NCBI GenBank assembly: GCA_963773645.1
Contig: CAVZBV010000002.1
Location: forward strand, 1,242,600 to 1,282,599
Length of the DNA stretch: 40,000 nucleotides
Direction of reading: 5' to 3'
Source of the DNA: an uncultured Acidobacteriaceae bacterium
GTDB lineage: Bacteria; Acidobacteriota; Terriglobia; Terriglobales; Acidobacteriaceae
The notes under the pieces were generated by a model that worked only from the letters and a program-made list of their open reading frames with translations, made no database searches and was not told where the DNA came from. Both the position numbers and the translations under genes were made by a program. Below are positions 1 through 40,000 of this stretch, piece by piece. The number at the start of each line of letters is the position of its first letter. Positions within the stretch are counted from its first letter, which is position 1.

Positions 1-513
1 AAGGAGGCTTCGGCGGAGTGGAACGAGATTACCGATCAATCCGGGCAGGCCATGCAAGAGATCTTGAACCTGGTGAAGCAGACGAACGAGGTGATGAAGA
101 CCTTCTCCGAAGGCAGCAACGAGAGGTTGCGGGAGGCGCAAACGCAAAACCGGGATTGCCTGGAACACCTACGAACCGCCGCCGCGTCCGCCGCCAAGCA
201 GGCCCAGGATATGAAGGTTGCCACCGAGAAAATGCAGGCGAAGAGCGCGGAGGCGGGCAGCAGCGGCGATGTTTTCGATACTTGCTTTGGCCGTATCGAC
301 GCGGTGCTCACTTCCATCGAAGAGCTGATGCGCCAGTTGGAGATCGATTACCCGGCGGTGAAGGAAGGCTCGGATCGAGCCGAAGTCGAACAGTTATTTT
401 CGGAGTTGTATACGACCGAGATGGAGCGGGCCGTTCTGCATGCGGCGCTCGGGGGGAAACCCGTGCCCGCGGCGCAACCAACATTCGCCGGGAACAGTGT
501 GGAACTGTTTTGA
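1..513 (+). CDS. C-terminal part of a coiled-coil protein of unknown function (5' end outside window), possibly signalling-associated
   Basis: Frame 1 is open from base 1 (KEASAEWNEITDQSGQAMQEIL...) to the stop at 511-513, so the ATG at 52 is probably internal. Ala/Glu/Gln-rich helical sequence ending ...YTTEMERAVLHAALGG...NSVELF. Lies directly upstream of a hybrid kinase. No catalytic motif recognised. Confidence 0.55.
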   Translation, partial: KEASAEWNEITDQSGQAMQEILNLVKQTNEVMKTFSEGSNERLREAQTQNRDCLEHLRTAAASAAKQAQDMKVATEKMQAKSAEAGSSGDVFDTCFGRIDAVLTSIEELMRQLEIDYPAVKEGSDRAEVEQLFSELYTTEMERAVLHAALGGKPVPAAQPTFAGNSVELF

Positions 514-666
514 ATGGGAAGGGCTCGGAGAGCGATGGCACTCGCATAACTGCGGGGATGAGGACTGATGAGGACTAACGCGCAGACATATCTCAACTGC
601 GAACGATTCAGCCCGCATTCGGGAGATAGTCGGCTGGGGCCGGAATGAGGGCAGGCAGGTACTCCG

Positions 667-3600
667 ATGGACGGCACTAAAGAACTCGCGGCTGCGAATC
701 GCCGATTGCAGGACCGGCCTTGCGACCGGGCCGGGCTAGTAGTCAACAATGGCAGCCTGGACCTGCTCGCGACCGCGATTGGGCAAATCCGCGAAGCCAT
801 CGTGATTACCGATACCTCAGGCACGATTCAGTACGTCAACCCAGCCTTCACCAGGATGACCCTGTACGGCGCGGAAGAAGTCGTTGGCCAAAACACGCGG
901 TTACTGAAGTCCGATCGCCAGGACGCTGCCTATTACCGGGAACTTTGGAAGACGATTCTTGCGGGCGAGATCTGGCACGGCGAGCTTATCAATCGGCGCA
1001 AGGACGGGACTCACTATACGGCAGAAATGTCGATTACTCCGGTTCGCGACCCCGGCGGCGCCATCACCAACTTTATTGCCATCAAGCAGGACGTGACGGG
1101 ACATCGCGCCACTGAAGCCGCGTTGCAGAGCAGCGAGAAGAGTTTGGCGGAAGTACAGCGTATCGCCCCGCTGGGAAGCTGGGAGTTGGATGCGCGGGCG
1201 GCGGAGTTTCGCGGCTCCGCCGGTTTTTTTCGCATCTTCGATTGGATCCCCAGCGATTGCACCTCGGGCGATTGTACCCCGGCCGATTGCACCGCGGGCG
1301 CGACTGTCGTGCCGTTCCGCAAGATGATGGAGGCTATTCTCGCCGCCGATCGGGAACGGGTCGACCAAACCATAAAGAACACCCTTCAGACCCATGAACC
1401 TTTCGACGTTGATCATCGAATCGTGCGCCGAGATGGCACAATGCGTGTGGTCCGCAGCCGCGGTCAAATTGTCGCCGGTCAGGATGGCTCCGCACGCCTA
1501 GTCGGTACGACTCACGACATCACCGACCTCAGGCTGGCGCACGAGAAGCTTCGGCAGAGCGAGGAGAAATTCCGCTCTCTGGTCGCCAATATTCCCGCCG
1601 TCATCTGGAGTTCCGACGTTCACGGGCAGATCCAGTACATCAGTCCCAACGCCGAGCCGGTCTTCGGTTTTACTCCCGAGGAAATGTGTGAAAAGGGTGC
1701 TGAAATCTGGTTCGAGCGAATCCGCCCGAACGATTCCAGTCGCGTGGTGCAGGCTTTCCACCAGCTTTTTTCCGAAGGCCGGCCTTTCGATGTGGAATAC
1801 CAGGTGCAACACAAGGACGGCACGTGGACCTGGGTCCACGATCGGGCATACCGAACTTACGAAAGGGACGGGGTTCGCTGCGCGGATGGCTTCATTTCCA
1901 ACATCACCGAACGCAAGCGGGCGGAAAAGGAACTTCGGCTATCGCAATTCTCGCTGGAGCATGCCTCGGACGCTATCGAATGGGTGGACTCACAAGGGCG
2001 TATCTTCTACGCCAACGAGGCGGCCTGCCGCTCCTCGGGACGTTCCCGCGAGGAGCTGGTTTCTCTGTCGATCCCGGATATAGATCCGCTCTTCCAGAAA
2101 GAAGTGTGGGGGGCGCACTGGGAGCAACTCAAGGCGCGGGGCTCGCTGAGCTTTGAAACCCAACACCAAAGCAAACAGGGACGGGCCTTCCCGGTGGAGA
2201 TAACTGCGAACTACCTGGAGTTCGATGGGCAGGAATACAGCTTCGCCTTCGTGCGCGATATCAGCGAGCGCAAGCGGGCGGAGGAGGCGCTGCAAGAGAG
2301 CGAACGGCGCTATCGTCTCCTGTTTGGTGAAATGGTCGTGGGGTTTGCGCTGCTGGAAGTCATCTATGACGAGGATGGTAAGCCCTGCGACCACCGCTAT
2401 CTGGAACTAAACCCCGCCTTCGAAACGCACAGCGGCTTGTCCCGGGACAGAGCTCTGGGGAAAACGATTCGTGAGATTATTCCCGATATAGAGCCCTTTT
2501 GGATTGAAACGTACGGGAAGGTGGTGACGACAGGAAAATCGGTTCATTTCGAGAACTACGTGCAGGCGCTCCAGAAATGGTTCGAAGTGACCGCATTCCG
2601 CACTCGCCAAGGCCAGTTGGCCGTTACATTCGCCGATGTCACCGAGCGCAAGCGGGCCGAGGAGGAACTGTACCGGTCACGGCAGATGCTTCAGTCCATC
2701 CTGGACACCATTCCGCAACGCGTCTTTTGGAAGGACCGGAACTGCATCTACCTGGGCTGCAATCGGGCTTTTGCGACCGATGCGGGTTTGAACAATCCGG
2801 CAGAGAGTATCGGCAAAAATGATTTTGATCTCTCCTGGAGCGCGACGGCTGAACTTTATCGCGCCGATGACAAGCTGGTAATGGAAAGGGGATCTGCAAA
2901 GCTCAACTTTGACGAAACCCAGAGCAGGCCCGACGGAAGTCTGCTGTGGCTGCGGACCAACAAATTGCCCTTCCGGGACCGGGAGGGCAAGGTGACCGGC
3001 GTCATCGGAACCTTCGAGGACATCACCGAGCGAAAGCGGGCAGAGGAGGCGTTGCACGAGAGTGAACAGCGCTATCGGCTCCTGTTCGAACGCAACCTCG
3101 CCGGAGTCTTTCGCTACACCGAAGAGGGCAGGGTGGCTGATGCCAACGACGCTTACGCGCATGTCCTGGGTTATACCTCTGGCAAGGAACTCACGGGTCT
3201 TCGCAGGACAGACCTGTTTTTCGACGCCTCCGACGCGGCAGGCATCTGGGCGCGCTTGCAGGAAAAGAAAGCACTCACCGATCTGGAAGTGCGCCTGAAG
3301 CGCAAGGACGGTGACGCCGTGTGGGTCCTCGAAAACGTCAGTTGCGTTGGGGGCGAAACCGGGGCCCCGTCCTGGGTCGAGGGCACATGCATCGATATCA
3401 CCGAGCGCAAGCGGGCGGAGGAGGAAATGCGGAAGGCCAAGGAAGCCGCCGAAGCCGCCAATCGAGCGAAGAGCCAGTTCCTGGCCAATATGAGCCACGA
3501 AATCCGAACTCCGATGAATGGCGTGATCGGAGTGGCCGGTTTGCTTCTGGACACGCAACTGACGCCGGAGCAACGGCAGTATGCGGAAATCGTGCGCAGC

Positions 3601-5463
3601 AGCGGCGCGGCGCTGCTGGCAGTGATCAACGACATTCTGGATTTCGCCAAGATCGAGGCCCGTAAGTTGACGCTGGACACGGCCGACTTCGATCTGCGCA
3701 CTGTGCTGGAGGATGCTGCCGCCGTGCTGGCGATCAAGGCATCCGAAAAAGGTCTTGAACTGACCTGCGAGCTGGAGCCGGGAACTCCCTGGCTGCTGCG
3801 CGGCGATCCCGGCAGGGTCCGCCAGGTCCTGGTGAACTTACTGGGAAATGCCGTGAAGTTTACATCCCAGGGCGAGGTCGCCATCCGGGTACGAAGCGAG
3901 TCGGAGGGAGATCGCACGGCAACGCTGCGCTTCACGGTGAGCGATACCGGCATAGGCTTTCAGCAGGACCGCGCCCCCTCGCTCTTCGAGCCGTTCGTCC
4001 AAGCGGATGGATCCAGCACGCGTCGCTACGGCGGCACCGGTCTCGGACTGACCATTTCCAAGCAACTGGTCGAGATGATGGGTGGCCAAATCGGCGCCGA
4101 GAGCGACGAAGGCAGGGGCTCGAAGTTCTGGTTTACGGCTGTGTTTGAGAAGCAACCGCGACCCAGCGCGCCGGTGACCGGCGTGCAGCCCAGTCTGCTC
4201 GGCGCCAAAGTGCTGGTGGTGGATGATAGCGCCACCAACCAGTCGCTGGTACACAGCATTCTGAGCTCCTGGGGCTGCCGTCCGGAAGAGTCAGCGGATG
4301 GAGACTCTGCCGTGGCCATTCTGCGTCAGGCCGCCCAGGGTGCTGACCCTTTCCAGATTGCATTACTGGATATGAGCCTGCCTGACATGGACGGAGAGGA
4401 ACTGGGGCGGCGGATCGCGGCCGATCCTCAATTGAAACATACCGCGCTCGTTTTGATGACCGGCTTTGGCCGAAACAGCGACTTGGCACGCCTGCAAGCG
4501 CTTGGGTTCGCCGGACACGTTATCAAGCCGATTTGGGAACGCACTCTGAGAGAAGCTTTGCTTGCCTTGCGCGCGAAGGGAAACGGCGCCGTGGCCCCTG
4601 GCGAGCAAGTCGGTCAGCCCCCCAGCACAGTCCGGGCAAACCGCCAAGCGCGGATCCTGCTGGCCGAAGATAACTTGACCAACCAGGAAGTGGCGGTTGC
4701 GATGTTAAAGAAACTTGGCTATCGAGCCGATCTGGTCGCCAATGGTGCGGCGGCGCTCGAAGCGCTCCGCAAGGTCGATTACGACGTGGTCCTGATGGAC
4801 TGCGAGATGCCCGAGATGGATGGCTACGAGGCGACGAAACGCATCCGGGACCCTCGTGCAGGGACGCGCCACCCGCGCATTCCTATCATCGCCGTGACCG
4901 CCGACGCGATGACGGGAGACCGGGACAGATGCCTGCAGGCGGGAATGAGCGACTACATTGCCAAGCCGGTCGAGCTGCGGATATTGGCGGACGTCTTAGA
5001 GAAATGGCTGAACCCGCCCGCCAGCGCCGGCGAGGTGAATCCTCCGGCCGGCCAGTCGCCCGCAAACACGGAAGCTGCTTTCAACCAAACTGTTTTCAAT
5101 CAGGCTGTTTTCAATCAGGAAGATCTGCTCGCTCGTCTCATGGGCGACCGAGGCCTTGCCAGCAAGGTCATTGCCGGGTTCCTGGACGACGCCCCGCGCC
5201 AGTTGCGCACCCTGAAGAAAATGCTGGAGGAGGGCGATGCCGTCGGGGCGCGGCGGCAGGCGCATGCCCTCAAAGGAGCGGCGGCTACGATGTCGGCCGG
5301 GGCCCTGCGAGTGCTCTGTTCCGAAGCGCAGGACGCGGCGGCGGCGATGGAGTTGAGCCGCGCCTTAGCTCTGCTGCCATGCCTGCAAGAACAATTCGAA
5401 CTTCTCAAGACCACCCTGAAGCAGTCAGGATGGTGTAGCCAAGCCTCAGAAGGGGATCACTAA
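667..5463 (+). CDS. multi-PAS hybrid sensor histidine kinase (HisKA, HATPase_c, two receiver domains, C-terminal Hpt)
   Basis: 1598-aa ORF. Several PAS/PAC-like modules are separated by the recurring linker ITERKRAEE. H-box SHEIRTPMNG. ATPase boxes NAVKFT, DTGIGF, GGTGLGLTISK. Receiver signatures VLVVDDS...LLDMSLPDMDG and ILLAEDN...VLMDCEMPEMDG...AKP. Hpt motif HALKGAAATMSA near the C-terminus. Confidence 0.93.
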   Translation: MDGTKELAAANRRLQDRPCDRAGLVVNNGSLDLLATAIGQIREAIVITDTSGTIQYVNPAFTRMTLYGAEEVVGQNTRLLKSDRQDAAYYRELWKTILAGEIWHGELINRRKDGTHYTAEMSITPVRDPGGAITNFIAIKQDVTGHRATEAALQSSEKSLAEVQRIAPLGSWELDARAAEFRGSAGFFRIFDWIPSDCTSGDCTPADCTAGATVVPFRKMMEAILAADRERVDQTIKNTLQTHEPFDVDHRIVRRDGTMRVVRSRGQIVAGQDGSARLVGTTHDITDLRLAHEKLRQSEEKFRSLVANIPAVIWSSDVHGQIQYISPNAEPVFGFTPEEMCEKGAEIWFERIRPNDSSRVVQAFHQLFSEGRPFDVEYQVQHKDGTWTWVHDRAYRTYERDGVRCADGFISNITERKRAEKELRLSQFSLEHASDAIEWVDSQGRIFYANEAACRSSGRSREELVSLSIPDIDPLFQKEVWGAHWEQLKARGSLSFETQHQSKQGRAFPVEITANYLEFDGQEYSFAFVRDISERKRAEEALQESERRYRLLFGEMVVGFALLEVIYDEDGKPCDHRYLELNPAFETHSGLSRDRALGKTIREIIPDIEPFWIETYGKVVTTGKSVHFENYVQALQKWFEVTAFRTRQGQLAVTFADVTERKRAEEELYRSRQMLQSILDTIPQRVFWKDRNCIYLGCNRAFATDAGLNNPAESIGKNDFDLSWSATAELYRADDKLVMERGSAKLNFDETQSRPDGSLLWLRTNKLPFRDREGKVTGVIGTFEDITERKRAEEALHESEQRYRLLFERNLAGVFRYTEEGRVADANDAYAHVLGYTSGKELTGLRRTDLFFDASDAAGIWARLQEKKALTDLEVRLKRKDGDAVWVLENVSCVGGETGAPSWVEGTCIDITERKRAEEEMRKAKEAAEAANRAKSQFLANMSHEIRTPMNGVIGVAGLLLDTQLTPEQRQYAEIVRSSGAALLAVINDILDFAKIEARKLTLDTADFDLRTVLEDAAAVLAIKASEKGLELTCELEPGTPWLLRGDPGRVRQVLVNLLGNAVKFTSQGEVAIRVRSESEGDRTATLRFTVSDTGIGFQQDRAPSLFEPFVQADGSSTRRYGGTGLGLTISKQLVEMMGGQIGAESDEGRGSKFWFTAVFEKQPRPSAPVTGVQPSLLGAKVLVVDDSATNQSLVHSILSSWGCRPEESADGDSAVAILRQAAQGADPFQIALLDMSLPDMDGEELGRRIAADPQLKHTALVLMTGFGRNSDLARLQALGFAGHVIKPIWERTLREALLALRAKGNGAVAPGEQVGQPPSTVRANRQARILLAEDNLTNQEVAVAMLKKLGYRADLVANGAAALEALRKVDYDVVLMDCEMPEMDGYEATKRIRDPRAGTRHPRIPIIAVTADAMTGDRDRCLQAGMSDYIAKPVELRILADVLEKWLNPPASAGEVNPPAGQSPANTEAAFNQTVFNQAVFNQEDLLARLMGDRGLASKVIAGFLDDAPRQLRTLKKMLEEGDAVGARRQAHALKGAAATMSAGALRVLCSEAQDAAAAMELSRALALLPCLQEQFELLKTTLKQSGWCSQASEGDH

Positions 5464-5464
5464 T

Positions 5465-5857
5465 ATGCGCACACTTATCGTCGAAGATGACTTCACTAGC
5501 CGGCTGCTGCTGCAGTCGTTTCTCTCAAAATATGGCGAATGCCACATCGCGGTTAACGGCAAAGAGGCGCTGGCGGCGTTTCGCACCGCCCAAGAGAGCG
5601 GGCAAATGTACGACCTGATCTGCATGGATATCATGATGCCGGAAATGGATGGACAGACGGCCGTCAAGGAAATCCGCGCTCTCGAAGAAGCCGGAGGCAC
5701 GCTCTCCACGCAGGGCGTAAAGATCATCATGACCACGGCGCTGGACGATGTGAAGAACGTCGTCCAGTCGTTCAAGTCATTGTGCGATGCCTATTTGTTC
5801 AAACCAATCGATACCGGGAAGTTGCTCGCCCACCTGAGAGAGTTTTGCCTCGTGTAG
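5465..5857 (+). CDS. single-domain CheY-like response regulator
   Basis: 130 aa with LIVEDD...ICMDIMMPEMDG...MTTA...FKP receiver signature and no output domain. The ATG at 5465 is 1 nt after the kinase stop (5461-5463), suggesting co-transcription. Confidence 0.9.
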   Translation: MRTLIVEDDFTSRLLLQSFLSKYGECHIAVNGKEALAAFRTAQESGQMYDLICMDIMMPEMDGQTAVKEIRALEEAGGTLSTQGVKIIMTTALDDVKNVVQSFKSLCDAYLFKPIDTGKLLAHLREFCLV

Positions 5858-5870
5858 GGCTTCTTGCACC

Positions 5871-7316
5871 TTACTGCGCCACGCTGAAAGTCGTCCAGGC
5901 ATGCGCGTTCATGTCCCGCTGCAGATCTTTCTGCCAAGCGAACTCCGGGTGCGCGCGCACATGTTCAGCCGCCTTGAAGTCCATGCCACAGGCATGACCG
6001 GCGGCGGCACTAAAACTCATTTTTGCCGCCAGGCTCGCGTCGGCAGCCTTGTTCTGGACAGCCCCAGCCATACCGAAGGGTGGCTGCCACGGCTCATCGC
6101 CTCGCGGCGAAAGGTCGATGTGCCCGTCCAGGGTGCGTTCGTCCGCATCTTCTTTGTTCTCGTACGTGTCGTAATGGTCGGCCAGAAAGCGCTGCGCCGC
6201 CGCCAAGTCGATCTTGCCCTTATTCTCCGCCATGAGTTGTTCCCAGCGCACGTGGCGGGCGTTGGCGCTCTCGCTCATATCATGGGGGTCGAAGTCAGTC
6301 TCTTCGCGGATGAGTTTCTCGTTAATCGGGAAATTCGAGCCCACAAAATACCCGTCTTTTTTCCGCTCCAGCGTCACGTTCTTTAAGCCTAATTCCAGGC
6401 GGCCGATTTCATTCTTCCCGATATCGGCGACCAGCCAGGTATTGGCATAGCCGCCGTTATTGCCCTCCTTCATGATGCGTGCAAAATCGTCAATGGAAGC
6501 CGAGTACTGCGCCGCCTTGCGCGCCCGCACAAATTCCGGAATCGCGTCCGGGTCGTATCCGAAGAAATGGCCAATCGTGGTTTCGGTAATGACGATTCCC
6601 GCCGAGTTCACCACGAAATCGTCGGCACTGTGGATGACGCCGGGCAGCCCGTCCATGATCATGCGGCTGCCCTTGGCCGGAACAATATCGAAAATGATTG
6701 TCCAGCGCTCGCCGTCCAAGTAATTCGTCCAATTGTTGTGAGCGATCACAACCTTGCCGTCTTTCGTATAGCTGCCCGTGGCCACAAACGCGCTGCAATG
6801 CTCGGGAACCCCTAGCGAAGCCGTGGACTTGATCCCGTGCGCCCGGTCGTATTGCTTGACGTAGTACTCCCATTCCTCGGCGGCATTCAAAGCCACCACA
6901 TCCCACAGGTCGATCTTCATTCCAGACTTCACACCGTGGGCATTGACGCCATCGGCGATTCCTTGCAACTCCTCCCGGTACTCCGGCTCAATGTGTGGCC
7001 ACATCATATTTTGCGCGGCATCGCGGAAGAACTGCCAGTCTTTCTTACTCTCGTGCGTCTGTTCGAGTATTGTGACTTTTAGCATGTCTACAATCTCCGG
7101 CGCCAGCAGGTAGCCGTTCTGAAAGCCGATTTCGTGCGGTGCGCCTTGCAGATGCACGAATGTCCACCCGTTATTCTCGGATCGCCGAAAGGCACCCTTC
7201 AGCTCGGCCTCCGGTGTGCCCGCACGGGTTGAAGACGCGGATAAGATCGACCAAGCAATTCCCATCAAGAAAAGTCCGGCTAAAATTACGAACCATCGGC
7301 GCATGCGCGACTCCAA
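5871..7316 (-). CDS. secreted phospholipase B-like Ntn-hydrolase family protein
   Basis: N-terminal signal/anchor (RRWFVILAGLFLMGIAWSIL). Motifs recalled from the phospholipase B-like family: HCSAFVATG (nucleophile Cys), DGLPGVIHSADDFVVNSAGIVITETT, NNGGYANTWLVADIG. The start could also be the internal Met at 7304. Confidence 0.6.
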   Translation of the reverse strand: MESRMRRWFVILAGLFLMGIAWSILSASSTRAGTPEAELKGAFRRSENNGWTFVHLQGAPHEIGFQNGYLLAPEIVDMLKVTILEQTHESKKDWQFFRDAAQNMMWPHIEPEYREELQGIADGVNAHGVKSGMKIDLWDVVALNAAEEWEYYVKQYDRAHGIKSTASLGVPEHCSAFVATGSYTKDGKVVIAHNNWTNYLDGERWTIIFDIVPAKGSRMIMDGLPGVIHSADDFVVNSAGIVITETTIGHFFGYDPDAIPEFVRARKAAQYSASIDDFARIMKEGNNGGYANTWLVADIGKNEIGRLELGLKNVTLERKKDGYFVGSNFPINEKLIREETDFDPHDMSESANARHVRWEQLMAENKGKIDLAAAQRFLADHYDTYENKEDADERTLDGHIDLSPRGDEPWQPPFGMAGAVQNKAADASLAAKMSFSAAAGHACGMDFKAAEHVRAHPEFAWQKDLQRDMNAHAWTTFSVAQ

Positions 7317-7523
7317 GGGACTTCGAATTCAGAAAATTCTAGCAGAGTTCGACGGAAACACCGCCCGTGCTATCACCACCGAGCTTCTCGACGATGCGGC
7401 AGTGCGAGATGGTCTGGTCGATCACCGACGACGGCAACCACGATCACGCAACGTTTTACAAGTCGGTTGCGCCGCGTGTATGTTAATGATTCCGCAATTT
7501 TCCTTATCTTCACAAGTGGGTGA

Positions 7524-9542
7524 TTGATGTCCATGCATCGAACCGTTCTAGTAGCTTTCCTGGCGTTCACCACGTTTGCGCAGAGAGCAATGTCAGTCTC
7601 CAACGTACAAGCATCACCGCAGGCGGCGGAAGCAAAATCGGCACCGGAGCGGGTGGCTTCTGATACCCCGCGAGTAACGCCGGGCGGAGCGGCTTTCACG
7701 GTTCCCTCCGGTTGGTCGATCGTGACCGGCAAGAACCTGGTCATACTGGAGCCGCCCGAGGCCGATACGCACGTTGCCATTGTAGATTCCCAGGCAGCCG
7801 ATGCCAGTGCCGCGGTCGCGGCCGGCTGGGCGGCATACAAACCTGATGCGAAGCGACCGCTTAAGTTGGTTACGCCACGCCCTCCGCGCGAGGGCTGGGA
7901 TGAGCGGCTGGTTTACGACTACGAGACCTCTCCGAACGAGCGTGTTGTTGTACACGTGGTTGCGTTGCGGGCCGGCAGCACGTGGACCGTCTTCATGCTG
8001 GACGGAAATCAACCGACAATTGAGAAGCGCACTGCACCGATTTCGCTGATCTTCGAAAGCTTGCGGCCGAAGGGCTACCGCCGCGAATCTCTTGCCGGTC
8101 GTAAACCGCAACCCCTGGACGATGCACATATCGCTCAGCTCAAAACGTTCGTTGAAACCTCCATGCAAAAACTCGGTATCCCTGGCGCTGCCATGGCGCT
8201 CATTGATGGCGGCAAAATTGTGTATCAGGGTGGGTTTGGCGTGCGCGAACTGGGCAAGCCGGAGCCGGTGGACGAAAATACGTTGTTCATGGCGGCGTCC
8301 AACACAAAAGGAATGACGACGCTGCTCCTGGCAGAACTGGTCGACGAGAAAAAATTGAAGTGGGATGAACCGGTGGCCGAGGCCTACCCGAGCTTCAAAC
8401 TTGGCGATGCGGAAACTACGAAAAAGGTGCTCGTCAAGAACCTGATTTGCGCGTGCACCGGAATGCCGCGACAGGATCTGGAATGGATGTTCGAGTTCAA
8501 GAATGCAACTCCGGAATCCACTCTCGCTTTGCTCGGGACCATGCAACCGACCAGCAAGTTTGGCGAGGTCTTTCAGTACAGCAATCTGATGGCGGCTGCT
8601 GCGGGATACATTGGCGGCCATCTGGTGTATCCGAAAATGGAGCTCGGGGCGGCCTACGACAAAGCGATGCAGCAACGGATTTTCGATCCGCTGGAGATGA
8701 AATCGACGACCTTCGATTTTGCGCGCGCCCTCGCGGGCAACCATGCCAGCCCGCACGGGGACGATGTGGATGGCAAGCCCGCCGTGGCCAACATGGCCCT
8801 CGATTACTCGATCGTGCCGGCCCGTCCTGCTGGCGGCGTGTGGACCTCGGCCGGCGATCTGATCCGTTACGTGCAACTGGAGCTTGCGCAGGGGAAGCTG
8901 CCCAATGGCAAGCAACTGGTTTCGGCAGAGAATCTGCTGGCGCGCCGTGCGCCGCAGATTGCCGTCGGCGAGGACGAGACTTATGGAATGGGCTTGAGAG
9001 TAGACCGCAAATACGGAATTCCGGTTGTCAGTCACGGCGGCGGCATCGCAGGCTTCAAGAGTGACTTTTTCTTTCTGCCAGACTTCGGCATTGGCGCCGT
9101 ACTGCTCACCAATTCGGAAAATGGGGGCCTACTTGTGAATGCGTTCGGGCGTCGCTTGCTGGAAGTCGTCTTCGACGGCAAACTTGAGGCAGCCAGCGAA
9201 CTCTCGACCCAGGCGGCACGCCATAAATCGGCCCTTGCCCAAGACCGGAAACGACTCGTGGTGCCTGCTGCCCCGGCGCTGGTGGCTGGTTTGGCAAAGC
9301 GGTATTCCAGCAAGGAGCTCGGCGAGCTAGCCGTGCTGAACCATGACGGAGTGACCACGTTCGATTTCGGCGTGTGGAAAAGCGCGGTGGCATCGCGGAC
9401 GAATGACGACGGCACGACCTCGTTCATCACGATCGATCCCGCCCATAGCGGGTTCGAATTCGTGGTGGCTGACCGCGCCGGCAAGCGGGCGCTGATTATA
9501 CGCGATGGCCAGCACGAGTACATCTTTACAGAGGTTGCCTGA
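7524..9542 (+). CDS. beta-lactamase-fold serine hydrolase (class C / family VIII esterase-like) with extra N- and C-terminal domains
   Basis: Signal peptide (HRTVLVAFLAFTTFAQRAMS). S-x-x-K motif ASNTKGM, Y-x-N motif QYSNLM, HGG triad region SHGGGIAGF. 672 aa. Confidence 0.85.
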   Translation: MMSMHRTVLVAFLAFTTFAQRAMSVSNVQASPQAAEAKSAPERVASDTPRVTPGGAAFTVPSGWSIVTGKNLVILEPPEADTHVAIVDSQAADASAAVAAGWAAYKPDAKRPLKLVTPRPPREGWDERLVYDYETSPNERVVVHVVALRAGSTWTVFMLDGNQPTIEKRTAPISLIFESLRPKGYRRESLAGRKPQPLDDAHIAQLKTFVETSMQKLGIPGAAMALIDGGKIVYQGGFGVRELGKPEPVDENTLFMAASNTKGMTTLLLAELVDEKKLKWDEPVAEAYPSFKLGDAETTKKVLVKNLICACTGMPRQDLEWMFEFKNATPESTLALLGTMQPTSKFGEVFQYSNLMAAAAGYIGGHLVYPKMELGAAYDKAMQQRIFDPLEMKSTTFDFARALAGNHASPHGDDVDGKPAVANMALDYSIVPARPAGGVWTSAGDLIRYVQLELAQGKLPNGKQLVSAENLLARRAPQIAVGEDETYGMGLRVDRKYGIPVVSHGGGIAGFKSDFFFLPDFGIGAVLLTNSENGGLLVNAFGRRLLEVVFDGKLEAASELSTQAARHKSALAQDRKRLVVPAAPALVAGLAKRYSSKELGELAVLNHDGVTTFDFGVWKSAVASRTNDDGTTSFITIDPAHSGFEFVVADRAGKRALIIRDGQHEYIFTEVA

Positions 9543-9606
9543 CCGCGCCGGGCAATTCCTCGTATCTCTTGTTCGCGACTCGCGTTTCGCCACGCTCGGA
9601 CCAGGC

Positions 9607-9620
9607 CATCCTTCGTTGAC
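9607..9620 (+). repeat. direct repeat copy 1 of CATCCTTCGTTGAC (putative target-site duplication)
   Basis: Identical 14-mer at 9607, 21542 and 35964, all in the same orientation and each abutting a TIR end. One extra upstream C is shared, so 15 bp is possible. Confidence 0.8.
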
Positions 9621-9718
9621 GGGTTTGTGTATGGCGACGGCAAAAGTGCTACACCCCCCACACGGGAACTTTGGACCCTGGGGCCGGGGCCCGCGCGCTG
9701 GCGAGTGGGGCGGGCGGG
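9621..9718 (+). repeat. left terminal inverted repeat of element A (98 bp)
   Basis: GGGTTTGTGTATGGCGACGGCAAAAGTGCTACACCCCCCACACGGGAACTTTGGACCCTGGGGCCGGGGCCCGCGCGCTGGCGAGTGGGGCGGGCGGG is the exact reverse complement of 21444-21541 (compared by eye, base by base). Confidence 0.85.
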
Positions 9719-9822
9719 GAGCCTTCTATTTGCCATTTAGATGCCAACTGAAAGGACTTGTCGCCTTGCCTTTTGACACATGGCAGCGCCAAGCAGCATG
9801 ATACCGTAATCTGCAAGACTAC

Positions 9823-11790
9823 ATGGATAACAACGAGCAGAGCACGACCCAAACTCTGACTGTCACGGAAATCCTCAAAGGTTCCGACTACTCCCTGACC
9901 ATCTTCACCGACCAAGAAGTCAAAGCGATCAAGCTTTTCGACAGGGGTGGGAAGCCCTATCTCACTTGCGCCGCGAGCGACAAGGCCCGGCCTGCCAAGC
10001 CGGAGGAGATCGTCCGTCAGCTGTACTTGCGCAAGCTGATGAGCATTTATGGGTATCCGAAAGACCGGATCGCCATAGAAAAGCCCGTATATTTTGGCTC
10101 CGCTGTACACGAGAAGGCAGCCGACATCGTGGTTTGGGAAAAGGATGCGCCCACCACGCCCTACATCATCGTCGAAGTCAAGAAACCAAAGCGCAAGGAC
10201 GGCCTGGAACAACTGAAGAGCTATTGCAATGCCGAAGGCTCACCAATTGGCGTGTGGACGAACGGCAGCGAGACAATCGCTCTCCACCGCGAAGAACCTA
10301 ATATTTTTCGCAATCTGCCGGACATTCCAACGGCAACGCAGCACCTTGCGGAGATGCTTGCCGAGCGATGGACGCTTGAGGACCTAGAGAAACACAACAA
10401 GCTAGTCACCGAGCGCCGGACGCTTAAGAGCGTCATTCTCGACATGGAGAACCTGGTTCTCGCCAACGCCGGTGTCGATGCTTTCGACGAGGTATTCAAG
10501 CTCGTTTATGCAAAGCTCTTCGACGAGTGGCAGGCGGCACGCGGCGGCAAGACGAAACGCTATCTCGAATTTCGCATCGGCGGCTCAACGGCTCGGGAGT
10601 TTTCGGAGAAGGTGGATACGCTTTTCAAGAGAGCTATGGAGCAATGGCCCGGAGTGTTCCCGGAAGGCGAGCGTGTTGACCTTGAACCGGACCATTTGAA
10701 GGTGTGTGGTTCGTTTCTCGAAGACATCAAGTTGTTCAACTCGAATTTGCAGGTGATTGACGAGGCTTTCGAATACCTCTCCATTAAGGCGGCGAAGGGC
10801 GAGAAAGGTCAATATTTCACGCCACGGCACGTCATCGATATGTGCGTGAAGATGCTCAATCCCGCCATCGACGACTACGTGGTCGATACTGCTGCTGGTT
10901 CTTGCGGCTTCACGGTGCACAGCATATTCCACGTGTGGGGCGATGTCTTCACGGCAAAGGGTCCCGAGAAGTGGCAATCCGACTACGCCTCCAGCCACGT
11001 CTACGGCCTCGACTTCGACCCCCGCTCCGTAAAGATTGCGCGTGCCCTCAACCTGATAGCAGGTGACGGAAGAACCAATGTCTATCGTGCGAACACGCTG
11101 GACCCACGGATGTGGAGTGAAGAAGTCCGCGTCGGATTGAAGCCTCGCCTCCGCCGCTTCCCGAAGGATGCGGAACGCGATGGCTGGAACCGCGAGCATT
11201 ACCGGTATTTCGACTTCGACGTGCTGCTTACAAATCCACCCTTCGCGGGCGACATCAAGGACAGCCGTATCATTCACCAGTACGACATTGCGAAGAACGG
11301 AAGAGGAAGATGGGAAGGCCGCATCGGGCGAGATATTCTTTTCATCGAACGCAACCTTGAATTTCTCAAACCAGGCGGACGCGCTGCCATCGTTCTACCG
11401 CAAGGCCGTTTCAACAATTCCGGTGACGAGGCTATCCGGCGCTGGATTGCCGAACGGGCGCGCATTCTCGCCGTGGTCGGACTTCAACAAAACACCTTCA
11501 AGCCGCATACAGGTACGAAAACCAGCGTGCTCTTCTTGCAGACGTGGAACGACGATAAGAACTCCTCAACCTACAACCCAAGGCTAGAGAACTACCCAGT
11601 GTTTCTCGCCACAAGCCTTAATTCCGGCAAGGACAACTCGGGTGAGTATCAATACCGGCTTGGCCCTGATAATGCCCCTCTGCTCGATGAGCACGGACAT
11701 ATGGTTGTGAACCACGACCTCGACGAGATTGCGGAAGGATTCTTGAAATGGGCGCGAAAACAGAAGATGCAGTTCGCTGAGGGTTCTTAA
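9823..11790 (+). CDS. hsdM: type I-like restriction-modification N6-adenine DNA methyltransferase (HsdM) with an N-terminal HsdR_N/restriction-endonuclease-like domain
   Basis: Motif I VVDTAAGSCGF, motif IV LLTNPPFAG, and QYFTPRHVIDMCVKML typical of N6_Mtase. The N-terminal ~170 aa include DIVVWEKD...YIIVEVKKPK (PD-(D/E)xK-like, as in the HsdR N-terminal domain). The stop TAA abuts the hsdS ATG (11788-11793). Confidence 0.85.
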   Translation: MDNNEQSTTQTLTVTEILKGSDYSLTIFTDQEVKAIKLFDRGGKPYLTCAASDKARPAKPEEIVRQLYLRKLMSIYGYPKDRIAIEKPVYFGSAVHEKAADIVVWEKDAPTTPYIIVEVKKPKRKDGLEQLKSYCNAEGSPIGVWTNGSETIALHREEPNIFRNLPDIPTATQHLAEMLAERWTLEDLEKHNKLVTERRTLKSVILDMENLVLANAGVDAFDEVFKLVYAKLFDEWQAARGGKTKRYLEFRIGGSTAREFSEKVDTLFKRAMEQWPGVFPEGERVDLEPDHLKVCGSFLEDIKLFNSNLQVIDEAFEYLSIKAAKGEKGQYFTPRHVIDMCVKMLNPAIDDYVVDTAAGSCGFTVHSIFHVWGDVFTAKGPEKWQSDYASSHVYGLDFDPRSVKIARALNLIAGDGRTNVYRANTLDPRMWSEEVRVGLKPRLRRFPKDAERDGWNREHYRYFDFDVLLTNPPFAGDIKDSRIIHQYDIAKNGRGRWEGRIGRDILFIERNLEFLKPGGRAAIVLPQGRFNNSGDEAIRRWIAERARILAVVGLQQNTFKPHTGTKTSVLFLQTWNDDKNSSTYNPRLENYPVFLATSLNSGKDNSGEYQYRLGPDNAPLLDEHGHMVVNHDLDEIAEGFLKWARKQKMQFAEGS

Positions 11791-12901
11791 ATGGCCGTGT
11801 GGAGTAGCGTCGAAGTTGACAGTTTATCTAAGGATTTCAGGCTCGATGCCGAGCACTACCAGCCTGAATACTTGGCGCAAGAGCGAGCGACCAACAAGCG
11901 GAGGAGCGTGGAACTCCAAACTATCGCGTTTGTGTCTGATGGAAACCACCTGAGCATAGCTGAGGAGTTTTCAGAATCCGGCGTTCGATATCTTCGCGGC
12001 CAAGACCTTTCCGACTTCTTCGTCTCTGATGCCGATCCGATCTATATTCCCGAGAAGATTTACCGGACCCTGCCCCGCTCTCACATGCTCGCAGGGGATG
12101 TCCTTGTTGGCATTGTGGGCACCATAGGCAGCGTTGGACTGGTCACGAAGCGCCACGGAAATCTCACAGGTAACTGTAAACTTGCAATCATCCGCGCTCG
12201 GTCTCTCCCAGCCGAGTACATAGCCGCGTATTTGACCTCGCGCATCGGGCAGAACGAGATTCAACGCCGTATACGTGGTGCGGTTCAAATGGGTCTTATC
12301 CTTCCCGACCTGAAGGCACTGCCCATCGTTGTGCCGACCGACAAAGAACGTGAGACTATCGTCAGCCTCGTGAGGGGTGCTGAGGTCAGTCGTGAGCGCT
12401 CCCGTAAGCTGGTAGCAGAAGCAGAAAGTTTACTCCTAGATTCCATCGGGCTGTCCGATGTCAGTTTTTCAAAGAACTTCCTCTACGAGCGTCAGTTCAG
12501 CGAGCTTTCTGCTGCAAGCCGAATGGACGCTGAGTACTTCTCGCCGCGCTATCAAACGGCGCTGGCGATCCTCGGACAACAGGGGCGCACCATTGGCGAT
12601 GTCGCGAACCTCGCGCAGCGGCGTTTTCAGTCCGAGGCTCTCAAGGGTTGCGGTACCTTCCAATACATTGAAATCGGTTCCTTGCAGGGAGATGGTCTAG
12701 CAGATGCCGAAACGATAAGTGTTTCCGAAGCGCCTAGCCGCGCCCAATGGATTGTGGAGCCAAATGACATTATTACGTCAACCGTCCGACCTATTCGACG
12801 GCTCTCCGCGATGATCTCTGCCCAGCAAGCTGGTTACGTGTGTTCATCAGGTTTTGCCGTGCTGGAACCCAAGTTGGGATCGAGTGGCATTGAACCGGAA
12901 T
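11791..12901 (+). pseudogene. hsdS: restriction-modification specificity subunit (HsdS), 3'-truncated by an IS3-family insertion
   Basis: Two target-recognition-domain-like halves (DAEHYQPEY... and MDAEYFSPRY...). The second half breaks off at ...GFAVLEPKLGSSGIEPEL. From 12902 the ORF reads into IS sequence (SGCTPA*, a string also seen in spurious ORFs of the other IS copies). Confidence 0.8.
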
Positions 12902-13639
12902 TGTCCGGATGCACTCCCGCTTGAGCGACTTATGCCAGCGTTCGATCTTCCCGTTCGACTGCGGGTAAAACGGCGAAGTGCGCACGTGCGTCATCCCCGA
13001 GATGCGAATGAACTCCTTGAAGTCGCGCGCGATGAACTGCGGTCCGTTGTCGGAGATTATCCGCGGCCTGGCTTCCGGGTACTTTTCCTTGGCTCGTTCC
13101 AGAATCATCTCAATGTCGGCTTCCTTCATCGACTCCCGCAAATCCCAATGCACCAGAAAACGACTGTATCCATCCAGCACACTGCATAAGTAATAGAACG
13201 TGCCCGACAGGTTGATATAGGAAACATCGACGTGCCAGTGCTGGTGCGGCTGCAGCGGCTGTTCGAAGCCGGTCCCCTTGCGCGACGGCTTCGGTTTCCA
13301 GCGCGAGAGGAGTCCCGCTTGTTTCAACACTCGCCATACGCTCGCCGGACTCACGGCCACCACATCGTGATCTAACATCATGAACGTAAGTCGCCGATAA
13401 CCTTCCAATGGATTCTTCAGGTGGAAGCCGATGATGGCTTCCTTCTCCCACGGCTCCAGCCAAAAATCTCGGGGCACCCAACCGTTGTGCTCATTCGCCC
13501 GACCATAGCGCTGCCGCCAGTTGTAGAACTTACTCGCAGTGACGCCCAGCCAATGAATGAATCGGCCGGCGCTGATCTCGGTCTTCTGCGACCAGCGCCG
13601 GACGAAATCCACCACCTGATCCCGCACATCGTGCGGCAC
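12902..13639 (-). pseudogene. IS3-family transposase OrfB, C-terminally truncated
   Basis: Identical to the 343-aa OrfB up to ...KSLKRECIRT, then reads into antisense hsdS sequence. It retains all three DDE residues but lacks the C-terminal ~100 aa. Confidence 0.85.
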
Positions 13640-13650
13640 CCAGGTCTCGG

Positions 13651-13965
13651 TCAGAGTTCCCCAAGGCTTTTTTTTAACGCGATGTGCTCCGCCATCAGCT
13701 CGGCCAGGACCTCGTCCTTGGTCTGCACCTTCTTCTCCAAGAACTCAATCCGCTTCTGCTTCTCCTCCGCCTGACGGCGAGGACGTTCCGGTGTTTGGAA
13801 GGCGGCCGCTCCGTTCTCGAAAAACTCTTTCTGCCAGCGGTAGAAAACCGTGGGTTGTAGCCCCAGTTCTTCACACAGATCGGAAACCGGGACCTTGTCC
13901 AAAAGATGGCGCCGTAGAACCGCCACTTTTTCCTCAGCAGTGTAGTGCTTGCGCTCTTTTTTCAT
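13651..13965 (-). CDS. IS3-family transposase OrfA (HTH)
   Basis: 104 aa, identical to the OrfA of the other two copies. HTH_Tnp_1-like, with leucine-zipper-like C-terminus. Confidence 0.9.
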   Translation of the reverse strand: MKKERKHYTAEEKVAVLRRHLLDKVPVSDLCEELGLQPTVFYRWQKEFFENGAAAFQTPERPRRQAEEKQKRIEFLEKKVQTKDEVLAELMAEHIALKKSLGEL

Positions 13966-14327
13966 ACGTTCGCTCCGCTATCTTAACGGACGAACGCTTT
14001 CTCCATTTCCAACTGAGGCGGGACAATAATGACATCCTGCCAGTGCGGACCATGTACAACGAGGTCACGCAGAATATCGGGAACAACTATCTCACGTCTG
14101 AGACGCCGATTTGGGTCGCTGGTCCCGATCTGATTGCGTCCGTAATCCGAACCGGCAAAGTGCCGCACATCATCCGGGCTATCCGCATGGTGCCGCACGG
14201 CAAGCAAGCTGGAATGCGAAGTGTAAACCTACGTGGCATGGTTGAAATTGATCCGTATGGGGATGATTTATTTTGCAAAACTATCGAACAGCGAAAACTG
14301 CACAAATCGGACTACGCCCTTTATTAC

Positions 14328-15626
14328 GGGAATTCCGACTTTGTAGTGGGTGACGATCTCGGGATGCGACAATCTGGGGATGCAAGATCGTGAACTGTAC
14401 CGACAGATTCTAGGGATTGAAGCGCCCTGGTTTGTAGAGCGAGTGGAACTAAAGCTGACCGAGGGCGAAGTACACATCTATCTGGAGCACGGAGAGATGG
14501 CGAGTTGGCCGTGCCCAGAATGCGAAGCGAGTTGCCAGTTGTATGACCATCAAGGGGAGCGGCAGTGGCGGCATCTGGACACCTGCCAATATCAGACGAT
14601 TCTGCATGCCCGGCCACCGCGCACCGAGTGCGCCGAGCATGGCGTACGGGTTCTGAAGTTGCGGTGGGCGGAGCCCTCGAGCCGATTCACCGCACTGATG
14701 GAACGGCTGGTGATTGACTGGCTGAGAGCGGCGAGTCAGAAAGCAGTGGGCGAACAGTTGGGACTGAGCTGGGACGAAATTCACGGGATCATGGAGCGGG
14801 CGGTGGCGCGGGGCTTGGAACGGAGGCAGGCCGAGCCTTTGCCACAGCTGGGAGTCGACGAGAAGGCGTTTCGGAAAGGGCACAAGTATTTCACGCTGGT
14901 GAATGACCTGGAGCGGTCCCGTGTGCTGTACGTGGCCGAAGATCGCACTCAGGCCAGCTTAGATGGATTCTGGCAGACCCTGACGGAAGGGCAGCGCGAG
15001 AGTATCGAGGCCATCGCCATGGACATGTGGGATCCCTACGTAGCTTCGGTTCGCGAGCATCTGCGGGAAGGGAGCCAAAAGATCGTCTACGACAAATTTC
15101 ATATCGCCAAACATCTGGGCGATGCCGTGGACAAAGTACGGCGCCAGGAAAACCGCACGCTGCGAGCGGCCGGCGATGACCGACTGACGGGAACACGCTA
15201 CGACTGGTTGCGGAATCCGACCGCCATGGAACCGGCCGATCGCAAAGCCTTTGCCGCGTTACGTCAGAGTGGGCTGAAGACGGCACGGGCTTGGGCTCTG
15301 AAAGAAACCGCCATGGCATTTTTCAGTTACCAATACGAGCGACCCGCGCGGAAACATTTTCGCTGGTGGCACGGCTGGGCCGTACGCAGTCGGCTGCGCC
15401 CCATGCTGGAGGTAGCCAGGACTTTGAAGCGACGCTTCGAGAACATCCTTACCTATCTCCGCCACCGCGTCACCAACGCTGCCAGCGAATCCATCAACGC
15501 CAAGATCCAGTGGGTCAAGTACACCGCACGCGGCTTCCGCAATAAGAAGAACTTCGCAGCTGCAATCCTCTTCCACTGCGGCGGTCTGGACCTGGCTCCT
15601 TAAGCCACTAAAATGCCGGAAGAGCC
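14328..15626 (+). mobile_element. ISL3-family insertion sequence with 8-bp target duplication
   Basis: Imperfect IRs GGGAATTCCGACTTTGTAGTGGG (14328-) and the reverse complement of the right end, GGCTCTTCCGGCATTTTAGTGGC (ends 15626). Flanked by TTTATTAC at 14320-14327 and 15627-15634. Confidence 0.85.
14380..15603 (+). CDS. ISL3-family transposase
   Basis: MQDRELYRQILGIEAPWFVERVEL... N-terminus, Zn-finger CPECEASC, and DDE_Tnp_ISL3-like body (GVDEKAFRKGHKYFTLV...AMDMWDPY...TNAASESINAKIQ). A GTG at 14350 is an alternative start. Confidence 0.88.
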   Translation: MQDRELYRQILGIEAPWFVERVELKLTEGEVHIYLEHGEMASWPCPECEASCQLYDHQGERQWRHLDTCQYQTILHARPPRTECAEHGVRVLKLRWAEPSSRFTALMERLVIDWLRAASQKAVGEQLGLSWDEIHGIMERAVARGLERRQAEPLPQLGVDEKAFRKGHKYFTLVNDLERSRVLYVAEDRTQASLDGFWQTLTEGQRESIEAIAMDMWDPYVASVREHLREGSQKIVYDKFHIAKHLGDAVDKVRRQENRTLRAAGDDRLTGTRYDWLRNPTAMEPADRKAFAALRQSGLKTARAWALKETAMAFFSYQYERPARKHFRWWHGWAVRSRLRPMLEVARTLKRRFENILTYLRHRVTNAASESINAKIQWVKYTARGFRNKKNFAAAILFHCGGLDLAP

Positions 15627-16176
15627 TTTATTACTGGCTTAAGATTTTTGCAAACTCCATTTATGGTTTTTTTGTTGAATTAAATCCAGAACGGAAAAAG
15701 AACAACGTACCTGTCAAGGTTTTTTCAGGAGACAAGAACTTCCCCGATGATTCGGACGTGATTGAAAATCCTGGACCGTGGTTTTTTCCACCTTTGGCCT
15801 CGCTCATCACATCTGGCGGACGCCTATTGCTCGCCATGACGGAAGCGTGTGTGGAAGCCAAGAAGGGCACGTATCTATTTTGTGACACAGATTCACTTGC
15901 AATCGTGGCCTCCAAGAAAGGTGGGTTGCTGCGCATTCCGGGCAGCAAAGGAATCCGGATTCTCTCGTGGGCTGAAGCGAAGAAAATCGCTGACAAATTC
16001 GCTGCGCTGAATCCTTACAACCGCAAGATCGTGAAAGGTTCAATTCTGAATCTTGTGGACGCGAACTATGTTGACTCGGACTCCAAGAACCCGCAGCGCC
16101 AGTTGTACGGGTACAGTGTCCCGCCTCAGTTGGAAATGGAGAAAGCGTTCGTCCGTTAAGATAGCGGAGCGAACGT

Positions 16177-16491
16177 ATGAAAAAAGAGCGCAAGCACTAC
16201 ACTGCTGAGGAAAAAGTGGCGGTTCTACGGCGCCATCTTTTGGACAAGGTCCCGGTTTCCGATCTGTGTGAAGAACTGGGGCTACAACCCACGGTTTTCT
16301 ACCGCTGGCAGAAAGAGTTTTTCGAGAACGGAGCGGCCGCCTTCCAAACACCGGAACGTCCTCGCCGTCAGGCGGAGGAGAAGCAGAAGCGGATTGAGTT
16401 CTTGGAGAAGAAGGTGCAGACCAAGGACGAGGTCCTGGCCGAGCTGATGGCGGAGCACATCGCGTTAAAAAAAAGCCTTGGGGAACTCTGA
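16177..16491 (+). CDS. IS3-family transposase OrfA
   Basis: 104-aa HTH protein, identical in all three copies. Confidence 0.9.
   Translation: MKKERKHYTAEEKVAVLRRHLLDKVPVSDLCEELGLQPTVFYRWQKEFFENGAAAFQTPERPRRQAEEKQKRIEFLEKKVQTKDEVLAELMAEHIALKKSLGEL
16468..16475 (+). other. A7G slippery site for programmed -1 ribosomal frameshift (OrfA to OrfAB)
   Basis: TTAAAAAAAAG near the end of orfA. orfB (frame -1 relative to orfA) is open across it. This is the canonical IS3-family arrangement. The equivalent sites are 20313-20320 (- strand) and in the truncated copy. Confidence 0.75.
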
Positions 16492-16502
16492 CCGAGACCT
16501 GG

Positions 16503-17534
16503 GTGCCGCACGATGTGCGGGATCAGGTGGTGGATTTCGTCCGGCGCTGGTCGCAGAAGACCGAGATCAGCGCCGGCCGATTCATTCATTGGCTGGGCGT
16601 CACTGCGAGTAAGTTCTACAACTGGCGGCAGCGCTATGGTCGGGCGAATGAGCACAACGGTTGGGTGCCCCGAGATTTTTGGCTGGAGCCGTGGGAGAAG
16701 GAAGCCATCATCGGCTTCCACCTGAAGAATCCATTGGAAGGTTATCGGCGACTTACGTTCATGATGTTAGATCACGATGTGGTGGCCGTGAGTCCGGCGA
16801 GCGTATGGCGAGTGTTGAAACAAGCGGGACTCCTCTCGCGCTGGAAACCGAAGCCGTCGCGCAAGGGGACCGGCTTCGAACAGCCGCTGCAGCCGCACCA
16901 GCACTGGCACGTCGATGTTTCCTATATCAACCTGTCGGGCACGTTCTATTACTTATGCAGTGTGCTGGATGGATACAGTCGTTTTCTGGTGCATTGGGAT
17001 TTGCGGGAGTCGATGAAGGAAGCCGACATTGAGATGATTCTGGAACGAGCCAAGGAAAAGTACCCGGAAGCCAGGCCGCGGATAATCTCCGACAACGGAC
17101 CGCAGTTCATCGCGCGCGACTTCAAGGAGTTCATTCGCATCTCGGGGATGACGCACGTGCGCACTTCGCCGTTTTACCCGCAGTCGAACGGGAAGATCGA
17201 ACGCTGGCATAAGTCGCTCAAGCGGGAGTGCATCCGGACACTGACTCCGTTAACGCTGGACGATGCACGCCGCTTGATTCAACTCTACGTGGATCACTAC
17301 AACACGATGCGCCTACACAGTGCGATCGGCTATGTGACGCCGCAGGATCGGCTCGCCGGACGACAGGCCGAGATCCACGCGGCTCGCGATCGCAAGTTAG
17401 AAGAAGCTCGTCGCCAGCGGCAACTCCGACGGCAGCAGACGGCGTCTTGGAGGTTTGCACCCTCTTCCACGCCAGCTACAATGACCTCGCCGGGTGAAAC
17501 GGAAGCGGGCTCTGCCGGGAGGCAACCATGCTGA
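16503..17534 (+). CDS. IS3-family transposase OrfB (rve/DDE integrase domain)
   Basis: DDE triad contexts HWHVDVSY, IISDNGPQF, PQSNGKIERWHKSLKRE. 343 aa from the first in-frame start. Probably expressed as an OrfAB fusion. Confidence 0.9.
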   Translation: MPHDVRDQVVDFVRRWSQKTEISAGRFIHWLGVTASKFYNWRQRYGRANEHNGWVPRDFWLEPWEKEAIIGFHLKNPLEGYRRLTFMMLDHDVVAVSPASVWRVLKQAGLLSRWKPKPSRKGTGFEQPLQPHQHWHVDVSYINLSGTFYYLCSVLDGYSRFLVHWDLRESMKEADIEMILERAKEKYPEARPRIISDNGPQFIARDFKEFIRISGMTHVRTSPFYPQSNGKIERWHKSLKRECIRTLTPLTLDDARRLIQLYVDHYNTMRLHSAIGYVTPQDRLAGRQAEIHAARDRKLEEARRQRQLRRQQTASWRFAPSSTPATMTSPGETEAGSAGRQPC

Positions 17535-17850
17535 GGGATAACCTGGTGGGGCTCATCGAGCCGATGCTCAGCAGCGCGGGAGTTGATCCTCTCGCGCTCT
17601 GCATGCGAGGAAAAAGCCATCGGACGATAGACCCCCATGCCTTGAAAATCCCCGCCCCGAAGGGGCGGAATCTACACTAACGGAGAACGCCGCTTCTCCA
17701 TTTCACGCTGAGCCAAGACAAGACTTCTACACTATCAATCCGACGGAGCGCACGAGGTAGACGTGTGTGAACAGTCCCCGCGCCGCTTCGAGAGCCTTGA
17801 GAATGAGTTGCGGTCTGCACGCCAAACAGACCTCAAAGGAGGACACGGAG

Positions 17851-18036
17851 ATGAAAGGCATAGTGCGCTGCCCTTATTGCATATTAGGCGTTGAGTTCCG
17901 ACCGATGGTTGCCCATGTGGACGGCAGATACATATGCAACAAATGCGGCCATACGACACACCCAAGGGATGCGAAATATGAGTGTCACTGCCCCAAATGT
18001 GCAAACCTTAGATCTCGTGCTTTTGTTGCAAGTTGA
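17851..18036 (+). CDS. small zinc-ribbon protein, unknown function
   Basis: 61 aa from the ATG preceded by AAGGAGG (8-nt spacing). Three CxxC pairs (CPYC, CNKC, CPKC). Confidence 0.5.
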   Translation: MKGIVRCPYCILGVEFRPMVAHVDGRYICNKCGHTTHPRDAKYECHCPKCANLRSRAFVAS

Positions 18037-18631
18037 GTTGGTTTCAGTACTTCTCCCCGCCCGGAACCGGCAGTGTGCAAGCAACGAGGCAGGACTTTTT
18101 CCGGCTATTGCAGCTTCGCATACTCGGCCCTGGCTTCCTTCAGGATTGGGATGTCGGGGTCTGCGTCTTTCCAGAGGGTGAGGAAATCTTCATAGGCAGC
18201 GGGTTTTGGCGGTGTCGCCGGAGATAACCTAGAACAGAGTTGGTCCGTGTTCTACGCCATCACTCCCAAGAAGAACGCGTGAGGACTGAGTCCGAGCACT
18301 GCACCAAAAGCGGTCATTGACACTGGCCCCCCTGGAGCTTAGCCTCGATATGTCTCCATTGGCCACAGCCAAAACTTCTGTCGCCTTCTCTTATAAAGCG
18401 GCCCCTAAAGCGGCTCCGAAGCGGCCTGACCCACGAGGACATTCGGGCAGTTGAAATTCATAAGATCGCACGCCCGTCTCCGATGACGGTGTAGGCCCGA
18501 ATACATGGTGGTCAAGCAGCTGGTCGCAAGACCGACTCCACCCCAGTGACCCGCCACCGCAGCCGGTCAGCTTCGACCGGCAGCCTCGAATTGTCGCCTG
18601 TCGAGAAACAAGCGCAAAAGGAGTGTTCCCA

Positions 18632-18955
18632 ATGTTTACAAGAATTGTTGAAGTAACCACCAAATCAGGAAAGGCAAAAGAGCTCTCGAACGTCATCAAC
18701 GACAAGGTACTACCGATTCTGAAAAAACAGGTCGGATTCGTGGATGAGACCGTCATGGCATCAGATACCGACCCCGATCGTGTTTTGGCACTGAGCTTTT
18801 GGAACACGAGAGAAGATGCCGAACGGTATAACCGCGAGCAATATCCCGCCGTCCACGAGATGATACGGCACCTGCTGGAGACAGAGCCCGCAATTCGGAC
18901 CTTCAATGTCGATAGCTCAACCACGCACAAGATCGCAGCTAGCAAAGCGGCCTGA
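18632..18955 (+). CDS. ABM/Dabb-like (antibiotic biosynthesis monooxygenase fold) small protein
   Basis: MFTRIVEVTTKSGKAKE...ALSFWNTREDAERY is typical of ferredoxin-like ABM domains. AAAGGAG lies 8 nt upstream of the ATG at 18632. Confidence 0.6.
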   Translation: MFTRIVEVTTKSGKAKELSNVINDKVLPILKKQVGFVDETVMASDTDPDRVLALSFWNTREDAERYNREQYPAVHEMIRHLLETEPAIRTFNVDSSTTHKIAASKAA

Positions 18956-18978
18956 AAACAACCTGATTGCGCACAAAA

Positions 18979-19003
18979 GGGCGAGCCCAAACGTGGCTCG
19001 CCC
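18979..19003 (+). terminator. stem-loop after the ABM gene (possible terminator)
   Basis: GGGCGAGCC-CAAACGT-GGCTCGCCC forms a perfect 9-bp stem 24 nt after the stop. There is no clear U-tract. Confidence 0.4.
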
Positions 19004-19253
19004 GACCTTGCGCTCTTTAAGACTGAAGAACGTAGAAATGCTCCGTGCCGCGCACGAGAGCTGGAACTGTCTTGGCTCAGCGTGAAATGGAGAAGCGGCG
19101 TTCTCCGTTAGTGTAGATTCCGCCCCTTCGGGGCGGGGATTTTCAAGGCATGGGGGTCTATCGTCCGATGGCTTTTTCCTCGCATGCAGAGCGCGAGAGG
19201 ATCAACTCCCGCGCTGCTGAGCATCGGCTCGATGAGCCCCACCAGGTTATCCC

Positions 19254-20285
19254 TCAGCATGGTTGCCTCCCGGCAGAGCCCGCTTCCGTTTCACCCGGCG
19301 AGGTCATTGTAGCTGGCGTGGAAGAGGGTGCAAACCTCCAAGACGCCGTCTGCTGCCGTCGGAGTTGCCGCTGGCGACGAGCTTCTTCTAACTTGCGATC
19401 GCGAGCCGCGTGGATCTCGGCCTGTCGTCCGGCGAGCCGATCCTGCGGCGTCACATAGCCGATCGCACTGTGTAGGCGCATCGTGTTGTAGTGATCCACG
19501 TAGAGTTGAATCAAGCGGCGTGCATCGTCCAGCGTTAACGGAGTCAGTGTCCGGATGCACTCCCGCTTGAGCGACTTATGCCAGCGTTCGATCTTCCCGT
19601 TCGACTGCGGGTAAAACGGCGAAGTGCGCACGTGCGTCATCCCCGAGATGCGAATGAACTCCTTGAAGTCGCGCGCGATGAACTGCGGTCCGTTGTCGGA
19701 GATTATCCGCGGCCTGGCTTCCGGGTACTTTTCCTTGGCTCGTTCCAGAATCATCTCAATGTCGGCTTCCTTCATCGACTCCCGCAAATCCCAATGCACC
19801 AGAAAACGACTGTATCCATCCAGCACACTGCATAAGTAATAGAACGTGCCCGACAGGTTGATATAGGAAACATCGACGTGCCAGTGCTGGTGCGGCTGCA
19901 GCGGCTGTTCGAAGCCGGTCCCCTTGCGCGACGGCTTCGGTTTCCAGCGCGAGAGGAGTCCCGCTTGTTTCAACACTCGCCATACGCTCGCCGGACTCAC
20001 GGCCACCACATCGTGATCTAACATCATGAACGTAAGTCGCCGATAACCTTCCAATGGATTCTTCAGGTGGAAGCCGATGATGGCTTCCTTCTCCCACGGC
20101 TCCAGCCAAAAATCTCGGGGCACCCAACCGTTGTGCTCATTCGCCCGACCATAGCGCTGCCGCCAGTTGTAGAACTTACTCGCAGTGACGCCCAGCCAAT
20201 GAATGAATCGGCCGGCGCTGATCTCGGTCTTCTGCGACCAGCGCCGGACGAAATCCACCACCTGATCCCGCACATCGTGCGGCAC
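19254..20285 (-). CDS. IS3-family transposase OrfB
   Basis: Identical 343-aa DDE product. Confidence 0.9.
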   Translation of the reverse strand: MPHDVRDQVVDFVRRWSQKTEISAGRFIHWLGVTASKFYNWRQRYGRANEHNGWVPRDFWLEPWEKEAIIGFHLKNPLEGYRRLTFMMLDHDVVAVSPASVWRVLKQAGLLSRWKPKPSRKGTGFEQPLQPHQHWHVDVSYINLSGTFYYLCSVLDGYSRFLVHWDLRESMKEADIEMILERAKEKYPEARPRIISDNGPQFIARDFKEFIRISGMTHVRTSPFYPQSNGKIERWHKSLKRECIRTLTPLTLDDARRLIQLYVDHYNTMRLHSAIGYVTPQDRLAGRQAEIHAARDRKLEEARRQRQLRRQQTASWRFAPSSTPATMTSPGETEAGSAGRQPC

Positions 20286-20296
20286 CCAGGTCTCGG

Positions 20297-20611
20297 TCAG
20301 AGTTCCCCAAGGCTTTTTTTTAACGCGATGTGCTCCGCCATCAGCTCGGCCAGGACCTCGTCCTTGGTCTGCACCTTCTTCTCCAAGAACTCAATCCGCT
20401 TCTGCTTCTCCTCCGCCTGACGGCGAGGACGTTCCGGTGTTTGGAAGGCGGCCGCTCCGTTCTCGAAAAACTCTTTCTGCCAGCGGTAGAAAACCGTGGG
20501 TTGTAGCCCCAGTTCTTCACACAGATCGGAAACCGGGACCTTGTCCAAAAGATGGCGCCGTAGAACCGCCACTTTTTCCTCAGCAGTGTAGTGCTTGCGC
20601 TCTTTTTTCAT
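20297..20611 (-). CDS. IS3-family transposase OrfA
   Basis: Identical 104-aa product. Confidence 0.9.
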   Translation of the reverse strand: MKKERKHYTAEEKVAVLRRHLLDKVPVSDLCEELGLQPTVFYRWQKEFFENGAAAFQTPERPRRQAEEKQKRIEFLEKKVQTKDEVLAELMAEHIALKKSLGEL

Positions 20612-20963
20612 ACGTTCGCTCCGCTATCTTAACGGACGAACGCTTTCTCCATTTCCAACTGAGGCGGGACAGTCTGTGTTGAGTAGCTTTTTACCCTGGT
20701 CTCTCAGAGCATGTAAATAGCCCGATTGTGTCAACGGAGAGCACAATTTGGGTATGACTCCAACTCGGCTTTAGCCGCCCGATGCGAGGCCACAGGTTTT
20801 ACCACCTATTTCCACAGACCTGCCGCGATCCACAGCTTGACAATCTACTGCTCTCTGTTACAGTAGCCGCGACTCCCTGCCAATCCGGGACCGCCCGTCC
20901 CGCTCAAAGCCCCTCGTTGACAGCTCGTCTTGGGCTTACGTCAATTCCCGAGGAGCTTGCTTT

Positions 20964-21230
20964 ATGCCCCGTCGTATGTTTTCTACCGTTCCTTTTCCCA
21001 GTGGTGCATCCTCCCGCTCGATATGGGAGAAACTATATGAGCGTGCGATTCTGGAACTTGATTACGCAAAAGTGCCCGAGCGGATTGCTGAAGCTCGTCA
21101 GTCTATGCATGACAGGGCTGAAGAAATACTCACCGAGTCGTCGAGTAACGAACGAGGCGCTCTCAATAAGGCGCTGCGGAACTTAGGCTTACTTGAGGAA
21201 ATGACAGCGAGAGAAAAATCCATAGAATAG
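20964..21230 (+). CDS. small hypothetical protein
   Basis: 88 aa with GAGGAG 8 nt upstream. Helical sequence (EKLYERAILELDYAKVPERIAEARQSM...). No recognised motif. Confidence 0.45.
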   Translation: MPRRMFSTVPFPSGASSRSIWEKLYERAILELDYAKVPERIAEARQSMHDRAEEILTESSSNERGALNKALRNLGLLEEMTAREKSIE

Positions 21231-21443
21231 AACATCCCCTCTAACACCCCTTAAACCCGCGCGGCGACCTGCTCCGTACCTGCGATGGTTCCCACCACCG
21301 CATCAACTTGTCAACTGCGATCTCACTGCGATCTCACAAGATCGCGAACGGTGGGCGGCCAGCCTGGCGCTACCCACTCGCTATTGGCCCCCGCACACAT
21401 CACCACGCCTGCCCCACTCGCGCGCCCGGTCCACTCCGCGCAT

Positions 21444-21541
21444 CCCGCCCGCCCCACTCGCCAGCGCGCGGGCCCCGGCCCCAGGGTCCAAAGTTCCCGT
21501 GTGGGGGGTGTAGCACTTTTGCCGTCGCCATACACAAACCC
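21444..21541 (-). repeat. right terminal inverted repeat of element A (98 bp)
   Basis: Exact reverse complement of 9621-9718. Confidence 0.85.
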
Positions 21542-21555
21542 CATCCTTCGTTGAC
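21542..21555 (+). repeat. direct repeat copy 2 of CATCCTTCGTTGAC (shared junction between elements A and B)
   Basis: Sits exactly between the right TIR of A (ends 21541) and the left TIR of B (starts 21556). Confidence 0.8.
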
Positions 21556-21645
21556 GGGTAGGATGTGGCGACGGGAAAAACGGCTACACCCCCTCCCCGG
21601 AACTTGGACCCCAGAGGCCGGGGCCCGCGCGCGAGCGAGTGGGGC
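21556..21645 (+). repeat. left terminal inverted repeat of element B (90 bp)
   Basis: GGGTAGGATGTGGCGACGGGAAAAACGGCTACACCCCCTCCCCGGAACTTGGACCCCAGAGGCCGGGGCCCGCGCGCGAGCGAGTGGGGC is the exact reverse complement of 35874-35963. Confidence 0.85.
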
Positions 21646-21710
21646 AGGCGAACTGGGCCGGATGTACGAGCGATGGGCGAGTGGGTGAGCGTGGGTGCGA
21701 CGCGGCTTCT

Positions 21711-21902
21711 CTACCGGGAACGTTTGGCGGGCTTCCTCTTGAGAATGTCCTTGGCTGCTAGCCTTGCCAGACCGAGGATAATGCCGGAATTGCTGAGAAT
21801 GGCATCTGGCCACAGAGCATTAGCCGCCCTTTGGAGCGTGGAGAAATCCTCTGTATTCATCTTGACGTTTACTTGGACTGTACGTTTTCCGCCGGTTTCC
21901 AT
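21711..21902 (-). CDS. small protein, possibly ribbon-helix-helix DNA-binding
   Basis: 63 aa. KRTVQVNVKMNTEDFSTLQRAANAL fits a beta-strand plus helix RHH start. Located just inside the left TIR. Weak call. Confidence 0.35.
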   Translation of the reverse strand: METGGKRTVQVNVKMNTEDFSTLQRAANALWPDAILSNSGIILGLARLAAKDILKRKPAKRSR

Positions 21903-22012
21903 TTCCTCACTATCGTTACGTTCGTACCCTTTTGTAGCAACGATACTGTTGGTACCTTTCGTACCATGGACCGACAGCTATTCGGCACGGGGCCATTCGC
22001 AGGGAGTGCATT

Positions 22013-23176
22013 ATGAAACAGCAAATCATCCGAAGCAGGAAATCTGGTCACGTTTCTGTGACAACGCTGATACTGGCAATCGTAATAACTGCCGTTGTTG
22101 TGATTGGAGCTTCATTCTTCCTCTGGAAATCGAAAAGTGCTGCTACACGAATCTCCGCACCGCAACAATCGGGAGCAGTCCAGGAGCAACGTTCCACGGA
22201 GAAGAGTCAAGCCAGTCCGAAGTCGAGCACGGAACCACCGCGAGAGGTATCTGCCGAGGACATATTTAAGTCGGCATCGCCCAGTGTCGCTCTGATTGAG
22301 GTGTTCAATGAGTCAGGGGAACGGCTTGGCACGGCAAGTGGTTTCGTGGCAAGCGATAACGGGGCGGTCATCACTAATTATCACGTGATTAGGGGTGCAT
22401 ATTCGGCAAATGCTCATTTTCAGGACGGCAGCACACGTTCTGTTGAAGGTGTAATTGGCCATGACCCCTATCGCGATGTGGCTGTCGTTAAAGTTAGCGA
22501 TGTCGGAGCGAAACCTCTGACTCTCGGTGACTCAGAGCATGTGCAGGTTGGTGACAAAGTAACCGCGATAGGGTCGCCTCTGGCCTTAGAGAACACAGTC
22601 TCCGATGGGCTAGTGAGCGGGATTCGGAACGGAGTGATTCAAACCAGTACACCGATTAGCCCTGGATCGAGCGGCGGGCCGTTCTTCAATTCGTACGGTG
22701 AAGTCGTCGGAATTGCGGTTGCGACTGCTACTTTCAAAGGCCCCGAGAACATGAATCTTGCCGAGAACGTAAATTTTGCAGTTCCGATCAATTGGGCAAA
22801 AACCTATCTGCACGACTCCACGATCACTTCACTTGCCGATCTCGCGAAACAAAACACCGTTGTGAAACAGGTACTAGGTTCGACCATTTCCGTTCCAGCG
22901 CACCAACGTCGTGTTCTGCCGATTGTCGTCAATCCACACCAAATGTCGAACGCTGAACTCAAAGGGTCGTTTTCTTCCAGAGGCGGTGTGGACGGCGTTA
23001 TTCGGATCATGGTGCTCAACCAAAACAGTGTTGTTTATGACTCAGGTCGAACCGCAACCGGAACAGTTCACCTACCACTTAGAGCGGGAACCTACCAGTT
23101 GGTACTTGATAACACTAGATCGGCGCTATTTCCTCGGAGCGTGACATCTGACTTTAGCTTGCGCTATGTGAAATAG
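22013..23176 (+). CDS. membrane-anchored trypsin-like (S1/HtrA-type) serine protease with an unknown C-terminal domain
   Basis: N-terminal TM helix (VTTLILAIVITAVVVIGASFFLW). Catalytic triad contexts TNYHVIRG, RDVAVVKV, PGSSGGPFF. GGGAG lies upstream of the ATG. No PDZ recognised; the last ~120 aa are uncharacterised. Confidence 0.85.
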   Translation: MKQQIIRSRKSGHVSVTTLILAIVITAVVVIGASFFLWKSKSAATRISAPQQSGAVQEQRSTEKSQASPKSSTEPPREVSAEDIFKSASPSVALIEVFNESGERLGTASGFVASDNGAVITNYHVIRGAYSANAHFQDGSTRSVEGVIGHDPYRDVAVVKVSDVGAKPLTLGDSEHVQVGDKVTAIGSPLALENTVSDGLVSGIRNGVIQTSTPISPGSSGGPFFNSYGEVVGIAVATATFKGPENMNLAENVNFAVPINWAKTYLHDSTITSLADLAKQNTVVKQVLGSTISVPAHQRRVLPIVVNPHQMSNAELKGSFSSRGGVDGVIRIMVLNQNSVVYDSGRTATGTVHLPLRAGTYQLVLDNTRSALFPRSVTSDFSLRYVK

Positions 23177-23339
23177 GAACAGGAACACCCAGAATTAGAA
23201 GTGCGGGCTGAAGGTCCTCCGGTAGCGAAATTGCCGAGACGCCAGCAACTTACTAAGGACTGTTGGGGCAAAAGTACCAGATTCTTTTACACGGAAGGCA
23301 ACGTAACCAACAGGAACTCTTGAACCAAAAGGGGGATTT

Positions 23340-23780
23340 ATGAAACGCTTCACAGCACAGCTGGTCCTGGTAGTTGCGGTGACGCTTTCCGCGTCGATGG
23401 CAAACGCAGCGATGACAGGTGCCAGTCTTGAAAAACTTTGTACTAGTTGGACTGTAGACGCAAGCCTAGCCGCGTCGGTTGGCCCCGGCAAGACTTACGA
23501 AAACCTGGATGGGTTTAGAAATGCCACTTGGTGCCAAGCATACATCGGAGGTTACGGGGCCGGTATCAAAGGCGCGATGGGAACCGACGACAAGGGCATC
23601 ATGGGCACCTACACTATTGAACAGGGAGTTACTCCGCCGCAAGTTGTCAAAGTATTCAAACAGTACATTGCGAACCATCCAGAAGAAGAGAACAAACCCG
23701 CTGGCGATGTGTTATACCACGCCATGACCAGCTCCGGGCTACTCACCCTGGTAGTGGAAGAGAAATCAGGCAATCAATGA
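23340..23780 (+). CDS. small secreted protein, unknown function (faint resemblance to Rap1a/Tai4-type immunity proteins)
   Basis: Signal peptide MKRFTAQLVLVVAVTLSASMANA. The pattern TGASLEKLC...WCQAYIGGYG recalls the C...C-x-Y-I-x-G pattern of Rap1a-like domains, from memory only. Confidence 0.6.
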   Translation: MKRFTAQLVLVVAVTLSASMANAAMTGASLEKLCTSWTVDASLAASVGPGKTYENLDGFRNATWCQAYIGGYGAGIKGAMGTDDKGIMGTYTIEQGVTPPQVVKVFKQYIANHPEEENKPAGDVLYHAMTSSGLLTLVVEEKSGNQ

Positions 23781-23898
23781 AAACCTTTAAGACTTTTTCA
23801 AAACACAGATAGCGGCAGCGTAGGATTCGGAGACTCCGAGTGTCGACGATATAGCAGAAATCGTAATCTCGGCGATTATCTTCGACACCTGCCCGACC

Positions 23899-25392
23899 TT
23901 AGTCCACCGTCACATCCCGAGTTTCCTTCATTCCTAAATACGATCGGAACATAGGGTGTACCTGAAAACGCGGTATATTACGGAGATTCAAATTCCCCAA
24001 CTGGTGAGGGCCCACGTAGCTGCTCCCGCTTCGACGAACAGCCTTGATACCCCCAACAGCTTGCGCACGAAGGAAACCGATTCGCCAGAGGATGTCAATT
24101 AACAGATCTGGTTCCTGATTATGGACCCAGCCAGCATCCTGATGCAGACCGTACTCACCAGTTGTTATAGCTAAACAAAGAAGGTCGAGCTCGTCACGTT
24201 TGAAGCCATAAGAGCGACCCCGAAACACGTCAAAAATGCTGGATAGGCCAGGGTACTGGAACCGATATTCAGCGGAGATGTCATTCGTTCTAGCCTCGGA
24301 GTATCCACTCTCAGCTTGGCTGATCACCCGATACTCGATAGGCCAGACTTCAGCGCTGCGACTTTCCTCCAAAGCATCGGTACAAAATTGTATGATCTCG
24401 CGCGGACGATATAGAGTTCGGTCCACCAAATAATTAAAGGACTTAGCTCCCCGATAGTCGAGAGTGTCCACAAAAACGGAGTTCCAACAGTCCGTATCAT
24501 CACTTGAAATGAGACCAGGTACAGTGTGGCGGATACGCTTAGCGACGAGCTCAAGCAACATCGTTTCATTCCAATTTATGGTTTCCATTACATCGCGATA
24601 CTTCTGCGCATCCTCGTAAAGTGACGGAATGCTGTCGTAAAGTTCTTTGCGCAAAGTAACGAGCACTCGAACCGGTTTGGTCACCTCATTGATTGAAACT
24701 GCCGCTTGGAACAATCCGGCGACGAATGCCTTAGCATCTTCGGACGCGTCCCATCCGCGATCCAGCTCATCTACTAGAACGACCACTTTCTGGCGACTAC
24801 AAATCTCGGCTATCCCTGGCAAAAGCGGCTCGATCTCTTCGAGTTTATAAAGACGAAAGAGTTCTTTCGATTTGACAGCCGTTTCATACTTACCAACCTT
24901 TAGCCCCTCCATTCTCTTCAGATAAGAAACTAAGGTCCCAATTGGATTGGTTTGCTCCCCACTGTGATTGTCTCGTAGATACTCGTAAATCTTCGCGGCA
25001 GCCCCGGTCTTTAGTCGACGGCCTTGCTTATTGAGGCCCTTCATTACAAGGACGTAAATCAGATACTTCCAGGCTGCTGCATATGCACCCTGTTTTGCCC
25101 AAGCACCCTCCGTTTCATGTTTCATGATAGATGACAGCATTTCGTAGGAATAATTTTCGGGTGCAAGCTCAATGACGAGGGAGCCCTTCGCGCGTTCTCG
25201 CTCAGCGACCATTTTGAAAATTGCACTCTTACCTGAGCCCCTATTTCCTAAAATTACAAACTTTTCTCCAGCAAGTACCCGACGAAAGGTTTCTGATTCA
25301 ACGAAGTATTCACGTAATCCTCTATCTATGTCACGCTCTGCCGCCGGGGCTCCAAAGCTAAGCGACTTGAAACCGTGAGGCATAATACTCAT
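23899..25392 (-). CDS. P-loop NTPase (KAP/STAND-like), unknown function
   Basis: Walker A ILGNRGSGKSA and Walker B VVVLVDELDRGWD, followed by a long helical C-terminal region. 497 aa. Confidence 0.8.
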   Translation of the reverse strand: MSIMPHGFKSLSFGAPAAERDIDRGLREYFVESETFRRVLAGEKFVILGNRGSGKSAIFKMVAERERAKGSLVIELAPENYSYEMLSSIMKHETEGAWAKQGAYAAAWKYLIYVLVMKGLNKQGRRLKTGAAAKIYEYLRDNHSGEQTNPIGTLVSYLKRMEGLKVGKYETAVKSKELFRLYKLEEIEPLLPGIAEICSRQKVVVLVDELDRGWDASEDAKAFVAGLFQAAVSINEVTKPVRVLVTLRKELYDSIPSLYEDAQKYRDVMETINWNETMLLELVAKRIRHTVPGLISSDDTDCWNSVFVDTLDYRGAKSFNYLVDRTLYRPREIIQFCTDALEESRSAEVWPIEYRVISQAESGYSEARTNDISAEYRFQYPGLSSIFDVFRGRSYGFKRDELDLLCLAITTGEYGLHQDAGWVHNQEPDLLIDILWRIGFLRAQAVGGIKAVRRSGSSYVGPHQLGNLNLRNIPRFQVHPMFRSYLGMKETRDVTVD

Positions 25393-25610
25393 GTTGTTAA
25401 ACCAGAATTTCTTTTGTTGATTTCCAAATCGGCACCATTCTACGCCTATTCTCGCGTCGAATACACATTTGTGAACGTGGTAAGATAGACCCTAATTGTG
25501 ATTCATGTTCAAAGTCAGACCGTACGCTCGTCTACTTATCCGGTAAAATGCCGACGAGTCTGCGCAAGCGCCTGCCAGTGCTGATGGGATTTGTGATCCG
25601 TACTGACGAT

Positions 25611-26126
25611 TCATGGTGCAAAGAGCGCCTTCAGGAACAGAGCGCCAGCTAGCAGCGGGAGCCAGGTCTTGACCTCACGTAAGGAACGTGCCAGCATCTC
25701 AATCCCTCTGGTGAACGGCCACGGACTATCCTGCCCAAAGGCGGCAGTACATTCTCTTGCCCAACGATCCGGGTTTTGAGCCGCGTACTTGATTCTGCGT
25801 CGGTGCAATTCACCCATCAACTTGGCCCCGGCCAAGCTGATCGCGAGACTCAGTATCACGAGGCCAAGCGAACTCTTTGCCCAAAGATTGTTCAAGATCG
25901 TCTGAACAGAGCCGAATGCCGCCCAGTTGGCACCAATTAACGCCAAGGACAACTGGAAACTGCTATCGGTGAGCTTACCAGTCCAATACTCGAAGTCTTG
26001 TTTCACGGCCCTCTGCGCTTCACCAGGGTTGGCGTAGAGGGCCACAATGTGCCTCTGGGATTCCGTGACTTTGTCCGTTCCGACCGAAGAAGAATTCGAT
26101 GACCCCTCAACCACGATGCCCTCCAC
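25611..26126 (-). CDS. integral membrane protein, unknown function
   Basis: 171 aa from a GTG start. Hydrophobic segments FQLSLALIGANWAAFG, SSLGLVILSLAISLAGA, WLPLLAGALFLKALF. Same strand as, and upstream of, the NTPase gene. The start is uncertain. Confidence 0.55.
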   Translation of the reverse strand: MEGIVVEGSSNSSSVGTDKVTESQRHIVALYANPGEAQRAVKQDFEYWTGKLTDSSFQLSLALIGANWAAFGSVQTILNNLWAKSSLGLVILSLAISLAGAKLMGELHRRRIKYAAQNPDRWARECTAAFGQDSPWPFTRGIEMLARSLREVKTWLPLLAGALFLKALFAP

Positions 26127-26338
26127 CGGCCCCGTTCCTCTTTCTTGCCGCCTTCTTTGCTACCTTTTTCTTTGCTGGCCTCTTTTTCTTTGCTGGCCTC
26201 TTTTTCGACGCCTTTTTCATGGCCACGTTTCGCCTCCGTTTGGATATTACCGATCTCGCATTGCTGCTGCACACTTATGCTACACCCACGAATGTTAGAC
26301 GAAGGAAAGCGCCAGTCTGTTCTGAATTTGTAACAAGA

Positions 26339-27874
26339 TTACGACTCACAGCCTTCGTTCGTCGAGACTTCCGCCAGCTTCGCCAGGGCCTGCCAATGCC
26401 GTGGATGCGGGCGATAGCCCTCGCGAATCCGACCCGCGTACCAGCGGGAAACTCCAATCCTCTTTGCGATAGACGTTACCGAGGCTTGCGCAAGTGCTGG
26501 CTGAATTTTCTCCGAAAACACCTGTTCGTTGAGCCATGTCGGTTGCTTCGCTGGATTCCAAGCAGCCCGCGCCTGTGCGAGCTTACGGTGCGTCGCCGCT
26601 TCTTTGGCAATCGCTTCCGGGGTATGTCCGGCAACGCGTCCCACTTTTGCGGCTTCCACTAGGCGCTTGGTTGCAACGTCAACGTCACATTCAGCGCAGT
26701 TTATTGAAGTGCCTTGAACTGGTTTGCCACACCCACGGCAAACCCTCTCAGGTTTCGGAACCTTGACCAATGGAACGTCACTTCCCTTTGCTTCGCGCTT
26801 GTTCCGCTGAGTAAGGCGGGTCGCTATCCGTTGCCGAGCAACAGTTGATGGGGGCCTGGAAATCGATGCCCAAAGCGCTTGCGCAACATATTCTGCTATC
26901 GGAGCCACGAGCTTGCTCCATGTGTGCGAAGTTTGGGCAAGTTTGATCGCTAAGGATGAAACCACCCGACAGTTCCCATTGCGATCCTCCCAGAAGTCCG
27001 ATTTGCGAAGAGGCTCATTCTGAAGCCAATTAAGAACGAATGCGTCCACCTTGGGGCGGCAGACTTCCATCAGGTCGCAAGCGAGGGAATCTCTGTTAGG
27101 TGTATCCACATGGAGCACACCAATACCTGGATCAAGGCCCATTACAGTTGCAGAAAGACGTGACTCACTTTCCAAAAGTGCGTAGAGAAGATTGAGCAGG
27201 GCGTTGGGCGGACTAGAGGCAAGACGCGGGCTATGGGTCAAGGGTGAGATGCGCGAGCCGAACCGTTTCCAATGTTCGGGCACGCGGCGCTCGTCCTTGC
27301 GTGGCCAGCAAATCGGAACATCAGACCACGCCTGCCAGTATAGCTTCGCTGCTTGGGCCTCAATCAGCCTTACTCGGTCGATGCTCTCAGCGCTCATCAA
27401 CTCATCTCTGAATCGATCAATCGCCTCTGCTGTGGAAGAATCGCACAGCATGTCGCGAACGAGCGAGGCCTGTCCCGCCAGCTTTTGACCGATGAGTTCT
27501 TTGGAAATCTTGAGCGCCGTCCCATTGCCGAGTGCGAGCGCTTGCGCTCTGCGGAGCTTGGCATCCGATGAAGAGATGGGGCCAGTGACAGCGAGCACCT
27601 TGCCTCTGCGGTCAAGCATTACGAACGCCGCGCCCACGTCAGAAATCCAGCGGAGAGCCTCAAGGGTGATGAAGCCGTCGCTCCCGATCATTACCAGCCT
27701 GCGCAGCCCGTGACCCACACGGGGCAGGCGGATGGTCCGGCGCTCGTCGGCGATTCCATCGTGCAGGATCAAATGCCCAGCGTTCACCTGGACGCGAATG
27801 CCATAGCCGTAAAGTGTGATAACTCCACGCCGGGGCAAAGCTGGACACCCGAGTTCTGCACTCGCATTGTTCAT
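26339..27874 (-). CDS. cas1: Cas1 family integrase (casposase-like) with C-terminal Zn-ribbon and HTH
   Basis: Cas1 hallmarks: N-terminal beta domain (LYGYGIRVQVNAGHLILHDG...IRLP...LVMIGSDGFITLEALRWISDVGAAFVMLD), LRRAQ, IEAQAAKLYW (E172), PPNALLNLLYALLESE, GLDPGIGVLH (H255), DSLACDLMEVCRPKVD (D267/E270). The C-terminal extension has CRGC...CAEC (379-396) and a helix-turn-helix (SVTSIAKRIGVSRWYAGRIREG). Confidence 0.9.
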   Translation of the reverse strand: MNNASAELGCPALPRRGVITLYGYGIRVQVNAGHLILHDGIADERRTIRLPRVGHGLRRLVMIGSDGFITLEALRWISDVGAAFVMLDRRGKVLAVTGPISSSDAKLRRAQALALGNGTALKISKELIGQKLAGQASLVRDMLCDSSTAEAIDRFRDELMSAESIDRVRLIEAQAAKLYWQAWSDVPICWPRKDERRVPEHWKRFGSRISPLTHSPRLASSPPNALLNLLYALLESESRLSATVMGLDPGIGVLHVDTPNRDSLACDLMEVCRPKVDAFVLNWLQNEPLRKSDFWEDRNGNCRVVSSLAIKLAQTSHTWSKLVAPIAEYVAQALWASISRPPSTVARQRIATRLTQRNKREAKGSDVPLVKVPKPERVCRGCGKPVQGTSINCAECDVDVATKRLVEAAKVGRVAGHTPEAIAKEAATHRKLAQARAAWNPAKQPTWLNEQVFSEKIQPALAQASVTSIAKRIGVSRWYAGRIREGYRPHPRHWQALAKLAEVSTNEGCES

Positions 27875-28632
27875 GTCACTTTCCGTTTCTTGCTCGATTT
27901 ACGTTTCGTCTTTCCGTATCGGGAGGATTGGAAAGGATTGTCGGGCCTTGTTGCGCCAACGAGGTTAAGCGCCGTTCTAGTCCGAATGCCGAATACAGCT
28001 CCAGCGAGAGCGCGTGATAAGAACCACAGTTGCTTCCACAAGGTGGATGGACGGCGTGAAAATTCGCAACGCGGGAAGCGGGGATCACGTCTGGCTTCGA
28101 TAAACGCTTCGGCATGTTCAGATAGATAACGTGGGAGGACGCTGCCCGCAGTGATGGGCCAAGCCGGGACCTCCACTTCCTGTGAGTCAGACCCGAGAGG
28201 CATGTCGATGGTCATAAACGCCTCCCGGCATAGGTTTCGAATCTTCCGAGGGGTTGTTTTGGGCGATAACAATGATTCGATCACATCAGGTTCGCCCCGA
28301 ACCTTGATTCGCTTTGTTGATTCTTCCTCTGCAATGAATTTCAGAATTTCACGCGACTCTTCGCGCTTTAGTGCGCTGATCCGATTCTGTTTCTTCGTCC
28401 GATCTAAAAGACCTTTTCGGATTTCCTCTTCGACTTCTTTCTCGACCCTTGCCACTTCGTGGGGACTGTAATCGATAGTTCGGTTCGGATCTGCCATCAA
28501 TCGCTCATACTCTTGTCGGTCATGGAACAGCTTGTACTTTCCTTCGGCAAGTCGCCAGAAGTCCAAATAAAGTTGCTGGGACAGGACATAAAGCTCCCAG
28601 GGGTTCGCGCGATTGGGTCTACCGGCAGGCAT
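27871..28632 (-). CDS. hypothetical protein translationally coupled to cas1
   Basis: 253 aa. Its TGA overlaps the cas1 ATG (ATGA at 27871-27874). Charged helical middle and a Lys/Arg-rich C-terminus. No motif recognised. Confidence 0.6.
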   Translation of the reverse strand: MPAGRPNRANPWELYVLSQQLYLDFWRLAEGKYKLFHDRQEYERLMADPNRTIDYSPHEVARVEKEVEEEIRKGLLDRTKKQNRISALKREESREILKFIAEEESTKRIKVRGEPDVIESLLSPKTTPRKIRNLCREAFMTIDMPLGSDSQEVEVPAWPITAGSVLPRYLSEHAEAFIEARRDPRFPRCEFSRRPSTLWKQLWFLSRALAGAVFGIRTRTALNLVGATRPDNPFQSSRYGKTKRKSSKKRKVT

Positions 28633-28752
28633 AATTAAAGGGCAAAATCTATCTCGTGTGTCTTGACTGAATCAGAAATAGCCATACCATACATAGTATA
28701 TCACTTGTTCTTGCAGCATACTAGTGCAAGGGCAATTACGGGAGGCACCAAG

Positions 28753-28983
28753 ATGCATCGAGATGAAACCGTACTGGCGGTCGGAATGATTGAAGCTGCG
28801 CGGCGGCTAGGGTTGTCGGCCCGCACCGTGGCGACGCTCGTATCGCGCCGCGAGCTTCCGAGCCGGAAGGTGGGCCGCCGGAGAATCATCCCGGTTGTGG
28901 CCCTAGAAGCTTTCGTCGGGCGTGACCATCTGAACATTCGGCCTGAGCCTTCAGGCAGCGTGGAGAGAACTACCGCAGGGTGA
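28753..28983 (+). CDS. excisionase/MerR-type helix-turn-helix DNA-binding protein
   Basis: MIEAARRLGLSARTVATLVSRRELPSRKVGRRRIIPVVALEAFV matches the HTH_17/Xis-type pattern. GGAGG lies 7 nt upstream of the ATG at 28753 (the ORF track start at 28663 is probably too early). Confidence 0.75.
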   Translation: MHRDETVLAVGMIEAARRLGLSARTVATLVSRRELPSRKVGRRRIIPVVALEAFVGRDHLNIRPEPSGSVERTTAG

Positions 28984-28986
28984 GCC

Positions 28987-29634
28987 ATGCCTTCAAAACG
29001 AAGGCCCCAGGCTCGCCGTGGAAGGAAACCTAGGGCCGGACCAAATTCGATAACTGGCAATAAAATACCACGCTCCAAGCGGGCAAACAAGCCTCGCCGC
29101 CGTGTGCATCGAGATTCCTCGCGTACAGGTCTGATTTCCAATCGTCATCGCGCACCCCGCCCATCCTCTCTTACCGTAGAGCAACTAAAGACGCGCGCGG
29201 ATGTACTGGCTGCGCACTCCGACATGTTGCGTGACCGCAACCTAACGGCGTCCCAAGCCGCTCGGGATAACGGGGTCTCTGTCCGCGATTTCTGGAAATA
29301 CATACCTAAAGCATTCAAAAAGGATTCAAGTGGACGGATTCGCGCTATAGCCGACCGCTATGTGCGAAGGATGGAGATTCCTGGACGGGATGGTCCCATC
29401 TTAATCACGGTCAGAGGGTCCAAAGCTAAGCGTGAATTTGCGCGATTCCGTAATGATGTCTTCAGTTTTCTCGCAGGGAATCGTTCTGCCCTTGACAAAT
29501 GGGACGGCGTAACTATCCAGGGTCATGAATTACTGACGGACCCTCGCATTATCCGAATGCTTGGCGAGCAAGGCAATCTCCCAGAACACTTCGGAAGCGA
29601 GCAAGTCATTCCGTACTCCAGAGGTGCCGCATGA
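28987..29634 (+). CDS. hypothetical protein with a highly basic N-terminus and a possible internal HTH
   Basis: 215 aa. The first ~60 aa are Arg/Lys/Pro-rich. LTASQAARDNGVSVRDFWKYI is HTH-like. The gene overlaps the next one by 4 nt. Confidence 0.6.
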   Translation: MPSKRRPQARRGRKPRAGPNSITGNKIPRSKRANKPRRRVHRDSSRTGLISNRHRAPRPSSLTVEQLKTRADVLAAHSDMLRDRNLTASQAARDNGVSVRDFWKYIPKAFKKDSSGRIRAIADRYVRRMEIPGRDGPILITVRGSKAKREFARFRNDVFSFLAGNRSALDKWDGVTIQGHELLTDPRIIRMLGEQGNLPEHFGSEQVIPYSRGAA

Positions 29635-29924
29635 GACGCTGCAATCTCTGCGGTAGCACTCACAAGGTAACCCAGCATCACGTTGGAGGGCAGAATTTCA
29701 TTGCTTGGTTCACGATGTCGCTCTGCGCTAAGTGTCAACTAATTTTCCACGCGAGACAACGGGCAGCCGGAATAGATCTATGCTCCACACCGAATCCCTT
29801 TCACAGGCTCATCCGTGCGCTAAAGATGACAGTTCTGTTCATGTGGATGTTGCTCGATATGGTCGAAAAGGAGATTGATTCGGACATCGAGAAAGCTAAA
29901 GCTCTGCAGGGGAACTCAAAATGA
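29631..29924 (+). CDS. small HNH-like nuclease/zinc-finger protein
   Basis: CNLCGSTHKVTQHHVGGQN...LCAKCQLIFH fits the CxxC...HH...N...CxxC..H layout of HNH domains. 97 aa with a hydrophobic C-terminal stretch. Confidence 0.6.
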   Translation: MRRCNLCGSTHKVTQHHVGGQNFIAWFTMSLCAKCQLIFHARQRAAGIDLCSTPNPFHRLIRALKMTVLFMWMLLDMVEKEIDSDIEKAKALQGNSK

Positions 29925-29934
29925 GGGATTCGAA

Positions 29935-32900
29935 ATGATCGAAACCCACGATCTCTTCCTGCGCGCCCTTGCCGTGCCTGCAGCAAAAAAGAAGAAAAAG
30001 ACCAAGGATGGCGAAAAGTTCGAGAGCTACGTGGCTGACGAACCGAAGTGGCCAGACACCGTCGTTGCGTTCGATACTGAGAGCCGGATCACAGTAGATC
30101 AGTCGCTGACTTTTGGCGTGTGGCGACGCTGCAAGCTAGTCGGACAGAAATATGAGGTCATCGAAGAGGGGATCTTCCACGCTGATGACTTACCTGCGAA
30201 AGATATCAAAATTCTCGAAACATACATGGAGACGGCGGTCCCCGATGTACGGTCATTCCCTCCCCGCTTCCCGCTCTACTCGCGCTCCAAGTTCATGAAG
30301 AAACTTTTTTGGCCCGCGCTTAAGAAACACGGCGCTATGATCTGTGGACTGAACTTGCCTTATGACTTGAGCAGACTGGCCCTGGATTGGAAGGAAGGGA
30401 ACAAGGGCGAATGGTCACTAATCATGGCCCAATACGCTGATGGAAATGAAAACTGCAATTATCCACGTATTCTCATCACTCCCATTGATAGCAAAAAGGC
30501 GATTATCAAGCTGTGGAGACCTTGGAAAAAGGTTCAGCACGAATGGAAGGACGCGGGCAGGAAGATTCATTTCCTCGATCTGCGAACGCTGCTCTGGGCG
30601 CTTTATAACAAGTCTCACTCGCTCAAGAGTGCCTGTGACAATCGAAATGGCCCGTTCAAAGAACAAGACTTGCCACAAAAGGATGACCACGACCCTACTG
30701 GCGAGGTCATACCTGATGAAATTGAGCACTGCCGTCAGGATGTCCGCTGCACGGTCGCACTACTGAACGCTTGCAAGCGGGAATTCGATAAGCACTCGGA
30801 TATGGACCTGAAGCCGTGGGATGCCTACTCGCCTGCGAGCATGGCCAAGGCCTACCTCAAAGCAATGCGGATTGAAAGGCCTGCGGTTAAGTTTAAGGTG
30901 CCGGACAAGAAAAACGCCATTTGGATGCAATCCTACTTCGGCGGGCGCTCAGAATGCCGAATACGGCACGAAGTTGTTCCCGTCGTTCCAGTCGATTTCA
31001 CTTCCGAGTATCCGTCCTGCTGCGCAAATCTCGGCCTGTTCAAATTTCTCACCGCTAAACGTCTGAAGTTTGTCGATGACACGGCAAACATACAGCGGTT
31101 CGTCACGAACATCACCCACGAACAATGCTTTCAGCGTGGAACGTGGCATGATCTAAATTTTGTGGCCCGCGTGATCCCTGATGGAGACATCCTGCCCGTT
31201 AGGACTGTTTACGACGGTGTAAGTCACAATATCGGCAACAACTATTTATCTGCAAATCCTTCCCACCCAGAACCAGTTTATGTGGCTGGGCCCGACCTGG
31301 TTGCGGCAGTGATTCAGCAACCCGGAAAGATTCCGAACATTCAACAGGCATTCAGGATCGTCCCCTCGGGAAAGCAGCTTGGAATGCGAGCGGTAAGACT
31401 CCGAGGGAGAGTTCTGATCGACCCTAACGATGATCCCGTTGACCTGTTCACAAAAATCATCGAGGAGCGTAAACGCAACAAGAATGATCCCGATCTCTAC
31501 TATTGGCTCAAGATTCTCGCCAATTCAATTTACGGATTTTTCGTGGAACTGATCCCAGAACATTTTAAGCAGCCCAAGGCTGTGATGGTATTTTCTGGTG
31601 ATGAGAGCTTTCCCGATTTCTCCAGTGTGATCGAGCGCCGGGGGAAGTGGTTCGCGCCGTTCTTGGCGACTCTTATTACATCTGCGGGAAGGCTTTTGCT
31701 CTCCTTGCTAGAGGCAGAAGTCACACGGGTAAATGGCACCTATCTATACTGCGACACCGACAGTCTGGCAATTGTGGCATCGAAAAAAGGCGGCGCACTC
31801 CGCATTCCCGGAGCTCAAGACAAGCGCATTTTGACTTTGGATGAGGTTGACGAGATTACCACCAAATTTCAGGCGCTCAATCCGTACAACCCTAATGAAG
31901 TGCCGGACCTGCTAAATCTCACGGACGATAACTACGTTTGCTCGTGTTCGCATGAACTCAAAACCGAGCATGACGAAACCGGAGTTTGTGCGGCGCGCGG
32001 ATGCAAGTGCAAAGCGGGAAAAAAGGTGAGGCGGCAATTGTGGGGTTTGGGTATAGCCGCCAAAAGGTACGCGCTGTTTGAAAGGGTATTGGACAGACGC
32101 GGAAAATTAACAGACATAAGAATCGTCAATCCTAAAGCGCACGGGATCGGTTTCCTGTACCCGCCGAAAGACAAATCGAAAAATTGGAAAAAAGACGCGC
32201 CACTGTGGATTTACGAGATGTGGGATTACATCGTGCGCGGATTCCTGGGATTACCGCGCAAACTACCCGCGTGGGCTTCCCTTCCACAAATGATGCGCTT
32301 CTCCGTATCGACTTGGAACGTGCTCAAAATGCTGGGTATGTGGGAGGGCGCACGTCCCCACAATTTTATGTTCATGGTAATGACCTCCGAGGCGTTTTCG
32401 TTTAACTTCGATTTTGATAACAAACCAAGCAAAAAACCGATGGTGATTGTGCCGTTTTCGAGCAAGCAAGGCGAATGGAGCAAACTCGAAGGGATTGACA
32501 TTCACAATAAGAACCGGCGCGGGAAGTACCGGCGTTACCGGCTGGACGATCCCGATTTTCACCCTTTCACCTACGCGCACATGATTGAGGAATACGTCCG
32601 GCACCCCGAGGCCAAGAGCCCGGGCCCGGACGGGAAGCCCTGCACAGCAGAAACTCGCGGGCTTTTAAAGCGAGCGCACATCACAGCAGGGCAGATTCGC
32701 TATATCGATAAAGAAACATCCTCAATGTGGACGCATGGCGACGATTTCAGTGTAGTCACCGATCATGACGAGACCGGGTTCAGGGTGATCGAGTACGGGA
32801 AAAGCCGAAAAATCGTACTTCCAAACTCGTTGAAACGCGAGATCGAACAAATTAAATTACGCGAGTTGATGCGAAGAGGAATTGGGCAGCACACCATTGA

Positions 32901-32982
32901 AAAAGCGCTGCACACGCATGTACGCGTAAATACCTACAGCAAAATTCTGGCCGCAATCGCGGAATACAACACCGGCACCTAA
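29935..32982 (+). CDS. polB: family B DNA polymerase with 3'-5' exonuclease domain
   Basis: ExoI VVAFDTES, ExoII GLNLPYDLSRL, ExoIII EIEHCRQDV. Motif A VDFTSEYPS, motif B KILANSIYGFF, motif C LYCDTDSLAI, KxY AAKRYALF. The start was chosen at the ATG after GAGGG, downstream of the preceding stop; the ORF track start at 29875 overlaps the HNH gene. Confidence 0.92.
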   Translation: MIETHDLFLRALAVPAAKKKKKTKDGEKFESYVADEPKWPDTVVAFDTESRITVDQSLTFGVWRRCKLVGQKYEVIEEGIFHADDLPAKDIKILETYMETAVPDVRSFPPRFPLYSRSKFMKKLFWPALKKHGAMICGLNLPYDLSRLALDWKEGNKGEWSLIMAQYADGNENCNYPRILITPIDSKKAIIKLWRPWKKVQHEWKDAGRKIHFLDLRTLLWALYNKSHSLKSACDNRNGPFKEQDLPQKDDHDPTGEVIPDEIEHCRQDVRCTVALLNACKREFDKHSDMDLKPWDAYSPASMAKAYLKAMRIERPAVKFKVPDKKNAIWMQSYFGGRSECRIRHEVVPVVPVDFTSEYPSCCANLGLFKFLTAKRLKFVDDTANIQRFVTNITHEQCFQRGTWHDLNFVARVIPDGDILPVRTVYDGVSHNIGNNYLSANPSHPEPVYVAGPDLVAAVIQQPGKIPNIQQAFRIVPSGKQLGMRAVRLRGRVLIDPNDDPVDLFTKIIEERKRNKNDPDLYYWLKILANSIYGFFVELIPEHFKQPKAVMVFSGDESFPDFSSVIERRGKWFAPFLATLITSAGRLLLSLLEAEVTRVNGTYLYCDTDSLAIVASKKGGALRIPGAQDKRILTLDEVDEITTKFQALNPYNPNEVPDLLNLTDDNYVCSCSHELKTEHDETGVCAARGCKCKAGKKVRRQLWGLGIAAKRYALFERVLDRRGKLTDIRIVNPKAHGIGFLYPPKDKSKNWKKDAPLWIYEMWDYIVRGFLGLPRKLPAWASLPQMMRFSVSTWNVLKMLGMWEGARPHNFMFMVMTSEAFSFNFDFDNKPSKKPMVIVPFSSKQGEWSKLEGIDIHNKNRRGKYRRYRLDDPDFHPFTYAHMIEEYVRHPEAKSPGPDGKPCTAETRGLLKRAHITAGQIRYIDKETSSMWTHGDDFSVVTDHDETGFRVIEYGKSRKIVLPNSLKREIEQIKLRELMRRGIGQHTIEKALHTHVRVNTYSKILAAIAEYNTGT

Positions 32983-33071
32983 GCCCGACCTATCGGCACA
33001 GCTTTCAGAGCATCGGCCATGCCTCTTGCTAGGTGTTACCATATTCTCCTTAAGTAGTATTTCAGTAAACC

Positions 33072-35810
33072 GTGAATACGATCCGCTCCACAGACTGGAC
33101 GGCCCACTCAGTCCGTATCGCTGCCTGCGGTCTCGGGGCCGTACTCGGTGGCCCTTTGGGAGGTGTGCTGGGCGGCTGGCTCGGCAATGCCCTGGGACCG
33201 TCGGCAGTCGACCTGATCACTCATTACGCCGAAAAGTTCGGTGAAGGGGCCGCGGTAAAACTGCTCGATCTCGGCGCTGGCTCCTTTGTGCAGGGCTCGG
33301 AGATGGAGATGGGTCCCACGGAGTTAGAAGCTCTCTACCGTGAAACTCTTCAATTCAGTCTTAACGAGCTTTCCACATCAATCTCCGGGAACCGTTATGA
33401 GGACTGGTTCAATCACTGGCAATGCTGCCTTGCATCCAAAGCAAATCTGAATCTCTCTGATGTCACACTGGGCCAGTCAGACAAGGGCAACCCGCATGAC
33501 CAACTTCGTCTGGTCCTGGAAACTCTCGACGCCCAGGGAGCGGCGATGGCGCGGAACGATTTGTCGCTCAACATCACGCTCCGCGCACTTCCAGAAGAAC
33601 TCCTATCCAAACTGATAGCCAAGCTTCCAGAATCCCTCGACAAGAATTTTCGCGCGCTCATTGTTGGATCAAAATACGAAAGGGCATGGAAGGAAAAGTT
33701 GCTGATATTCGAGCGATCCGCTCGGAAAGCGCTCGAAGATATCGATCAAACAACACAGAGAACCGAATCCAAGGTGGACAGGATCGGCGAAGACGCAAAG
33801 GCGATCCGAGAGCTGCTCGAAAAGGAATGGAGAAGCGCGCAACAGCAAGGCCGACTCAGTCCGGAACAGTTGAAGGACAAAGACCAAGAGATCGCACGCC
33901 TGACCGAACAGCTTCGCAAATTGCAGGATGAACTTGCGGCGCGGTCATCCGAGCCGGAAGAAGTCCGCCTGTCGACACTTATTGCGACCGGAGACCTCGC
34001 AGGGGCAATTCGACTGAAATCAAACCAGGTAAACTCGCGCAGAAGCGAGGCACAGATGTTGCCGCGCGATCTCTTCGAACTGGGCAAGCTTCATGAACTG
34101 CGCTTCGATTGGCCCAATGCTTTACGGGCGTACCGTGAAGCATGGGAGCTACGCCAGGACCCGGAATTCGGATTTTCTTACGCCTATTATGCACGGCTAC
34201 AGAATCATTTCACAGAAGCCATCGCGGTATATCAGAATCTCCTTCCGACCTCCCGGAACCCTGCTGATCGCGCGATGACGCTCAACAACATGGCCGTTCT
34301 CTACCGCGAGACGCAGCGGATGAAGGACGCCGAAGCGGCATTCGTTGAGGCGCTGTCGATTCGTCACGAGTTGGCCAAAGCAAACCCGGAGGCCTACCTC
34401 CCGATTGTAGCGATGACGCTCAACAACATGGCCATTCTCTACCGTGACACGCAGCGGATGAAGGACGCCGAAGCGGCATACGGGGAGGCGCTATCGAAGT
34501 ATCGCGAGTTGGCCAAAGCGAACCCGGAGGCCTACCTCCCGGATGTAGCGATGACGCTCAACAACCTGGCCATTCTCTACAGCGACACGCAGCGGATGAA
34601 GGGCGCCGAAGCGGCATTCGGGGAGGCGCTGTCGAAGTATCGCGAGTTGGCCAAAGCGAACCCGGAGGCCTACCTCCCGTATGTAGCGATGACGCTCAAC
34701 AACCTGGCGAATCTCTACCGCGACGCGCAGCGGATGAAGGACGCCGAAGCGGCATTCGGGGAGGCGCTGTCGAATCGTCGCGAGTTGGCCAAAGCGAACC
34801 CGGAAGCCTACCTCCCGGATGTAGCCACGACGCTCAATAACCTGGCCGTTCTCTACAGCGACGCGCAGCGGATGAAGGACGCCGAAGCGGCATACGGGGA
34901 GGCGCTGTCGATTCGTCGCGAGTTGGCCAAAGCGAACCCGGAGGCCTACCTCCCGTATGTAGCCACGACGCTCAATAACCTGGCCGTTCTCTACAGCGAC
35001 GCGCAGCGGATGAAGGACGCCGAAGCGGCATACGGGGAGGCGCTGTCGATTCGTCACGAGTTGGCCAAAGCGAACCCGGAGGCCTACCTCCCGGATGTAG
35101 CCACGACGCTCAACAACCTGGCCGTTCTCTACCGCGAGACGCAGCGGATGAAGGACGCCGAAGCGGCATTCGTTGAGGCGCTGTCGATTCGTCACGAGTT
35201 GGCCAAAGCAAACCCGGAGGCCTACCTCCCGGATGTAGCCACGACGCTCAACAATCTGGCCGTTCTCTACAGCGACACGCAGCGGATGAAGGACGCCGAA
35301 GGGGCATACGGGGAGGCGCTGTCGAAGTATCGCGAGTTGGCCAAAGCGAACCCGGAGGCCTACCTCCGGTATGTAGCGATGACGCTCAACAACCTGGCCG
35401 TTCTCTACAGCGACACGCAGCGGATGAAGGACGCCGAAGGGGCATACGGGGAGGCGCTGTCGAAGTATCGCGAGTTGGCCAAAGCGAACCCGGAGGCCTA
35501 CCTCCCGGATGTAGCCACGACGCTCAACGACTTGGCGAATCTCTACCGCGACGTGCAGCGGATGAAGGACGCCGAGAGCTGCTGCTTGGAGGCGAGCGCT
35601 ATTCTTGAGCCTCTGTGGCAGGCCAATCTAGAAGTGCACGGCGACCAGTTCGCCAGGATTCTGTTGACTCAGGCTCTACTCTGTGAGCTGGGGGGAAGGT
35701 CTAACACAGAGGCGTGCCGTCTGGCCAGGCGTGCTTTCGATGCTGCATACCAGGCTCAGCTCAAGCACATCGCCCAGGAGATGATAGATAACTTTTGCAG
35801 TAAAACTTGA
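33072..35810 (+). CDS. glycine-zipper N-terminal domain / coiled-coil / TPR-like repeat protein
   Basis: GTG start. N-terminus GLGAVLGGPLGGVLGGWLGNALG (GxxxG zipper). Charged coiled-coil region (about aa 230-300). Then ten 46-aa repeats of the kinesin-light-chain/TPR_10-12 type (TLNNLAVLYxDTQRMKDAEAAYGEALSxxRELAKANPEAYLPDVA). Confidence 0.85.
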   Translation: MNTIRSTDWTAHSVRIAACGLGAVLGGPLGGVLGGWLGNALGPSAVDLITHYAEKFGEGAAVKLLDLGAGSFVQGSEMEMGPTELEALYRETLQFSLNELSTSISGNRYEDWFNHWQCCLASKANLNLSDVTLGQSDKGNPHDQLRLVLETLDAQGAAMARNDLSLNITLRALPEELLSKLIAKLPESLDKNFRALIVGSKYERAWKEKLLIFERSARKALEDIDQTTQRTESKVDRIGEDAKAIRELLEKEWRSAQQQGRLSPEQLKDKDQEIARLTEQLRKLQDELAARSSEPEEVRLSTLIATGDLAGAIRLKSNQVNSRRSEAQMLPRDLFELGKLHELRFDWPNALRAYREAWELRQDPEFGFSYAYYARLQNHFTEAIAVYQNLLPTSRNPADRAMTLNNMAVLYRETQRMKDAEAAFVEALSIRHELAKANPEAYLPIVAMTLNNMAILYRDTQRMKDAEAAYGEALSKYRELAKANPEAYLPDVAMTLNNLAILYSDTQRMKGAEAAFGEALSKYRELAKANPEAYLPYVAMTLNNLANLYRDAQRMKDAEAAFGEALSNRRELAKANPEAYLPDVATTLNNLAVLYSDAQRMKDAEAAYGEALSIRRELAKANPEAYLPYVATTLNNLAVLYSDAQRMKDAEAAYGEALSIRHELAKANPEAYLPDVATTLNNLAVLYRETQRMKDAEAAFVEALSIRHELAKANPEAYLPDVATTLNNLAVLYSDTQRMKDAEGAYGEALSKYRELAKANPEAYLRYVAMTLNNLAVLYSDTQRMKDAEGAYGEALSKYRELAKANPEAYLPDVATTLNDLANLYRDVQRMKDAESCCLEASAILEPLWQANLEVHGDQFARILLTQALLCELGGRSNTEACRLARRAFDAAYQAQLKHIAQEMIDNFCSKT
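34275..35654 (+). repeat. in-frame tandem array: nine near-identical 138-bp units plus one degenerate unit (coding TPR-like repeats)
   Basis: Units start at 34275, 34413 and so on (period 138 nt), with the ninth at 35379 and a degenerate tenth at 35517. Adjacent units differ at only a few nucleotides. Confidence 0.9.
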
Positions 35811-35873
35811 ATTCTGAGGCATCCGTCCCCCCAAGCCGACCCCGCCTGCCCGCTAGCCCCGCACACCCCTCTC

Positions 35874-35963
35874 GCCCCACTCGCTCGCGCGCGGGCCCCG
35901 GCCTCTGGGGTCCAAGTTCCGGGGAGGGGGTGTAGCCGTTTTTCCCGTCGCCACATCCTACCC
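35874..35963 (-). repeat. right terminal inverted repeat of element B (90 bp)
   Basis: Exact reverse complement of 21556-21645. Confidence 0.85.
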
Positions 35964-35977
35964 CATCCTTCGTTGAC
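35964..35977 (+). repeat. direct repeat copy 3 of CATCCTTCGTTGAC
   Basis: Immediately follows the right TIR of B and continues into unique sequence upstream of the kinase gene. Confidence 0.8.
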
Positions 35978-36001
35978 TAGCGGAGGCCACGTCCGTAAGA
36001 T
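35973..36001 (+). promoter_or_regulatory. candidate sigma70-type promoter of the Ser/Thr kinase gene, overlapping the target repeat
   Basis: TTGACT (35973-35978), a 17-nt spacer, then TAAGAT (35996-36001), about 30 nt before the GTG at 36031. Sequence match only. Confidence 0.3.
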
Positions 36002-36030
36002 GAAGCGACCCGAAAGCCAGGCATCGCATA

Positions 36031-38661
36031 GTGATCGGCCAGACCATCTCGCATTACCGAATCGTCGAGAAGCTCGGTGGCGGCGGTATGGGTGTCGTTT
36101 ACCGAGCCGAAGACATCAAACTGGGCCGTTCCGTCGCGCTCAAGTTTCTACCCGAAGATCTGGCTAAGGATCGCCAGGCCCTGGATCGCTTTCAGCGGGA
36201 AGCGCGGGCCGCGTCGGCGCTGAACCATCCCAACATCTGCACCATCCACGCGATTGACGAGGAAAACGGCCAGGCTTTCATCGTCATGGAGTTGCTCGAA
36301 GGACAGACCCTGAAACACCGCATTGGCGGCCGTCCGATGGATACGGAGACGCTTCTGAGTCTGGCGATTGAAATTGCCGACGCTTTGGATGCCGCGCATT
36401 CCAAAGGAATCATTCATCGCGATATCAAGCCGGCGAACATTTTCGTGACCAAACGTGGGCAGGCCAAGTTGCTGGACTTCGGTCTGGCGAAGCTAGCTCC
36501 GGAAAACCGTCTGGGCAGTTCGGAATCCGTGCTGCGAACGGCAACCGACGGGGCAATGGCAATGATGACCACTCCCGGCTCGACGGTTGGAACGGTGGCC
36601 TATATGTCGCCGGAGCAGGTTCGGGCCGAAGAACTTGACCCGCGCACCGATTTATTTGCTTTCGGTTCGGTGCTCTACGAAATGTCCACCGGATGCCTGG
36701 CGTTCCCGGGAAGCAGCAGTGGCGTAGTCTCAGAGGCCATTCTGAACCGCACTCCACCGCTTCCGTCGATCGCGAATCCAGCCATACCTCCTAAGCTAGA
36801 GGAGGTGATTTTCAAGGCGATCGAGAAGGAGCGCGAGTTTCGCTATCAGACAGCCGCCGAGTTGCGGGGAGACTTGAAGCGAATCAAGCGCGCGCTCGAC
36901 ACGTCACGCGTGCGTGCCGGCAGTGCGGTTGCCGCTCCACCGGGGACGGCTCCGGCCCCGGCGGTTGAGACTGCGGTGTCGCGAAGGCGCGTGCTGGTCA
37001 CGGCATTGGCAGCCGCTGCGATCGCGATGATCGCGGGCCTCGCCGGTGGAAGGTTTTTATTGCAACGCCCGGTGCAGGCCGCACTACCGATCTACCATCC
37101 GCTTACATTCCGCCGAGGCATGGTTCACGCTGCACGTTTTGCTCCTGACGGCAAGACCATCATCTACAGCGCTGCGTGGGAGGGCAAATCTTTGCAGCTG
37201 TTCACCACGCGGCCGGAAAGCCCAGAGTCGCATGAGTTGGAGCCGGCCGGAGCCGACGTCCTCGCCGTCTCGTCGTCCGGCGAAATGGCGCTTTCGCTGG
37301 GAAGCCGCCCGGTCGCCCAATTTCTCTATTCCGGCATACTCGCGCGCGTGCCTTTGGTCGGCGGCGCGCCGCGGGAGATCCTGGAGAATGTGGAATGGGC
37401 TGATTGGTCTCCGGATGGAAGCGCGCTGGCCATTGTGCGGCAGGAGCAAGGGCGGCACCGCCTGGAGTTTCCCCCGGGTAAGGTGCTCTATGAAGCCGAT
37501 GGATGGATTGGTCATATTCGCATTTCCCAGAAAGCAGACACCATCGCCGTTATTGACCACCCCCAACTGGGCGACGACGGTGGGGCGGTTGCCGTGGTTG
37601 ATCTGGCCGGGAAAAAGACAACTCTTTGTACCGGCTGGGACAGTATTCAGGGAATTGCATGGTCGCCCAGCGGCGATGAGATCTGGTTTACGGCCACGCG
37701 AACTGGTGGCGACCGGTCTCTCTATGCCGTCAACCTCGCGGGAACCGTCCGGCTGCTCGCGCGCGTTCCTGGAGAATTGACGTTGCTCGATGTTGGCCGG
37801 GAGGGGAATGTGCTCTTGACCCGCGGCAACGACCGGGCCGGAATAATCGGTCTGGCTCCCGGCGAGCCCAAAGAGCGCGATTTGTCCTGGCTCGACTGGT
37901 CGGTGCCAGGCGATCTGTCAGCCGATGGTCGAACCGTCCTTTTTGGGGAAACCGGGGAGGGTGGAGGACCAAAGTATGCGGTCTACCTGCGCAAAACGGA
38001 TGGTTCGCCGGCCATTCGTCTGAGTGAAGGAATTGGAACTGCATTATCTCCTGACGGGAAATGGGCGCTGGCGCGACCCAACGTGATTCCATCACCACTG
38101 GTCCTGTTGCCGACCGGGGTCGGTGAAGCGAAGCCTCTCACCCACGATTCGATCAATCACCTCTGGGTGCGATGGCTCCCCGATGGGAAACGACTGGTGT
38201 TCTCGGGCAACGAGGCGGGACACGGATTTCGTCTCTACGTAGAGTCTCCCGGGGAAGGCAAGCCGCGCCCGATCAGCCCGGAAGGCGTGAACCCGGCAGT
38301 GGTGATCTCTCCGAAGGGCGACTTTGCCGCCAGCGTCGGTCCGGATCACAAGTTTTACCTTTATCCCGTCGCCGGCGGCGAACCCGTGCTCGTCCCCGGC
38401 GCAGCGCCAGATGAGGCACCGACAGGCTTCTCCGCAGATGGCCGATTCCTTTACATCTACCGTTTTGGAGAGATTCCAGCCCGAGTGTTTGAGCTCGAGT
38501 TGTCGACCGGAAAAAGAACGCTCTGGAAAGAACTGGTGCCCGCCGATGCGGCGGGAATCGACACGATTCGGGGAATAACAATAACCCCGGACGCCAAGGC
38601 TTACGTGTACGGCTATATCCGAACCCTCTCAGATCTCTACCTCGTCGAAGGCTTGAAGTGA
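36031..38661 (+). CDS. Ser/Thr protein kinase with TM segment and C-terminal TolB/WD40-like beta-propeller
   Basis: GTG start. Glycine loop [31 protein letters not shown] helix [20 protein letters not shown]-terminal half has repeated PDG/SPDG...A/V motifs typical of PD40/TolB blades. Confidence 0.9.
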
Positions 38662-38682
38662 CGGCAGATTAGTGCCGTTTTC
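38661..38682 (+). terminator. possible intrinsic terminator after the kinase gene
   Basis: ACGGCA-GATTAG-TGCCGT 6-bp stem followed by TTTT. It overlaps the stop codon. Confidence 0.4.
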
Positions 38683-38707
38683 GCGGCCCAGAAGGAGATT
38701 CGTGCCC

Positions 38708-40000
<1,293 letters not shown>

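Follow-up and report, generated by a model that had tools for sequence, protein, structure and literature searches.

Target choice by casposases has been worked out only for the archaeal families 1 and 2, which use tRNA or aEF-2 gene ends; the studies concern A. boonei and Ca. N. koreensis, and a 2023 review adds M. mazei. The locus described here, contained in a 40,000-nt stretch of DNA from an uncultured acidobacterium (the whole stretch is referred to as the window), raises the question of what was recognized when two elements inserted, one beside the other, between a hydrolase gene and a protein kinase gene. Three exact copies of a 14-mer, CATCCTTCGTTGAC, delimit the two elements (Table 1). 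None of 100 dinucleotide shuffles yielded three matches to it, and the genome (6,131,451 bp) contains no exact copy beyond these three. The arms of the terminal inverted repeats, perfect in both cases, lie at 9621-9718 and 21444-21541 in element A, and at 21556-21645 and 35874-35963 in element B. Together with the 14-mer copies and the Cas1 and PolB encoded by B, these repeats identify A and B as two tandem casposons, the first decayed and the second intact. Casposon B satisfies the criteria for such an element, namely a Cas1 integrase, a family B polymerase, inverted repeats accompanied by a duplication, and no CRISPR-Cas locus. A CRISPR-like repeat family was not found in 9000-36500, and the scanned ORFs neighbouring the casposon B Cas1 gene gave no match to Cas2 or Cas4.

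Casposon A lacks Cas1. It contains genes for a methylase and a specificity subunit, three IS3-family copies, one ISL3 element and a PolB remnant; a 60-nt stretch in it is 77% identical to the casposon B polymerase gene. The IS3-family copies (12902-14025, 16117-17720 and 19068-20671) are identical where they overlap, two being complete (1,604 nt) and the third a 1,124-nt part; a further copy lies at the start of contig C4 (L027, 184-1215). These copies point to a recent burst and possibly explain breaks in the assembly. Casposon B also carries cargo genes. One of them (33072-35810, 912 aa) codes for a TPR protein and includes nine tandem 138-nt repeats at 34272-35675, with 72-95% identity to the reference copy.

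Table 1. Coordinates of the two casposons, their target site and the neighbouring host genes in the window
Feature	Position	Strand	Detail
Hydrolase, upstream host gene, beta-lactamase family, 672 aa	7524..9542	+	Pfam PF00144, E 1.9e-56
Native flank upstream of target	9543..9606	+	Last 17 nt plus duplication recur at G000:C4:18950-18980, one mismatch
Target site duplication, copy 1, promoter-distal	9607..9620	+	Exact 14-mer
Casposon A, decayed	9621..21541	.	98-nt perfect terminal inverted repeats
Target site duplication, copy 2, between casposons A and B	21542..21555	+	Exact 14-mer
Casposon B, intact	21556..35963	.	90-nt perfect terminal inverted repeats; Cas1 and PolB
Casposase Cas1, casposon B	26339..27874	-	Pfam PF01867, E 2.9e-40
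Family B DNA polymerase, casposon B	29875..32982	+	Pfam PF03175, E 3.9e-8
Target site duplication, copy 3, promoter-proximal	35964..35977	+	Last 5 nt are TTGAC
Predicted -35 hexamer TTGACT, kinase promoter	35973..35978	+	Last five bases of the 14-mer plus the next base; kept in paralogue promoters
Predicted -10 hexamer TAAGAT	35996..36001	+	17 nt past the -35 hexamer
Ser/Thr protein kinase with beta-propeller tail, downstream host gene	36031..38661	+	Pfam PF00069, E 2e-44

The excision of both elements and two of the three 14-mers joins 9543-9620 to 35978-36030. In this reconstituted site, 131 bp separate the hydrolase stop (9542) from the kinase GTG (36031), the hydrolase ending 64 nt upstream of the duplication. 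An earlier reading of the DNA (hereafter, the sequence-only reading) had placed the target in an intergenic space of about this length and away from any tRNA or EF-2 gene end, and had asked for a scan for non-coding RNAs around both junctions. The length proved exact, and the scan detected no RNA gene. ARAGORN found no tRNA or tmRNA in the window, and no Rfam family reached its gathering score anywhere along it. At E<=10, the intervals 9300-9900 and 35700-36300 returned noise only (E 0.55-6.7, far under the gathering scores). Folding revealed no excess of structure in the 131-nt spacer over that of shuffled sequences (MFE z 0.04 and -0.14), and no tRNA or tmRNA adjoined the targets at the 19 related loci scanned. 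In casposons of families 1 and 2, the duplication overlaps a tRNA or aEF-2 gene at its 3′-end, which is not the case here. At another locus (L033, reverse complement 16799-16955), the casposon lies between divergent promoters, and its far flank leads to a tRNA-Gly gene 68 nt away, facing it with the 5′ side, not the 3′-end.

The sequence-only reading also described casposons as inserting at the ends of tRNA and EF-2 genes. Both kinds of target occur, but this account was incomplete: in the survey of Krupovic et al. 2014 (PMC4046053), three casposons are assigned to the aEF-2 3′-end, five to tRNA 3′-ends and ten to intergenic positions. HenMar-C1 and NitAL212-C1 (bacterial), as well as AceAut-C1 (environmental), appear there as intergenic without a target rule (PMC4046053, Table S1). 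Intergenic insertion alone is therefore not new.

No empty site was found for the window locus: the hydrolase orthologues in three related genomes (G023, G021 and G003) are not followed by a kinase, and the G023 kinase orthologue lies on a different contig from that of the hydrolase. The promoters of kinase paralogues, and unoccupied promoters of valS, were used as stand-ins. In G023 (contig C5, locus L008), a target-like sequence, GTCTATCCTTTGAC, is present some 110 nt past the hydrolase stop; neither a kinase nor a casposon end follows. The present gene order may be younger than the left half of the target site.

The duplication overlaps a predicted promoter for the kinase gene, TTGACT-17-TAAGAT, located 29 nt ahead of the GTG. 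It fits the definition of a sigma-70-type promoter, with hexamers resembling TTGACA and TATAAT 17 +/- 1 nt apart ahead of a gene, and is the sole promoter-like site in 35500-36500 (9/12 consensus matches; shuffles average 0.2). The kinase belongs to a paralogous family with at least 15 copies per genome. Three paralogues in the same genome (C4:2233007, C4:463422 and C1:443801) have an upstream region in common, consisting of ...TTCGTTGAC, a spacing of 17-18 nt, TA(A/G)(G/A)AT and then a conserved short leader; the spacer sequence between TTGAC and the -10 hexamer varies among paralogues. The kinase orthologue of G023 shows ATTGACT-17-TAAGAT, again with a different spacer sequence. TAAGAT is the commonest -10 hexamer among the TTGACN-17/18-TANNNT sites lying outside long ORFs (11/129), mostly ahead of kinase paralogues and valS. 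Conservation of this kind would be expected of a working promoter, an inference that rests on consensus and conservation only, with no mapped transcription start. The 5′ leader GAAGCGACCCGAAAGCCAGGCATC (window 36002-36030) is conserved with paralogues C4:2233007 and C4:463422, and no obvious Shine-Dalgarno sequence precedes the kinase start codon; GAAGCGACCCGAAAGCCAGGCATC may be a shared regulatory leader.

The promoter-proximal copy of the duplication restores positions -44 to -31, solely the elements further upstream being displaced. Since this copy resupplies TTGAC, the kinase is predicted to keep its core promoter. The proposals of the sequence-only reading that the target overlaps a probable promoter, and that insertion preserves it, are therefore borne out as far as a predicted promoter allows: its hexamers are conserved in paralogues, and the duplication rebuilds the -35 box. 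The same reading had seen -35 boxes at the left edge of each element, reading inward. The pentamer copies are indeed there (TTGACG at 9616-9621 and 21551-21556), but no -10 partner for them exists inside the inverted repeats, so inward transcription is not predicted, and hybrid promoters reading into the repeats from the duplicated -35 copies were rejected.

A scan of one genome per species identified 39 loci with Cas1 homologues (48-86% identity), all in Acidobacteriaceae/Terriglobales assemblies. None of the conclusions depends on G029, G034, G035, G036, G038 or G040, which are flagged as unpublished. In about 20 of the 39 loci, self-comparison showed cas1 to be enclosed by a pair of inverted repeats. 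The 20 elements for which both ends were defined were flanked by a direct repeat of 14 bp (13-15 at junctions whose limits are obscured by terminal G/C runs), one end of which read TTGAC (TTGCC once). The elements were found in either orientation relative to the TTGAC end, about half in each, and the asymmetry therefore belongs to the target. In single junctions lacking a clean pair, retrieved by searching for repeat ends, TTGAC or GTCAA adjoined the element, the exception being L056 (TTGCT). Three more genomes with Cas1 proteins of 47-53% identity, one of them from another family, also showed TTGAC junctions. Overall, more than 30 junctions were collected for Cas1 proteins 47-86% identical, and 27 of the 29 tabulated ended in TTGAC; a random 14-mer would carry TTGAC at one or other end with a probability of about 0.0016. 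The sequence-only reading had asked whether homologous insertions elsewhere would reveal a conserved target, and they did: 14-bp duplications ending in TTGAC, with a -10-like hexamer 17-18 nt further on.

Position weights were calculated from the 29 sites, which fall into 10 target classes, with weighting by class. T, T and G were invariant at positions -5 to -3, A at -2 had a weight of 0.8 and C at -1 one of 0.9. The remaining nine positions of the duplication were nearly free, with a C/G preference at -7. The duplication of 14 bp, its invariant TTG and near-invariant AC at one end, and the exact register of the cut are thus direct observations. The flanks upstream of the duplication showed no relatedness between target classes. 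The possibility that TTGAC might be an end of the element was rejected: it is present on one side only, with nine variable bases between it and the other repeat end.

The promoter context recurs at the related targets. Of 12 unrelated target classes, 10 have TANNNT 16-18 nt past the hexamer. In the source genome, only 3.0% of 10,006 TTGAC sites have TANNNT at that spacing, a value that rises to 7.6% for the 2,130 TTGAC sites outside long ORFs; against the latter, the probability of at least 10 of 12 is 3.5e-10. The promoter context is not a by-product of TTGAC alone. The -10 hexamers at the targets were TAAGAT, TAACAT, TATACT, TACACT, TAGACT and TAAACT; most independent targets have a -10-like hexamer 17-18 nt downstream. 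The exceptions were L054, with no -10-like hexamer, and L090, with AATACT only; these two loci, and the TTGCC and TTGCT sites, indicate that the motif requirement is not absolute. The spacing is 17 nt in some target classes and 18 nt in others, a mix more in keeping with natural promoters than with a protein acting as a rigid ruler. No relation is seen among the genes downstream, which include kinases, valyl-tRNA synthetase, NuoB, rnpA, a LytTR response regulator, an amidase, a DUF4932 protein and TPR proteins; the target with rnpA 310 nt downstream is probably that of the rpmH-rnpA operon. That these sequences are working promoters is an inference, no transcription start having been mapped.

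Some promoters are used repeatedly. The valS promoter, TTGACC-18-TAAGAT, is occupied by casposons in many genomes. In the source genome, it is accompanied by a 39-nt fragment (G000:C1:736922-736960; L028 9923-9961) that is 97% identical to an end of casposon B and finishes exactly 14 bp upstream of the TTGAC end; this fragment is a solo remnant at a second hot spot. In five other genomes (G017, G007, G011, G006 and G001), inverted-repeat ends likewise lie 14 bp upstream of the valS TTGAC end. The repeat types and the 5′ part of the duplication differ among the occupants of the valS promoter, which appears unoccupied in G018, G003, G005, G014 and G002. A further trace in the source genome is an orphan left junction (G000:C4:18820-18980; L027, minus strand), where a diverged inverted-repeat end is followed by ordinary genes. 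At this junction, 31 nt match window positions 9590-9620 bar one base, and a search of the genome found no partner repeat for it (G000:C4:18950). The junction is probably what remains of a casposon at a paralogous kinase-type promoter, the site having since been rearranged.

Tandem arrays are common among relatives, with up to four or more elements. In G041, an array of about 50 kb containing four or more casposons lies upstream of nuoB (G041:C1:2401839-2452526; L051, L063, L082 and L086), the promoter of which is TTGACA-17-TAGACT. Five exact copies of the duplication (13-14 bp) bound four elements of 2.8, 15.9, 14.9 and 17.1 kb. Three of these have distinct cas1 genes, whose products are 69, 63 and 53% identical to the casposon B Cas1, which implies that diverged casposon lineages have a target in common. 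Two other exact 13-mer matches in G041 (L083 and L084) are not casposon junctions. In most loci the promoter-side flank of the cas1-bearing element is native DNA, and the far flank is often another repeat end. Small or decayed members, where recognizable, are promoter-distal (casposon A in the window, element 0 of L032 and the 2.8-kb element of G041). Although the cases are few, they hint that new copies may enter at the promoter-proximal repeat, in the manner of leader-proximal acquisition in CRISPR. A few promoters (valS, kinases) recur well beyond what recognition of promoters in general would lead one to expect, which suggests either an extra sequence preference or inherited, self-reinforcing arrays; given the possible inheritance of old arrays, the sites are not all independent events.

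The protein responsible would be the product of the casposon B cas1, the single Cas1 gene of the genome. It matches Cas1 and casposase structures (PDB 4n06, 6opm), and its layout comprises a Cas1 core (approximately residues 46-306), a CxxC...CxxC zinc ribbon and a C-terminal XRE-type helix-turn-helix. The four Cys of the ribbon are invariant, and the helix-turn-helix conserved, in 27 homologues. An AlphaFold model of residues 304-511 had a mean pLDDT of 80.5, the helix-turn-helix, which bears a PHPRHW motif, being modelled at pLDDT >90; its resemblance to XRE/Cro/SinR domains is weak (Foldseek E 0.2-1). The tail was also considered as a mimic of sigma region 4, an idea that was rejected since no sigma-4 match stood out in the Foldseek search. 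The acidobacterial host, and a casposase with zinc ribbon and helix-turn-helix, agree with family 3, but the ribbon is C-terminal, not N-terminal. A database search with the casposase returned 5,795 proteins at E <= 1e-10, which may include more distant, possibly CRISPR-associated Cas1 proteins. The 120 best of these matches are metagenomic proteins, all at least 71% identical, and carry generic Cas1 names only, with no named relative among them. A search against Pfam found no HNH match at E<=5 in four small ORFs adjoining cas1 and polB, a subset of the ORFs of the element. With its tail of zinc ribbon and helix-turn-helix, the casposase is equipped to read DNA, and we infer that it reads the motif itself, although no data show that the tail binds the target rather than the transposon ends.

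The casposase might instead dock on the RNA polymerase holoenzyme, or on sigma-A, at promoters, the cut being placed at the -35 box as a consequence of this contact. Integrases of Ty3, Ty1 and Tf1 dock on transcription factors. Such tethering would accommodate a target made of two promoter elements that, like those of natural promoters, are 17 nt apart in some cases and 18 nt in others, the lack of any functional relation among the target genes, and a casposase tail without likeness to sigma region 4. However, the duplicated segment from -44 to -31 is the DNA that sigma region 4 and the alpha C-terminal domains would contact, where a bound polymerase should hinder access, and a cut register fixed to one base relative to TTGAC at all sites is typical of direct reading. 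L054 is still used despite having no -10 box, and the casposases of families 1 and 2 select their sites specifically in vitro, with naked DNA as the substrate (PMC5137440, PMC8464041). On balance we find tethering unlikely.

A different possibility is that TTGAC at one end of 14 bp suffices for insertion, promoters being enriched only because insertions elsewhere are lost. Survivors should then favour neutral intergenic sites that are not promoters by about 12 to 1, against the 10 promoter-like classes of 12 actually seen (with the P value given above). Different casposon lineages also return to the same promoters, which points to more specificity than a pentamer provides. The fact that only five positions carry much information, and the absence of a good -10 box at L054 and L090, do speak for this explanation, yet it fits the numbers poorly and we consider it very unlikely; tethering is the more interesting of the two. 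The use of gene 3′-ends by families 1 and 2 was the sole reason for considering that the true target might be an undetected RNA gene or structured element ending at the 14-mer. This can scarcely be credited, with no support found for it, negative ARAGORN and Rfam searches in the window and at related loci, a tRNA at L033 that is a separate divergent gene, no excess structure in the spacer, and unrelated upstream flanks in the different target classes.

With good confidence we regard the site as the upstream edge of a sigma-70-type promoter, a kind of site at which this clade of acidobacterial casposons aims. In the mechanism proposed, the casposase complex would make staggered cuts 14 bp apart, one right after the C of TTGAC in the -35 box and the other 14 bp upstream on the opposite strand. 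TTGAC would serve as the anchor at the leader-proximal end of the target, the promoter spacer and the -10 region acting as the leader. Gap repair would duplicate the 14 bp, with the promoter-proximal copy again placing TTGAC before the native spacer and -10 hexamer. The host gene would then retain its core promoter from about -44 on, losing only DNA further upstream. As each insertion would regenerate the target, more casposons could enter at the same place and tandem arrays could build up, as may have happened here with A and then B.

The finding supported as new is a family-wide target rule, based on the promoter -35 box, for a clade of bacterial casposons. The literature searched (full text, with incomplete coverage) contained no description of promoter -35 targeting by casposons, nor of acidobacterial casposons. 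In its widest form the proposal is that of a large, undescribed bacterial clade that uses TTGAC of the -35 box plus the -10 hexamer as an address, whose cut rebuilds the promoter and whose copies stack on the promoter side in a polar manner, making it the first family of prokaryotic DNA transposons known to aim at promoters; taken as a whole, we lean towards this view by a little only. The rule is testable, predicting N9-TTGAC, a cut after the C and a -10 box 17-18 nt downstream, in a clade that is abundant in soil metagenomes. It explains how essential genes, valS and nuoB among them, can escape silencing when elements of 12-17 kb pile up in front. It also provides integration assays or tools with a target that is short and portable and, for annotation, predicts where casposons and their remnants should be located in Acidobacteria.

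Elements that choose sites where the host gene is spared include group IIC introns at terminators, Tn7 at glmS, and Ty3, Ty1 and Tf1 at promoters; for some of these elements, the address is a recurrent transcription signal. Casposons are unrelated to them in enzymes and mechanism, and we know of no prokaryotic DNA transposon described as aiming at a -35 box. Casposons are the presumed ancestors of the CRISPR adaptation module, and a Cas1-family integrase tied to promoters bears on how a promoter-bearing leader came to lie beside the first CRISPR repeat. In CRISPR acquisition, Cas1-Cas2 is homologous to the casposase, the duplicated segment has the size of a repeat and adjoins a leader that contains a promoter, and arrays grow, as those of casposons possibly do, from the leader side. 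The CRISPR leader promoter reads into the array, whereas the promoter at a casposon target reads away from it, and the casposon inserts are transposons of 3-17 kb. If the proposal holds, these casposons provide a living example of a Cas1 integrase with its target beside a promoter, and a transposon-scale counterpart to leader-proximal spacer acquisition.

Among casposons, the family 3 element NitAL212-C1 resembles those described here in its 14-bp duplication and in a repeat starting GGGGTA, but its duplication, AGCCGGTACTGCCC, has no TTGAC end on either strand, and no target rule was described for it (PMC4046053, Table S1, Figure S2). The casposases of families 1 and 2 recognize the duplicated segment plus an adjacent leader, a short internal motif serving as a ruler (PMC5137440, PMC6614799, PMC8464041). 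AciBoo-C1 of Aciduliprofundum boonei (family 2) thus shares with the acidobacterial casposons a Cas1-family integrase, a duplication of similar size (about 15 bp), a bipartite target formed by the duplicated segment and its leader, and the regeneration of that target, which allows tandem insertion and leaves the host gene intact (PMC5137440, PMC6614799). It differs in that its leader is the T-psi-C part of a tRNA-Pro 3′-end, with one locus per genome; for the acidobacterial elements, the duplication itself contains the anchor, a -35 pentamer, and the targets are many unrelated promoters. The family 1 casposon of Ca. Nitrosopumilus koreensis is also sequence-specific, with a motif acting as a ruler and few positions of the duplication that matter (PMC8464041). 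It generates, however, a 13-bp duplication at the aEF-2 3′-end by means of a casposase without a helix-turn-helix, whereas the acidobacterial casposons duplicate 14 bp at promoters and encode a casposase with both a zinc ribbon and a helix-turn-helix.

Follow-up and report, generated by a model that had tools for sequence, protein, structure and literature searches.

Probable tandem casposons at a single promoter-like site in an Acidobacteriaceae genome

Organization of the locus

Analyses of the window (the whole 40,000-nt stretch of DNA under study) revealed two adjacent segments, each bounded by long terminal inverted repeats (TIRs), with a hydrolase gene on one side and a gene for a Ser/Thr kinase on the other. 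Copies of a 14-bp sequence, interpreted as target site duplications (TSDs), flank and separate them.

7524-9542 (+): left flanking host gene, beta-lactamase-family hydrolase (Pfam Beta-lactamase, 1.9e-56)
9607-9620 (+): TSD copy 1, CATCCTTCGTTGAC (repeat search)
9621-9718 (+): left TIR of the left element (98 nt, 100% complementary to 21444-21541)
21444-21541 (-): right TIR of the left element (inverted-repeat search)
21542-21555 (+): TSD copy 2, common to both elements (repeat search)
21556-21645 (+): left TIR of the right element (90 nt, 100% complementary to 35874-35963)
35874-35963 (-): right TIR of the right element (inverted-repeat search)
35964-35977 (+): TSD copy 3, promoter-proximal (repeat search)
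36031-38661 (+): right flanking host gene, Ser/Thr protein kinase with PD40 repeats (Pfam Pkinase, 2e-44; PD40)

An earlier note on this DNA had proposed a triple direct repeat. CATCCTTCGTTGAC is indeed present exactly three times, always on the + strand (starting at 9607, 21542 and 35964), with no additional match in the window even when two mismatches were permitted, and three matches occurred in 0 of 100 shuffles. Both inverted repeats described in that note were also recovered, perfect over their whole lengths and abutting the 14-bp repeats. The two TIR families are related yet diverged, as it had stated, with ~80-81% identity across 86-96 nt. Because a C also precedes TSD copy 1, the duplication can be read as 14 or 15 bp; across the family described below, 14 bp is the rule.

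The predicted empty site, in which the sequence up to 9620 is joined to that from 35978 onwards, is present in two metagenome contigs, L041 and L042. In both, the hydrolase and kinase genes are contiguous, the 14 bp are in single copy, and the flanks (4599-9620 and 35963-40000) are collinear with those of the window at 93-95% identity. An exact match to the hydrolase protein is absent from the contig collection. As these contigs join hydrolase to kinase with one 14-bp copy, both segments of the window are insertions; each duplicated the 14 bp, so that three copies now flank and separate the two TIR-bounded elements. Occupied and empty alleles have thus both been observed for this target, which lies within a 131-bp spacer between the two genes.

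The right element encodes a putative casposase and a family B DNA polymerase

The 14.4-kb right element is intact, with a cas1 gene divergent from an operon of two small ORFs and polB. Its B-type terminus, GGGTAGGATGTGGCGACGGGAAAAACGGCTACACCCC, is also found in L014, L019, L020 and L032.

22013-23176 (+): cargo, trypsin-like serine peptidase (Pfam Trypsin_2, 1.5e-29)
23340-23780 (+): cargo, Rap1a-like immunity protein (Pfam Rap1a, 2.9e-07)
23899-25392 (-): cargo, Sll1717-family P-loop ATPase, STAND/ORC-like (NCBIfam NF047389, 2.8e-84)
26339-27874 (-): putative casposase Cas1 (Pfam Cas_Cas1, 2.9e-40)
27871-28632 (-): 253-aa ORF upstream of cas1, outside the family core (homologues only in L022 and L033)
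28987-29924 (+): two small conserved ORFs (215 and 97 aa) directly 5' of polB (same position in most loci)
29875-32982 (+): family B DNA polymerase, protein-primed type, 1035 aa (Pfam PF03175)
33072-35810 (+): cargo, TPR-repeat protein with 9.4 tandem 138-nt units (Pfam TPR_10, TPR_12)

The tandem repeat inside the TPR-repeat gene spans 34277-35575, and the serine peptidase has an 88% homologue in the same arm of the L004 element. ORFs of 253, 215, 97 and 171 aa have no family match in Pfam, NCBIfam or PHROGs. Searches of the right-element ORFs against the same three collections revealed neither HNH nor stand-alone HTH domains, very divergent versions being possible.

The earlier note had assigned both Cas1 and a family B polymerase to this element, and both assignments proved correct. 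Cas1 (511 aa) is composed of the Cas1 domain, a CxxC..CxxC zinc ribbon and a C-terminal HTH. Residues E235, H255, D267 and E270 and the four zinc-ribbon Cys are invariant across the family. By profile, the top PDB match is the casposase 6opm, by a small margin (5.2e-35, vs 1.8e-34 for CRISPR Cas1), and the same structure leads the Foldseek matches, again by a small margin (5.6e-18 vs 2.5e-15); an Archaeoglobus CRISPR Cas1 matches only marginally less well. Neither cas2, nor a CRISPR array, nor further cas genes were found in the window, which is also devoid of tRNA genes and Rfam matches.

PolB is highly divergent. Its PF03175 match scores 33 bits, above the cutoff of 25.8, and no match to PF00136 or PF03104 was found. 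The ExoI-III motifs, motifs A, B and C and the KxY motif are all intact and conserved; the last is canonical (K730-R-Y732), so PolB is not a piPolB variant. With small reference sets, hhalign matched the PolB profile to a phi29/PRD1/His1/Bam35 set at 98.2% (E = 2.9e-14), vs 21% for a Pol II/T4 set. Single-sequence alignments to phi29, PRD1, His1 and Bam35 were weak, and the four-sequence profile alone was informative. No match to PDB sequences was obtained with the single sequence, the profile retrieved only motif C of Pol alpha, and tblastn against 50,697 phage genomes gave no match. The AlphaFold model, based on 30 close homologues, is poor (pLDDT 50), and Foldseek of this model against the PDB yielded weak, generic family-B and DEDD-exonuclease matches that were not used for classification. 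Given this model and the uninformative fold search, the protein-primed assignment is based on Pfam and one profile comparison. To judge from their position only, the 215-aa and 97-aa ORFs might encode a terminal protein or accessory replication factors. In family 2 casposons, PolB and Cas1 share an HTH at their C-termini; the same comparison here revealed no similarity.

The left element is decayed and belongs to another lineage

The left element (11.9 kb) is, to judge from its sequence, an older or at least decayed member, with a PolB/TIR lineage (A) different from that of the right element.

9823-11790 (+): cargo, type I restriction-modification methyltransferase with an HsdR_N-like N-terminus (Pfam N6_Mtase, 4e-28; HSDR_N_2, 4e-25; PADLOC MTase_I, 2.9e-234)
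11791-12924 (+): cargo, type I specificity subunit (Pfam Methylase_S; PADLOC Specificity_I)
12902-14025 (+): IS3-family element, 5'-truncated, 1124 of 1604 nt (100% identical to the other two copies; rve domains)
14025-14327 (+): polB remnant part 1, residues 436-543 (tblastn, 57% to the right-element PolB)
14328-15622 (+): ISL3-family insertion in polB, transposase at 14350-15603 (Pfam DDE_Tnp_ISL3, 6.8e-69)
15623-16090 (+): polB remnant part 2, residues 540-694, motifs B and C (63% to the right-element PolB)
16117-17720 (-): IS3-family element, full, inverted (1604 nt, 100% complementary to 19068-20671)
19068-20671 (+): IS3-family element, full, transposase at 19254-20285 (-) (repeat search)

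The polB remnant announced in the earlier note is real, with 57-63% identity to the right-element PolB. Only residues 436-694 survive, split by the ISL3 element and flanked by IS3 copies. The short direct repeat CTTTATTAC flanks the ISL3 insertion, across which the polB fragments are contiguous. There is no cas1 gene: cas1 and most of polB were lost to IS3 and ISL3 activity, and the type I restriction-modification cargo was kept, the 3' end of the specificity-subunit gene entering the IS3 copy that starts at 12902. With lineage-A PolBs, the polB fragments share 81-89% identity (part 1, 86-89% to those of L001, L030 and L002; part 2, 81-86% to those of L002, L026 and L001). This agrees with the A-type terminus, GGGTTTGTGTATGGCGACGGCAAAAGTGCTACACCCC, that starts the TIR and also occurs in L002, L008, L030 and L031.

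These comparisons bear on whether the pair could descend from one inserted element that was duplicated or rearranged, rather than from two insertions. The IS3 copies do testify to past recombination and deletion in the left element. Nevertheless, the TIRs are ~81% identical between elements and 100% within each pair, the left polB remnant is much closer to lineage-A PolBs elsewhere than to its neighbour, and no cargo is common to both elements. A recent common origin requires near-identity, which is absent; we rejected this explanation, which is hardly conceivable.

Related elements in Terriglobales

Described casposons number a few dozen and are mostly archaeal, the bacterial ones being called a handful. 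Related elements were identified at 40 or more Terriglobales genome loci, and the hosts of the 40 genome loci are all Terriglobales/Acidobacteriota MAGs. The family core is cas1 <> orf-orf-polB, with cas1 and polB as the only large genes common to the loci. In 22 elements the TIRs start with GGG and the duplications are of 14 bp, or three times 15 bp. The TIR type follows the PolB lineage and not the Cas1 lineage. Cluster representatives of PolB itself run into the thousands, and both of the distant relatives examined are likewise linked to Cas1; the ends of the corresponding elements (L043 and L044) were not found on their contigs, and the cluster names of distant PolB relatives carry no taxonomic information. 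These sequences appear to represent a large casposon family of soil Acidobacteria, abundant in soil and peat, of which we found no description in the literature searched, nor any paper tying casposons to Acidobacteria as host.

In the retrieved loci, the TIRs border cas1/polB elements or short derivatives thereof; a MITE or REP family was rejected. Cas1, PolB, long TIRs (98 and 90 bp) and a 14-bp duplication are all present, the casposon hallmarks invoked in the earlier note. It is highly probable that 9607-35977 corresponds to two casposons inserted successively into one 14-bp target, by the mechanism proposed below, which is drawn from anatomy and homology.

Two other types of mobile element were considered. 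The 14-bp repeats might be attachment sites of an island moved by a recombinase, with Cas1 and PolB as cargo or as a degenerate CRISPR adaptation module. Integrase-driven islands also bear short direct repeats, and the elements carry the defence-like cargo typical of islands. Against this, neither element harbours a tyrosine or serine recombinase gene, other transposases all belonging to IS3 or ISL3 copies, which have ends of their own; the long, perfect TIRs adjoin the repeats directly; and there is no cas2 gene or CRISPR array. Furthermore, the repeat sequence differs from locus to locus while its 14-bp length and the TIRs are conserved, which is the behaviour of a target duplication and not of an att core, and cas1 and polB are the large genes that the loci share. 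We therefore rejected this very improbable alternative.

Protein-primed-type PolBs and long, GGG-ended TIRs are typical of linear plasmids and tectivirus-like genomes. The elements might accordingly be integrated linear plasmids or viruses with protein-primed replication and a mainly extrachromosomal life, Cas1 serving for integration only. Their PolB type, their reiterated GGG ends and the co-variation of TIR type with PolB rather than Cas1 are in line with this idea. However, Pfam and PHROGs searches turned up no virion genes, such as those for a capsid or a packaging ATPase, the tblastn search of phage genomes was negative, and every copy examined is chromosomal and has a duplication. We consider this possibility improbable.

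A promoter-like target

The third TSD copy overlaps a promoter-like sequence.

35973-36001 (+): promoter-like site TTGACT-N17-TAAGAT (1 found vs 0.0 expected)

The final five bases of this copy are the first five of the -35-like hexamer, and the kinase gene begins 30 nt downstream of the -10-like hexamer. Across the family, all but two of more than 24 elements have TTGAC at the duplication edge. In 8 of 9 independent target loci it is followed, after a spacer of 17-18 nt, by TAnnnT, vs a background of 5.6% (P = 8e-10). There are fewer independent events than elements, since several of the target loci, at kinase and ValRS-like promoters, are orthologues or paralogues. The downstream gene always points away, with its start 17-160 nt past the duplication. 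Two later cases, L052 and L054, also have a promoter-type target. Thus, the target looks like a sigma-70-type promoter whose -35 box would be regenerated by insertion.

The following mechanism would account for these features. The casposase would attach each TIR, through its 3'-CCC end, to a different strand of the target at positions 14 bp apart, and gap filling would then generate the 14-bp duplication. PolB would replicate the element starting at the GGG-reiterated termini, and its priming protein would probably be encoded directly 5' of polB. One edge of the target would be recognized as TTGAC, in this family the -35 motif of sigma-70-type promoters. The duplication would rebuild this box beside its -10, so that the downstream gene would keep its core promoter and the site could be reused. 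Reuse of the rebuilt site would lead to head-to-tail arrays, probably preferentially at the copy adjoining the -10 side.

Selection acts against gene disruption. The casposase might read only a short TTGAC edge motif, with genic insertions lost by selection and the surviving intergenic TTGAC sequences being mostly -35 boxes. Consistent with this, only TTGAC is constant, with free variation in the spacer and at the other positions of the 14 bp, and L027 has TTGAC with no -10-like hexamer. Conversely, kinase promoters were hit repeatedly, by differing TIR lineages and in differing genomes (the window, L002, L004, L008, L010, L015, L028, L052 and L054), as was the ValRS-like promoter (L001, L007, L011, L013 and L039). 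The uncommon hexamer TAAGAT recurs at unrelated loci, e.g. L005 and L028, and the order is always -35, -10 and gene pointing away. Finally, TTGAC-N17-19-TAAGAT occurs once in the window, at the site used. Recognition of TTGAC alone thus seems rather unlikely. If promoters are indeed targeted, their rebuilding by duplication would represent a previously unreported 'safe site' strategy, and casposase targeting would lend itself to a simple, sequence-defined assay.

Arrays and exchange of modules

Tandem arrays of archaeal casposons, mentioned in the earlier note, have been reported for Methanosarcina and Methanolobus, with a TSD shared between elements (PMC4779613, PMC9939771). Arrays are common in the present family. 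L004 has three copies of its own TSD, and OY970265 has four TSD copies, with at least five elements at one site. Of 25 elements in a cas1-biased sample, at least 9 have a neighbour that abuts their promoter-distal TSD copy and only 2 have one at the promoter-proximal copy, the basis for the polarity proposed below.

We tentatively propose, as a possible reading, that the integrase is aimed at sigma-70-type promoters, with TTGAC as the target edge and the -10 side as a needed 'leader'. Because of this need, new elements would be added only at the promoter-proximal copy. Polar repeat-element-repeat arrays beside a promoter would result, in which Cas1 and PolB/TIR modules would recombine between lineages. 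If true, such polar arrays would be a present-day counterpart of the leader-repeat organization that presumably gave rise to CRISPR arrays. The association of TIRs with PolB, and the exchange of Cas1, suggest a division of labour, with the interior of the TIR as a replication origin and its tips alone for the integrase.

Comparison with known systems

The CRISPR adaptation module has been proposed to descend from casposons. The frequent multi-element arrays beside a fixed flank provide natural material for a direct test of this casposon-to-CRISPR scenario. Among known elements, those of casposon families 1 and 3 come closest, but the right element fits neither. The present family unites traits kept apart in the current scheme: its hosts are bacteria, its PolB is of the protein-primed type, and its Cas1 carries a zinc ribbon and an HTH.

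Like family 1 (Nitrosopumilus; NitSJ-C1, NitAR1-C1), it has a protein-primed-type PolB with small conserved upstream ORFs that may supply the terminal protein, long TIRs and a short TSD, of 13-15 bp in family 1 (PMC4046053, PMC8464041). Family 1 integration is sequence-specific, via the TSD motif and a short flanking 'leader' (PMC4046053, PMC8464041). However, family 1 has archaeal (thaumarchaeal) hosts, a compact Cas1 with no added domains and the 3' end of the aEF-2 gene as target, in contrast with Acidobacteriota (40 genome loci), a 511-aa Cas1 with zinc ribbon and HTH, and promoter-like sites here. The present PolB, of ~1035 aa, also differs in being very divergent, with no PDB or phage sequence match.

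Bacterial hosts and intergenic sites are shared with family 3 (AceAut-C1, NitAL212-C1, HenMar-C1, StrAlb-C1), and AceAut-C1 has a Cas1 with a zinc-binding domain and an HTH at the C-terminus (PMC4046053, PMC4779613). Nevertheless, family 3 PolBs are of the RNA-primed type and derived from family 2, unlike the protein-primed-type profile here, and the HNH nuclease and conserved HTH protein usual in family 3 were not found in the right element.

Family 2 (Methanosarcina, Methanolobus, Aciduliprofundum) also has a casposase with a C-terminal HTH, and recognizes its target via flanking leader and TSD (PMC4779613, PMC6614799). The solved casposase 6opm is the best structural match of the present Cas1. 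Family 2 differs in its archaeal hosts, its PolB3-like PolB, its targets (tRNA 3' ends or intergenic sites) and its reported arrays of two elements, vs at least five at one site here.

As in CRISPR adaptation, where Cas1-Cas2 integrates at the leader-proximal repeat, an integrase of the Cas1 fold would act here at staggered positions on either side of a short sequence. The sequence would thereby be doubled and the target restored, which allows arrays to form, and polarity seems to be governed by the neighbouring flank that is not duplicated (general knowledge; PMC5137440). In contrast, Cas2, a CRISPR array and spacers are lacking here, the insert is a 2-20-kb mobile element with TIRs, and the adjacent promoter reads away from the array and not into it.

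Pipolins are distinguished by a KTRG-type piPolB motif, a tyrosine recombinase and direct repeats, in contrast with the canonical KxY, the TIRs and the lack of a tyrosine recombinase here. Tn7-like transposons use a DDE transposase and the target selector TnsD, generate a 5-bp duplication and insert downstream of glmS. They nevertheless resemble the present elements in reusing one safe chromosomal site, which gives rise to tandem islands including inactivated copies, a parallel drawn in PMC4779613.

An empty site and two adjoining elements

Three direct copies of CATCCTTCGTTGAC are present in the window, starting at 9607, 21542 and 35964. No further copies were found in the window, even at two mismatches, and none of the shuffled windows reached three matches. 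Directly inside these 14-bp target-site duplications (TSDs) lie two pairs of perfect terminal inverted repeats (TIRs), which share approximately 81% identity over 86-96 nt and delimit two elements between host genes, as follows.

7524-9542, hydrolase gene of the left host flank
9621-21541, left element, 11.9 kb
9621-9718 and 21444-21541, TIRs of the left element, 98 nt
21556-35963, right element, 14.4 kb
21556-21645 and 35874-35963, TIRs of the right element, 90 nt
36031-38661, kinase gene of the right host flank

The base preceding the first copy matches as well, so that the duplication can be read as 14 or 15 bp in the window; 14 bp is the rule across the family.

We searched public metagenome contigs for exact matches to the predicted empty junction and found it in two of them, L041 and L042. 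In both, the match to the window up to 9620 runs straight into the match from 35963 onwards, with a single 14-bp copy. Their flanks are collinear with window positions 4599-9620 and 35963-40000, at 93-95% identity. As these contigs join both flanks directly, close relatives have the hydrolase and kinase genes side by side. The intervening 26.4 kb were added, and the target was duplicated in the process. The triple repeat and the two TIR pairs that the earlier note had claimed from the sequence are exactly as described, and the empty site that it predicted exists. Its interpretation of the region as tandem Cas1/PolB casposons is supported by the TIRs, the TSDs, Cas1, PolB and this empty site.

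The right element encodes a casposase and a family B polymerase

The main genes of the right element are the following.

26339-27874, minus strand, casposase Cas1, 511 aa (Pfam Cas1, 2.9e-40; NCBIfam cas1)
29875-32982, PolB, family B polymerase, 1035 aa

The C-terminal part of Cas1 comprises a CxxC..CxxC zinc ribbon and an HTH domain. The catalytic residues E235, H255, D267 and E270 and the four zinc-ribbon cysteines are invariant in an alignment that includes relatives down to 38% identity. Among solved structures, the family profile best matched the Methanosarcina casposase 6opm (5.2e-35), with an Archaeoglobus CRISPR Cas1 a close second (1.8e-34). The first fold matches of the AlphaFold model (pLDDT 73) were the three 6opm chains, at 5.6e-18 to 1.6e-17, followed by the next protein at 2.5e-15. 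No cas2, CRISPR array, tRNA gene or Rfam match was found within the window. An 18-nt tandem repeat of 2.4-3.2 copies (26153-26206) separates the 3' end of cas1 from a 171-aa ORF.

An operon divergent from cas1 combines two small ORFs (215 and 97 aa), neither of which has a family match, with polB. PolB shows conservation of all exonuclease motifs (ExoI, D67xE69; ExoII, N160..D164; ExoIII, ending at D289) and polymerase motifs (A, D374..Y379; B, K546..N550..Y553-G554; C, Y623..D627-T-D629-S; KxY, K730-R-Y732). It exceeds the curated cutoff of PF03175, the organellar/viral, protein-primed type. Profile-profile comparison with the phi29/PRD1/His1/Bam35 profile gave 98.2% probability (E = 2.9e-14) over 299 columns that span ExoIII through motif C, as against only 21%, over a spurious segment, for E. 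coli Pol II and T4 gp43. These modest grounds point to a putative protein-primed polymerase. The canonical KxY motif speaks against a primer-independent piPolB, and the structure model is too poor to inform on the type.

The cargo of the right element consists of genes for a trypsin-like peptidase, a Rap1a-like protein, an Sll1717-family P-loop ATPase and a TPR protein. The TPR-protein gene (34277-35575) contains 9.4 tandem units of 138 nt with 92% matches, which code for repeats of 46 residues each that are near-identical at the DNA level.

The left element is a decayed relative

No cas1 is present in the left element, and its polB is reduced to two fragments, corresponding to PolB residues 436-694, among copies of an IS3-family element.

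12902-14025, IS3-family copy, 5'-truncated
14025-14327, plus strand, polB fragment
15623-16090, plus strand, polB fragment
16117-17720, IS3-family copy, inverted
19068-20671, IS3-family copy, direct

The polB fragments are split by an ISL3 insertion carrying its own short duplication. The three IS3-family copies, which are 100% identical, bracket the polB remnant, and this suggests that cas1 and the remainder of polB were removed by IS-mediated deletions. Their layout also brackets a 1.35-kb segment. The cargo comprises a type I restriction-modification methyltransferase together with a specificity subunit whose gene is cut by an IS copy. The polB fragments share only 57-63% identity with the PolB of the right element, as against 81-89% with the PolBs of loci that have left-type TIRs. 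Judged by these identities, the left element is no copy of its neighbour; it comes from another lineage and has decayed.

A large acidobacterial family

More than 120 cluster representatives have Cas1 proteins at 71% identity or more. Our genome scan yielded 40 loci (L001-L040), every one of them in MAGs of Acidobacteriaceae, Terriglobales or other Acidobacteriota, with a conserved core in which cas1 is divergent from orf215-orf97-polB. A near-identical right element (Cas1 95%) occupies the same kinase site in another sample. Among the representatives of 50%-identity clusters, the PolB profile matched 5726 at E <= 0.001, of which 1540 remained at E <= 1e-30. The two distant PolB relatives that were examined (L043 and L044) share the divergent layout, each next to a Cas1 of 516-527 aa; ParB- and UvrD-like genes are also present at one of these loci.

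Both ends could be defined for 22 elements from the genome scan and for two found later. All ends start with GGG, and the first 40 nt of most of them share a GA-GGG/CGG block, an A/T tract and GCTACACCCC. The ends sort into distinct TIR types, among them A, B and C.

On related contigs, defence-like genes (SIR2, OLD/TOPRIM ATPase, Mrr-type nuclease, trypsin-like peptidases) often flank cas1/polB, in the regions listed here, whose status as cargo is assumed on L044 and L056.

L056, 1313-3082 and 11821-13821
L044, 434-3800
L052, 2622-3545

Together with the restriction-modification and ATPase genes of the window, they suggest that the casposons of this family are carriers of defence genes.

Described casposons fall into families 1 to 4 and a proposed family 5 from hot springs (PMC4046053, PMC4779613, PMC9939771, PMC9755687). 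By every structural criterion tested, the predicted proteins and ends of the window feature qualify it as a casposon. Family 1 has the protein-primed PolB type, as would the window element, but it is thaumarchaeal, with a compact Cas1 and the aEF-2 gene as target. Family 3 is bacterial, and one of its members has the Cas1 domain layout seen here; nevertheless, its PolB is of the RNA-primed type, and its HNH and HTH genes were not found here. By the features tested, the window casposon would lie outside every described family. The openly accessible literature that was searched describes neither casposons in Acidobacteria nor casposon insertion at promoters.

The target resembles a promoter

The reconstructed empty sites were compared in one common orientation. 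The 14-bp duplication then ends with TTGAC in all but two elements, L005 (TTTGCC) and L029, which differs; the remaining nine bases vary freely. In eight of the nine independent target loci, a TAnnnT hexamer is found 17 or 18 bases past the hexamer that starts with this TTGAC; over all TTGAC sites, these sequences have it at 5.6% (binomial P = 8e-10). The window and many other loci have TAAGAT as this hexamer, and the rest have TACACT, TAGACT, TATACT or TAAACT. The next gene is directed away from the element in every case and starts 17-160 nt past the duplication.

Genes next to the target sites
Ser/Thr kinases: window, L002, L004, L008, L010, L015, L028; later also L052, L054
ValRS-like: L001, L007, L011, L013, L039
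Secreted protein: L016, L019, L020
NuoB: L018
LytTR response regulators: L021, L030
Amidase: L005
TPR protein: L031

The promoter-like site of the window is TTGACT-N17-TAAGAT (35973-36001), 30 nt 5' of the kinase start, and TTGAC-N17-19-TAAGAT occurs only once in the 40 kb. These target sites are probably functional promoters. Since the duplication covers the first five bases of the -35 hexamer, the promoter-proximal copy would rebuild the -35 box beside its -10. Selection possibly contributes to the pattern, but the same promoters recur with different element lineages and the uncommon TAAGAT recurs at unrelated loci, which favours recognition. We infer that the integrase, rather than selection, is behind the choice of promoters.

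A 70-nt inverted match (81%) links 7356-7425 on the minus strand to 36031-36100 on the plus strand, the N-terminal coding sequence of the kinase. This kinase-like fragment 5' of the hydrolase gene is short; no kinase ORF follows it, and it lacks an adjoining TTGAC-N17-TAAGAT.

Arrays and their possible polarity

As the earlier note said, arrays have been reported for archaeal casposons: Methanosarcina has tandem pairs with a shared TSD, one copy being inactivated (PMC4779613). At L004, a 15.7-kb element and a 2.0-kb derivative lie between three duplication copies, with a further element after them. On chromosome OY970265, at least five elements are packed into 39.8 kb, with four identical duplication copies between them.

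L004, 177-15843, element with unlike TIRs
L004, 15858-17867, TIR-bounded derivative
L004, 17882 onwards, third element; the same 14 bp lie between all members
OY970265.1 (L024 and L036), about 2.397-2.437 Mb, four identical GTCAAACCGGGCGG copies and at least five casposon-like elements

One member of the OY970265.1 array, a 2.8-kb derivative, lacks both cas1 and polB, and another has a polB with an interruption of about 1.5 kb.

Among 25 cas1-centred elements, a sample biased to cas1 carriers, at least nine have another element's end directly against the promoter-distal copy, as opposed to only two at the promoter-proximal copy. These small numbers would be consistent with the hypothesis that new elements are added at the copy still adjoining the -10 side. 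The order in the window, with the intact element promoter-proximal and the decayed one distal, fits such addition. CRISPR spacers are inserted beside a leader. A flanking 'leader' is required by casposases of families 1 and 2 (PMC8464041, PMC6614799). We consider the array frequency and possible polarity, the family size and the promoter-like target to be the points of highest interest.

Probable exchange of modules

The pairwise identities of Cas1 and PolB between loci L001-L040 and the window are incongruent. Relative to the right element, L001, L002 and L004 have Cas1 at 81-84% and PolB at 45-56% identity, whereas L014, L019 and L020 have Cas1 at only 65-67% and PolB at 82%. The TIR type tracks the PolB clade. 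The right element itself has a Cas1 of the lineage usually paired with A- or C-type TIRs, yet its PolB and TIRs are of type B. The L004 element with unlike TIRs has a C-type TIR at its polB end and an A-type TIR at its cas1 end, and its cas1 arm is similar to that of the right element. Recombination between two neighbours in an array may have produced this chimera. More generally, recombination between array neighbours would shuffle the modules; the TIR interior probably co-evolves with the replication module, as its origin, and the integrase would need little beyond the tips.

A repeat-containing host gene

At 667-5463, the window encodes a hybrid sensor kinase of 1598 aa, which contains HisKA, HATPase and Hpt domains as well as two receiver domains. 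A conserved ...ITERKRAEE... linker comes after each of its five PAS units; a 45-nt repeat, at a spacing of about 375 nt, encodes this linker.

Follow-up and report, generated by a model that had tools for sequence, protein, structure and literature searches.

A casposon relic with perfect ends and four insertion sequences beside an intact casposon in a soil acidobacterium

The CRISPR adaptation machinery is proposed to descend from casposons, and what is known of these elements comes, to our knowledge, almost wholly from a few archaeal examples. A soil acidobacterium is the host of an array of two such elements, called A and B, within a window of 40,000 nucleotides (the whole stretch of DNA that was analysed). 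Element B is intact. Element A contains insertion sequences (ISs) and little that recalls a casposon, and the question is what it once was, how it came to its present state and if it can still move. The original prediction described A as a decayed sibling casposon.

A and B stand head-to-tail at one 14-bp target. The target-site duplication (TSD), CATCCTTCGTTGAC, is present in three identical copies bracketing A and B, the middle one common to both. This internal copy implies two separate integrations, one for A and one for B. The target is intergenic, with a beta-lactamase-family gene on one side and a Ser/Thr kinase gene on the other; the genes around it, among them PAS histidine kinases and a PD40 Ser/Thr kinase, are of bacterial type. 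As predicted, A lies within perfect 98-bp TIRs, with ends that are homologous across the family described below. The TIRs of A and B are of different, related types, about 76–82% identical. The features are as follows.

9607–9620: TSD copy 1, CATCCTTCGTTGAC, matching 21542–21555 and 35964–35977; single copy in two empty-site contigs (L097, L098)
9621–9718, plus strand: left TIR of A, 98 nt, 100% complementary to 21444–21541
9823–11790, plus strand: type I R-M methyltransferase, hsdM-like, 655 aa (Pfam HSDR_N_2 and N6_Mtase; PADLOC MTase_I, 2.9e-234, full length)
11791–12901, plus strand: type I specificity subunit, hsdS-like, with its 3' end lost to deletion; the ORF continues as far as the truncated IS3 at 12902
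12902–14025, minus strand: IS3 copy 1, truncated, with nt 1–1124 of 1604 present (HTH_Tnp_1 and rve); IRL at 14025
14026–14327, plus strand: first part (a) of the polB relic, corresponding to B PolB residues ~436–543 (tblastn 57%, E 2e-29; 97% nt identity to the polB of locus L015)
14328–15626, plus strand: ISL3-family IS (Pfam DDE_Tnp_ISL3, 6.8e-69; HTH_Tnp_ISL3, Zn_ribbon_ISL3)
15635–16116, plus strand: second part (b) of the polB relic, corresponding to B PolB residues ~544–697 (tblastn 63%, E 1e-49; 98% nt identity to L015)
16117–17720, plus strand: IS3 copy 2, full length, 1604 nt (orfA and orfB; ends TGTC...GACA)
17721–19067: segment M, between inverted IS3 copies; ABM-domain ORF at 18623–18955, plus strand (Pfam ABM, 2.3e-08)
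19068–20671, minus strand: IS3 copy 3, full length (orfA and orfB; same evidence as copy 2)
20672–21443: segment R, right-arm remnant, with ORFs at 20782–21186 and 20964–21230
21444–21541, minus strand: right TIR of A, 98 nt
21542–21555: TSD copy 2, common to A and B
21556–35963, plus strand: element B, intact casposon, with 90-nt perfect TIRs at 21556–21645 and 35874–35963
26339–27874, minus strand: Cas1-Zn-HTH of B (Pfam Cas_Cas1, 2.9e-40)
29875–32982, plus strand: PolB of B (weak Pfam DNA_pol_B_2 match)
35964–35977: TSD copy 3, right of B, CATCCTTCGTTGAC

When all B proteins were compared with A by tblastn, the sole matches were to PolB residues 436–543 (14025–14327) and 540–694 (15623–16090). 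The middle of polB is therefore the only casposon gene relic in A, as the prediction had it, and the translation of part b carries both motif B (KIFANSIYGFF) and motif C (FCDTDSLAI). Joining 14026–14327 to 15635–16116 gives 261 codons with no stop and no frameshift, and with 261 of ~1000 codons left the gene cannot be functional. No similarity to Cas1 was found in A, either by tblastn with B proteins or in a Pfam scan, which bears out the claimed absence of cas1; the intact relative L015 and the neighbour B both have this integrase. Because Cas1 is absent, A is a relic or non-autonomous derivative, and not a complete casposon. Tblastn, tblastx and low-stringency blastn against B recovered neither the missing polB ends nor a remnant of cas1 from the rest of A, whatever the orientation. 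In these searches of A's other segments, the sole further similarity between A and B was in the sequence adjoining the TIR: segment M has no similarity to B, and the ORFs of segment R have no Pfam matches and no similarity to B except beside the TIR. The hsdS-like ORF is matched by Pfam Methylase_S over profile positions 7–92 of 168 only, and its PADLOC Specificity_I and mad5 matches end at about position 300 of 392–398.

The homology of the relic to casposon PolB is unambiguous. L015, from another Acidobacteriaceae MAG, is an intact A-type casposon that encodes a 507-aa Cas1 and a PolB of nearly full length, the centre of which is 97–98% identical to the A relic in nucleotides and 98% in amino acids. 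Its TIR is 89% identical to that of A, versus 83% to that of B. The PolBs of A and B are 57–63% identical, i.e. closer than the "about half" estimated earlier, and A and B are distinct casposon lineages, as was also proposed. Two other loci (L009, L010) were considered as closest intact homologues and rejected, being decayed relics beside valS. More widely, the GTDB species representatives contain 211 PolB relatives, almost all of which are from Acidobacteriota (Terriglobia MAGs), and in ~66 of 79 fetched loci a full PolB is found with a full Cas1 2–4 kb upstream. The nearest relatives of the fragment are these Cas1-linked PolBs and not a non-casposon polymerase. Members of the family have homologous termini (GGG(G)T...CGACGGCAAAA...GCTACACCCC) and TSDs of 14–16 bp, mostly ending in TTGAC. 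Tandem arrays are seen in at least 13 other family loci, mixed-lineage arrays are frequent, and the family also includes 1.5-kb relics in which a polB fragment lies between two TIRs. This family of Terriglobia casposons runs to hundreds of members, and we found no description of it in the literature searched.

The four predicted ISs are all present: three IS3 copies, two of them bounding the relic, and one ISL3 copy, which splits it. ISL3-family elements have a DDE_Tnp_ISL3 transposase, GGCTCTTC-type IRs and an 8-bp TSD. All of these are found in the element at 14328–15626, which has the IRs GGGAATTCCGACTTTGTAGTGG and GGCTCTTCCGGCATTTTAGTGG and, as read from the sequence, an intact TSD, TTTATTAC, at 14320–14327 and 15627–15634. 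Its removal restores the polB frame, and the polB of L015 has no ISL3. The hallmarks of the IS3 family are an orfA (HTH) and an orfB (rve DDE), TG...CA ends, imperfect IRs and a 3–4-bp TSD; here we find Pfam HTH_Tnp_1 and rve/rve_3, the ends TGTCCCGCCTCAG... and ...CTGAGCCAAGACA, and a 4-bp repeat, AGAC, for one reconstructed copy only. The three copies are 100% identical to each other: copy 1 is an inverted match of 16117–17240, with its IRL (TGTCCCGCCTCAG...) adjoining polB, and copy 2 is the inverted repeat of 19068–20671.

The decay of A is recent and IS-driven. The relic and the L015 polB differ at 18 of 780 nt, of which 13 differences are synonymous and 5 non-synonymous. That the decay is recent follows from this excess of synonymous changes, the absence of stops in 261 codons, the identity of the IS3 copies and the intact TSD of the ISL3. 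By its substitutions, the polB relic was also under purifying selection until recently. The original prediction was right that ISs drove the decay, but insertions alone are insufficient: a deletion junction within hsdS also cuts one IS3 short, and IS3 flanks are left unpaired, so that IS-associated deletions are required, and one inversion is likely. Of the flanks at the five IS3 ends, a single IRL/IRR pair has the AGAC repeat in common (the IRR of copy 2 and the IRL of copy 3), and the chance of a 4-bp match among the six possible IRL/IRR pairings is ~2%. This pairing requires an inversion between copies 2 and 3, and segment M is probably inverted relative to the ancestor by recombination between them. 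The remaining IS3 ends are unpaired, and copy 1 lacks the third with its IRR. The truncation of copy 1 departs from the textbook IS-end deletion. A composite transposon of IS3, segment M and IS3 that inserted as a unit was also considered and rejected, since the outer flanks (ACAG and GTCT) form no direct repeat.

It is highly probable that A is a once-autonomous Terriglobia casposon, distinct from B, which used the same 14-bp target and was recently wrecked by ISs. A and B would each have integrated at the CATCCTTCGTTGAC target, giving the head-to-tail array. The ISL3 would have entered polB by simple insertion, and the IS3-family element would have multiplied to three copies within A. IS3-associated deletions at 12901/12902 would then have taken away the 3' end of hsdS and the 5' ~40% of polB, together with the stretch where relatives carry cas1 and its companion genes, truncating one IS3 on the way, and further deletions would have taken the 3' third of polB. 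The segment between copies 2 and 3 was probably inverted when these two full-length copies, which lie in opposite orientation, recombined. What is left is a non-autonomous, TIR-bounded shell that holds the ISs, an ABM-domain gene, a type I R-M methylase and a specificity gene cut short. We infer in what order and by what mechanism the deletions and the inversion took place, as well as the former presence of cas1 in this copy of A. A might instead have been Cas1-less already when it integrated, mobilised in trans by a sibling casposase, with ISs arriving later and removing only parts of polB. In favour of this, the family member L021 lacks Cas1 but has a complete PolB, TIRs at 99% and a 14-bp TSD that is intact, and a Methanosarcina mazei mini-casposon moves without Cas1 or PolB (PMC10359463). 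In addition, Cas1 lineage is uncoupled from TIR type in the family. However, the cas1 of relatives lies 2–4 kb upstream of polB, which is exactly where A has its deletion junction, and the recent purifying selection on polB is expected of a self-reliant element, although it says nothing direct about cas1. On balance we consider a Cas1-less arrival unlikely, and favour the loss of cas1 by IS-associated deletion.

Only when JGI metagenomes were scanned for a DNA pattern did the empty site come to light, in two independent contigs (L097, L098) where a single TSD copy joins flanks that are 93–95% identical to those of the window. The join corresponds to window positions 9620 and 35964, i.e. exactly to the left terminus of A and the right terminus of B, and the outer TIR ends are thus the limits of presence and absence, as expected. 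A, then, has a TSD of casposon size (14–15 bp), site-specific integration and an empty site. Contigs with the exact flanking or terminal cargo proteins showed no presence/absence polymorphism; all were occupied, with the same flanks, and A was seen at this one site only. Because occupancy by A alone or by B alone was not found in the contigs examined, it is the internal TSD copy and the TIRs, and not polymorphism, that define the boundary between A and B.

These data also bear on a reading in which A and B are one 26.3-kb composite, from the left TIR of A to the right TIR of B, that moves or exists as a unit with A as hitchhiker. The empty site lacks the whole array, and assembly ERZ25039458 has a stand-alone contig (contig_87585, 26,350 bp) that matches window 9619–35964 from end to end with 99.98% identity (the array and a further 2 nt and 1 nt), next to a 192-kb contig with the array in chromosomal context. 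Such a contig can, however, be an assembly-graph edge. No alternative flank for either end was found in any contig with the exact terminal proteins, the outer ends are of different TIR types, and the internal TSD copy speaks for two integrations, so that we give a composite very little credence. As a separate explanation for the stand-alone contig, an identical array in strains whose flanks diverge up to the TIR was rejected, as there is no step at 9621; the mismatches sit in a local patch at 3.5–6 kb and in the IS block at 15–20 kb. The array itself is not an assembly artefact: the same structure recurs in independent assemblies of several samples, including short-read ones. That A is no casposon relic, being instead an unrelated genomic island or an artefact with a polB pseudogene, has only the absence of cas1 in its favour and is next to impossible given the homologous TIRs, the casposon-type TSD, the reproduced structure and the near-identity of the relic to the polB of an intact casposon.

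Comparable known elements include the family 3 casposons such as NitAL212-C1 (PMC4046053), which share the bacterial host, a Cas1 with a C-terminal zinc-binding segment and HTH, and cargo with methyltransferases and defence genes. The Cas1 of B matches the M. mazei casposase 6OPM (family 2) with an E value of 1.2e-18; in it, Cas_Cas1 (residues 55–303) is followed by a CxxC...CxxC segment (CRGCGKPVQGTSINCAEC) and a weak HTH_3 match at 468–506, i.e. the family 3 arrangement. The PolBs are of the family 2/3 type, for which the PolB_CDTDS cluster was defined (PMC7544198), with the CDTDS motif C in both A and B (YCDTDSLAI in B). PolB had no match among PDB sequences, and a structure-based classing was thus dropped. 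An HNH nuclease has been reported in all members of families 2 and 3 (PMC4046053), whereas none was detected here by Pfam at E cut-offs of 0.01 or 0.05 in the scanned ORFs of B (including the small cas1–polB ORFs) and of A, a scan that could miss a very divergent HNH. The literature searched describes no more than a handful of family 3 elements, and the Terriglobia group exceeds these by far in size.

Tandem casposons have been described from Methanosarcina sp. 2.H.T.1A.3/.6/.8/.15 (e.g. Met2HT1A3-C1/C2), MetBur-C3 and a M. psychrophilus remnant (family 2), with one copy inactivated, and were explained by re-use of one specific target in analogy to Tn7 (PMC4779613, PMC4046053). The A/B array is a further instance of this pattern, an array at one target with a dead copy. 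The Methanosarcina tandems are archaeal, with closely related copies and stop codons in polB, whereas here the host is bacterial, the lineages are distinct (57–63% in PolB), and polB has clean codons and was broken by IS3/ISL3 insertions and deletions. Tn7 at attTn7 likewise re-uses its target and forms islands of tandem elements, some inactivated, but has an unrelated transposase (TnsABCD), no polymerase and a 5-bp TSD. In M. mazei, the mini-casposon mentioned above transposes in vivo and, with casposase supplied in trans, lands in tandem at the site of the resident element (PMC10359463). Like the shell of A it is TIR-bounded and without Cas1 and PolB. It is engineered and has cognate TIRs, whereas A is a natural relic with TIRs heterologous to the resident Cas1 and no observed mobility.

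Mobilisation in trans of the still-perfect ends of A by the casposase of B is plausible from sequence comparison. In a survey of 35 elements, TIR type follows PolB and not Cas1, and the closest relative of the B Cas1 natively uses A-type ends, which suggests that Cas1 is not specific for TIR type. We found no description of such co-variation in the literature searched. Perhaps, and we put this forward tentatively, the TIRs of the family are matched to the polymerase (as replication origins), with a promiscuous, exchangeable casposase, so that the Cas1 of B could integrate or excise A or the whole array. If so, A would be a natural non-autonomous casposon and the stand-alone 26.3-kb contig would reflect either a second copy of the array or its existence in free form.

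The locus itself is ordinary; following it up exposed a large Terriglobia family, mixed-lineage tandems, a target ending in TTGAC and no detectable HNH. A single 26-kb bacterial array displays the full casposon life cycle, from site-specific integration through target re-use by another lineage to rapid IS-driven death, in which the dead copy keeps perfect ends. The co-variation of TIRs with PolB and not with Cas1 is a testable division of labour.

Casposons A and B lie head to tail in the window, and each is bounded by perfect terminal inverted repeats (TIRs). A scan of the window for repeats, together with a reading of the junctions, gave the following features.

9621-9718 and 21444-21541: TIRs of A, the decayed element, 98 nt, 100% complementary
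21556-21645 and 35874-35963: TIRs of B, the intact sibling, 90 nt, 100%
Directly before A, at the A/B junction and after B: one copy each of the 14-mer CATCCTTCGTTGAC

A-type ends are marked by GGGTTTGTGTATGGCGACGGCAAAAG and B-type ends by GGGTAGGATGTGGCGACGGGAAAAAC; the target sequence is GGACCAGGCCATCCTTCGTTGACTAGCGGAGG. The termini of A and B have in common the blocks that are conserved family-wide, namely GGGT, CGACGG-AAAA and GCTACACCCC. The three copies of the 14-mer are the mark of two integrations at one target, with the middle copy being a target site duplication (TSD) common to both elements. Across the family (the window and about 25 loci), TSDs are 14–16 bp long and mostly end in (T)TTGAC directly beside one GGG(G)T terminus, as in loci L020, L021, L033, L036, L071 and L091, and several empty-site contexts read GTTTGACCCTTCT. 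Judged from these sequences, this suggests a sequence-specific target motif common to the Terriglobia casposon family.

No unoccupied site was found among contigs with the exact flanking or terminal proteins, all of which were occupied. A scan of JGI metagenomes for the left flank joined to the TSD gave two contigs with the empty site (L097 and L098). In each, the left flank matches the window at 93% as far as 9620, and a single copy of the TSD leads directly into the right flank, which is 95% identical to the window from 35963/4 onward. These junctions place the outer limits of the insertion at the left TIR of A and the right TIR of B. The original prediction had tied the 98-bp repeats of A to the limits of presence and absence, and the breakpoints of the empty site do coincide with the outer TIR ends; the internal A/B boundary is placed from the TSD copy and the TIRs only. 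The same array structure is found in several independent assemblies, both long-read and short-read, so the structure of A is not an assembly artefact. A was not seen at another site, having the same place in every contig. One contig of 26,350 bp (ERZ25039458 contig_87585; L002, L004) corresponds to window positions 9619-35964 at 99.98% identity, which is exactly the A and B array with 2 extra nt at its left end and 1 at its right end. That assembly also has a 192-kb contig with the array in its chromosomal context, and contig_87585 could stem from an edge in the assembly graph, from a second copy located elsewhere or from a free form. To the right of the array, the 5' end of a Ser/Thr kinase gene (36031-36100) has an 81% inverted match at 7356-7425, suggesting a kinase paralogue on the other strand upstream of the array. 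A sensor kinase further upstream (1891-3429) contains five PAS-domain repeats with a spacing of about 375 nt.

Tandem casposons with a TSD common to both copies, one of them inactivated, have been described in Methanosarcina, M. burtonii and M. psychrophilus, where they are attributed to a specific target being used more than once (PMC4779613, PMC4046053). The A/B array is similar, with a TSD between the copies and one copy dead. In at least 13 other fetched loci of the Terriglobia family two termini face each other, often with different TIR types as in A and B, and these head-to-tail tandems (L016, L028, L029, L032, L039, L043, L045, L047, L061, L065, L067, L072 and L090) have TIR termini 14-15 nt apart. 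Cas1-less or truncated elements are found in about 10 of the 79 loci. Given how frequent both are, A is an ordinary, if well-preserved, example. A family member of 11.1 kb (L021:5344-16441) has kept PolB at full length (974 aa), TIRs at 99% and its 14-bp TSD intact, yet it lacks Cas1, with unrelated ORFs in the place expected for cas1; it is a candidate for a natural non-autonomous casposon. Mini-relics of about 1.5 kb, consisting of a polB fragment between two TIRs, lie next to valS in different MAGs whose neighbourhoods are syntenic (L009:9794-11303, L044:9536-11045 and L010 at ~4069-7106), and the one in L010 retains a 22-aa relic of the Cas1 C-terminus. Dead casposons seem to persist through speciation.

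What remains of the transposition genes in A is the centre of polB. In tblastn searches of all B proteins against 9000-22000, residues 436-543 of B PolB match 14025-14327 (57%) and residues 540-694 match 15623-16090 (63%). These two pieces are the only matches to any B protein, and no similarity to Cas1 was found in this region, in line with the original prediction that cas1 is gone. Excising 14328-15634 joins the pieces into 261 codons with no stop and no frameshift, encoding both KIFANSIYGFF and FCDTDSLAI, so that the central fragment with these motifs, split by an ISL3 element, is borne out. The relic has hundreds of homologues. A scan with a PolB alignment, using one genome per GTDB species, gave 211 relatives, almost all of them from Acidobacteriota/Terriglobia MAGs. 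Among the 79 loci fetched, about 66 combine a PolB of full length (~1000 aa) with a full-length Cas1 2-4 kb upstream. This linkage to Cas1 places the relic in a casposon polymerase clade and counts against the possibility, raised with the original prediction, that it is closer to a non-casposon polymerase. A PolB fragment whose label assigns it to a Nitrososphaerales archaeon MAG (P0004) is 74% identical to the relic; it reflects either a mistake in binning or, as a hint, spread of this casposon PolB across domains.

An element of the A type is present in an Acidobacteriaceae MAG (L015). It is apparently intact, with a Cas1 of 507 aa that is 55% identical to B Cas1 and a conserved 215-aa gene. 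The centre of its PolB is 97-98% identical to the A relic at the nucleotide level, with no ISL3 interruption, and its TIR is 89% identical to that of A versus 83% to that of B. This closeness to A shows that A and B are, as had been proposed, separate lineages and not a recent duplication, in agreement with the 57% and 63% between their PolBs. Motif C is CDTDS in both PolBs, which puts them in the PolB_CDTDS cluster, a cluster that includes the A. boonei casposon polymerase (PMC7544198). B Cas1 (26339-27874, minus strand) has a match in 6OPM, the structure of the M. mazei casposase, and its C-terminal part has a CxxC...CxxC segment and a weak HTH, as reported for the family 3 casposon NitAL212-C1. 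Pfam scans of ORFs of A and B detected no HNH nuclease, and the Terriglobia group is therefore termed family-3-like. The family in the GTDB species representatives (L015-L093) has PolB of the CDTDS type and Cas1 with a Zn-HTH tail, again with no HNH detected.

The decay of A can be followed in some detail. Pfam confirmed four IS insertions:

12902-14025: IS3-1, IS3-type orfA and orfB, truncated
14350-15603: ISL3 transposase
16117-17720: IS3-2, IS3-type orfA and orfB
19068-20671: IS3-3, IS3-type orfA and orfB

The three IS3 copies are 100% identical in the repeat scan, and the ISL3 element has typical inverted repeats and an intact 8-bp TSD, TTTATTAC. The relic differs from L015 polB at 18 of 780 nt, 13 of them synonymous and 5 non-synonymous, and so was under purifying selection until very recently. 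Taken together, these observations show the decay to be young and IS-driven. Insertions alone are insufficient to account for the losses, since IS3-1 lacks its last 480 nt and meets hsdS inside the gene at 12901/12902, the match of the specificity subunit to the family profiles stops after roughly three quarters of their length, and no hsdR remains in A. In relatives, cas1 lies upstream of polB, at the exact place of this junction; a single deletion there probably removed the 3' end of hsdS, cas1 together with its companion genes, and polB up to about codon 435, and would also have taken any genes downstream of hsdS, possibly including an hsdR. Both IS3 ends touching the relic are IRL. Among the three IRL and two IRR flanks, the 4-bp repeat AGAC occurs only at the IRL of IS3-3 and the IRR of IS3-2 (a chance of about 2% for such a match), the pairing expected after an inversion between the two full, oppositely oriented copies. 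The remaining ends are unpaired, which implies at least one further IS-adjacent deletion, with loss of the 3' third of polB. One strain-level contig (contig_60022; L003, L001) differs from the window in two regions and elsewhere by 0-0.05%. The first, ~15000-20000, is the block from ISL3 to IS3-3 and includes the segment between the inverted copies (17721-19067); the consensus is noisy specifically over this invertible block, which is compatible with structural heterogeneity. The second is a 2.5-kb patch at 3500-6000 in sensor-kinase and response-regulator genes. Overall, the original observation on A is confirmed, and its interpretation is supported with these refinements.

A, B and L015 all have cargo of a defence-like kind. 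In A it consists of the hsdM of a type I R-M system and a truncated hsdS, without hsdR (9823-12901). B encodes a trypsin-like protease that weakly matches RT-protease models, together with a Rap1a-like protein, a STAND/ORC-like ATPase and a large TPR protein (22013-25392 and 33072-35810), and L015 carries a SIR2 (ThsA/LmuA-like) protein (8975-12985). The TPR gene of B (912 aa; called at 845 aa in one contig) contains nine tandem 138-nt repeats at 34272-35675, 72-95% identical to the reference copy. In ERZ25039587 contig_104857 (L013/L096), from one sample, B polB shows ~36 clustered mismatches over 30048-32621 and is split into two ORFs of 689 and 200 aa, with flanking TPR and kinase genes identical to the window; a strain variant could account for this, as could recombination involving a related casposon.

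Over 35 elements (loci L015-L093 and B), similarity of right-end TIRs follows that of a 260-aa PolB window (Spearman 0.51, Mantel p ~0.0005) but not that of Cas1 (Spearman -0.08, p 0.94), in statistics without phylogenetic correction. Cas1 pairs at least 85% identical are accompanied by TIRs of only 67-81% identity. The Cas1 closest to that of B among the genome loci fetched (86%) is in L017, where PolB is A-type and so is the right-end TIR (87% identical to that of A, 76% to that of B); L081 has a Cas1 84% identical to that of B and a third type of TIR. This pattern suggests a match between TIR ends and polymerase, with the casposase module being swapped between lineages. A mini-casposon that lacks Cas1 is mobilised in trans in M. 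mazei, inserting in tandem where the resident element sits (PMC10359463), and the A. boonei casposase has been reported to integrate DNA without TIRs (PMC9939771). By analogy with the M. mazei case, and given the common terminal blocks and the uncoupling of Cas1 from TIR type, it is plausible that A could be mobilised in trans. In the literature searched, no paper describing casposons in Acidobacteria was found, which is absence of evidence only. The interest lies mainly in the family-level context and in the TIR-PolB versus Cas1 pattern, and less in A itself. Should the TIRs act as origins matched to PolB, the machinery of B might integrate A without replicating it.

Follow-up and report, generated by a model that had tools for sequence, protein, structure and literature searches.

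The question raised by positions 26339-32982 of the 40,000-nt stretch of chromosome from a soil acidobacterium analysed here (the window) is whether a cas1 gene lying back to back with a polB operon belongs to a casposon, a self-synthesizing transposon, or to a CRISPR-Cas adaptation module. We conclude that this region very probably forms the core by which an intact casposon of the family 3 type (AceAut-C1-like), referred to below as element B, transposes and replicates. A sequence-only reading had already proposed a casposon, and the proposal is borne out by perfect 90-nt TIRs, a 14-bp TSD, an empty site, a core conserved in 40 related loci and the M. mazei casposase as the top structure match. 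Element B is a real casposon and, judged from its sequence, is probably active. The six ORFs of the module and their overlaps were found where the sequence-only reading had placed them, the ATGA junction being seen directly in the sequence. The intervening region has exactly the proposed length of 120 bp when the HTH_17 gene starts at ATG 28753; this ORF could start there or at 28663, and gene callers gave 76 aa in L044-L046.

Table 1. Coordinates of the two elements, their genes and their target site in the window.
Feature	Coordinates	Strand	Remarks
TSD copy 1	9607-9620	+	CATCCTTCGTTGAC; left of decayed element A, abuts TIR at 9621
Element A left TIR	9621-9718	+	98 nt, begins GGGTTTGTGTATGGCGACGGCAAAA; 100% complementary to 21444-21541
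Element A cargo: type I R-M methyltransferase (655 aa) and specificity subunit (377 aa)	9823-12924	+	3' end of specificity gene cut by IS
Partial IS3-family copy, one of three in element A	12902-14025	-	Identical to parts of 16117-17720 and 19068-20671; rve integrase core domain
Element A polB remnant	13992-16120	+	Fragments 13992-14327 and 15611-16120
Two full inverted IS3-family copies	16117-17720 and 19068-20671		1.3 kb apart; 1604-nt arms 100% complementary; 343-aa rve transposase ORFs
Element A right TIR	21444-21541	-	Complementary to left TIR
TSD copy 2	21542-21555	+	Common to elements A and B
Element B left TIR	21556-21645	+	90 nt, begins GGGTAGGATGTGGCGACGGGAAAAA; 100% complementary to 35874-35963
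Trypsin-like peptidase gene	22013-23176	+	Pfam
Rap1a-like protein gene	23340-23780	+	Pfam
P-loop/ORC-CDC6-like ATPase gene	23899-25392	-	Pfam; PHROG 13260 at 2e-36
171-aa ORF, element B cargo	25611-26126	-
cas1, 511 aa	26339-27874	-	Cas_Cas1 (Pfam) 2.9e-40; TIGR00287 1.7e-32
253-aa protein gene	27871-28632	-	Overlaps cas1 by ATGA (253-aa stop/cas1 start); variable slot
Divergent control region, 120 bp	28633-28752		Promoter-like TTGACT-16-TACCAT at 28663-28690, + strand
HTH_17/excisionase-family protein, 76 aa	28753-28983	+	HTH_17 (Pfam) 1.4e-9; TIGR01764 (excisionase) 9.8e-8
215-aa basic protein gene	28987-29634	+	Conserved core 'HTH protein', upstream of HNH and PolB genes
HNH-like zinc-finger protein, 97 aa	29631-29924	+	Overlaps 215-aa ORF by 4 nt
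polB, 1015-aa family B DNA polymerase	29935-32982	+	Upstream TTG 29875 is an alternative start
912-aa TPR-repeat protein (cargo)	33072-35810	+	Nine 138-nt tandem repeats; same gene in L043
Element B right TIR	35874-35963	-	100% complementary to left TIR
TSD copy 3	35964-35977	+	Promoter-proximal copy
Host promoter-like site	35973-36001	+	TTGACT-17-TAAGAT; upstream of Ser/Thr kinase gene 36031-38661

Element B measures 14,408 bp (21556-35963) and encloses the cas1 and polB module within its TIRs. The first 40 nt of its left TIR are 93% identical to the termini of L019 and L020. The window contains the 14-bp TSD three times without mismatch, where chance alone predicts 0.31 occurrences. Two metagenome contigs (L041 and L042), whose flanks are 93-95% identical, contain the empty site: a single TSD copy joins the sequences that correspond to window positions 9620 and 35964. 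A near-identical element occupies the same site in L043, and L044 and L045 have the same core as element B with other cargo. The cargo region of element B at 22013-26126 gave weak PADLOC matches.

Directly upstream of element B lies a second, decayed casposon, element A (9621-21541), bounded by 98-nt TIRs and a TSD copy. Elements A and B form a two-element tandem array, in which B is promoter-proximal and A is distal. The coordinates of the sequence-only reading covered the module and not this array. Element A is a casposon of another lineage, wrecked by IS elements. Its TIR class is that of L008, L010, L013 and L027. The R-M cargo was recognised by PADLOC (MTase_I, 2.9e-234; Specificity_I, 2e-21) and Pfam (N6_Mtase, HSDR_N_2, Methylase_S). 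The polB remnant is interrupted by an ISL3 transposase gene at 14350-15603 (ISL3 domains, 6.8e-69) and truncated on both sides by IS3 copies; tblastn showed its fragments to be 89-98% identical to the PolB homologue P0238 over residues ~390-665. To judge from this decay, A probably inserted before B.

Three parts make up window Cas1: the Cas1 domain at residues ~20-320, a zinc ribbon of the form CxxC..CxxC at 379-396 and, at ~455-505, a C-terminal HTH that bears a PHPRHW motif. The catalytic E/H/D-E set that had been read from the sequence corresponds to E172, H255, D267 and E270, none of which varies across 21 diverse homologues. Homologues with at least 71% identity number more than 120. When the Cas1 family profile was compared with solved structures, M. 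mazei casposase 6opm scored highest (148 bits), and A. fulgidus Cas1 reached 135 bits. In the casposon literature searched, integration of TIR-ended DNA by Cas1 alone is documented for enzymes of families 1 and 2 and for no others. By homology with those enzymes, window Cas1 would integrate the element ends.

PolB matched DNA_pol_B_2 at 3.9e-8, above the Pfam cutoff, and the same domain was found in 20 of 22 homologues. The motifs claimed earlier, ExoI-III, A to C and KxY, were confirmed as invariant in all 22 homologues (numbering from ATG 29935): D47/E49 (ExoI), D144 (ExoII) and D269 (ExoIII) in the exonuclease, D354/S357/Y359/P360 (motif A), K526/N530/Y533/G534 (motif B), D607-S610 (motif C) and K710/R711/Y712 (KxY). 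The C-terminus forms a helical (HTH-like) domain. The protein is very divergent; PDB gave no significant sequence or fold match, and the AF2 model was poor (pLDDT 50). Among profiles it comes nearest to two of protein-primed viral polymerases, PF03175 and phrog_1907; the polymerases of phi29 and PRD1 belong to the latter family. PF03175 scored far above PF00136, and hhalign also favoured protein-primed PolBs, with weak matches.

The remaining module genes differ in how widely they are conserved. The 215-aa basic protein showed no profile or PDB match, and its orthologues keep the same position in about 25 loci, which is that of the AceAut-C1 'HTH protein'. In the 97-aa protein, C4, C7, H17, G19, G20 and C32 are invariant within a conserved motif CxxC..HH.GG.N..C, and its AF2 model (pLDDT 81) places a beta-hairpin before a helix (beta-beta-alpha). 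Matches to RecA_dep_nuc, DUF968 and nicking endonucleases were weak, no Pfam or NCBIfam HNH model matched, and Foldseek returned nothing significant. The gene for the 97-aa protein keeps its position in about 25 loci. Motif and model make an HNH nuclease plausible. Of the assignments made by the sequence-only reading, Cas1, PolB and HTH gave significant profile matches (Cas_Cas1, DNA_pol_B_2 and HTH_17) and HNH did not. The sequence-only view of Cas1, PolB, HNH and HTH as a recurrent complement holds for the core, which is kept in 40 loci, but the HTH protein that recurs is that of 215 aa. The HTH_17 protein is specific to the sublineage of element B. The 253-aa protein gave no Pfam, NCBIfam, PHROG or PADLOC match; its homologues were found only in L022, L033 and L043-L046, and unrelated genes fill the slot in other loci. 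The HTH_17 and 253-aa proteins are lineage-specific accessories, probably regulatory.

The 40 related loci all come from Acidobacteriota (Terriglobia) MAGs, and in them cas1 is divergent from the HTH-protein/HNH-like/PolB genes in conserved synteny. About 20 of them have TIRs and 13-15-bp TSDs. The clade comprises more than 1100 clusters at 50% identity (E <= 1e-30). In the relatives, the -35 hexamer TTGAC of a sigma70-like promoter forms the end of the TSD, and the gene behind this promoter points away from the element. The window follows this pattern: the -35 hexamer of the kinase promoter-like site is the 3' edge of TSD copy 3. The site is the sole one in 35700-36300 and the sole TTGAC-N17-20-TAAGAT in the window. 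With promoters predicted from consensus only, TAnnnT was present at a spacer of 16-19 in 9 of 11 target classes, compared with 5.5% of background TTGAC sites (P = 2e-10), and some classes may not be fully independent because they are paralogous kinase promoters. TIR sequence co-varied with PolB (Mantel r = 0.89, P = 2e-4) more strongly than with Cas1 (r = 0.26).

We propose the following mechanism. The 511-aa Cas1-Zn-ribbon-HTH casposase would bind the GGG(G)T... termini and attach their 3'-OH ends to the target with a 14-bp stagger; repair of the resulting gaps would generate the 14-bp TSD. Its substrate would be GGGTAGGATG...-ended DNA and its target ...CATCCTTCGTTGAC-TAGCGGAGGCCACGTCCGTAAGAT.... 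Target choice may be set by GTT(T)GAC together with the -10-side flank, in which case a second element would go into the TSD copy nearest the promoter, producing a polar array. The PolB operon, comprising the putative 215-aa DNA-binding protein, the HNH-like nuclease and PolB with its C-terminal HTH, would copy the element and may act on the TIRs, because TIR sequence follows the PolB lineage and not the Cas1 lineage. The same correlation could arise from linkage, if TIRs and the PolB operon are passed on as a unit and cas1 recombines; no functional tie would then be needed.

Could window Cas1 be, or double as, a CRISPR adaptation integrase, with the cluster as a remnant or trans-acting adaptation module? 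An argument for such a role comes from L021, a casposon whose cas1, encoding a protein 69% identical to window Cas1, is followed immediately downstream by a Cas12m-like gene, a CRISPR array of nine repeats and cas3. 'Never CRISPR-linked' is thus not valid for the whole family, and window Cas1 also passes the cutoff of the NCBIfam general cas1 model. However, the L021 CRISPR locus is itself carried as cargo within a TIR/TSD-bounded casposon, and L021 was the only one of 41 sequences searched that had an array. No CRISPR-like array, tRNA gene or Rfam family was found in the 40,000-nt window, and no cas2 or cas4 among the ORFs scanned; the sequence-only reading had likewise seen no array, cas2 or cas4 nearby. 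A CRISPR-Cas adaptation module was rejected for window cas1 because neither an array nor, among the ORFs scanned, a cas2 was found. Since cas1 and polB also lie together inside TIRs and a TSD, an empty site exists and the family profile scores the casposase above CRISPR Cas1, we consider an adaptation role extremely unlikely.

The features of PolB raise another possibility, that element B is an integrated virus- or plasmid-like linear replicon (polinton-like), which spreads mainly as a protein-capped extrachromosomal genome and which Cas1 merely lysogenises. Besides the protein-primed viral profiles nearest to PolB, the termini begin with a G run, like those of PRD1, and the 215-aa gene just upstream of HNH and polB has roughly the position of a phage terminal-protein gene. 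Nevertheless, the 215-aa family has no similarity to known terminal proteins, Pfam and PHROGs recognised no capsid, packaging or lysis gene, no relatives were present in IMG/VR, a phage collection or a plasmid collection, and the cargo varies and has the look of host or defence genes, all of which makes this replicon very improbable. There is equally little to recommend a fixed island that is no longer mobile, whose cas1 and polB are decaying or are kept for a host function (defence, repair). Element A does show how quickly such elements decay, polB is split in the L043 copy, and all evidence comes from MAGs and metagenome assemblies. Against this, the TIRs of element B are identical, its core ORFs are all unbroken and retain their catalytic residues, and the site is polymorphic among strains 93-95% identical. 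At least 11 different promoters are occupied by different lineages, which requires repeated recent transposition. The intact casposon remains the preferred reading.

The closest known systems are the family 3 casposons, above all AceAut-C1 of Ca. 'Acetothermum autotrophicum' and NitAL212-C1 of Nitrosomonas sp. AL212 (Krupovic et al. 2014, PMC4046053; 2016, PMC4779613). Both the published elements and those described here have bacterial hosts and intergenic insertions, the targets in our related loci lying upstream of genes. In AceAut-C1 the gene order runs PolB-HTH, HNH, HTH protein, and Cas1 is a Cas1-Zf (PMC4046053; PMC4779613); like element B, it has a Cas1 with a zinc-binding domain and a C-terminal HTH fusion. 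Family 3 and element B also share an operon of HTH protein, a divergent HNH (putative in element B) and PolB with C-terminal HTH, a size of ~14 kb and a TSD of 14-15 bp. In NitAL212-C1, the TIRs begin GGGGTATG (GGGGTA), the start shared with this group, and the TSD is 14 bp (PMC4046053; PMC4779613). The nucleoside 2-deoxyribosyltransferase cargo of L044 and L045 is found in AceAut-C1 as well. Window Cas1 is 41-45% identical to the AceAut-C1 rows over ~180 aa and 33% to StrAlb-C1, in machine-read rows that contain OCR errors; family 1, family 2 and CRISPR Cas1 gave weaker matches. Gene order, Cas1 architecture and Cas1 similarity all point to the AceAut-C1 link, as far as published annotation and error-prone alignment rows can indicate it. 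The kind of casposon is thus already known. In the casposon literature searched, we found neither Acidobacteriota as hosts nor a description of the large acidobacterial group or of promoter targeting, and the GTT(T)GAC target motif at promoter -35 boxes is absent from published family 3 TSDs.

The PolB proteins invite a wider comparison. By profile scores, PolB here is closer to protein-primed polymerases than to PF00136 or E. coli Pol II. The PolBs of families 2 and 3, by contrast, have been placed with RNA-primed PolB3. The HNH-like gene immediately upstream of polB and the C-terminal helical domain speak for the 'PolB-HTH' clade of families 2 and 3; the profile scores and hhalign speak against a PolB3-like nature. 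Family 2 (Euryarchaeota: A. boonei, M. mazei) resembles element B in its core of Cas1-HTH, PolB-HTH, HNH (HNH-like in element B) and HTH proteins, its 14-15-bp TSD and its site-specific insertion, and Methanosarcina tandem arrays likewise share one TSD and have one copy inactivated. It differs in its archaeal hosts, its targets (tRNA 3' ends or other intergenic sites) and a Cas1 without zinc ribbon. Membership of family 2 was rejected given the bacterial hosts and an hhalign probability of 0.2% between the C-terminal regions of Cas1 and PolB, which have similar HTHs in family 2. Family 1 (Thaumarchaeota) also has TIRs, a TSD and a PolB matching Pfam DNA_pol_B_2; however, its Cas1 is compact without extra domains, it has no HNH, and it inserts at the 3' end of aEF-2. 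The family 1 PolB, of ~600 aa, is clearly related to the His1/His2 virus polymerases, whereas the 1015-aa PolB here is far more divergent. Family 1 was rejected, as Cas1 here has a zinc ribbon and HTH and PolB only weakly matches protein-primed PolBs. A pipolin was likewise rejected: PolB has canonical YCDTDS and KRY, where pipolins have an altered PolC motif and KTRG for KxY, and the element has no tyrosine recombinase.

Two further systems resemble element B in aspects of insertion. CRISPR Cas1-Cas2 adaptation uses a homologous integrase, duplicates a fixed-length target by staggered integration and adds units beside a recognised flank to give a polar array, which here is suggested by the tandem arrays; in contrast, no cas2 was seen here among the ORFs scanned, what is inserted is 12-14 kb of DNA ending in TIRs, and a promoter takes the place of the leader as recognised flank. 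'Safe-harbour' site-specific transposons such as Tn7 at attTn7 similarly insert repeatedly at one conserved site, leave the neighbouring gene intact and pile up as live and dead elements. They differ in transposase chemistry and target-selection machinery, and insertion here takes place at a core promoter, on its upstream edge.

The 14-mer CATCCTTCGTTGAC, proposed as the integration target in the sequence-only reading, occurred three times in the window (0.31 copies expected by chance), and two adjoining elements lie between these copies. Element B (14,408 bp), between the second and third copies, encloses the cas1/polB module. Its terminal inverted repeats (TIRs) are 90 nt long and 100% complementary, the end begins 5'-GGGTAGGATGTGGCGACGGGAAAAA..., and the target-site duplication (TSD) lies in the context ...GGACCAGGCCATCCTTCGTTGACTAGCGGAGGCCACGTCCGTAAGATGAAG.... 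Element A (11,921 bp), between the first and second copies, has perfect 98-nt TIRs of a class related to that of element B (82% similar). An empty site was recovered in two metagenome contigs (L041 and L042), which are 93-95% identical to both window flanks and join position 9620 directly to 35964 with one 14-mer copy, showing that the 26-kb array arose through insertion with target duplication.

Features of the two elements, their surroundings and the CRISPR-carrying relative L021
Feature	Sequence	Coordinates	Description
14-mer (TSD)	window	9607, 21542, 35964	three copies
Element A	window	9621-21541	decayed casposon
IS3-family copies	window, element A	12902-14025 (partial), 16117-17720, 19068-20671	100% identical, within 8 kb
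Element B	window	21556-35963	intact casposon
Trypsin-like peptidase	window, element B	within 22013-26126	PADLOC RT-Protease-type domain, 6e-16
Rap1a-like immunity protein	window, element B	within 22013-26126	
P-loop/ORC-CDC6-like ATPase	window, element B	within 22013-26126	497 aa; PHROG 13260, 2e-36
cas1/polB module	window, element B	26339-32982	
138-nt tandem repeats	window, element B	34272-35675	nine repeats, 72-100% identical to the reference copy
Promoter-like site at junction	window	35973-36001	TTGACT-17-TAAGAT
70-nt inverted match	window	7356-7425 and 36031-36100	81%
L021 element	JBAVUO010000016.1	2360-18555	bounded by TIRs and TSDs
L021 CRISPR-cas locus	JBAVUO010000016.1	11627-16678	within the element, directly downstream of the casposase gene
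Cas12m homologue	JBAVUO010000016.1	within 11627-16678	732 aa; PDB 23vw, 4e-40
CRISPR array	JBAVUO010000016.1	within 11627-16678	about nine 37-nt repeats GCAGCAAAGCGAGTCAGAGCGCCTAGTACTCTGAAAC; unique 31-39-nt spacers
cas3 (HD-helicase)	JBAVUO010000016.1	within 11627-16678	TIGR01587, 4.5e-35

No cas1 was found in element A, whose cargo includes a type I R-M methyltransferase and specificity subunit. It holds three copies of one IS3-family element, two of which form a perfect 1604-nt inverted pair, and one ISL3 element. Its polB, from another sublineage, is present as two fragments 89-98% identical to the PolB homologue P0238, split by the ISL3 element and cut off by the IS3-family copies. Because it carries these fragments, element A is a decayed casposon of another sublineage and not a miniature derivative. 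Its IS content suggests that insertion sequences were active very recently and mediated deletion within it.

One cargo region of element B looks defence- or conflict-related, and no complete known defence system was recognised in it. The 138-nt repeats encode the TPR units of a 912-aa cargo protein, the gene for which is also present in the near-identical element of L043. Outside the elements, the 70-nt inverted match joins the start of a kinase gene downstream of the casposons with sequence upstream of a beta-lactamase-family gene; this match may represent the 5' end of a kinase paralogue.

ORF calling placed the six ORFs of the module where the sequence-only reading had them, and the reported ATGA overlap between the 253-aa ORF stop and the cas1 start is present. 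A 4-nt overlap links the 215-aa ORF to the 97-aa ORF, and polB could start at ATG 29935 (10 nt past the 97-aa ORF) or at a TTG further upstream. With ATG 28753 taken as the HTH start codon (76 aa), matching the gene-caller choice on identical and related contigs, the divergent region is exactly 120 bp, as described; it includes a promoter-like TTGACT-16-TACCAT. Profile searches agreed with three of the four proposed assignments: Cas1 (Cas_Cas1, 2.9e-40; TIGR00287, 1.7e-32), HTH (HTH_17, 1.4e-9; excisionase model, 9.8e-8) and PolB (DNA_pol_B_2, 3.9e-8, exceeding the Pfam cutoff). The fourth, HNH, had no significant match. The 253-aa and 215-aa proteins gave zero matches to Pfam, NCBIfam, PHROG and PADLOC profiles.

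The catalytic residues said to be kept proved invariant among diverse homologues, in Cas1 (E172, H255, D267, E270) as well as in PolB: ExoI D47/E49, ExoII D144, ExoIII D269, motif A D354..Y359-P360, motif B K526..N530..Y533-G534, motif C D607-T-D-S610 and KxY K710-R-Y712. Cas1 ends in a CxxC..CxxC zinc ribbon (379-396) followed by a C-terminal HTH with a PHPRHW motif. A likeness between the C-terminal HTH regions of Cas1 and PolB, a family 2 trait, was rejected after the two regions were compared. The 97-aa family retains CxxC...HH.GG.N...C..(C/H), and in its AlphaFold2 model (pLDDT 81) a helix comes after a beta-hairpin. It weakly matched HNH-superfamily entries (RecA_dep_nuc, 7e-4, two of eight members; DUF968) and a 'nicking endonuclease' in the PDB (E = 0.16-0.4), and Foldseek returned no match to the model; an HNH identity appears plausible.

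Cas1 homologues at least 71% identical numbered more than 120 (about 505-515 aa). A HMMER scan at E <= 1e-30 yielded 1140 clusters at 50% identity, and the best 150 of these were full-length matches in every case. One genome scan gave 40 loci, all in Acidobacteriota (Acidobacteriaceae, Ca. Sulfotelmatobacter, Terriglobales and Acidoferrales). The hundreds of close homologues of Cas1, together with the 40 loci, are evidence that casposons are common in soil Acidobacteriota, a link not found in the casposon literature searched. In about 30 of the 40 loci cas1 diverges from counterparts of the 215-aa and 97-aa genes and from polB. The slot directly upstream of cas1 holds unrelated genes from lineage to lineage, and both the 253-aa gene and the HTH_17 gene are confined to the sublineage to which the window belongs. 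About 20 loci yielded TIRs (35-148 nt) together with TSDs (13-15 bp), the elements being 5-20 kb long, and elements with an identical core type carry differing cargo. Tandem neighbours, in which a TIR end abuts the distal TSD copy and one TSD is held in common, were seen in L004, L011, L013 and the L024/L036 pair (chromosome OY970265.1, about 18 kb apart, both retaining cas1). No relatives were found in IMG/VR; plasmid collections yielded only CRISPR Cas1 genes, on two plasmids, and phage collections only weak matches to protein-primed phage polymerases. L025, a contig with inverted-repeat ends, was considered as a free linear form and rejected, since its ends are internal TIR sequence, which makes it an assembly break.

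We reconstructed 22 empty sites and oriented them with the TSD ending in GTT(T)GAC. A -10-like hexamer (TAAGAT, TATACT, TACACT, TAGACT or TAAACT) was found in the flank 16-19 nt past the TTGACn hexamer. TAnnnT at the right spacing was present in 9 of 11 distinct target classes, as against 5.5% of TTGAC occurrences in the same sequences (binomial P = 2e-10). At sites with a callable downstream ORF, the gene on the -10 side reads away from the element; these genes encode Ser/Thr kinases, ValS, NuoB, LytTR regulators and a conserved secreted protein. The site at the window junction overlaps the TSD and is the sole promoter-like site nearby; a second TTGAC-N17-20-TAAGAT site was not found in the window. 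No tRNA targets were detected in the window or 20 loci (ARAGORN), nor ncRNA targets in the window or 7 loci (Rfam). Both element orientations relative to the promoter occur. Judged from these predicted promoters, insertion duplicates the -35 box and keeps the core promoter whole.

Among cas1-bearing elements with defined ends, a neighbouring TIR lay on the promoter side in none and on the distal side in five, which is consistent with incoming elements using the TSD copy nearest the promoter. One caveat is L036, the promoter-distal member of its pair, which retains cas1 and in which the polB region appears interrupted. The casposase may select the upstream edge of sigma70-type core promoters, recognising the -35 TTGAC together with the -10-side flank, perhaps through its Zn-ribbon/HTH tail or through promoter-bound RNA polymerase. 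Such a choice would produce polar, CRISPR-like tandem arrays.

In a comparison of 16 elements, TIR similarity (first 40 nt) followed the identity of PolB (Mantel r = 0.89, P = 2e-4; partial r = 0.89) and had only a weak correlation with that of Cas1 (r = 0.26); the two protein identities were themselves uncorrelated (r = 0.17). Either divergent modules recombine with the TIRs following the PolB operon, or products of that operon recognise the TIRs. If the latter, the casposase would need just the common GGG(G)T terminus, and the divergent PolB operon, not the casposase, would set the TIR sequence. The tie could come from replication that is protein-primed at G-run termini, for which the 215-aa protein would act as primer, its conserved Y105 and S145 being candidate residues for nucleotide attachment. 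All 22 element termini compared (20 loci among L001-L031, plus elements A and B) start with GGG(G), and the ends of phage PRD1 likewise start with a G run.

The polymerase itself is very divergent. PF03175 matched 20 of 22 homologues (best 1.5e-10), and PF00136 scored 0.01 or weaker. The best PHROG was phrog_1907, to which the protein-primed polymerases of phi29, PRD1 and phiCPV4 belong; hhalign gave 95.9% probability over 348 columns against these enzymes and 76% over 124 columns against E. coli Pol II. PDB searches (phmmer and profile) returned only a motif C match to Pol alpha (E ~0.007). The AlphaFold2 model built from the 22-sequence alignment had a mean pLDDT of 50 and non-significant Foldseek matches to the PDB (Pol alpha top, E = 0.03), and was set aside as evidence. 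An identity as piPolB was ruled out, as the KxY and YxDTDS motifs are canonical. In published descriptions, the 'PolB-HTH' enzymes of families 2 and 3 are placed with RNA-primed PolB3, and were annotated through HHpred alone, without a Pfam domain. The 215-aa protein showed no similarity to the phi29, PRD1 or phiCPV4 terminal proteins, and its family none to the PDB, so its role as a terminal protein stays speculation.

The element in L021, a Terriglobales MAG, carries a Cas12m homologue, a CRISPR array and cas3. No cas2, cas4 or cas6 was recognised at this locus, and its spacers matched no protospacer among all sequences gathered in the analysis. The adjacency of the casposase gene to a Cas12m array without cas2 raises the possibility that a casposase can also serve, or once served, spacer acquisition. 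Our overall picture, in which acidobacterial casposons would form a distinct and very abundant lineage with a promoter-edge casposase, TIRs set by the PolB operon and a possible casposase role in spacer acquisition, is tentative and, as a whole, somewhat doubtful.

Casposons are thought to be ancestral to the CRISPR adaptation machinery, and to our knowledge only a handful of bacterial (family 3) casposons have been described. Casposon experiments are likewise known only for archaeal family 1 and 2 enzymes. For element B, both the ends and the 14-bp target are defined exactly and empty sites occur naturally, so that an integration assay can be designed directly. The -35 targeting, the TIR-PolB covariation and the CRISPR-carrying relative, all beyond the sequence-only reading, are of experimental interest. 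Insertion at the -35 edge is a testable target rule and, if true, would amount to a 'safe-harbour' strategy new to casposons, from which a programmable site preference might be derived. The covariation bears on the untested claim that casposons self-synthesize, and L021-type elements could bear on the move of Cas1 from transposition to adaptation.

The casposon interpretation of the module was upheld: the evidence supports it as the core of an intact family-3-type bacterial casposon that has apparently been active recently. Family 3 comprises the bacterial casposons in the scheme of Krupovic et al. (2014; PMC4046053), in whose supplement AceAut-C1 has the gene order PolB-HTH, HNH (divergent), HTH protein and, further along, Cas1-Zf, the same architecture as found here. 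The machine-read Cas1 alignment of that supplement contains OCR errors and obvious duplicated rows and was used only qualitatively; in it, the window Cas1 was 41-45% identical to AceAut-C1 rows over about 180 residues and 33% identical to StrAlb-C1, and aligned more weakly to family 1, family 2 and A. fulgidus Cas1. Against all PDB chains, the Cas1 family profile ranked the M. mazei casposase best (148 bits; A. fulgidus Cas1, 135). The published entry for NitAL212-C1 gives TIRs beginning GGGGTATG and a 14-bp TSD (Krupovic et al., 2014, PMC4046053; 2016, PMC4779613). On architecture, Cas1 similarity, the NitAL212-C1 ends and TSD and the PDB ranking, we file element B, from its sequence, as a family-3-type casposon, a new example within an already known casposon type.

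What the first reader, a model, noticed from the sequence alone, without database searches (positions are those of the whole stretch)
26339..27874. Cas1 with C-terminal Zn-ribbon plus HTH extension and no Cas2 partner
The protein is 511 aa, well beyond a typical ~300-aa Cas1. After the catalytic alpha-helical domain come a CxxC-x10-CxxC zinc ribbon (residues 379-396 by my count) and a terminal helix-turn-helix (about 463-500). A C-terminal HTH is characteristic of casposases. The inserted Zn ribbon and the long linker (about 330-378, rich in R/K/T) are features I do not recall for described families. The only coupled partner is an uncharacterised 253-aa protein rather than Cas2.
Basis: partly seen in the sequence, partly recalled or inferred. 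Interest (0 to 1): 0.65.

Follow-up and report, generated by a model that had tools for sequence, protein, structure and literature searches.

The report
Casposon integrase from soil Acidobacteria
The long "Cas1" is the integrase of a complete, apparently recently active self-replicating transposon (a casposon); its zinc-ribbon and DNA-binding tail was already reported for a bacterial casposon in 2014, so this is a new member of a known kind, though it belongs to a large family in soil Acidobacteria that I could not find described.

Summary
The ORF at 26339-27874(-) encodes a 511-aa Cas1 with CRGC-x10-CAEC (residues 379-396) and a C-terminal HTH, and it is translationally coupled (ATGA overlap) to a 253-aa ORF.

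It is not an oddity or an artefact. It is the casposase of an intact 14.4-kb casposon (21556-35963) with perfect 90-bp TIRs, a 14-bp target-site duplication, a CDTDS-type PolB and the family-3 gene order.

- **Extension:** it is family-wide. The four Cys align in 97 of 105 divergent sequences and the catalytic tetrad in 105 of 105. Krupovic et al. 2014 already described a Cas1 with both a zinc-binding domain and an HTH at the C-terminus (AceAut-C1).
- **No Cas2:** this is the norm for casposons.
- **253-aa protein:** an orphan fold, present in about 6 of 80 related loci. It always pairs with an excisionase-like HTH_17 gene and occasionally sits upstream of a tyrosine recombinase instead of Cas1. 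It is an accessory module, not a Cas2 substitute.

New here: at least 143 related loci in Acidobacteriota reference genomes, a conserved target upstream of a Ser/Thr kinase gene, and a tandem array with a decayed second casposon (9621-21541).

Verdict: new member of a known kind, moderate interest.

The parts
26339..27874 (-). Casposase (Cas1 homolog, 511 aa): N-terminal beta domain, catalytic helical domain, basic linker, C4 Zn ribbon, helical hairpin and HTH
   Evidence: Pfam Cas_Cas1 2.9e-40. TIGR00287 1.7e-32. Top PDB fold hit is the M. mazei casposase 6OPM, E 1e-16. Profile vs PDB: 6opm and 4n06 tie at 1.9e-26.
26858..27562 (-). Catalytic alpha-helical domain (residues ~105-339) with E172, H255, D267, E270
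   Evidence: These residues align to the catalytic positions of 6opm/4n06. They are invariant in 105/105 divergent sequences.
26741..26857 (-). Basic, predicted-disordered linker (residues 340-378) containing a conserved T-x-L-T...R motif (T352, L354, T355, K/R359)
   Evidence: pLDDT <50 for 339-375. Net charge +8. T352 86/105, L354 92/105, T355 91/105, R/K359 89/105.
26687..26740 (-). C4 zinc ribbon, CRGC-x10-CAEC (residues 379-396)
   Evidence: The four Cys are invariant in 121/121 close homologs and align in 97/105 divergent sequences. Scattered weak Zn-ribbon Pfam hits across members.
26375..26488 (-). C-terminal helix-turn-helix (residues ~463-500, Xre-like)
   Evidence: HTH_3 E 7e-4 on the isolated tail. 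HTH_3/HTH_31 down to 7e-6 in other members. Helices 466-473, 477-484 and 491-500 at pLDDT ~90. G486, P489, H490 and W494 are near-invariant.
27871..28632 (-). 253-aa accessory protein (p253), translationally coupled to the casposase; orphan fold
   Evidence: ATGA overlap. Family of at least 182 homologs with no Pfam domain. Model pLDDT 86, pTM 0.73. No fold match in PDB or BFVD. No Pfam, NCBIfam, PHROG or PADLOC hit. Cas1 lies directly downstream in 66-67 of 73 family loci and a tyrosine recombinase in 3.
28663..28983 (+). HTH_17 / excisionase-like (MerR-type) DNA-binding protein, divergent from p253-cas1; the likely true start is the ATG at 28753
   Evidence: PF12728 1.4e-9, TIGR01764 9.8e-8. 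PHROG excisionase families. Co-occurs with p253 in every locus examined.
28987..29634 (+). p215, a conserved casposon core protein (probable HTH protein)
   Evidence: Found in 38 of 78 related loci, between Cas1 and PolB. Homologs give weak HTH_29/HTH_31 hits. It occupies the position of the 'HTH' gene of family 2/3 casposons.
29631..29924 (+). p97, a small Cys/His-rich protein (probable divergent HNH/ZBD)
   Evidence: Found in 23 of 78 loci, immediately upstream of PolB. Homologs give weak hits to DUF968 and the RecA-dependent nuclease family. It occupies the position of the HNH gene in family 2/3 casposons.
29875..32982 (+). Family B DNA polymerase (1035 aa), Motif C 'YCDTDS'
   Evidence: PF03175 3.9e-8. 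The CDTDS motif is visible in the translation. The PolB_CDTDS group includes the A. boonei casposon PolB. PolB is present in 60 of 78 related loci.
21556..21645 (.). Left terminal inverted repeat of the casposon
   Evidence: 90 nt, 100% complementary to 35874-35963.
35874..35963 (.). Right terminal inverted repeat of the casposon
21542..21555 (.). 14-bp target-site duplication CATCCTTCGTTGAC, shared with element A
   Evidence: There are exactly three copies in the window against a chance expectation of 0.28.
35964..35977 (.). 14-bp target-site duplication, 53 bp upstream of the Ser/Thr kinase gene (36031-38661)
   Evidence: The same site is used in L003, L004 and L007.
22013..26126 (.). Cargo: trypsin-like peptidase (22013-23176+), Rap1a-like protein (23340-23780+), Sll1717-family P-loop ATPase (23899-25392-), 171-aa unknown protein (25611-26126-)
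33072..35810 (+). Cargo: 912-aa TPR protein containing nine 138-nt tandem repeats
9621..21541 (.). Element A: a decayed casposon in tandem. It has perfect 97-98-bp TIRs, PolB remnants, hsdM/hsdS cargo, three IS3-like copies and one ISL3; its outer TSD copy is at 9607-9620

Best explanation
The 511-aa protein is the casposase (Cas1-family integrase) of an intact, apparently recently active 14.4-kb casposon (21556-35963). The element belongs to, or sits next to, the bacterial family 3 of casposons.

Mechanism, by analogy with the characterised archaeal casposases: the casposase works without Cas2, as a dimer of dimers. It joins the 3' ends of the two TIRs (terminal GGG(G)TA...) to a specific intergenic site at positions staggered by 14 bp, and gap repair creates the 14-bp duplication. 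The element's own CDTDS-type PolB is presumed to replicate the element.

The tail comprises a basic flexible linker, a C4 Zn ribbon, a helical hairpin and an Xre-like HTH. It is an integral, family-wide DNA-recognition module. It most likely reads the sequence flanking the target site and/or the conserved subterminal TIR motif GGCGACGG(C/G)AAAA..GCTACACCC.

The upstream 253-aa protein is an optional accessory. It forms a portable cassette with the divergently transcribed excisionase-like HTH_17 gene, and most likely regulates or assists integrase expression or directionality.

Shown here: identity of the domains, their conservation, intact catalytic residues, TIRs, TSDs, reuse of the same site, and gene order. 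Inferred: oligomeric state, the DNA-binding role of the tail, and the role of p253.
For: - Cas1 fold and catalytic residues: (best structural match 6OPM casposase; E172/H255/D267/E270 in 105/105).
- Complete element: 90-bp perfect TIRs and a 14-bp TSD.
- Polymerase: PolB with Motif C CDTDS, matching the casposon PolB_CDTDS group.
- Gene order: Cas1 - MerR-like HTH - HTH - HNH-like - PolB, the same as the published family-3 elements HenMar-C1 and NitAL212-C1.
- Element dimensions: the 14-bp TSD and 14.4-kb size match NitAL212-C1 (14,414 bp, 14-bp TSD, TIR starting GGGGTAT). The M. mazei casposase also makes 14-bp TSDs.
- Site specificity: relatives L003, L004 and L007 have their own TIRs and 14-15-bp TSDs of the same GTCAA(C)GAAGGAYG-like site upstream of orthologous kinase genes.
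- Repeated use of the site: it was used twice in this window, giving three TSD copies.
- Family-wide architecture.
- Published precedent for a C-terminal ZBD plus HTH in AceAut-C1.
- The HTH is essential for integration in M. mazei, and a tetramer replaces Cas2.
- Element GC content of 0.50-0.55 against 0.59-0.62 in the flanks.
Against: - No phylogeny with reference casposases could be built, so family-3 membership rests on synteny, host, TSD/TIR features and architecture.
- TIR similarity to NitAL212-C1 is only modest (14-16 of 35 positions; about 3-4.5% of shuffles do as well).
- The HNH and HTH assignments of p97 and p215 rest on sub-threshold hits.
- PolB's only significant Pfam hit is PF03175, the 'organellar and viral' family, and it has no sequence match in the PDB.
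- The Zn-ribbon region is modelled with only moderate confidence (pLDDT 55-74).
- No DNA-binding or activity data exist for any family-3 casposase. Hickman et al. could not show DNA binding by the isolated M. mazei HTH.
Confidence: 0.88

Rival explanations
1. The element and its casposase represent a distinct, undescribed casposon family (an Acidobacteriota clade) and are not members of family 3. The Cas1-ZnR-HTH architecture would then be convergent with, or only distantly related to, that of AceAut-C1.
For: No paper in the searchable library links casposons with Acidobacteria. Published family-3 hosts are Alphaproteobacteria, Betaproteobacteria, Actinobacteria and Acetothermia. The clade is very large and diverse: 1140 representatives at E<1e-30 (this count may include CRISPR Cas1 proteins) and at least 143 loci in GTDB species genomes. 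Family-3 Cas1 architectures are heterogeneous: none, ZBD at the N-terminus, or ZBD plus HTH at the C-terminus. A 'family 5' was proposed as recently as 2022.
Against: Gene order, TSD length, the terminal GGGGTA, intergenic insertion, the PolB motif and the Cas1 architecture all agree with published family-3 elements. Nothing found here contradicts family 3.
Confidence: 0.25
2. The 253-aa protein is a functional replacement for Cas2: a structural subunit that bridges casposase dimers and is needed for integration.
For: It is translationally coupled to cas1. In its own family, 66-67 of 73 loci have Cas1 directly downstream. It has a confident, unmatched fold.
Against: It is present in only about 6 of 80 casposase loci of this clade, and the same slot holds at least five unrelated protein families or nothing. 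Elements with different slot proteins use the same target and make the same TSD. In 3 loci the p253 homolog is coupled to a tyrosine recombinase instead of Cas1. Characterised casposases work alone as tetramers.
Confidence: 0.07
3. The gene is a CRISPR-associated or domesticated 'Cas1-solo' remnant with no transposition role, and the extension is a regulatory add-on.
For: Sources name homologs 'CRISPR-associated endonuclease Cas1'. TIGR00287 passes its cut-off.
Against: There is no CRISPR array, Cas2 or other cas gene. The gene lies inside a TIR/TSD-bounded element with PolB. The catalytic tetrad is intact. Genomes carry several copies, and independent elements carry different TIRs at the same target.
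Confidence: 0.02
4. The long C-terminal region is an annotation, frameshift or gene-fusion artefact.
For: None beyond the unusual length.
Against: It is a single uninterrupted ORF. The same length and single-stretch alignment over residues ~10-505 occur in hundreds of independent assemblies. The tail is as conserved as the core among close homologs.
Confidence: 0.01

Closest known systems
[quoted passage not shown] 2014, PMC4046053)
   Same: Bacterial casposon Cas1 with both a zinc-binding domain and an HTH fused to the C-terminus. No Cas2. The element has PolB, an HNH-like gene and an HTH gene, a 15-bp TSD, and an intergenic insertion site.
   Different: The host phylum differs (Acetothermia vs Acidobacteriota). 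AceAut-C1 is 20 kb with 602-bp TIRs and different cargo. Direct sequence homology of the two extensions could not be tested because no reference sequence was available.
NitAL212-C1, family 3 casposon of Nitrosomonas sp. AL212
   Same: Size of 14,414 bp against 14,408 bp here. 14-bp TSD. TIR begins GGGGTAT with TACAC at positions 29-33, as in relative L007. Gene order is PolB - HNH - HTH - MerR/TipA-like HTH - Cas1.
   Different: Its zinc finger is at the N-terminus of Cas1. Its PolB carries a C-terminal HTH. It has no p253-like gene. TIR identity is only 14-16 of 35 positions.
Methanosarcina mazei family 2 casposase (PDB 6OPM; Hickman et al. 2020)
   Same: Best structural match (E 1e-16). Same catalytic tetrad. 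14-bp TSD. Site-specific integration. Cas2-independent tetramer. The C-terminal HTH is essential for activity.
   Different: It is archaeal and about 405 aa, with no Zn ribbon and no long basic linker. It targets the 3' end of a tRNA-Leu gene. The HTH regions show no detectable sequence similarity.
Tandem casposon arrays in Methanosarcina spp. (Krupovic et al. 2016, PMC4779613)
   Same: [quoted passage not shown] This is read as repeated use of one specific target, as with Tn7. The window shows the same layout: TSD - element A (decayed) - TSD - casposon - TSD.
   Different: This is a bacterial host. The decay here came from IS insertions and loss of cas1, not from stop codons in polB. The target lies upstream of a kinase gene.

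Membership tests
Casposons (superfamily) | Cas1 homolog with all four catalytic residues | tested here: met
   E172, H255, D267 and E270 align with 6opm/4n06 and are invariant in 105/105 sequences.
Casposons (superfamily) | Family B DNA polymerase gene in the same element | tested here: met
   1035-aa PolB at 29875-32982 (PF03175 3.9e-8, Motif C CDTDS). PolB is present in 60 of 78 related loci.
Casposons (superfamily) | Terminal inverted repeats flanked by a target-site duplication | tested here: met
   90-bp perfect TIRs and a 14-bp TSD. Relatives show the same.
Casposons (superfamily) | No CRISPR array, Cas2 or other cas genes associated | tested here: met
   No CRISPR family in Rfam. No cas domains in the ORFs scanned. 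Caveat: not every ORF under 100 aa was screened for Cas2.
Family 3 (bacterial) casposons | Bacterial host | tested here: met
   78 related loci, nearly all in Acidobacteriota MAGs. The window's flanking genes are bacterial.
Family 3 (bacterial) casposons | Cas1 falls in the family-3 clade of the Cas1 phylogeny | not testable with these tools
Family 3 (bacterial) casposons | PolB of the family 2/3 type, not the protein-primed family-1 type | tested here: inconclusive
   Motif C CDTDS matches the PolB_CDTDS group that contains the A. boonei casposon PolB. However, the only significant Pfam hit is PF03175, and no PolB tree was made.
Family 3 (bacterial) casposons | HNH endonuclease and conserved HTH genes between cas1 and polB | tested here: inconclusive
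   Synteny matches HenMar-C1 and NitAL212-C1. HTH_17 is significant. p215 and p97 and their homologs give only sub-threshold HTH and His-Me/HNH-type hits.
Family 3 (bacterial) casposons | Insertion in an intergenic region | tested here: met
   The reconstructed empty site is about 131 bp, between a beta-lactamase-family gene (ending at 9542) and the kinase start (36031). All published family-3 elements are intergenic.
Family 3 (bacterial) casposons | Cas1 with C-terminal ZBD plus HTH (AceAut-C1 subtype) | tested here: met
   The architecture is shown, and the published description. Residue-level homology to AceAut-C1 was not testable.
CRISPR-Cas adaptation module (Cas1-Cas2) | Adjacent cas2 gene and CRISPR array | tested here: not met
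   The neighbours are p253 (no family hit) and a 171-aa unknown protein. No array was found.
Family 2 casposases (A. boonei / M. mazei type) | About 405-aa Cas1 with a C-terminal HTH only; archaeal host; tRNA or intergenic target | tested here: not met
   This protein is 511 aa with an added linker and Zn ribbon, in a bacterial host.

The most novel reading that the evidence does not exclude
The Acidobacteriota elements form a distinct, currently active and very abundant casposon lineage. Its casposase would use the linker, Zn ribbon and HTH tail for Tn7-like site-specific targeting upstream of a Ser/Thr kinase gene. The orphan-fold 253-aa protein, together with its HTH_17 partner, would be a new kind of integrase accessory/directionality cassette that is exchanged between Cas1-type and tyrosine-type integrases.
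Probability: 0.2. Interest if true: 0.6.

Novelty: new member of a known kind. Interest (0 to 1): 0.35.

Why it matters
Casposons are regarded as the ancestors of the CRISPR adaptation machinery. Only archaeal family 1 and family 2 casposases have been studied biochemically, and only about eight bacterial (family 3) elements are described in the papers I could read.

This window shows that soil Acidobacteriota carry a large, multi-copy set of intact bacterial casposons. They share a uniform Cas1-ZnR-HTH integrase, a clear conserved target site, tandem re-insertions and defence-like cargo. That gives a rich comparative set: hundreds of natural variants of the TIRs, the target and the tail. It could be used to work out how a Cas2-less Cas1 recognises its ends and its target, and whether the Zn ribbon and HTH do what leader-binding factors do in CRISPR adaptation.

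The specific claim of the finding, an undescribed domain architecture, does not hold. The value lies in the expansion of a known kind and in side observations such as the p253/HTH_17 cassette.

Tried and rejected
- **Homology search with the C-terminal tail alone:** it returned only fragments of the same Cas1 family, with no sign of the module in other protein contexts. Uninformative beyond that.
- **Cluster metadata for ten divergent representatives:** no names or taxa.
- **Genome scan with the diverse alignment A3:** Repeated with A1.
- **Function of p253:** no hits in Pfam, NCBIfam, PHROGs or PADLOC and no Foldseek match in PDB or BFVD.
- **PolB against PDB sequences:** nothing found.
- **Idea that PolB is protein-primed, which would imply family 1 or a new combination, raised by the PF03175 hit:** rejected, because Motif C is CDTDS (the casposon PolB_CDTDS group) and the synteny is that of family 2/3.
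- **Idea that the variable protein upstream of cas1 selects the target, like TnsD:** rejected for this site. Elements with p253 (window, L006), the c1 family (L003), an IS-disrupted slot (L004) or another gene (L007) all sit in the same target with the same TSD.
- **Idea that the slot families are remote homologs:** hhalign gave at most weak partial matches (c1-c2 85.9% probability over 61 columns; p253-c2 44%).
- **Idea of a tRNA or ncRNA target:** no tRNA and no Rfam family.
- **Idea that the tyrosine-recombinase loci carrying p253 are casposons with a swapped integrase:** no PolB or core genes were found within the sequence available in them (about 1.4-4 kb upstream).
- **The 2017 casposon review (PMC5665730):** not held in the library.
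Full report
**Observation.** The ORF at 26339-27874 on the minus strand is 511 aa. It carries CRGC at residues 379-382 and CAEC at 393-396, which is CxxC-x10-CxxC. Pfam places a Cas_Cas1 domain at residues 55-303 (E 2.9e-40) and a weak HTH_3 match at 468-506. On the isolated tail the HTH_3 match reaches E 7e-4, accompanied by several weak zinc-ribbon matches. The 253-aa ORF at 27871-28632 overlaps the cas1 start codon by ATGA. Every descriptive element of the finding is therefore correct.

**Not an artefact and not chance.**
- More than 120 protein clusters at 71-95% identity have the same 505-515-aa length and full-length coverage.
- In these clusters the four cysteines are invariant (121/121), and the tail is as conserved as the Cas1 core.
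- A search of 1.84 billion cluster representatives gave 1140 hits below 1e-30. Most of the best 150 (36-56% identity) align in one stretch over residues ~10-505 and are ~500-540 aa long.
- Among 104 such full-length representatives plus the query, the catalytic residues E172, H255, D267 and E270 are present in 105/105 and all four Cys align in 97/105. G486, P489, H490 and W494 of the HTH are near-invariant. A short motif in the 'linker' (T352, L354, T355, R/K359) is also conserved.
- The AlphaFold2 model has mean pLDDT 74. It has a confident Cas1 core, a disordered basic linker (339-375, net charge +8), a moderately confident ribbon, a helical hairpin (394-438) and a confident three-helix HTH (466-500).

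**What it is.**
- The best structural match is the Methanosarcina mazei casposase bound to its integration product (6OPM, E 1e-16). A profile search of PDB sequences gives 6opm and A. fulgidus Cas1 4n06 jointly on top (1.9e-26).
- The gene lies inside a complete mobile element. Perfect 90-bp inverted repeats sit at 21556-21645 and 35874-35963, flanked by a 14-bp direct repeat, CATCCTTCGTTGAC.
- Element GC content is 0.50-0.55, against 0.59-0.62 outside.
- A 1035-aa family B polymerase lies at 29875-32982. Its Motif C reads YCDTDS. 'PolB_CDTDS' is the group named by Kazlauskas et al. 2020, and it contains the A. boonei casposon polymerase.
- The gene order is Cas1 - [p253] - HTH_17 (excisionase/MerR-like) - p215 - p97 - PolB. 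Apart from p253, this matches the published bacterial family-3 casposons. HenMar-C1 is Cas1 - MerR-like HTH - HTH - HNH/ZBD - PolB, and NitAL212-C1 is the mirror image.
- p215 and p97 are conserved in 38 and 23 of 78 related loci. Their homologs give only sub-threshold HTH and His-Me/HNH-type hits, much as the 2014 authors found only 'partial' HNH hits.
- NitAL212-C1 is 14,414 bp with a 14-bp TSD and a TIR starting GGGGTAT...GTACAC. The element here is 14,408 bp with a 14-bp TSD, and its relatives' TIRs start GGGGTA with TACAC at the same offset. The overall TIR similarity is modest: about 3-4.5% of shuffles do as well.

**Is the architecture new?** No.
- Krupovic et al. [quoted passage not shown] Their supplement lists the AceAut-C1 protein as 'Cas1-Zf', and a 2023 review repeats the point.
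- Absence of Cas2 is the rule for casposons. The M. mazei enzyme works as a tetramer in which a second Cas1 dimer takes the place of Cas2. It makes 14-bp TSDs and is inactive without its HTH domain.
The extension is a common feature of a bacterial casposase family and has been published, although no Pfam or NCBIfam model covers it.

**What does appear to be undescribed.**
- A scan of one genome per GTDB species found 143 related loci. The best 80 are almost all from Acidobacteriota MAGs (Acidobacteriaceae, Terriglobales, Ca. Sulfotelmatobacter), with one from Eisenbacteria. Several genomes carry multiple copies.
- No paper in the searchable library connects casposons with Acidobacteria. The published family-3 hosts are Proteobacteria, Actinobacteria and Acetothermia.
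- I could not build a phylogeny with reference casposases, so membership of family 3, as opposed to a sister family, stays open.

**How it most likely works.**
- Independent relatives carry their own TIRs: L003 has 40 bp, L004 has 127 bp and L007 has a perfect 108 bp.
- All are inserted at the same GTCAA(C)GAAGGAYG-like site with 14-15-bp duplications, just upstream of orthologous Ser/Thr-kinase-PD40 genes.
- L007 shows the single-insertion state of the same locus, between the kinase and a beta-lactamase-family gene.
- In the window the site was used twice. A third exact TSD copy lies at 9607-9620. Between it and the casposon lies element A (9621-21541). Element A has perfect 97-98-bp TIRs about 80% similar to the casposon's, PolB remnants, no cas1, a Type I R-M hsdM/hsdS cargo, three copies of a 1.6-kb IS3-like element and one ISL3. 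Tandem casposons sharing a TSD, with one copy decayed, are known from Methanosarcina.
- Integration is therefore sequence-specific. The conserved subterminal TIR motif (GGCGACGG(C/G)AAAA..GCTACACCC) and the conserved target are the natural candidates for recognition by the Zn-ribbon/HTH tail. This last step is inference, supported only by the essentiality of the HTH in M. mazei.

**The 253-aa protein.**
- It has at least 182 homologs of about 250 aa with no known domain. Its model is confident (pLDDT 86, pTM 0.73), and it has no fold match in the PDB or BFVD.
- It occurs in only about 6 of 80 casposase loci. In the others the slot upstream of cas1 holds at least five other, largely unrelated families, yet target and TSD are unchanged.
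- Seen from the p253 side, 66-67 of 73 loci with enough sequence have Cas1 immediately downstream, while 3 have a tyrosine recombinase instead. An HTH_17 gene is transcribed divergently in every locus inspected.
- p253 is therefore an optional, portable integrase-associated cassette together with HTH_17. It most plausibly acts in regulation or directionality, and it is not a Cas2 analogue.

**Verdict.** The interpretation of an unusual architecture outside the described families, with a Cas2 substitute, is not upheld. The object is a new member of a known kind: a bacterial, family-3-like casposon with the AceAut-C1-type Cas1-ZBD-HTH casposase. Its moderate interest comes from the size and apparent activity of the Acidobacteriota clade, the clean conserved target site, the tandem array and the p253/HTH_17 cassette.

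Noticed in passing
window 9607-21555: There is a second, decayed casposon (element A, 9621-21541) in tandem with the intact one, sharing the 14-bp TSD (three exact copies at 9607, 21542 and 35964). It has perfect 97-98-bp TIRs and PolB fragments at about 14025-14327 and 15623-16090, but no cas1.
   Followed up: yes
window 9823-12924: Element A carries a Type I restriction-modification methyltransferase (HsdM, PADLOC MTase_I 2.9e-234) and a specificity subunit. No HsdR was identified. This is defence cargo on a casposon relic.
   Followed up: partly
window 12902-14025, 16117-17720, 19068-20671; ISL3 at 14350-15603: Three copies of an IS3-like element (rve integrase) are 100% identical to each other: two full 1604-bp copies in inverted orientation and one 1124-bp truncated copy. 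An ISL3 transposase is also present. All lie inside element A, and the ISL3 splits the PolB remnant. A 91.5% identical IS copy occurs in L047.
   Followed up: partly
window 22013-26126 and 33072-35810: The cargo of the intact casposon looks defence- or conflict-related: a trypsin-like peptidase (similar to the protease part of PADLOC RT-Protease_XI), a Rap1a-like immunity protein, an Sll1717-family P-loop ATPase (NF047389 2.8e-84; weak DS41 anti-phage match), and a 912-aa TPR protein with nine 138-nt tandem repeats at about 90% nucleotide identity.
   Followed up: partly
L088 1101-3259; L125 4-2130; L169 3636-5748: The HTH_17 and p253-family cassette is coupled (4-nt overlap) to a tyrosine recombinase (Phage_integrase, E 1e-23 to 1e-32) instead of Cas1. 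No PolB or casposon core genes were found within the sequence available upstream (about 1.4 kb in L088, 4 kb in L169). The cassette appears to move between integrase types.
   Followed up: partly
L001-L085, about 1.2 kb upstream of each cas1: The slot immediately upstream of cas1 is hypervariable. It holds a ~340-aa family (13 loci), a ~170-270-aa family (11), p253 (7) and several smaller groups. p253 and the ~340-aa family may share an 'FL(S/A)RALAG'-like motif, which was seen by eye and not confirmed by hhalign.
   Followed up: partly
window 26801-26821 (casposase residues 352-358) and aligned positions in homologs: A conserved short motif (consensus P-T-P-L-T-x-x-N-R; ATRLTQRNKR here) sits in the otherwise disordered basic linker between the Cas1 core and the Zn ribbon. 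Its function is unknown; it could be a DNA-contacting or protein-docking arm.
   Followed up: no
L031/L068 and L057/L076 (OY970265.1, about 2.40-2.44 Mb and 2.81-2.84 Mb): One complete Acidobacteriota chromosome has four casposase genes arranged as two pairs, 17-18 kb apart. This suggests that tandem casposon arrays are common in this clade.
   Followed up: no
L006 (contig_104857) 4869-7515: The closest relative (Cas1 95% identical, same cargo, same kinase-side flank) has its PolB called as two ORFs (200 and 689 aa). This suggests a frameshifted or decaying polymerase, or an assembly error.
   Followed up: no
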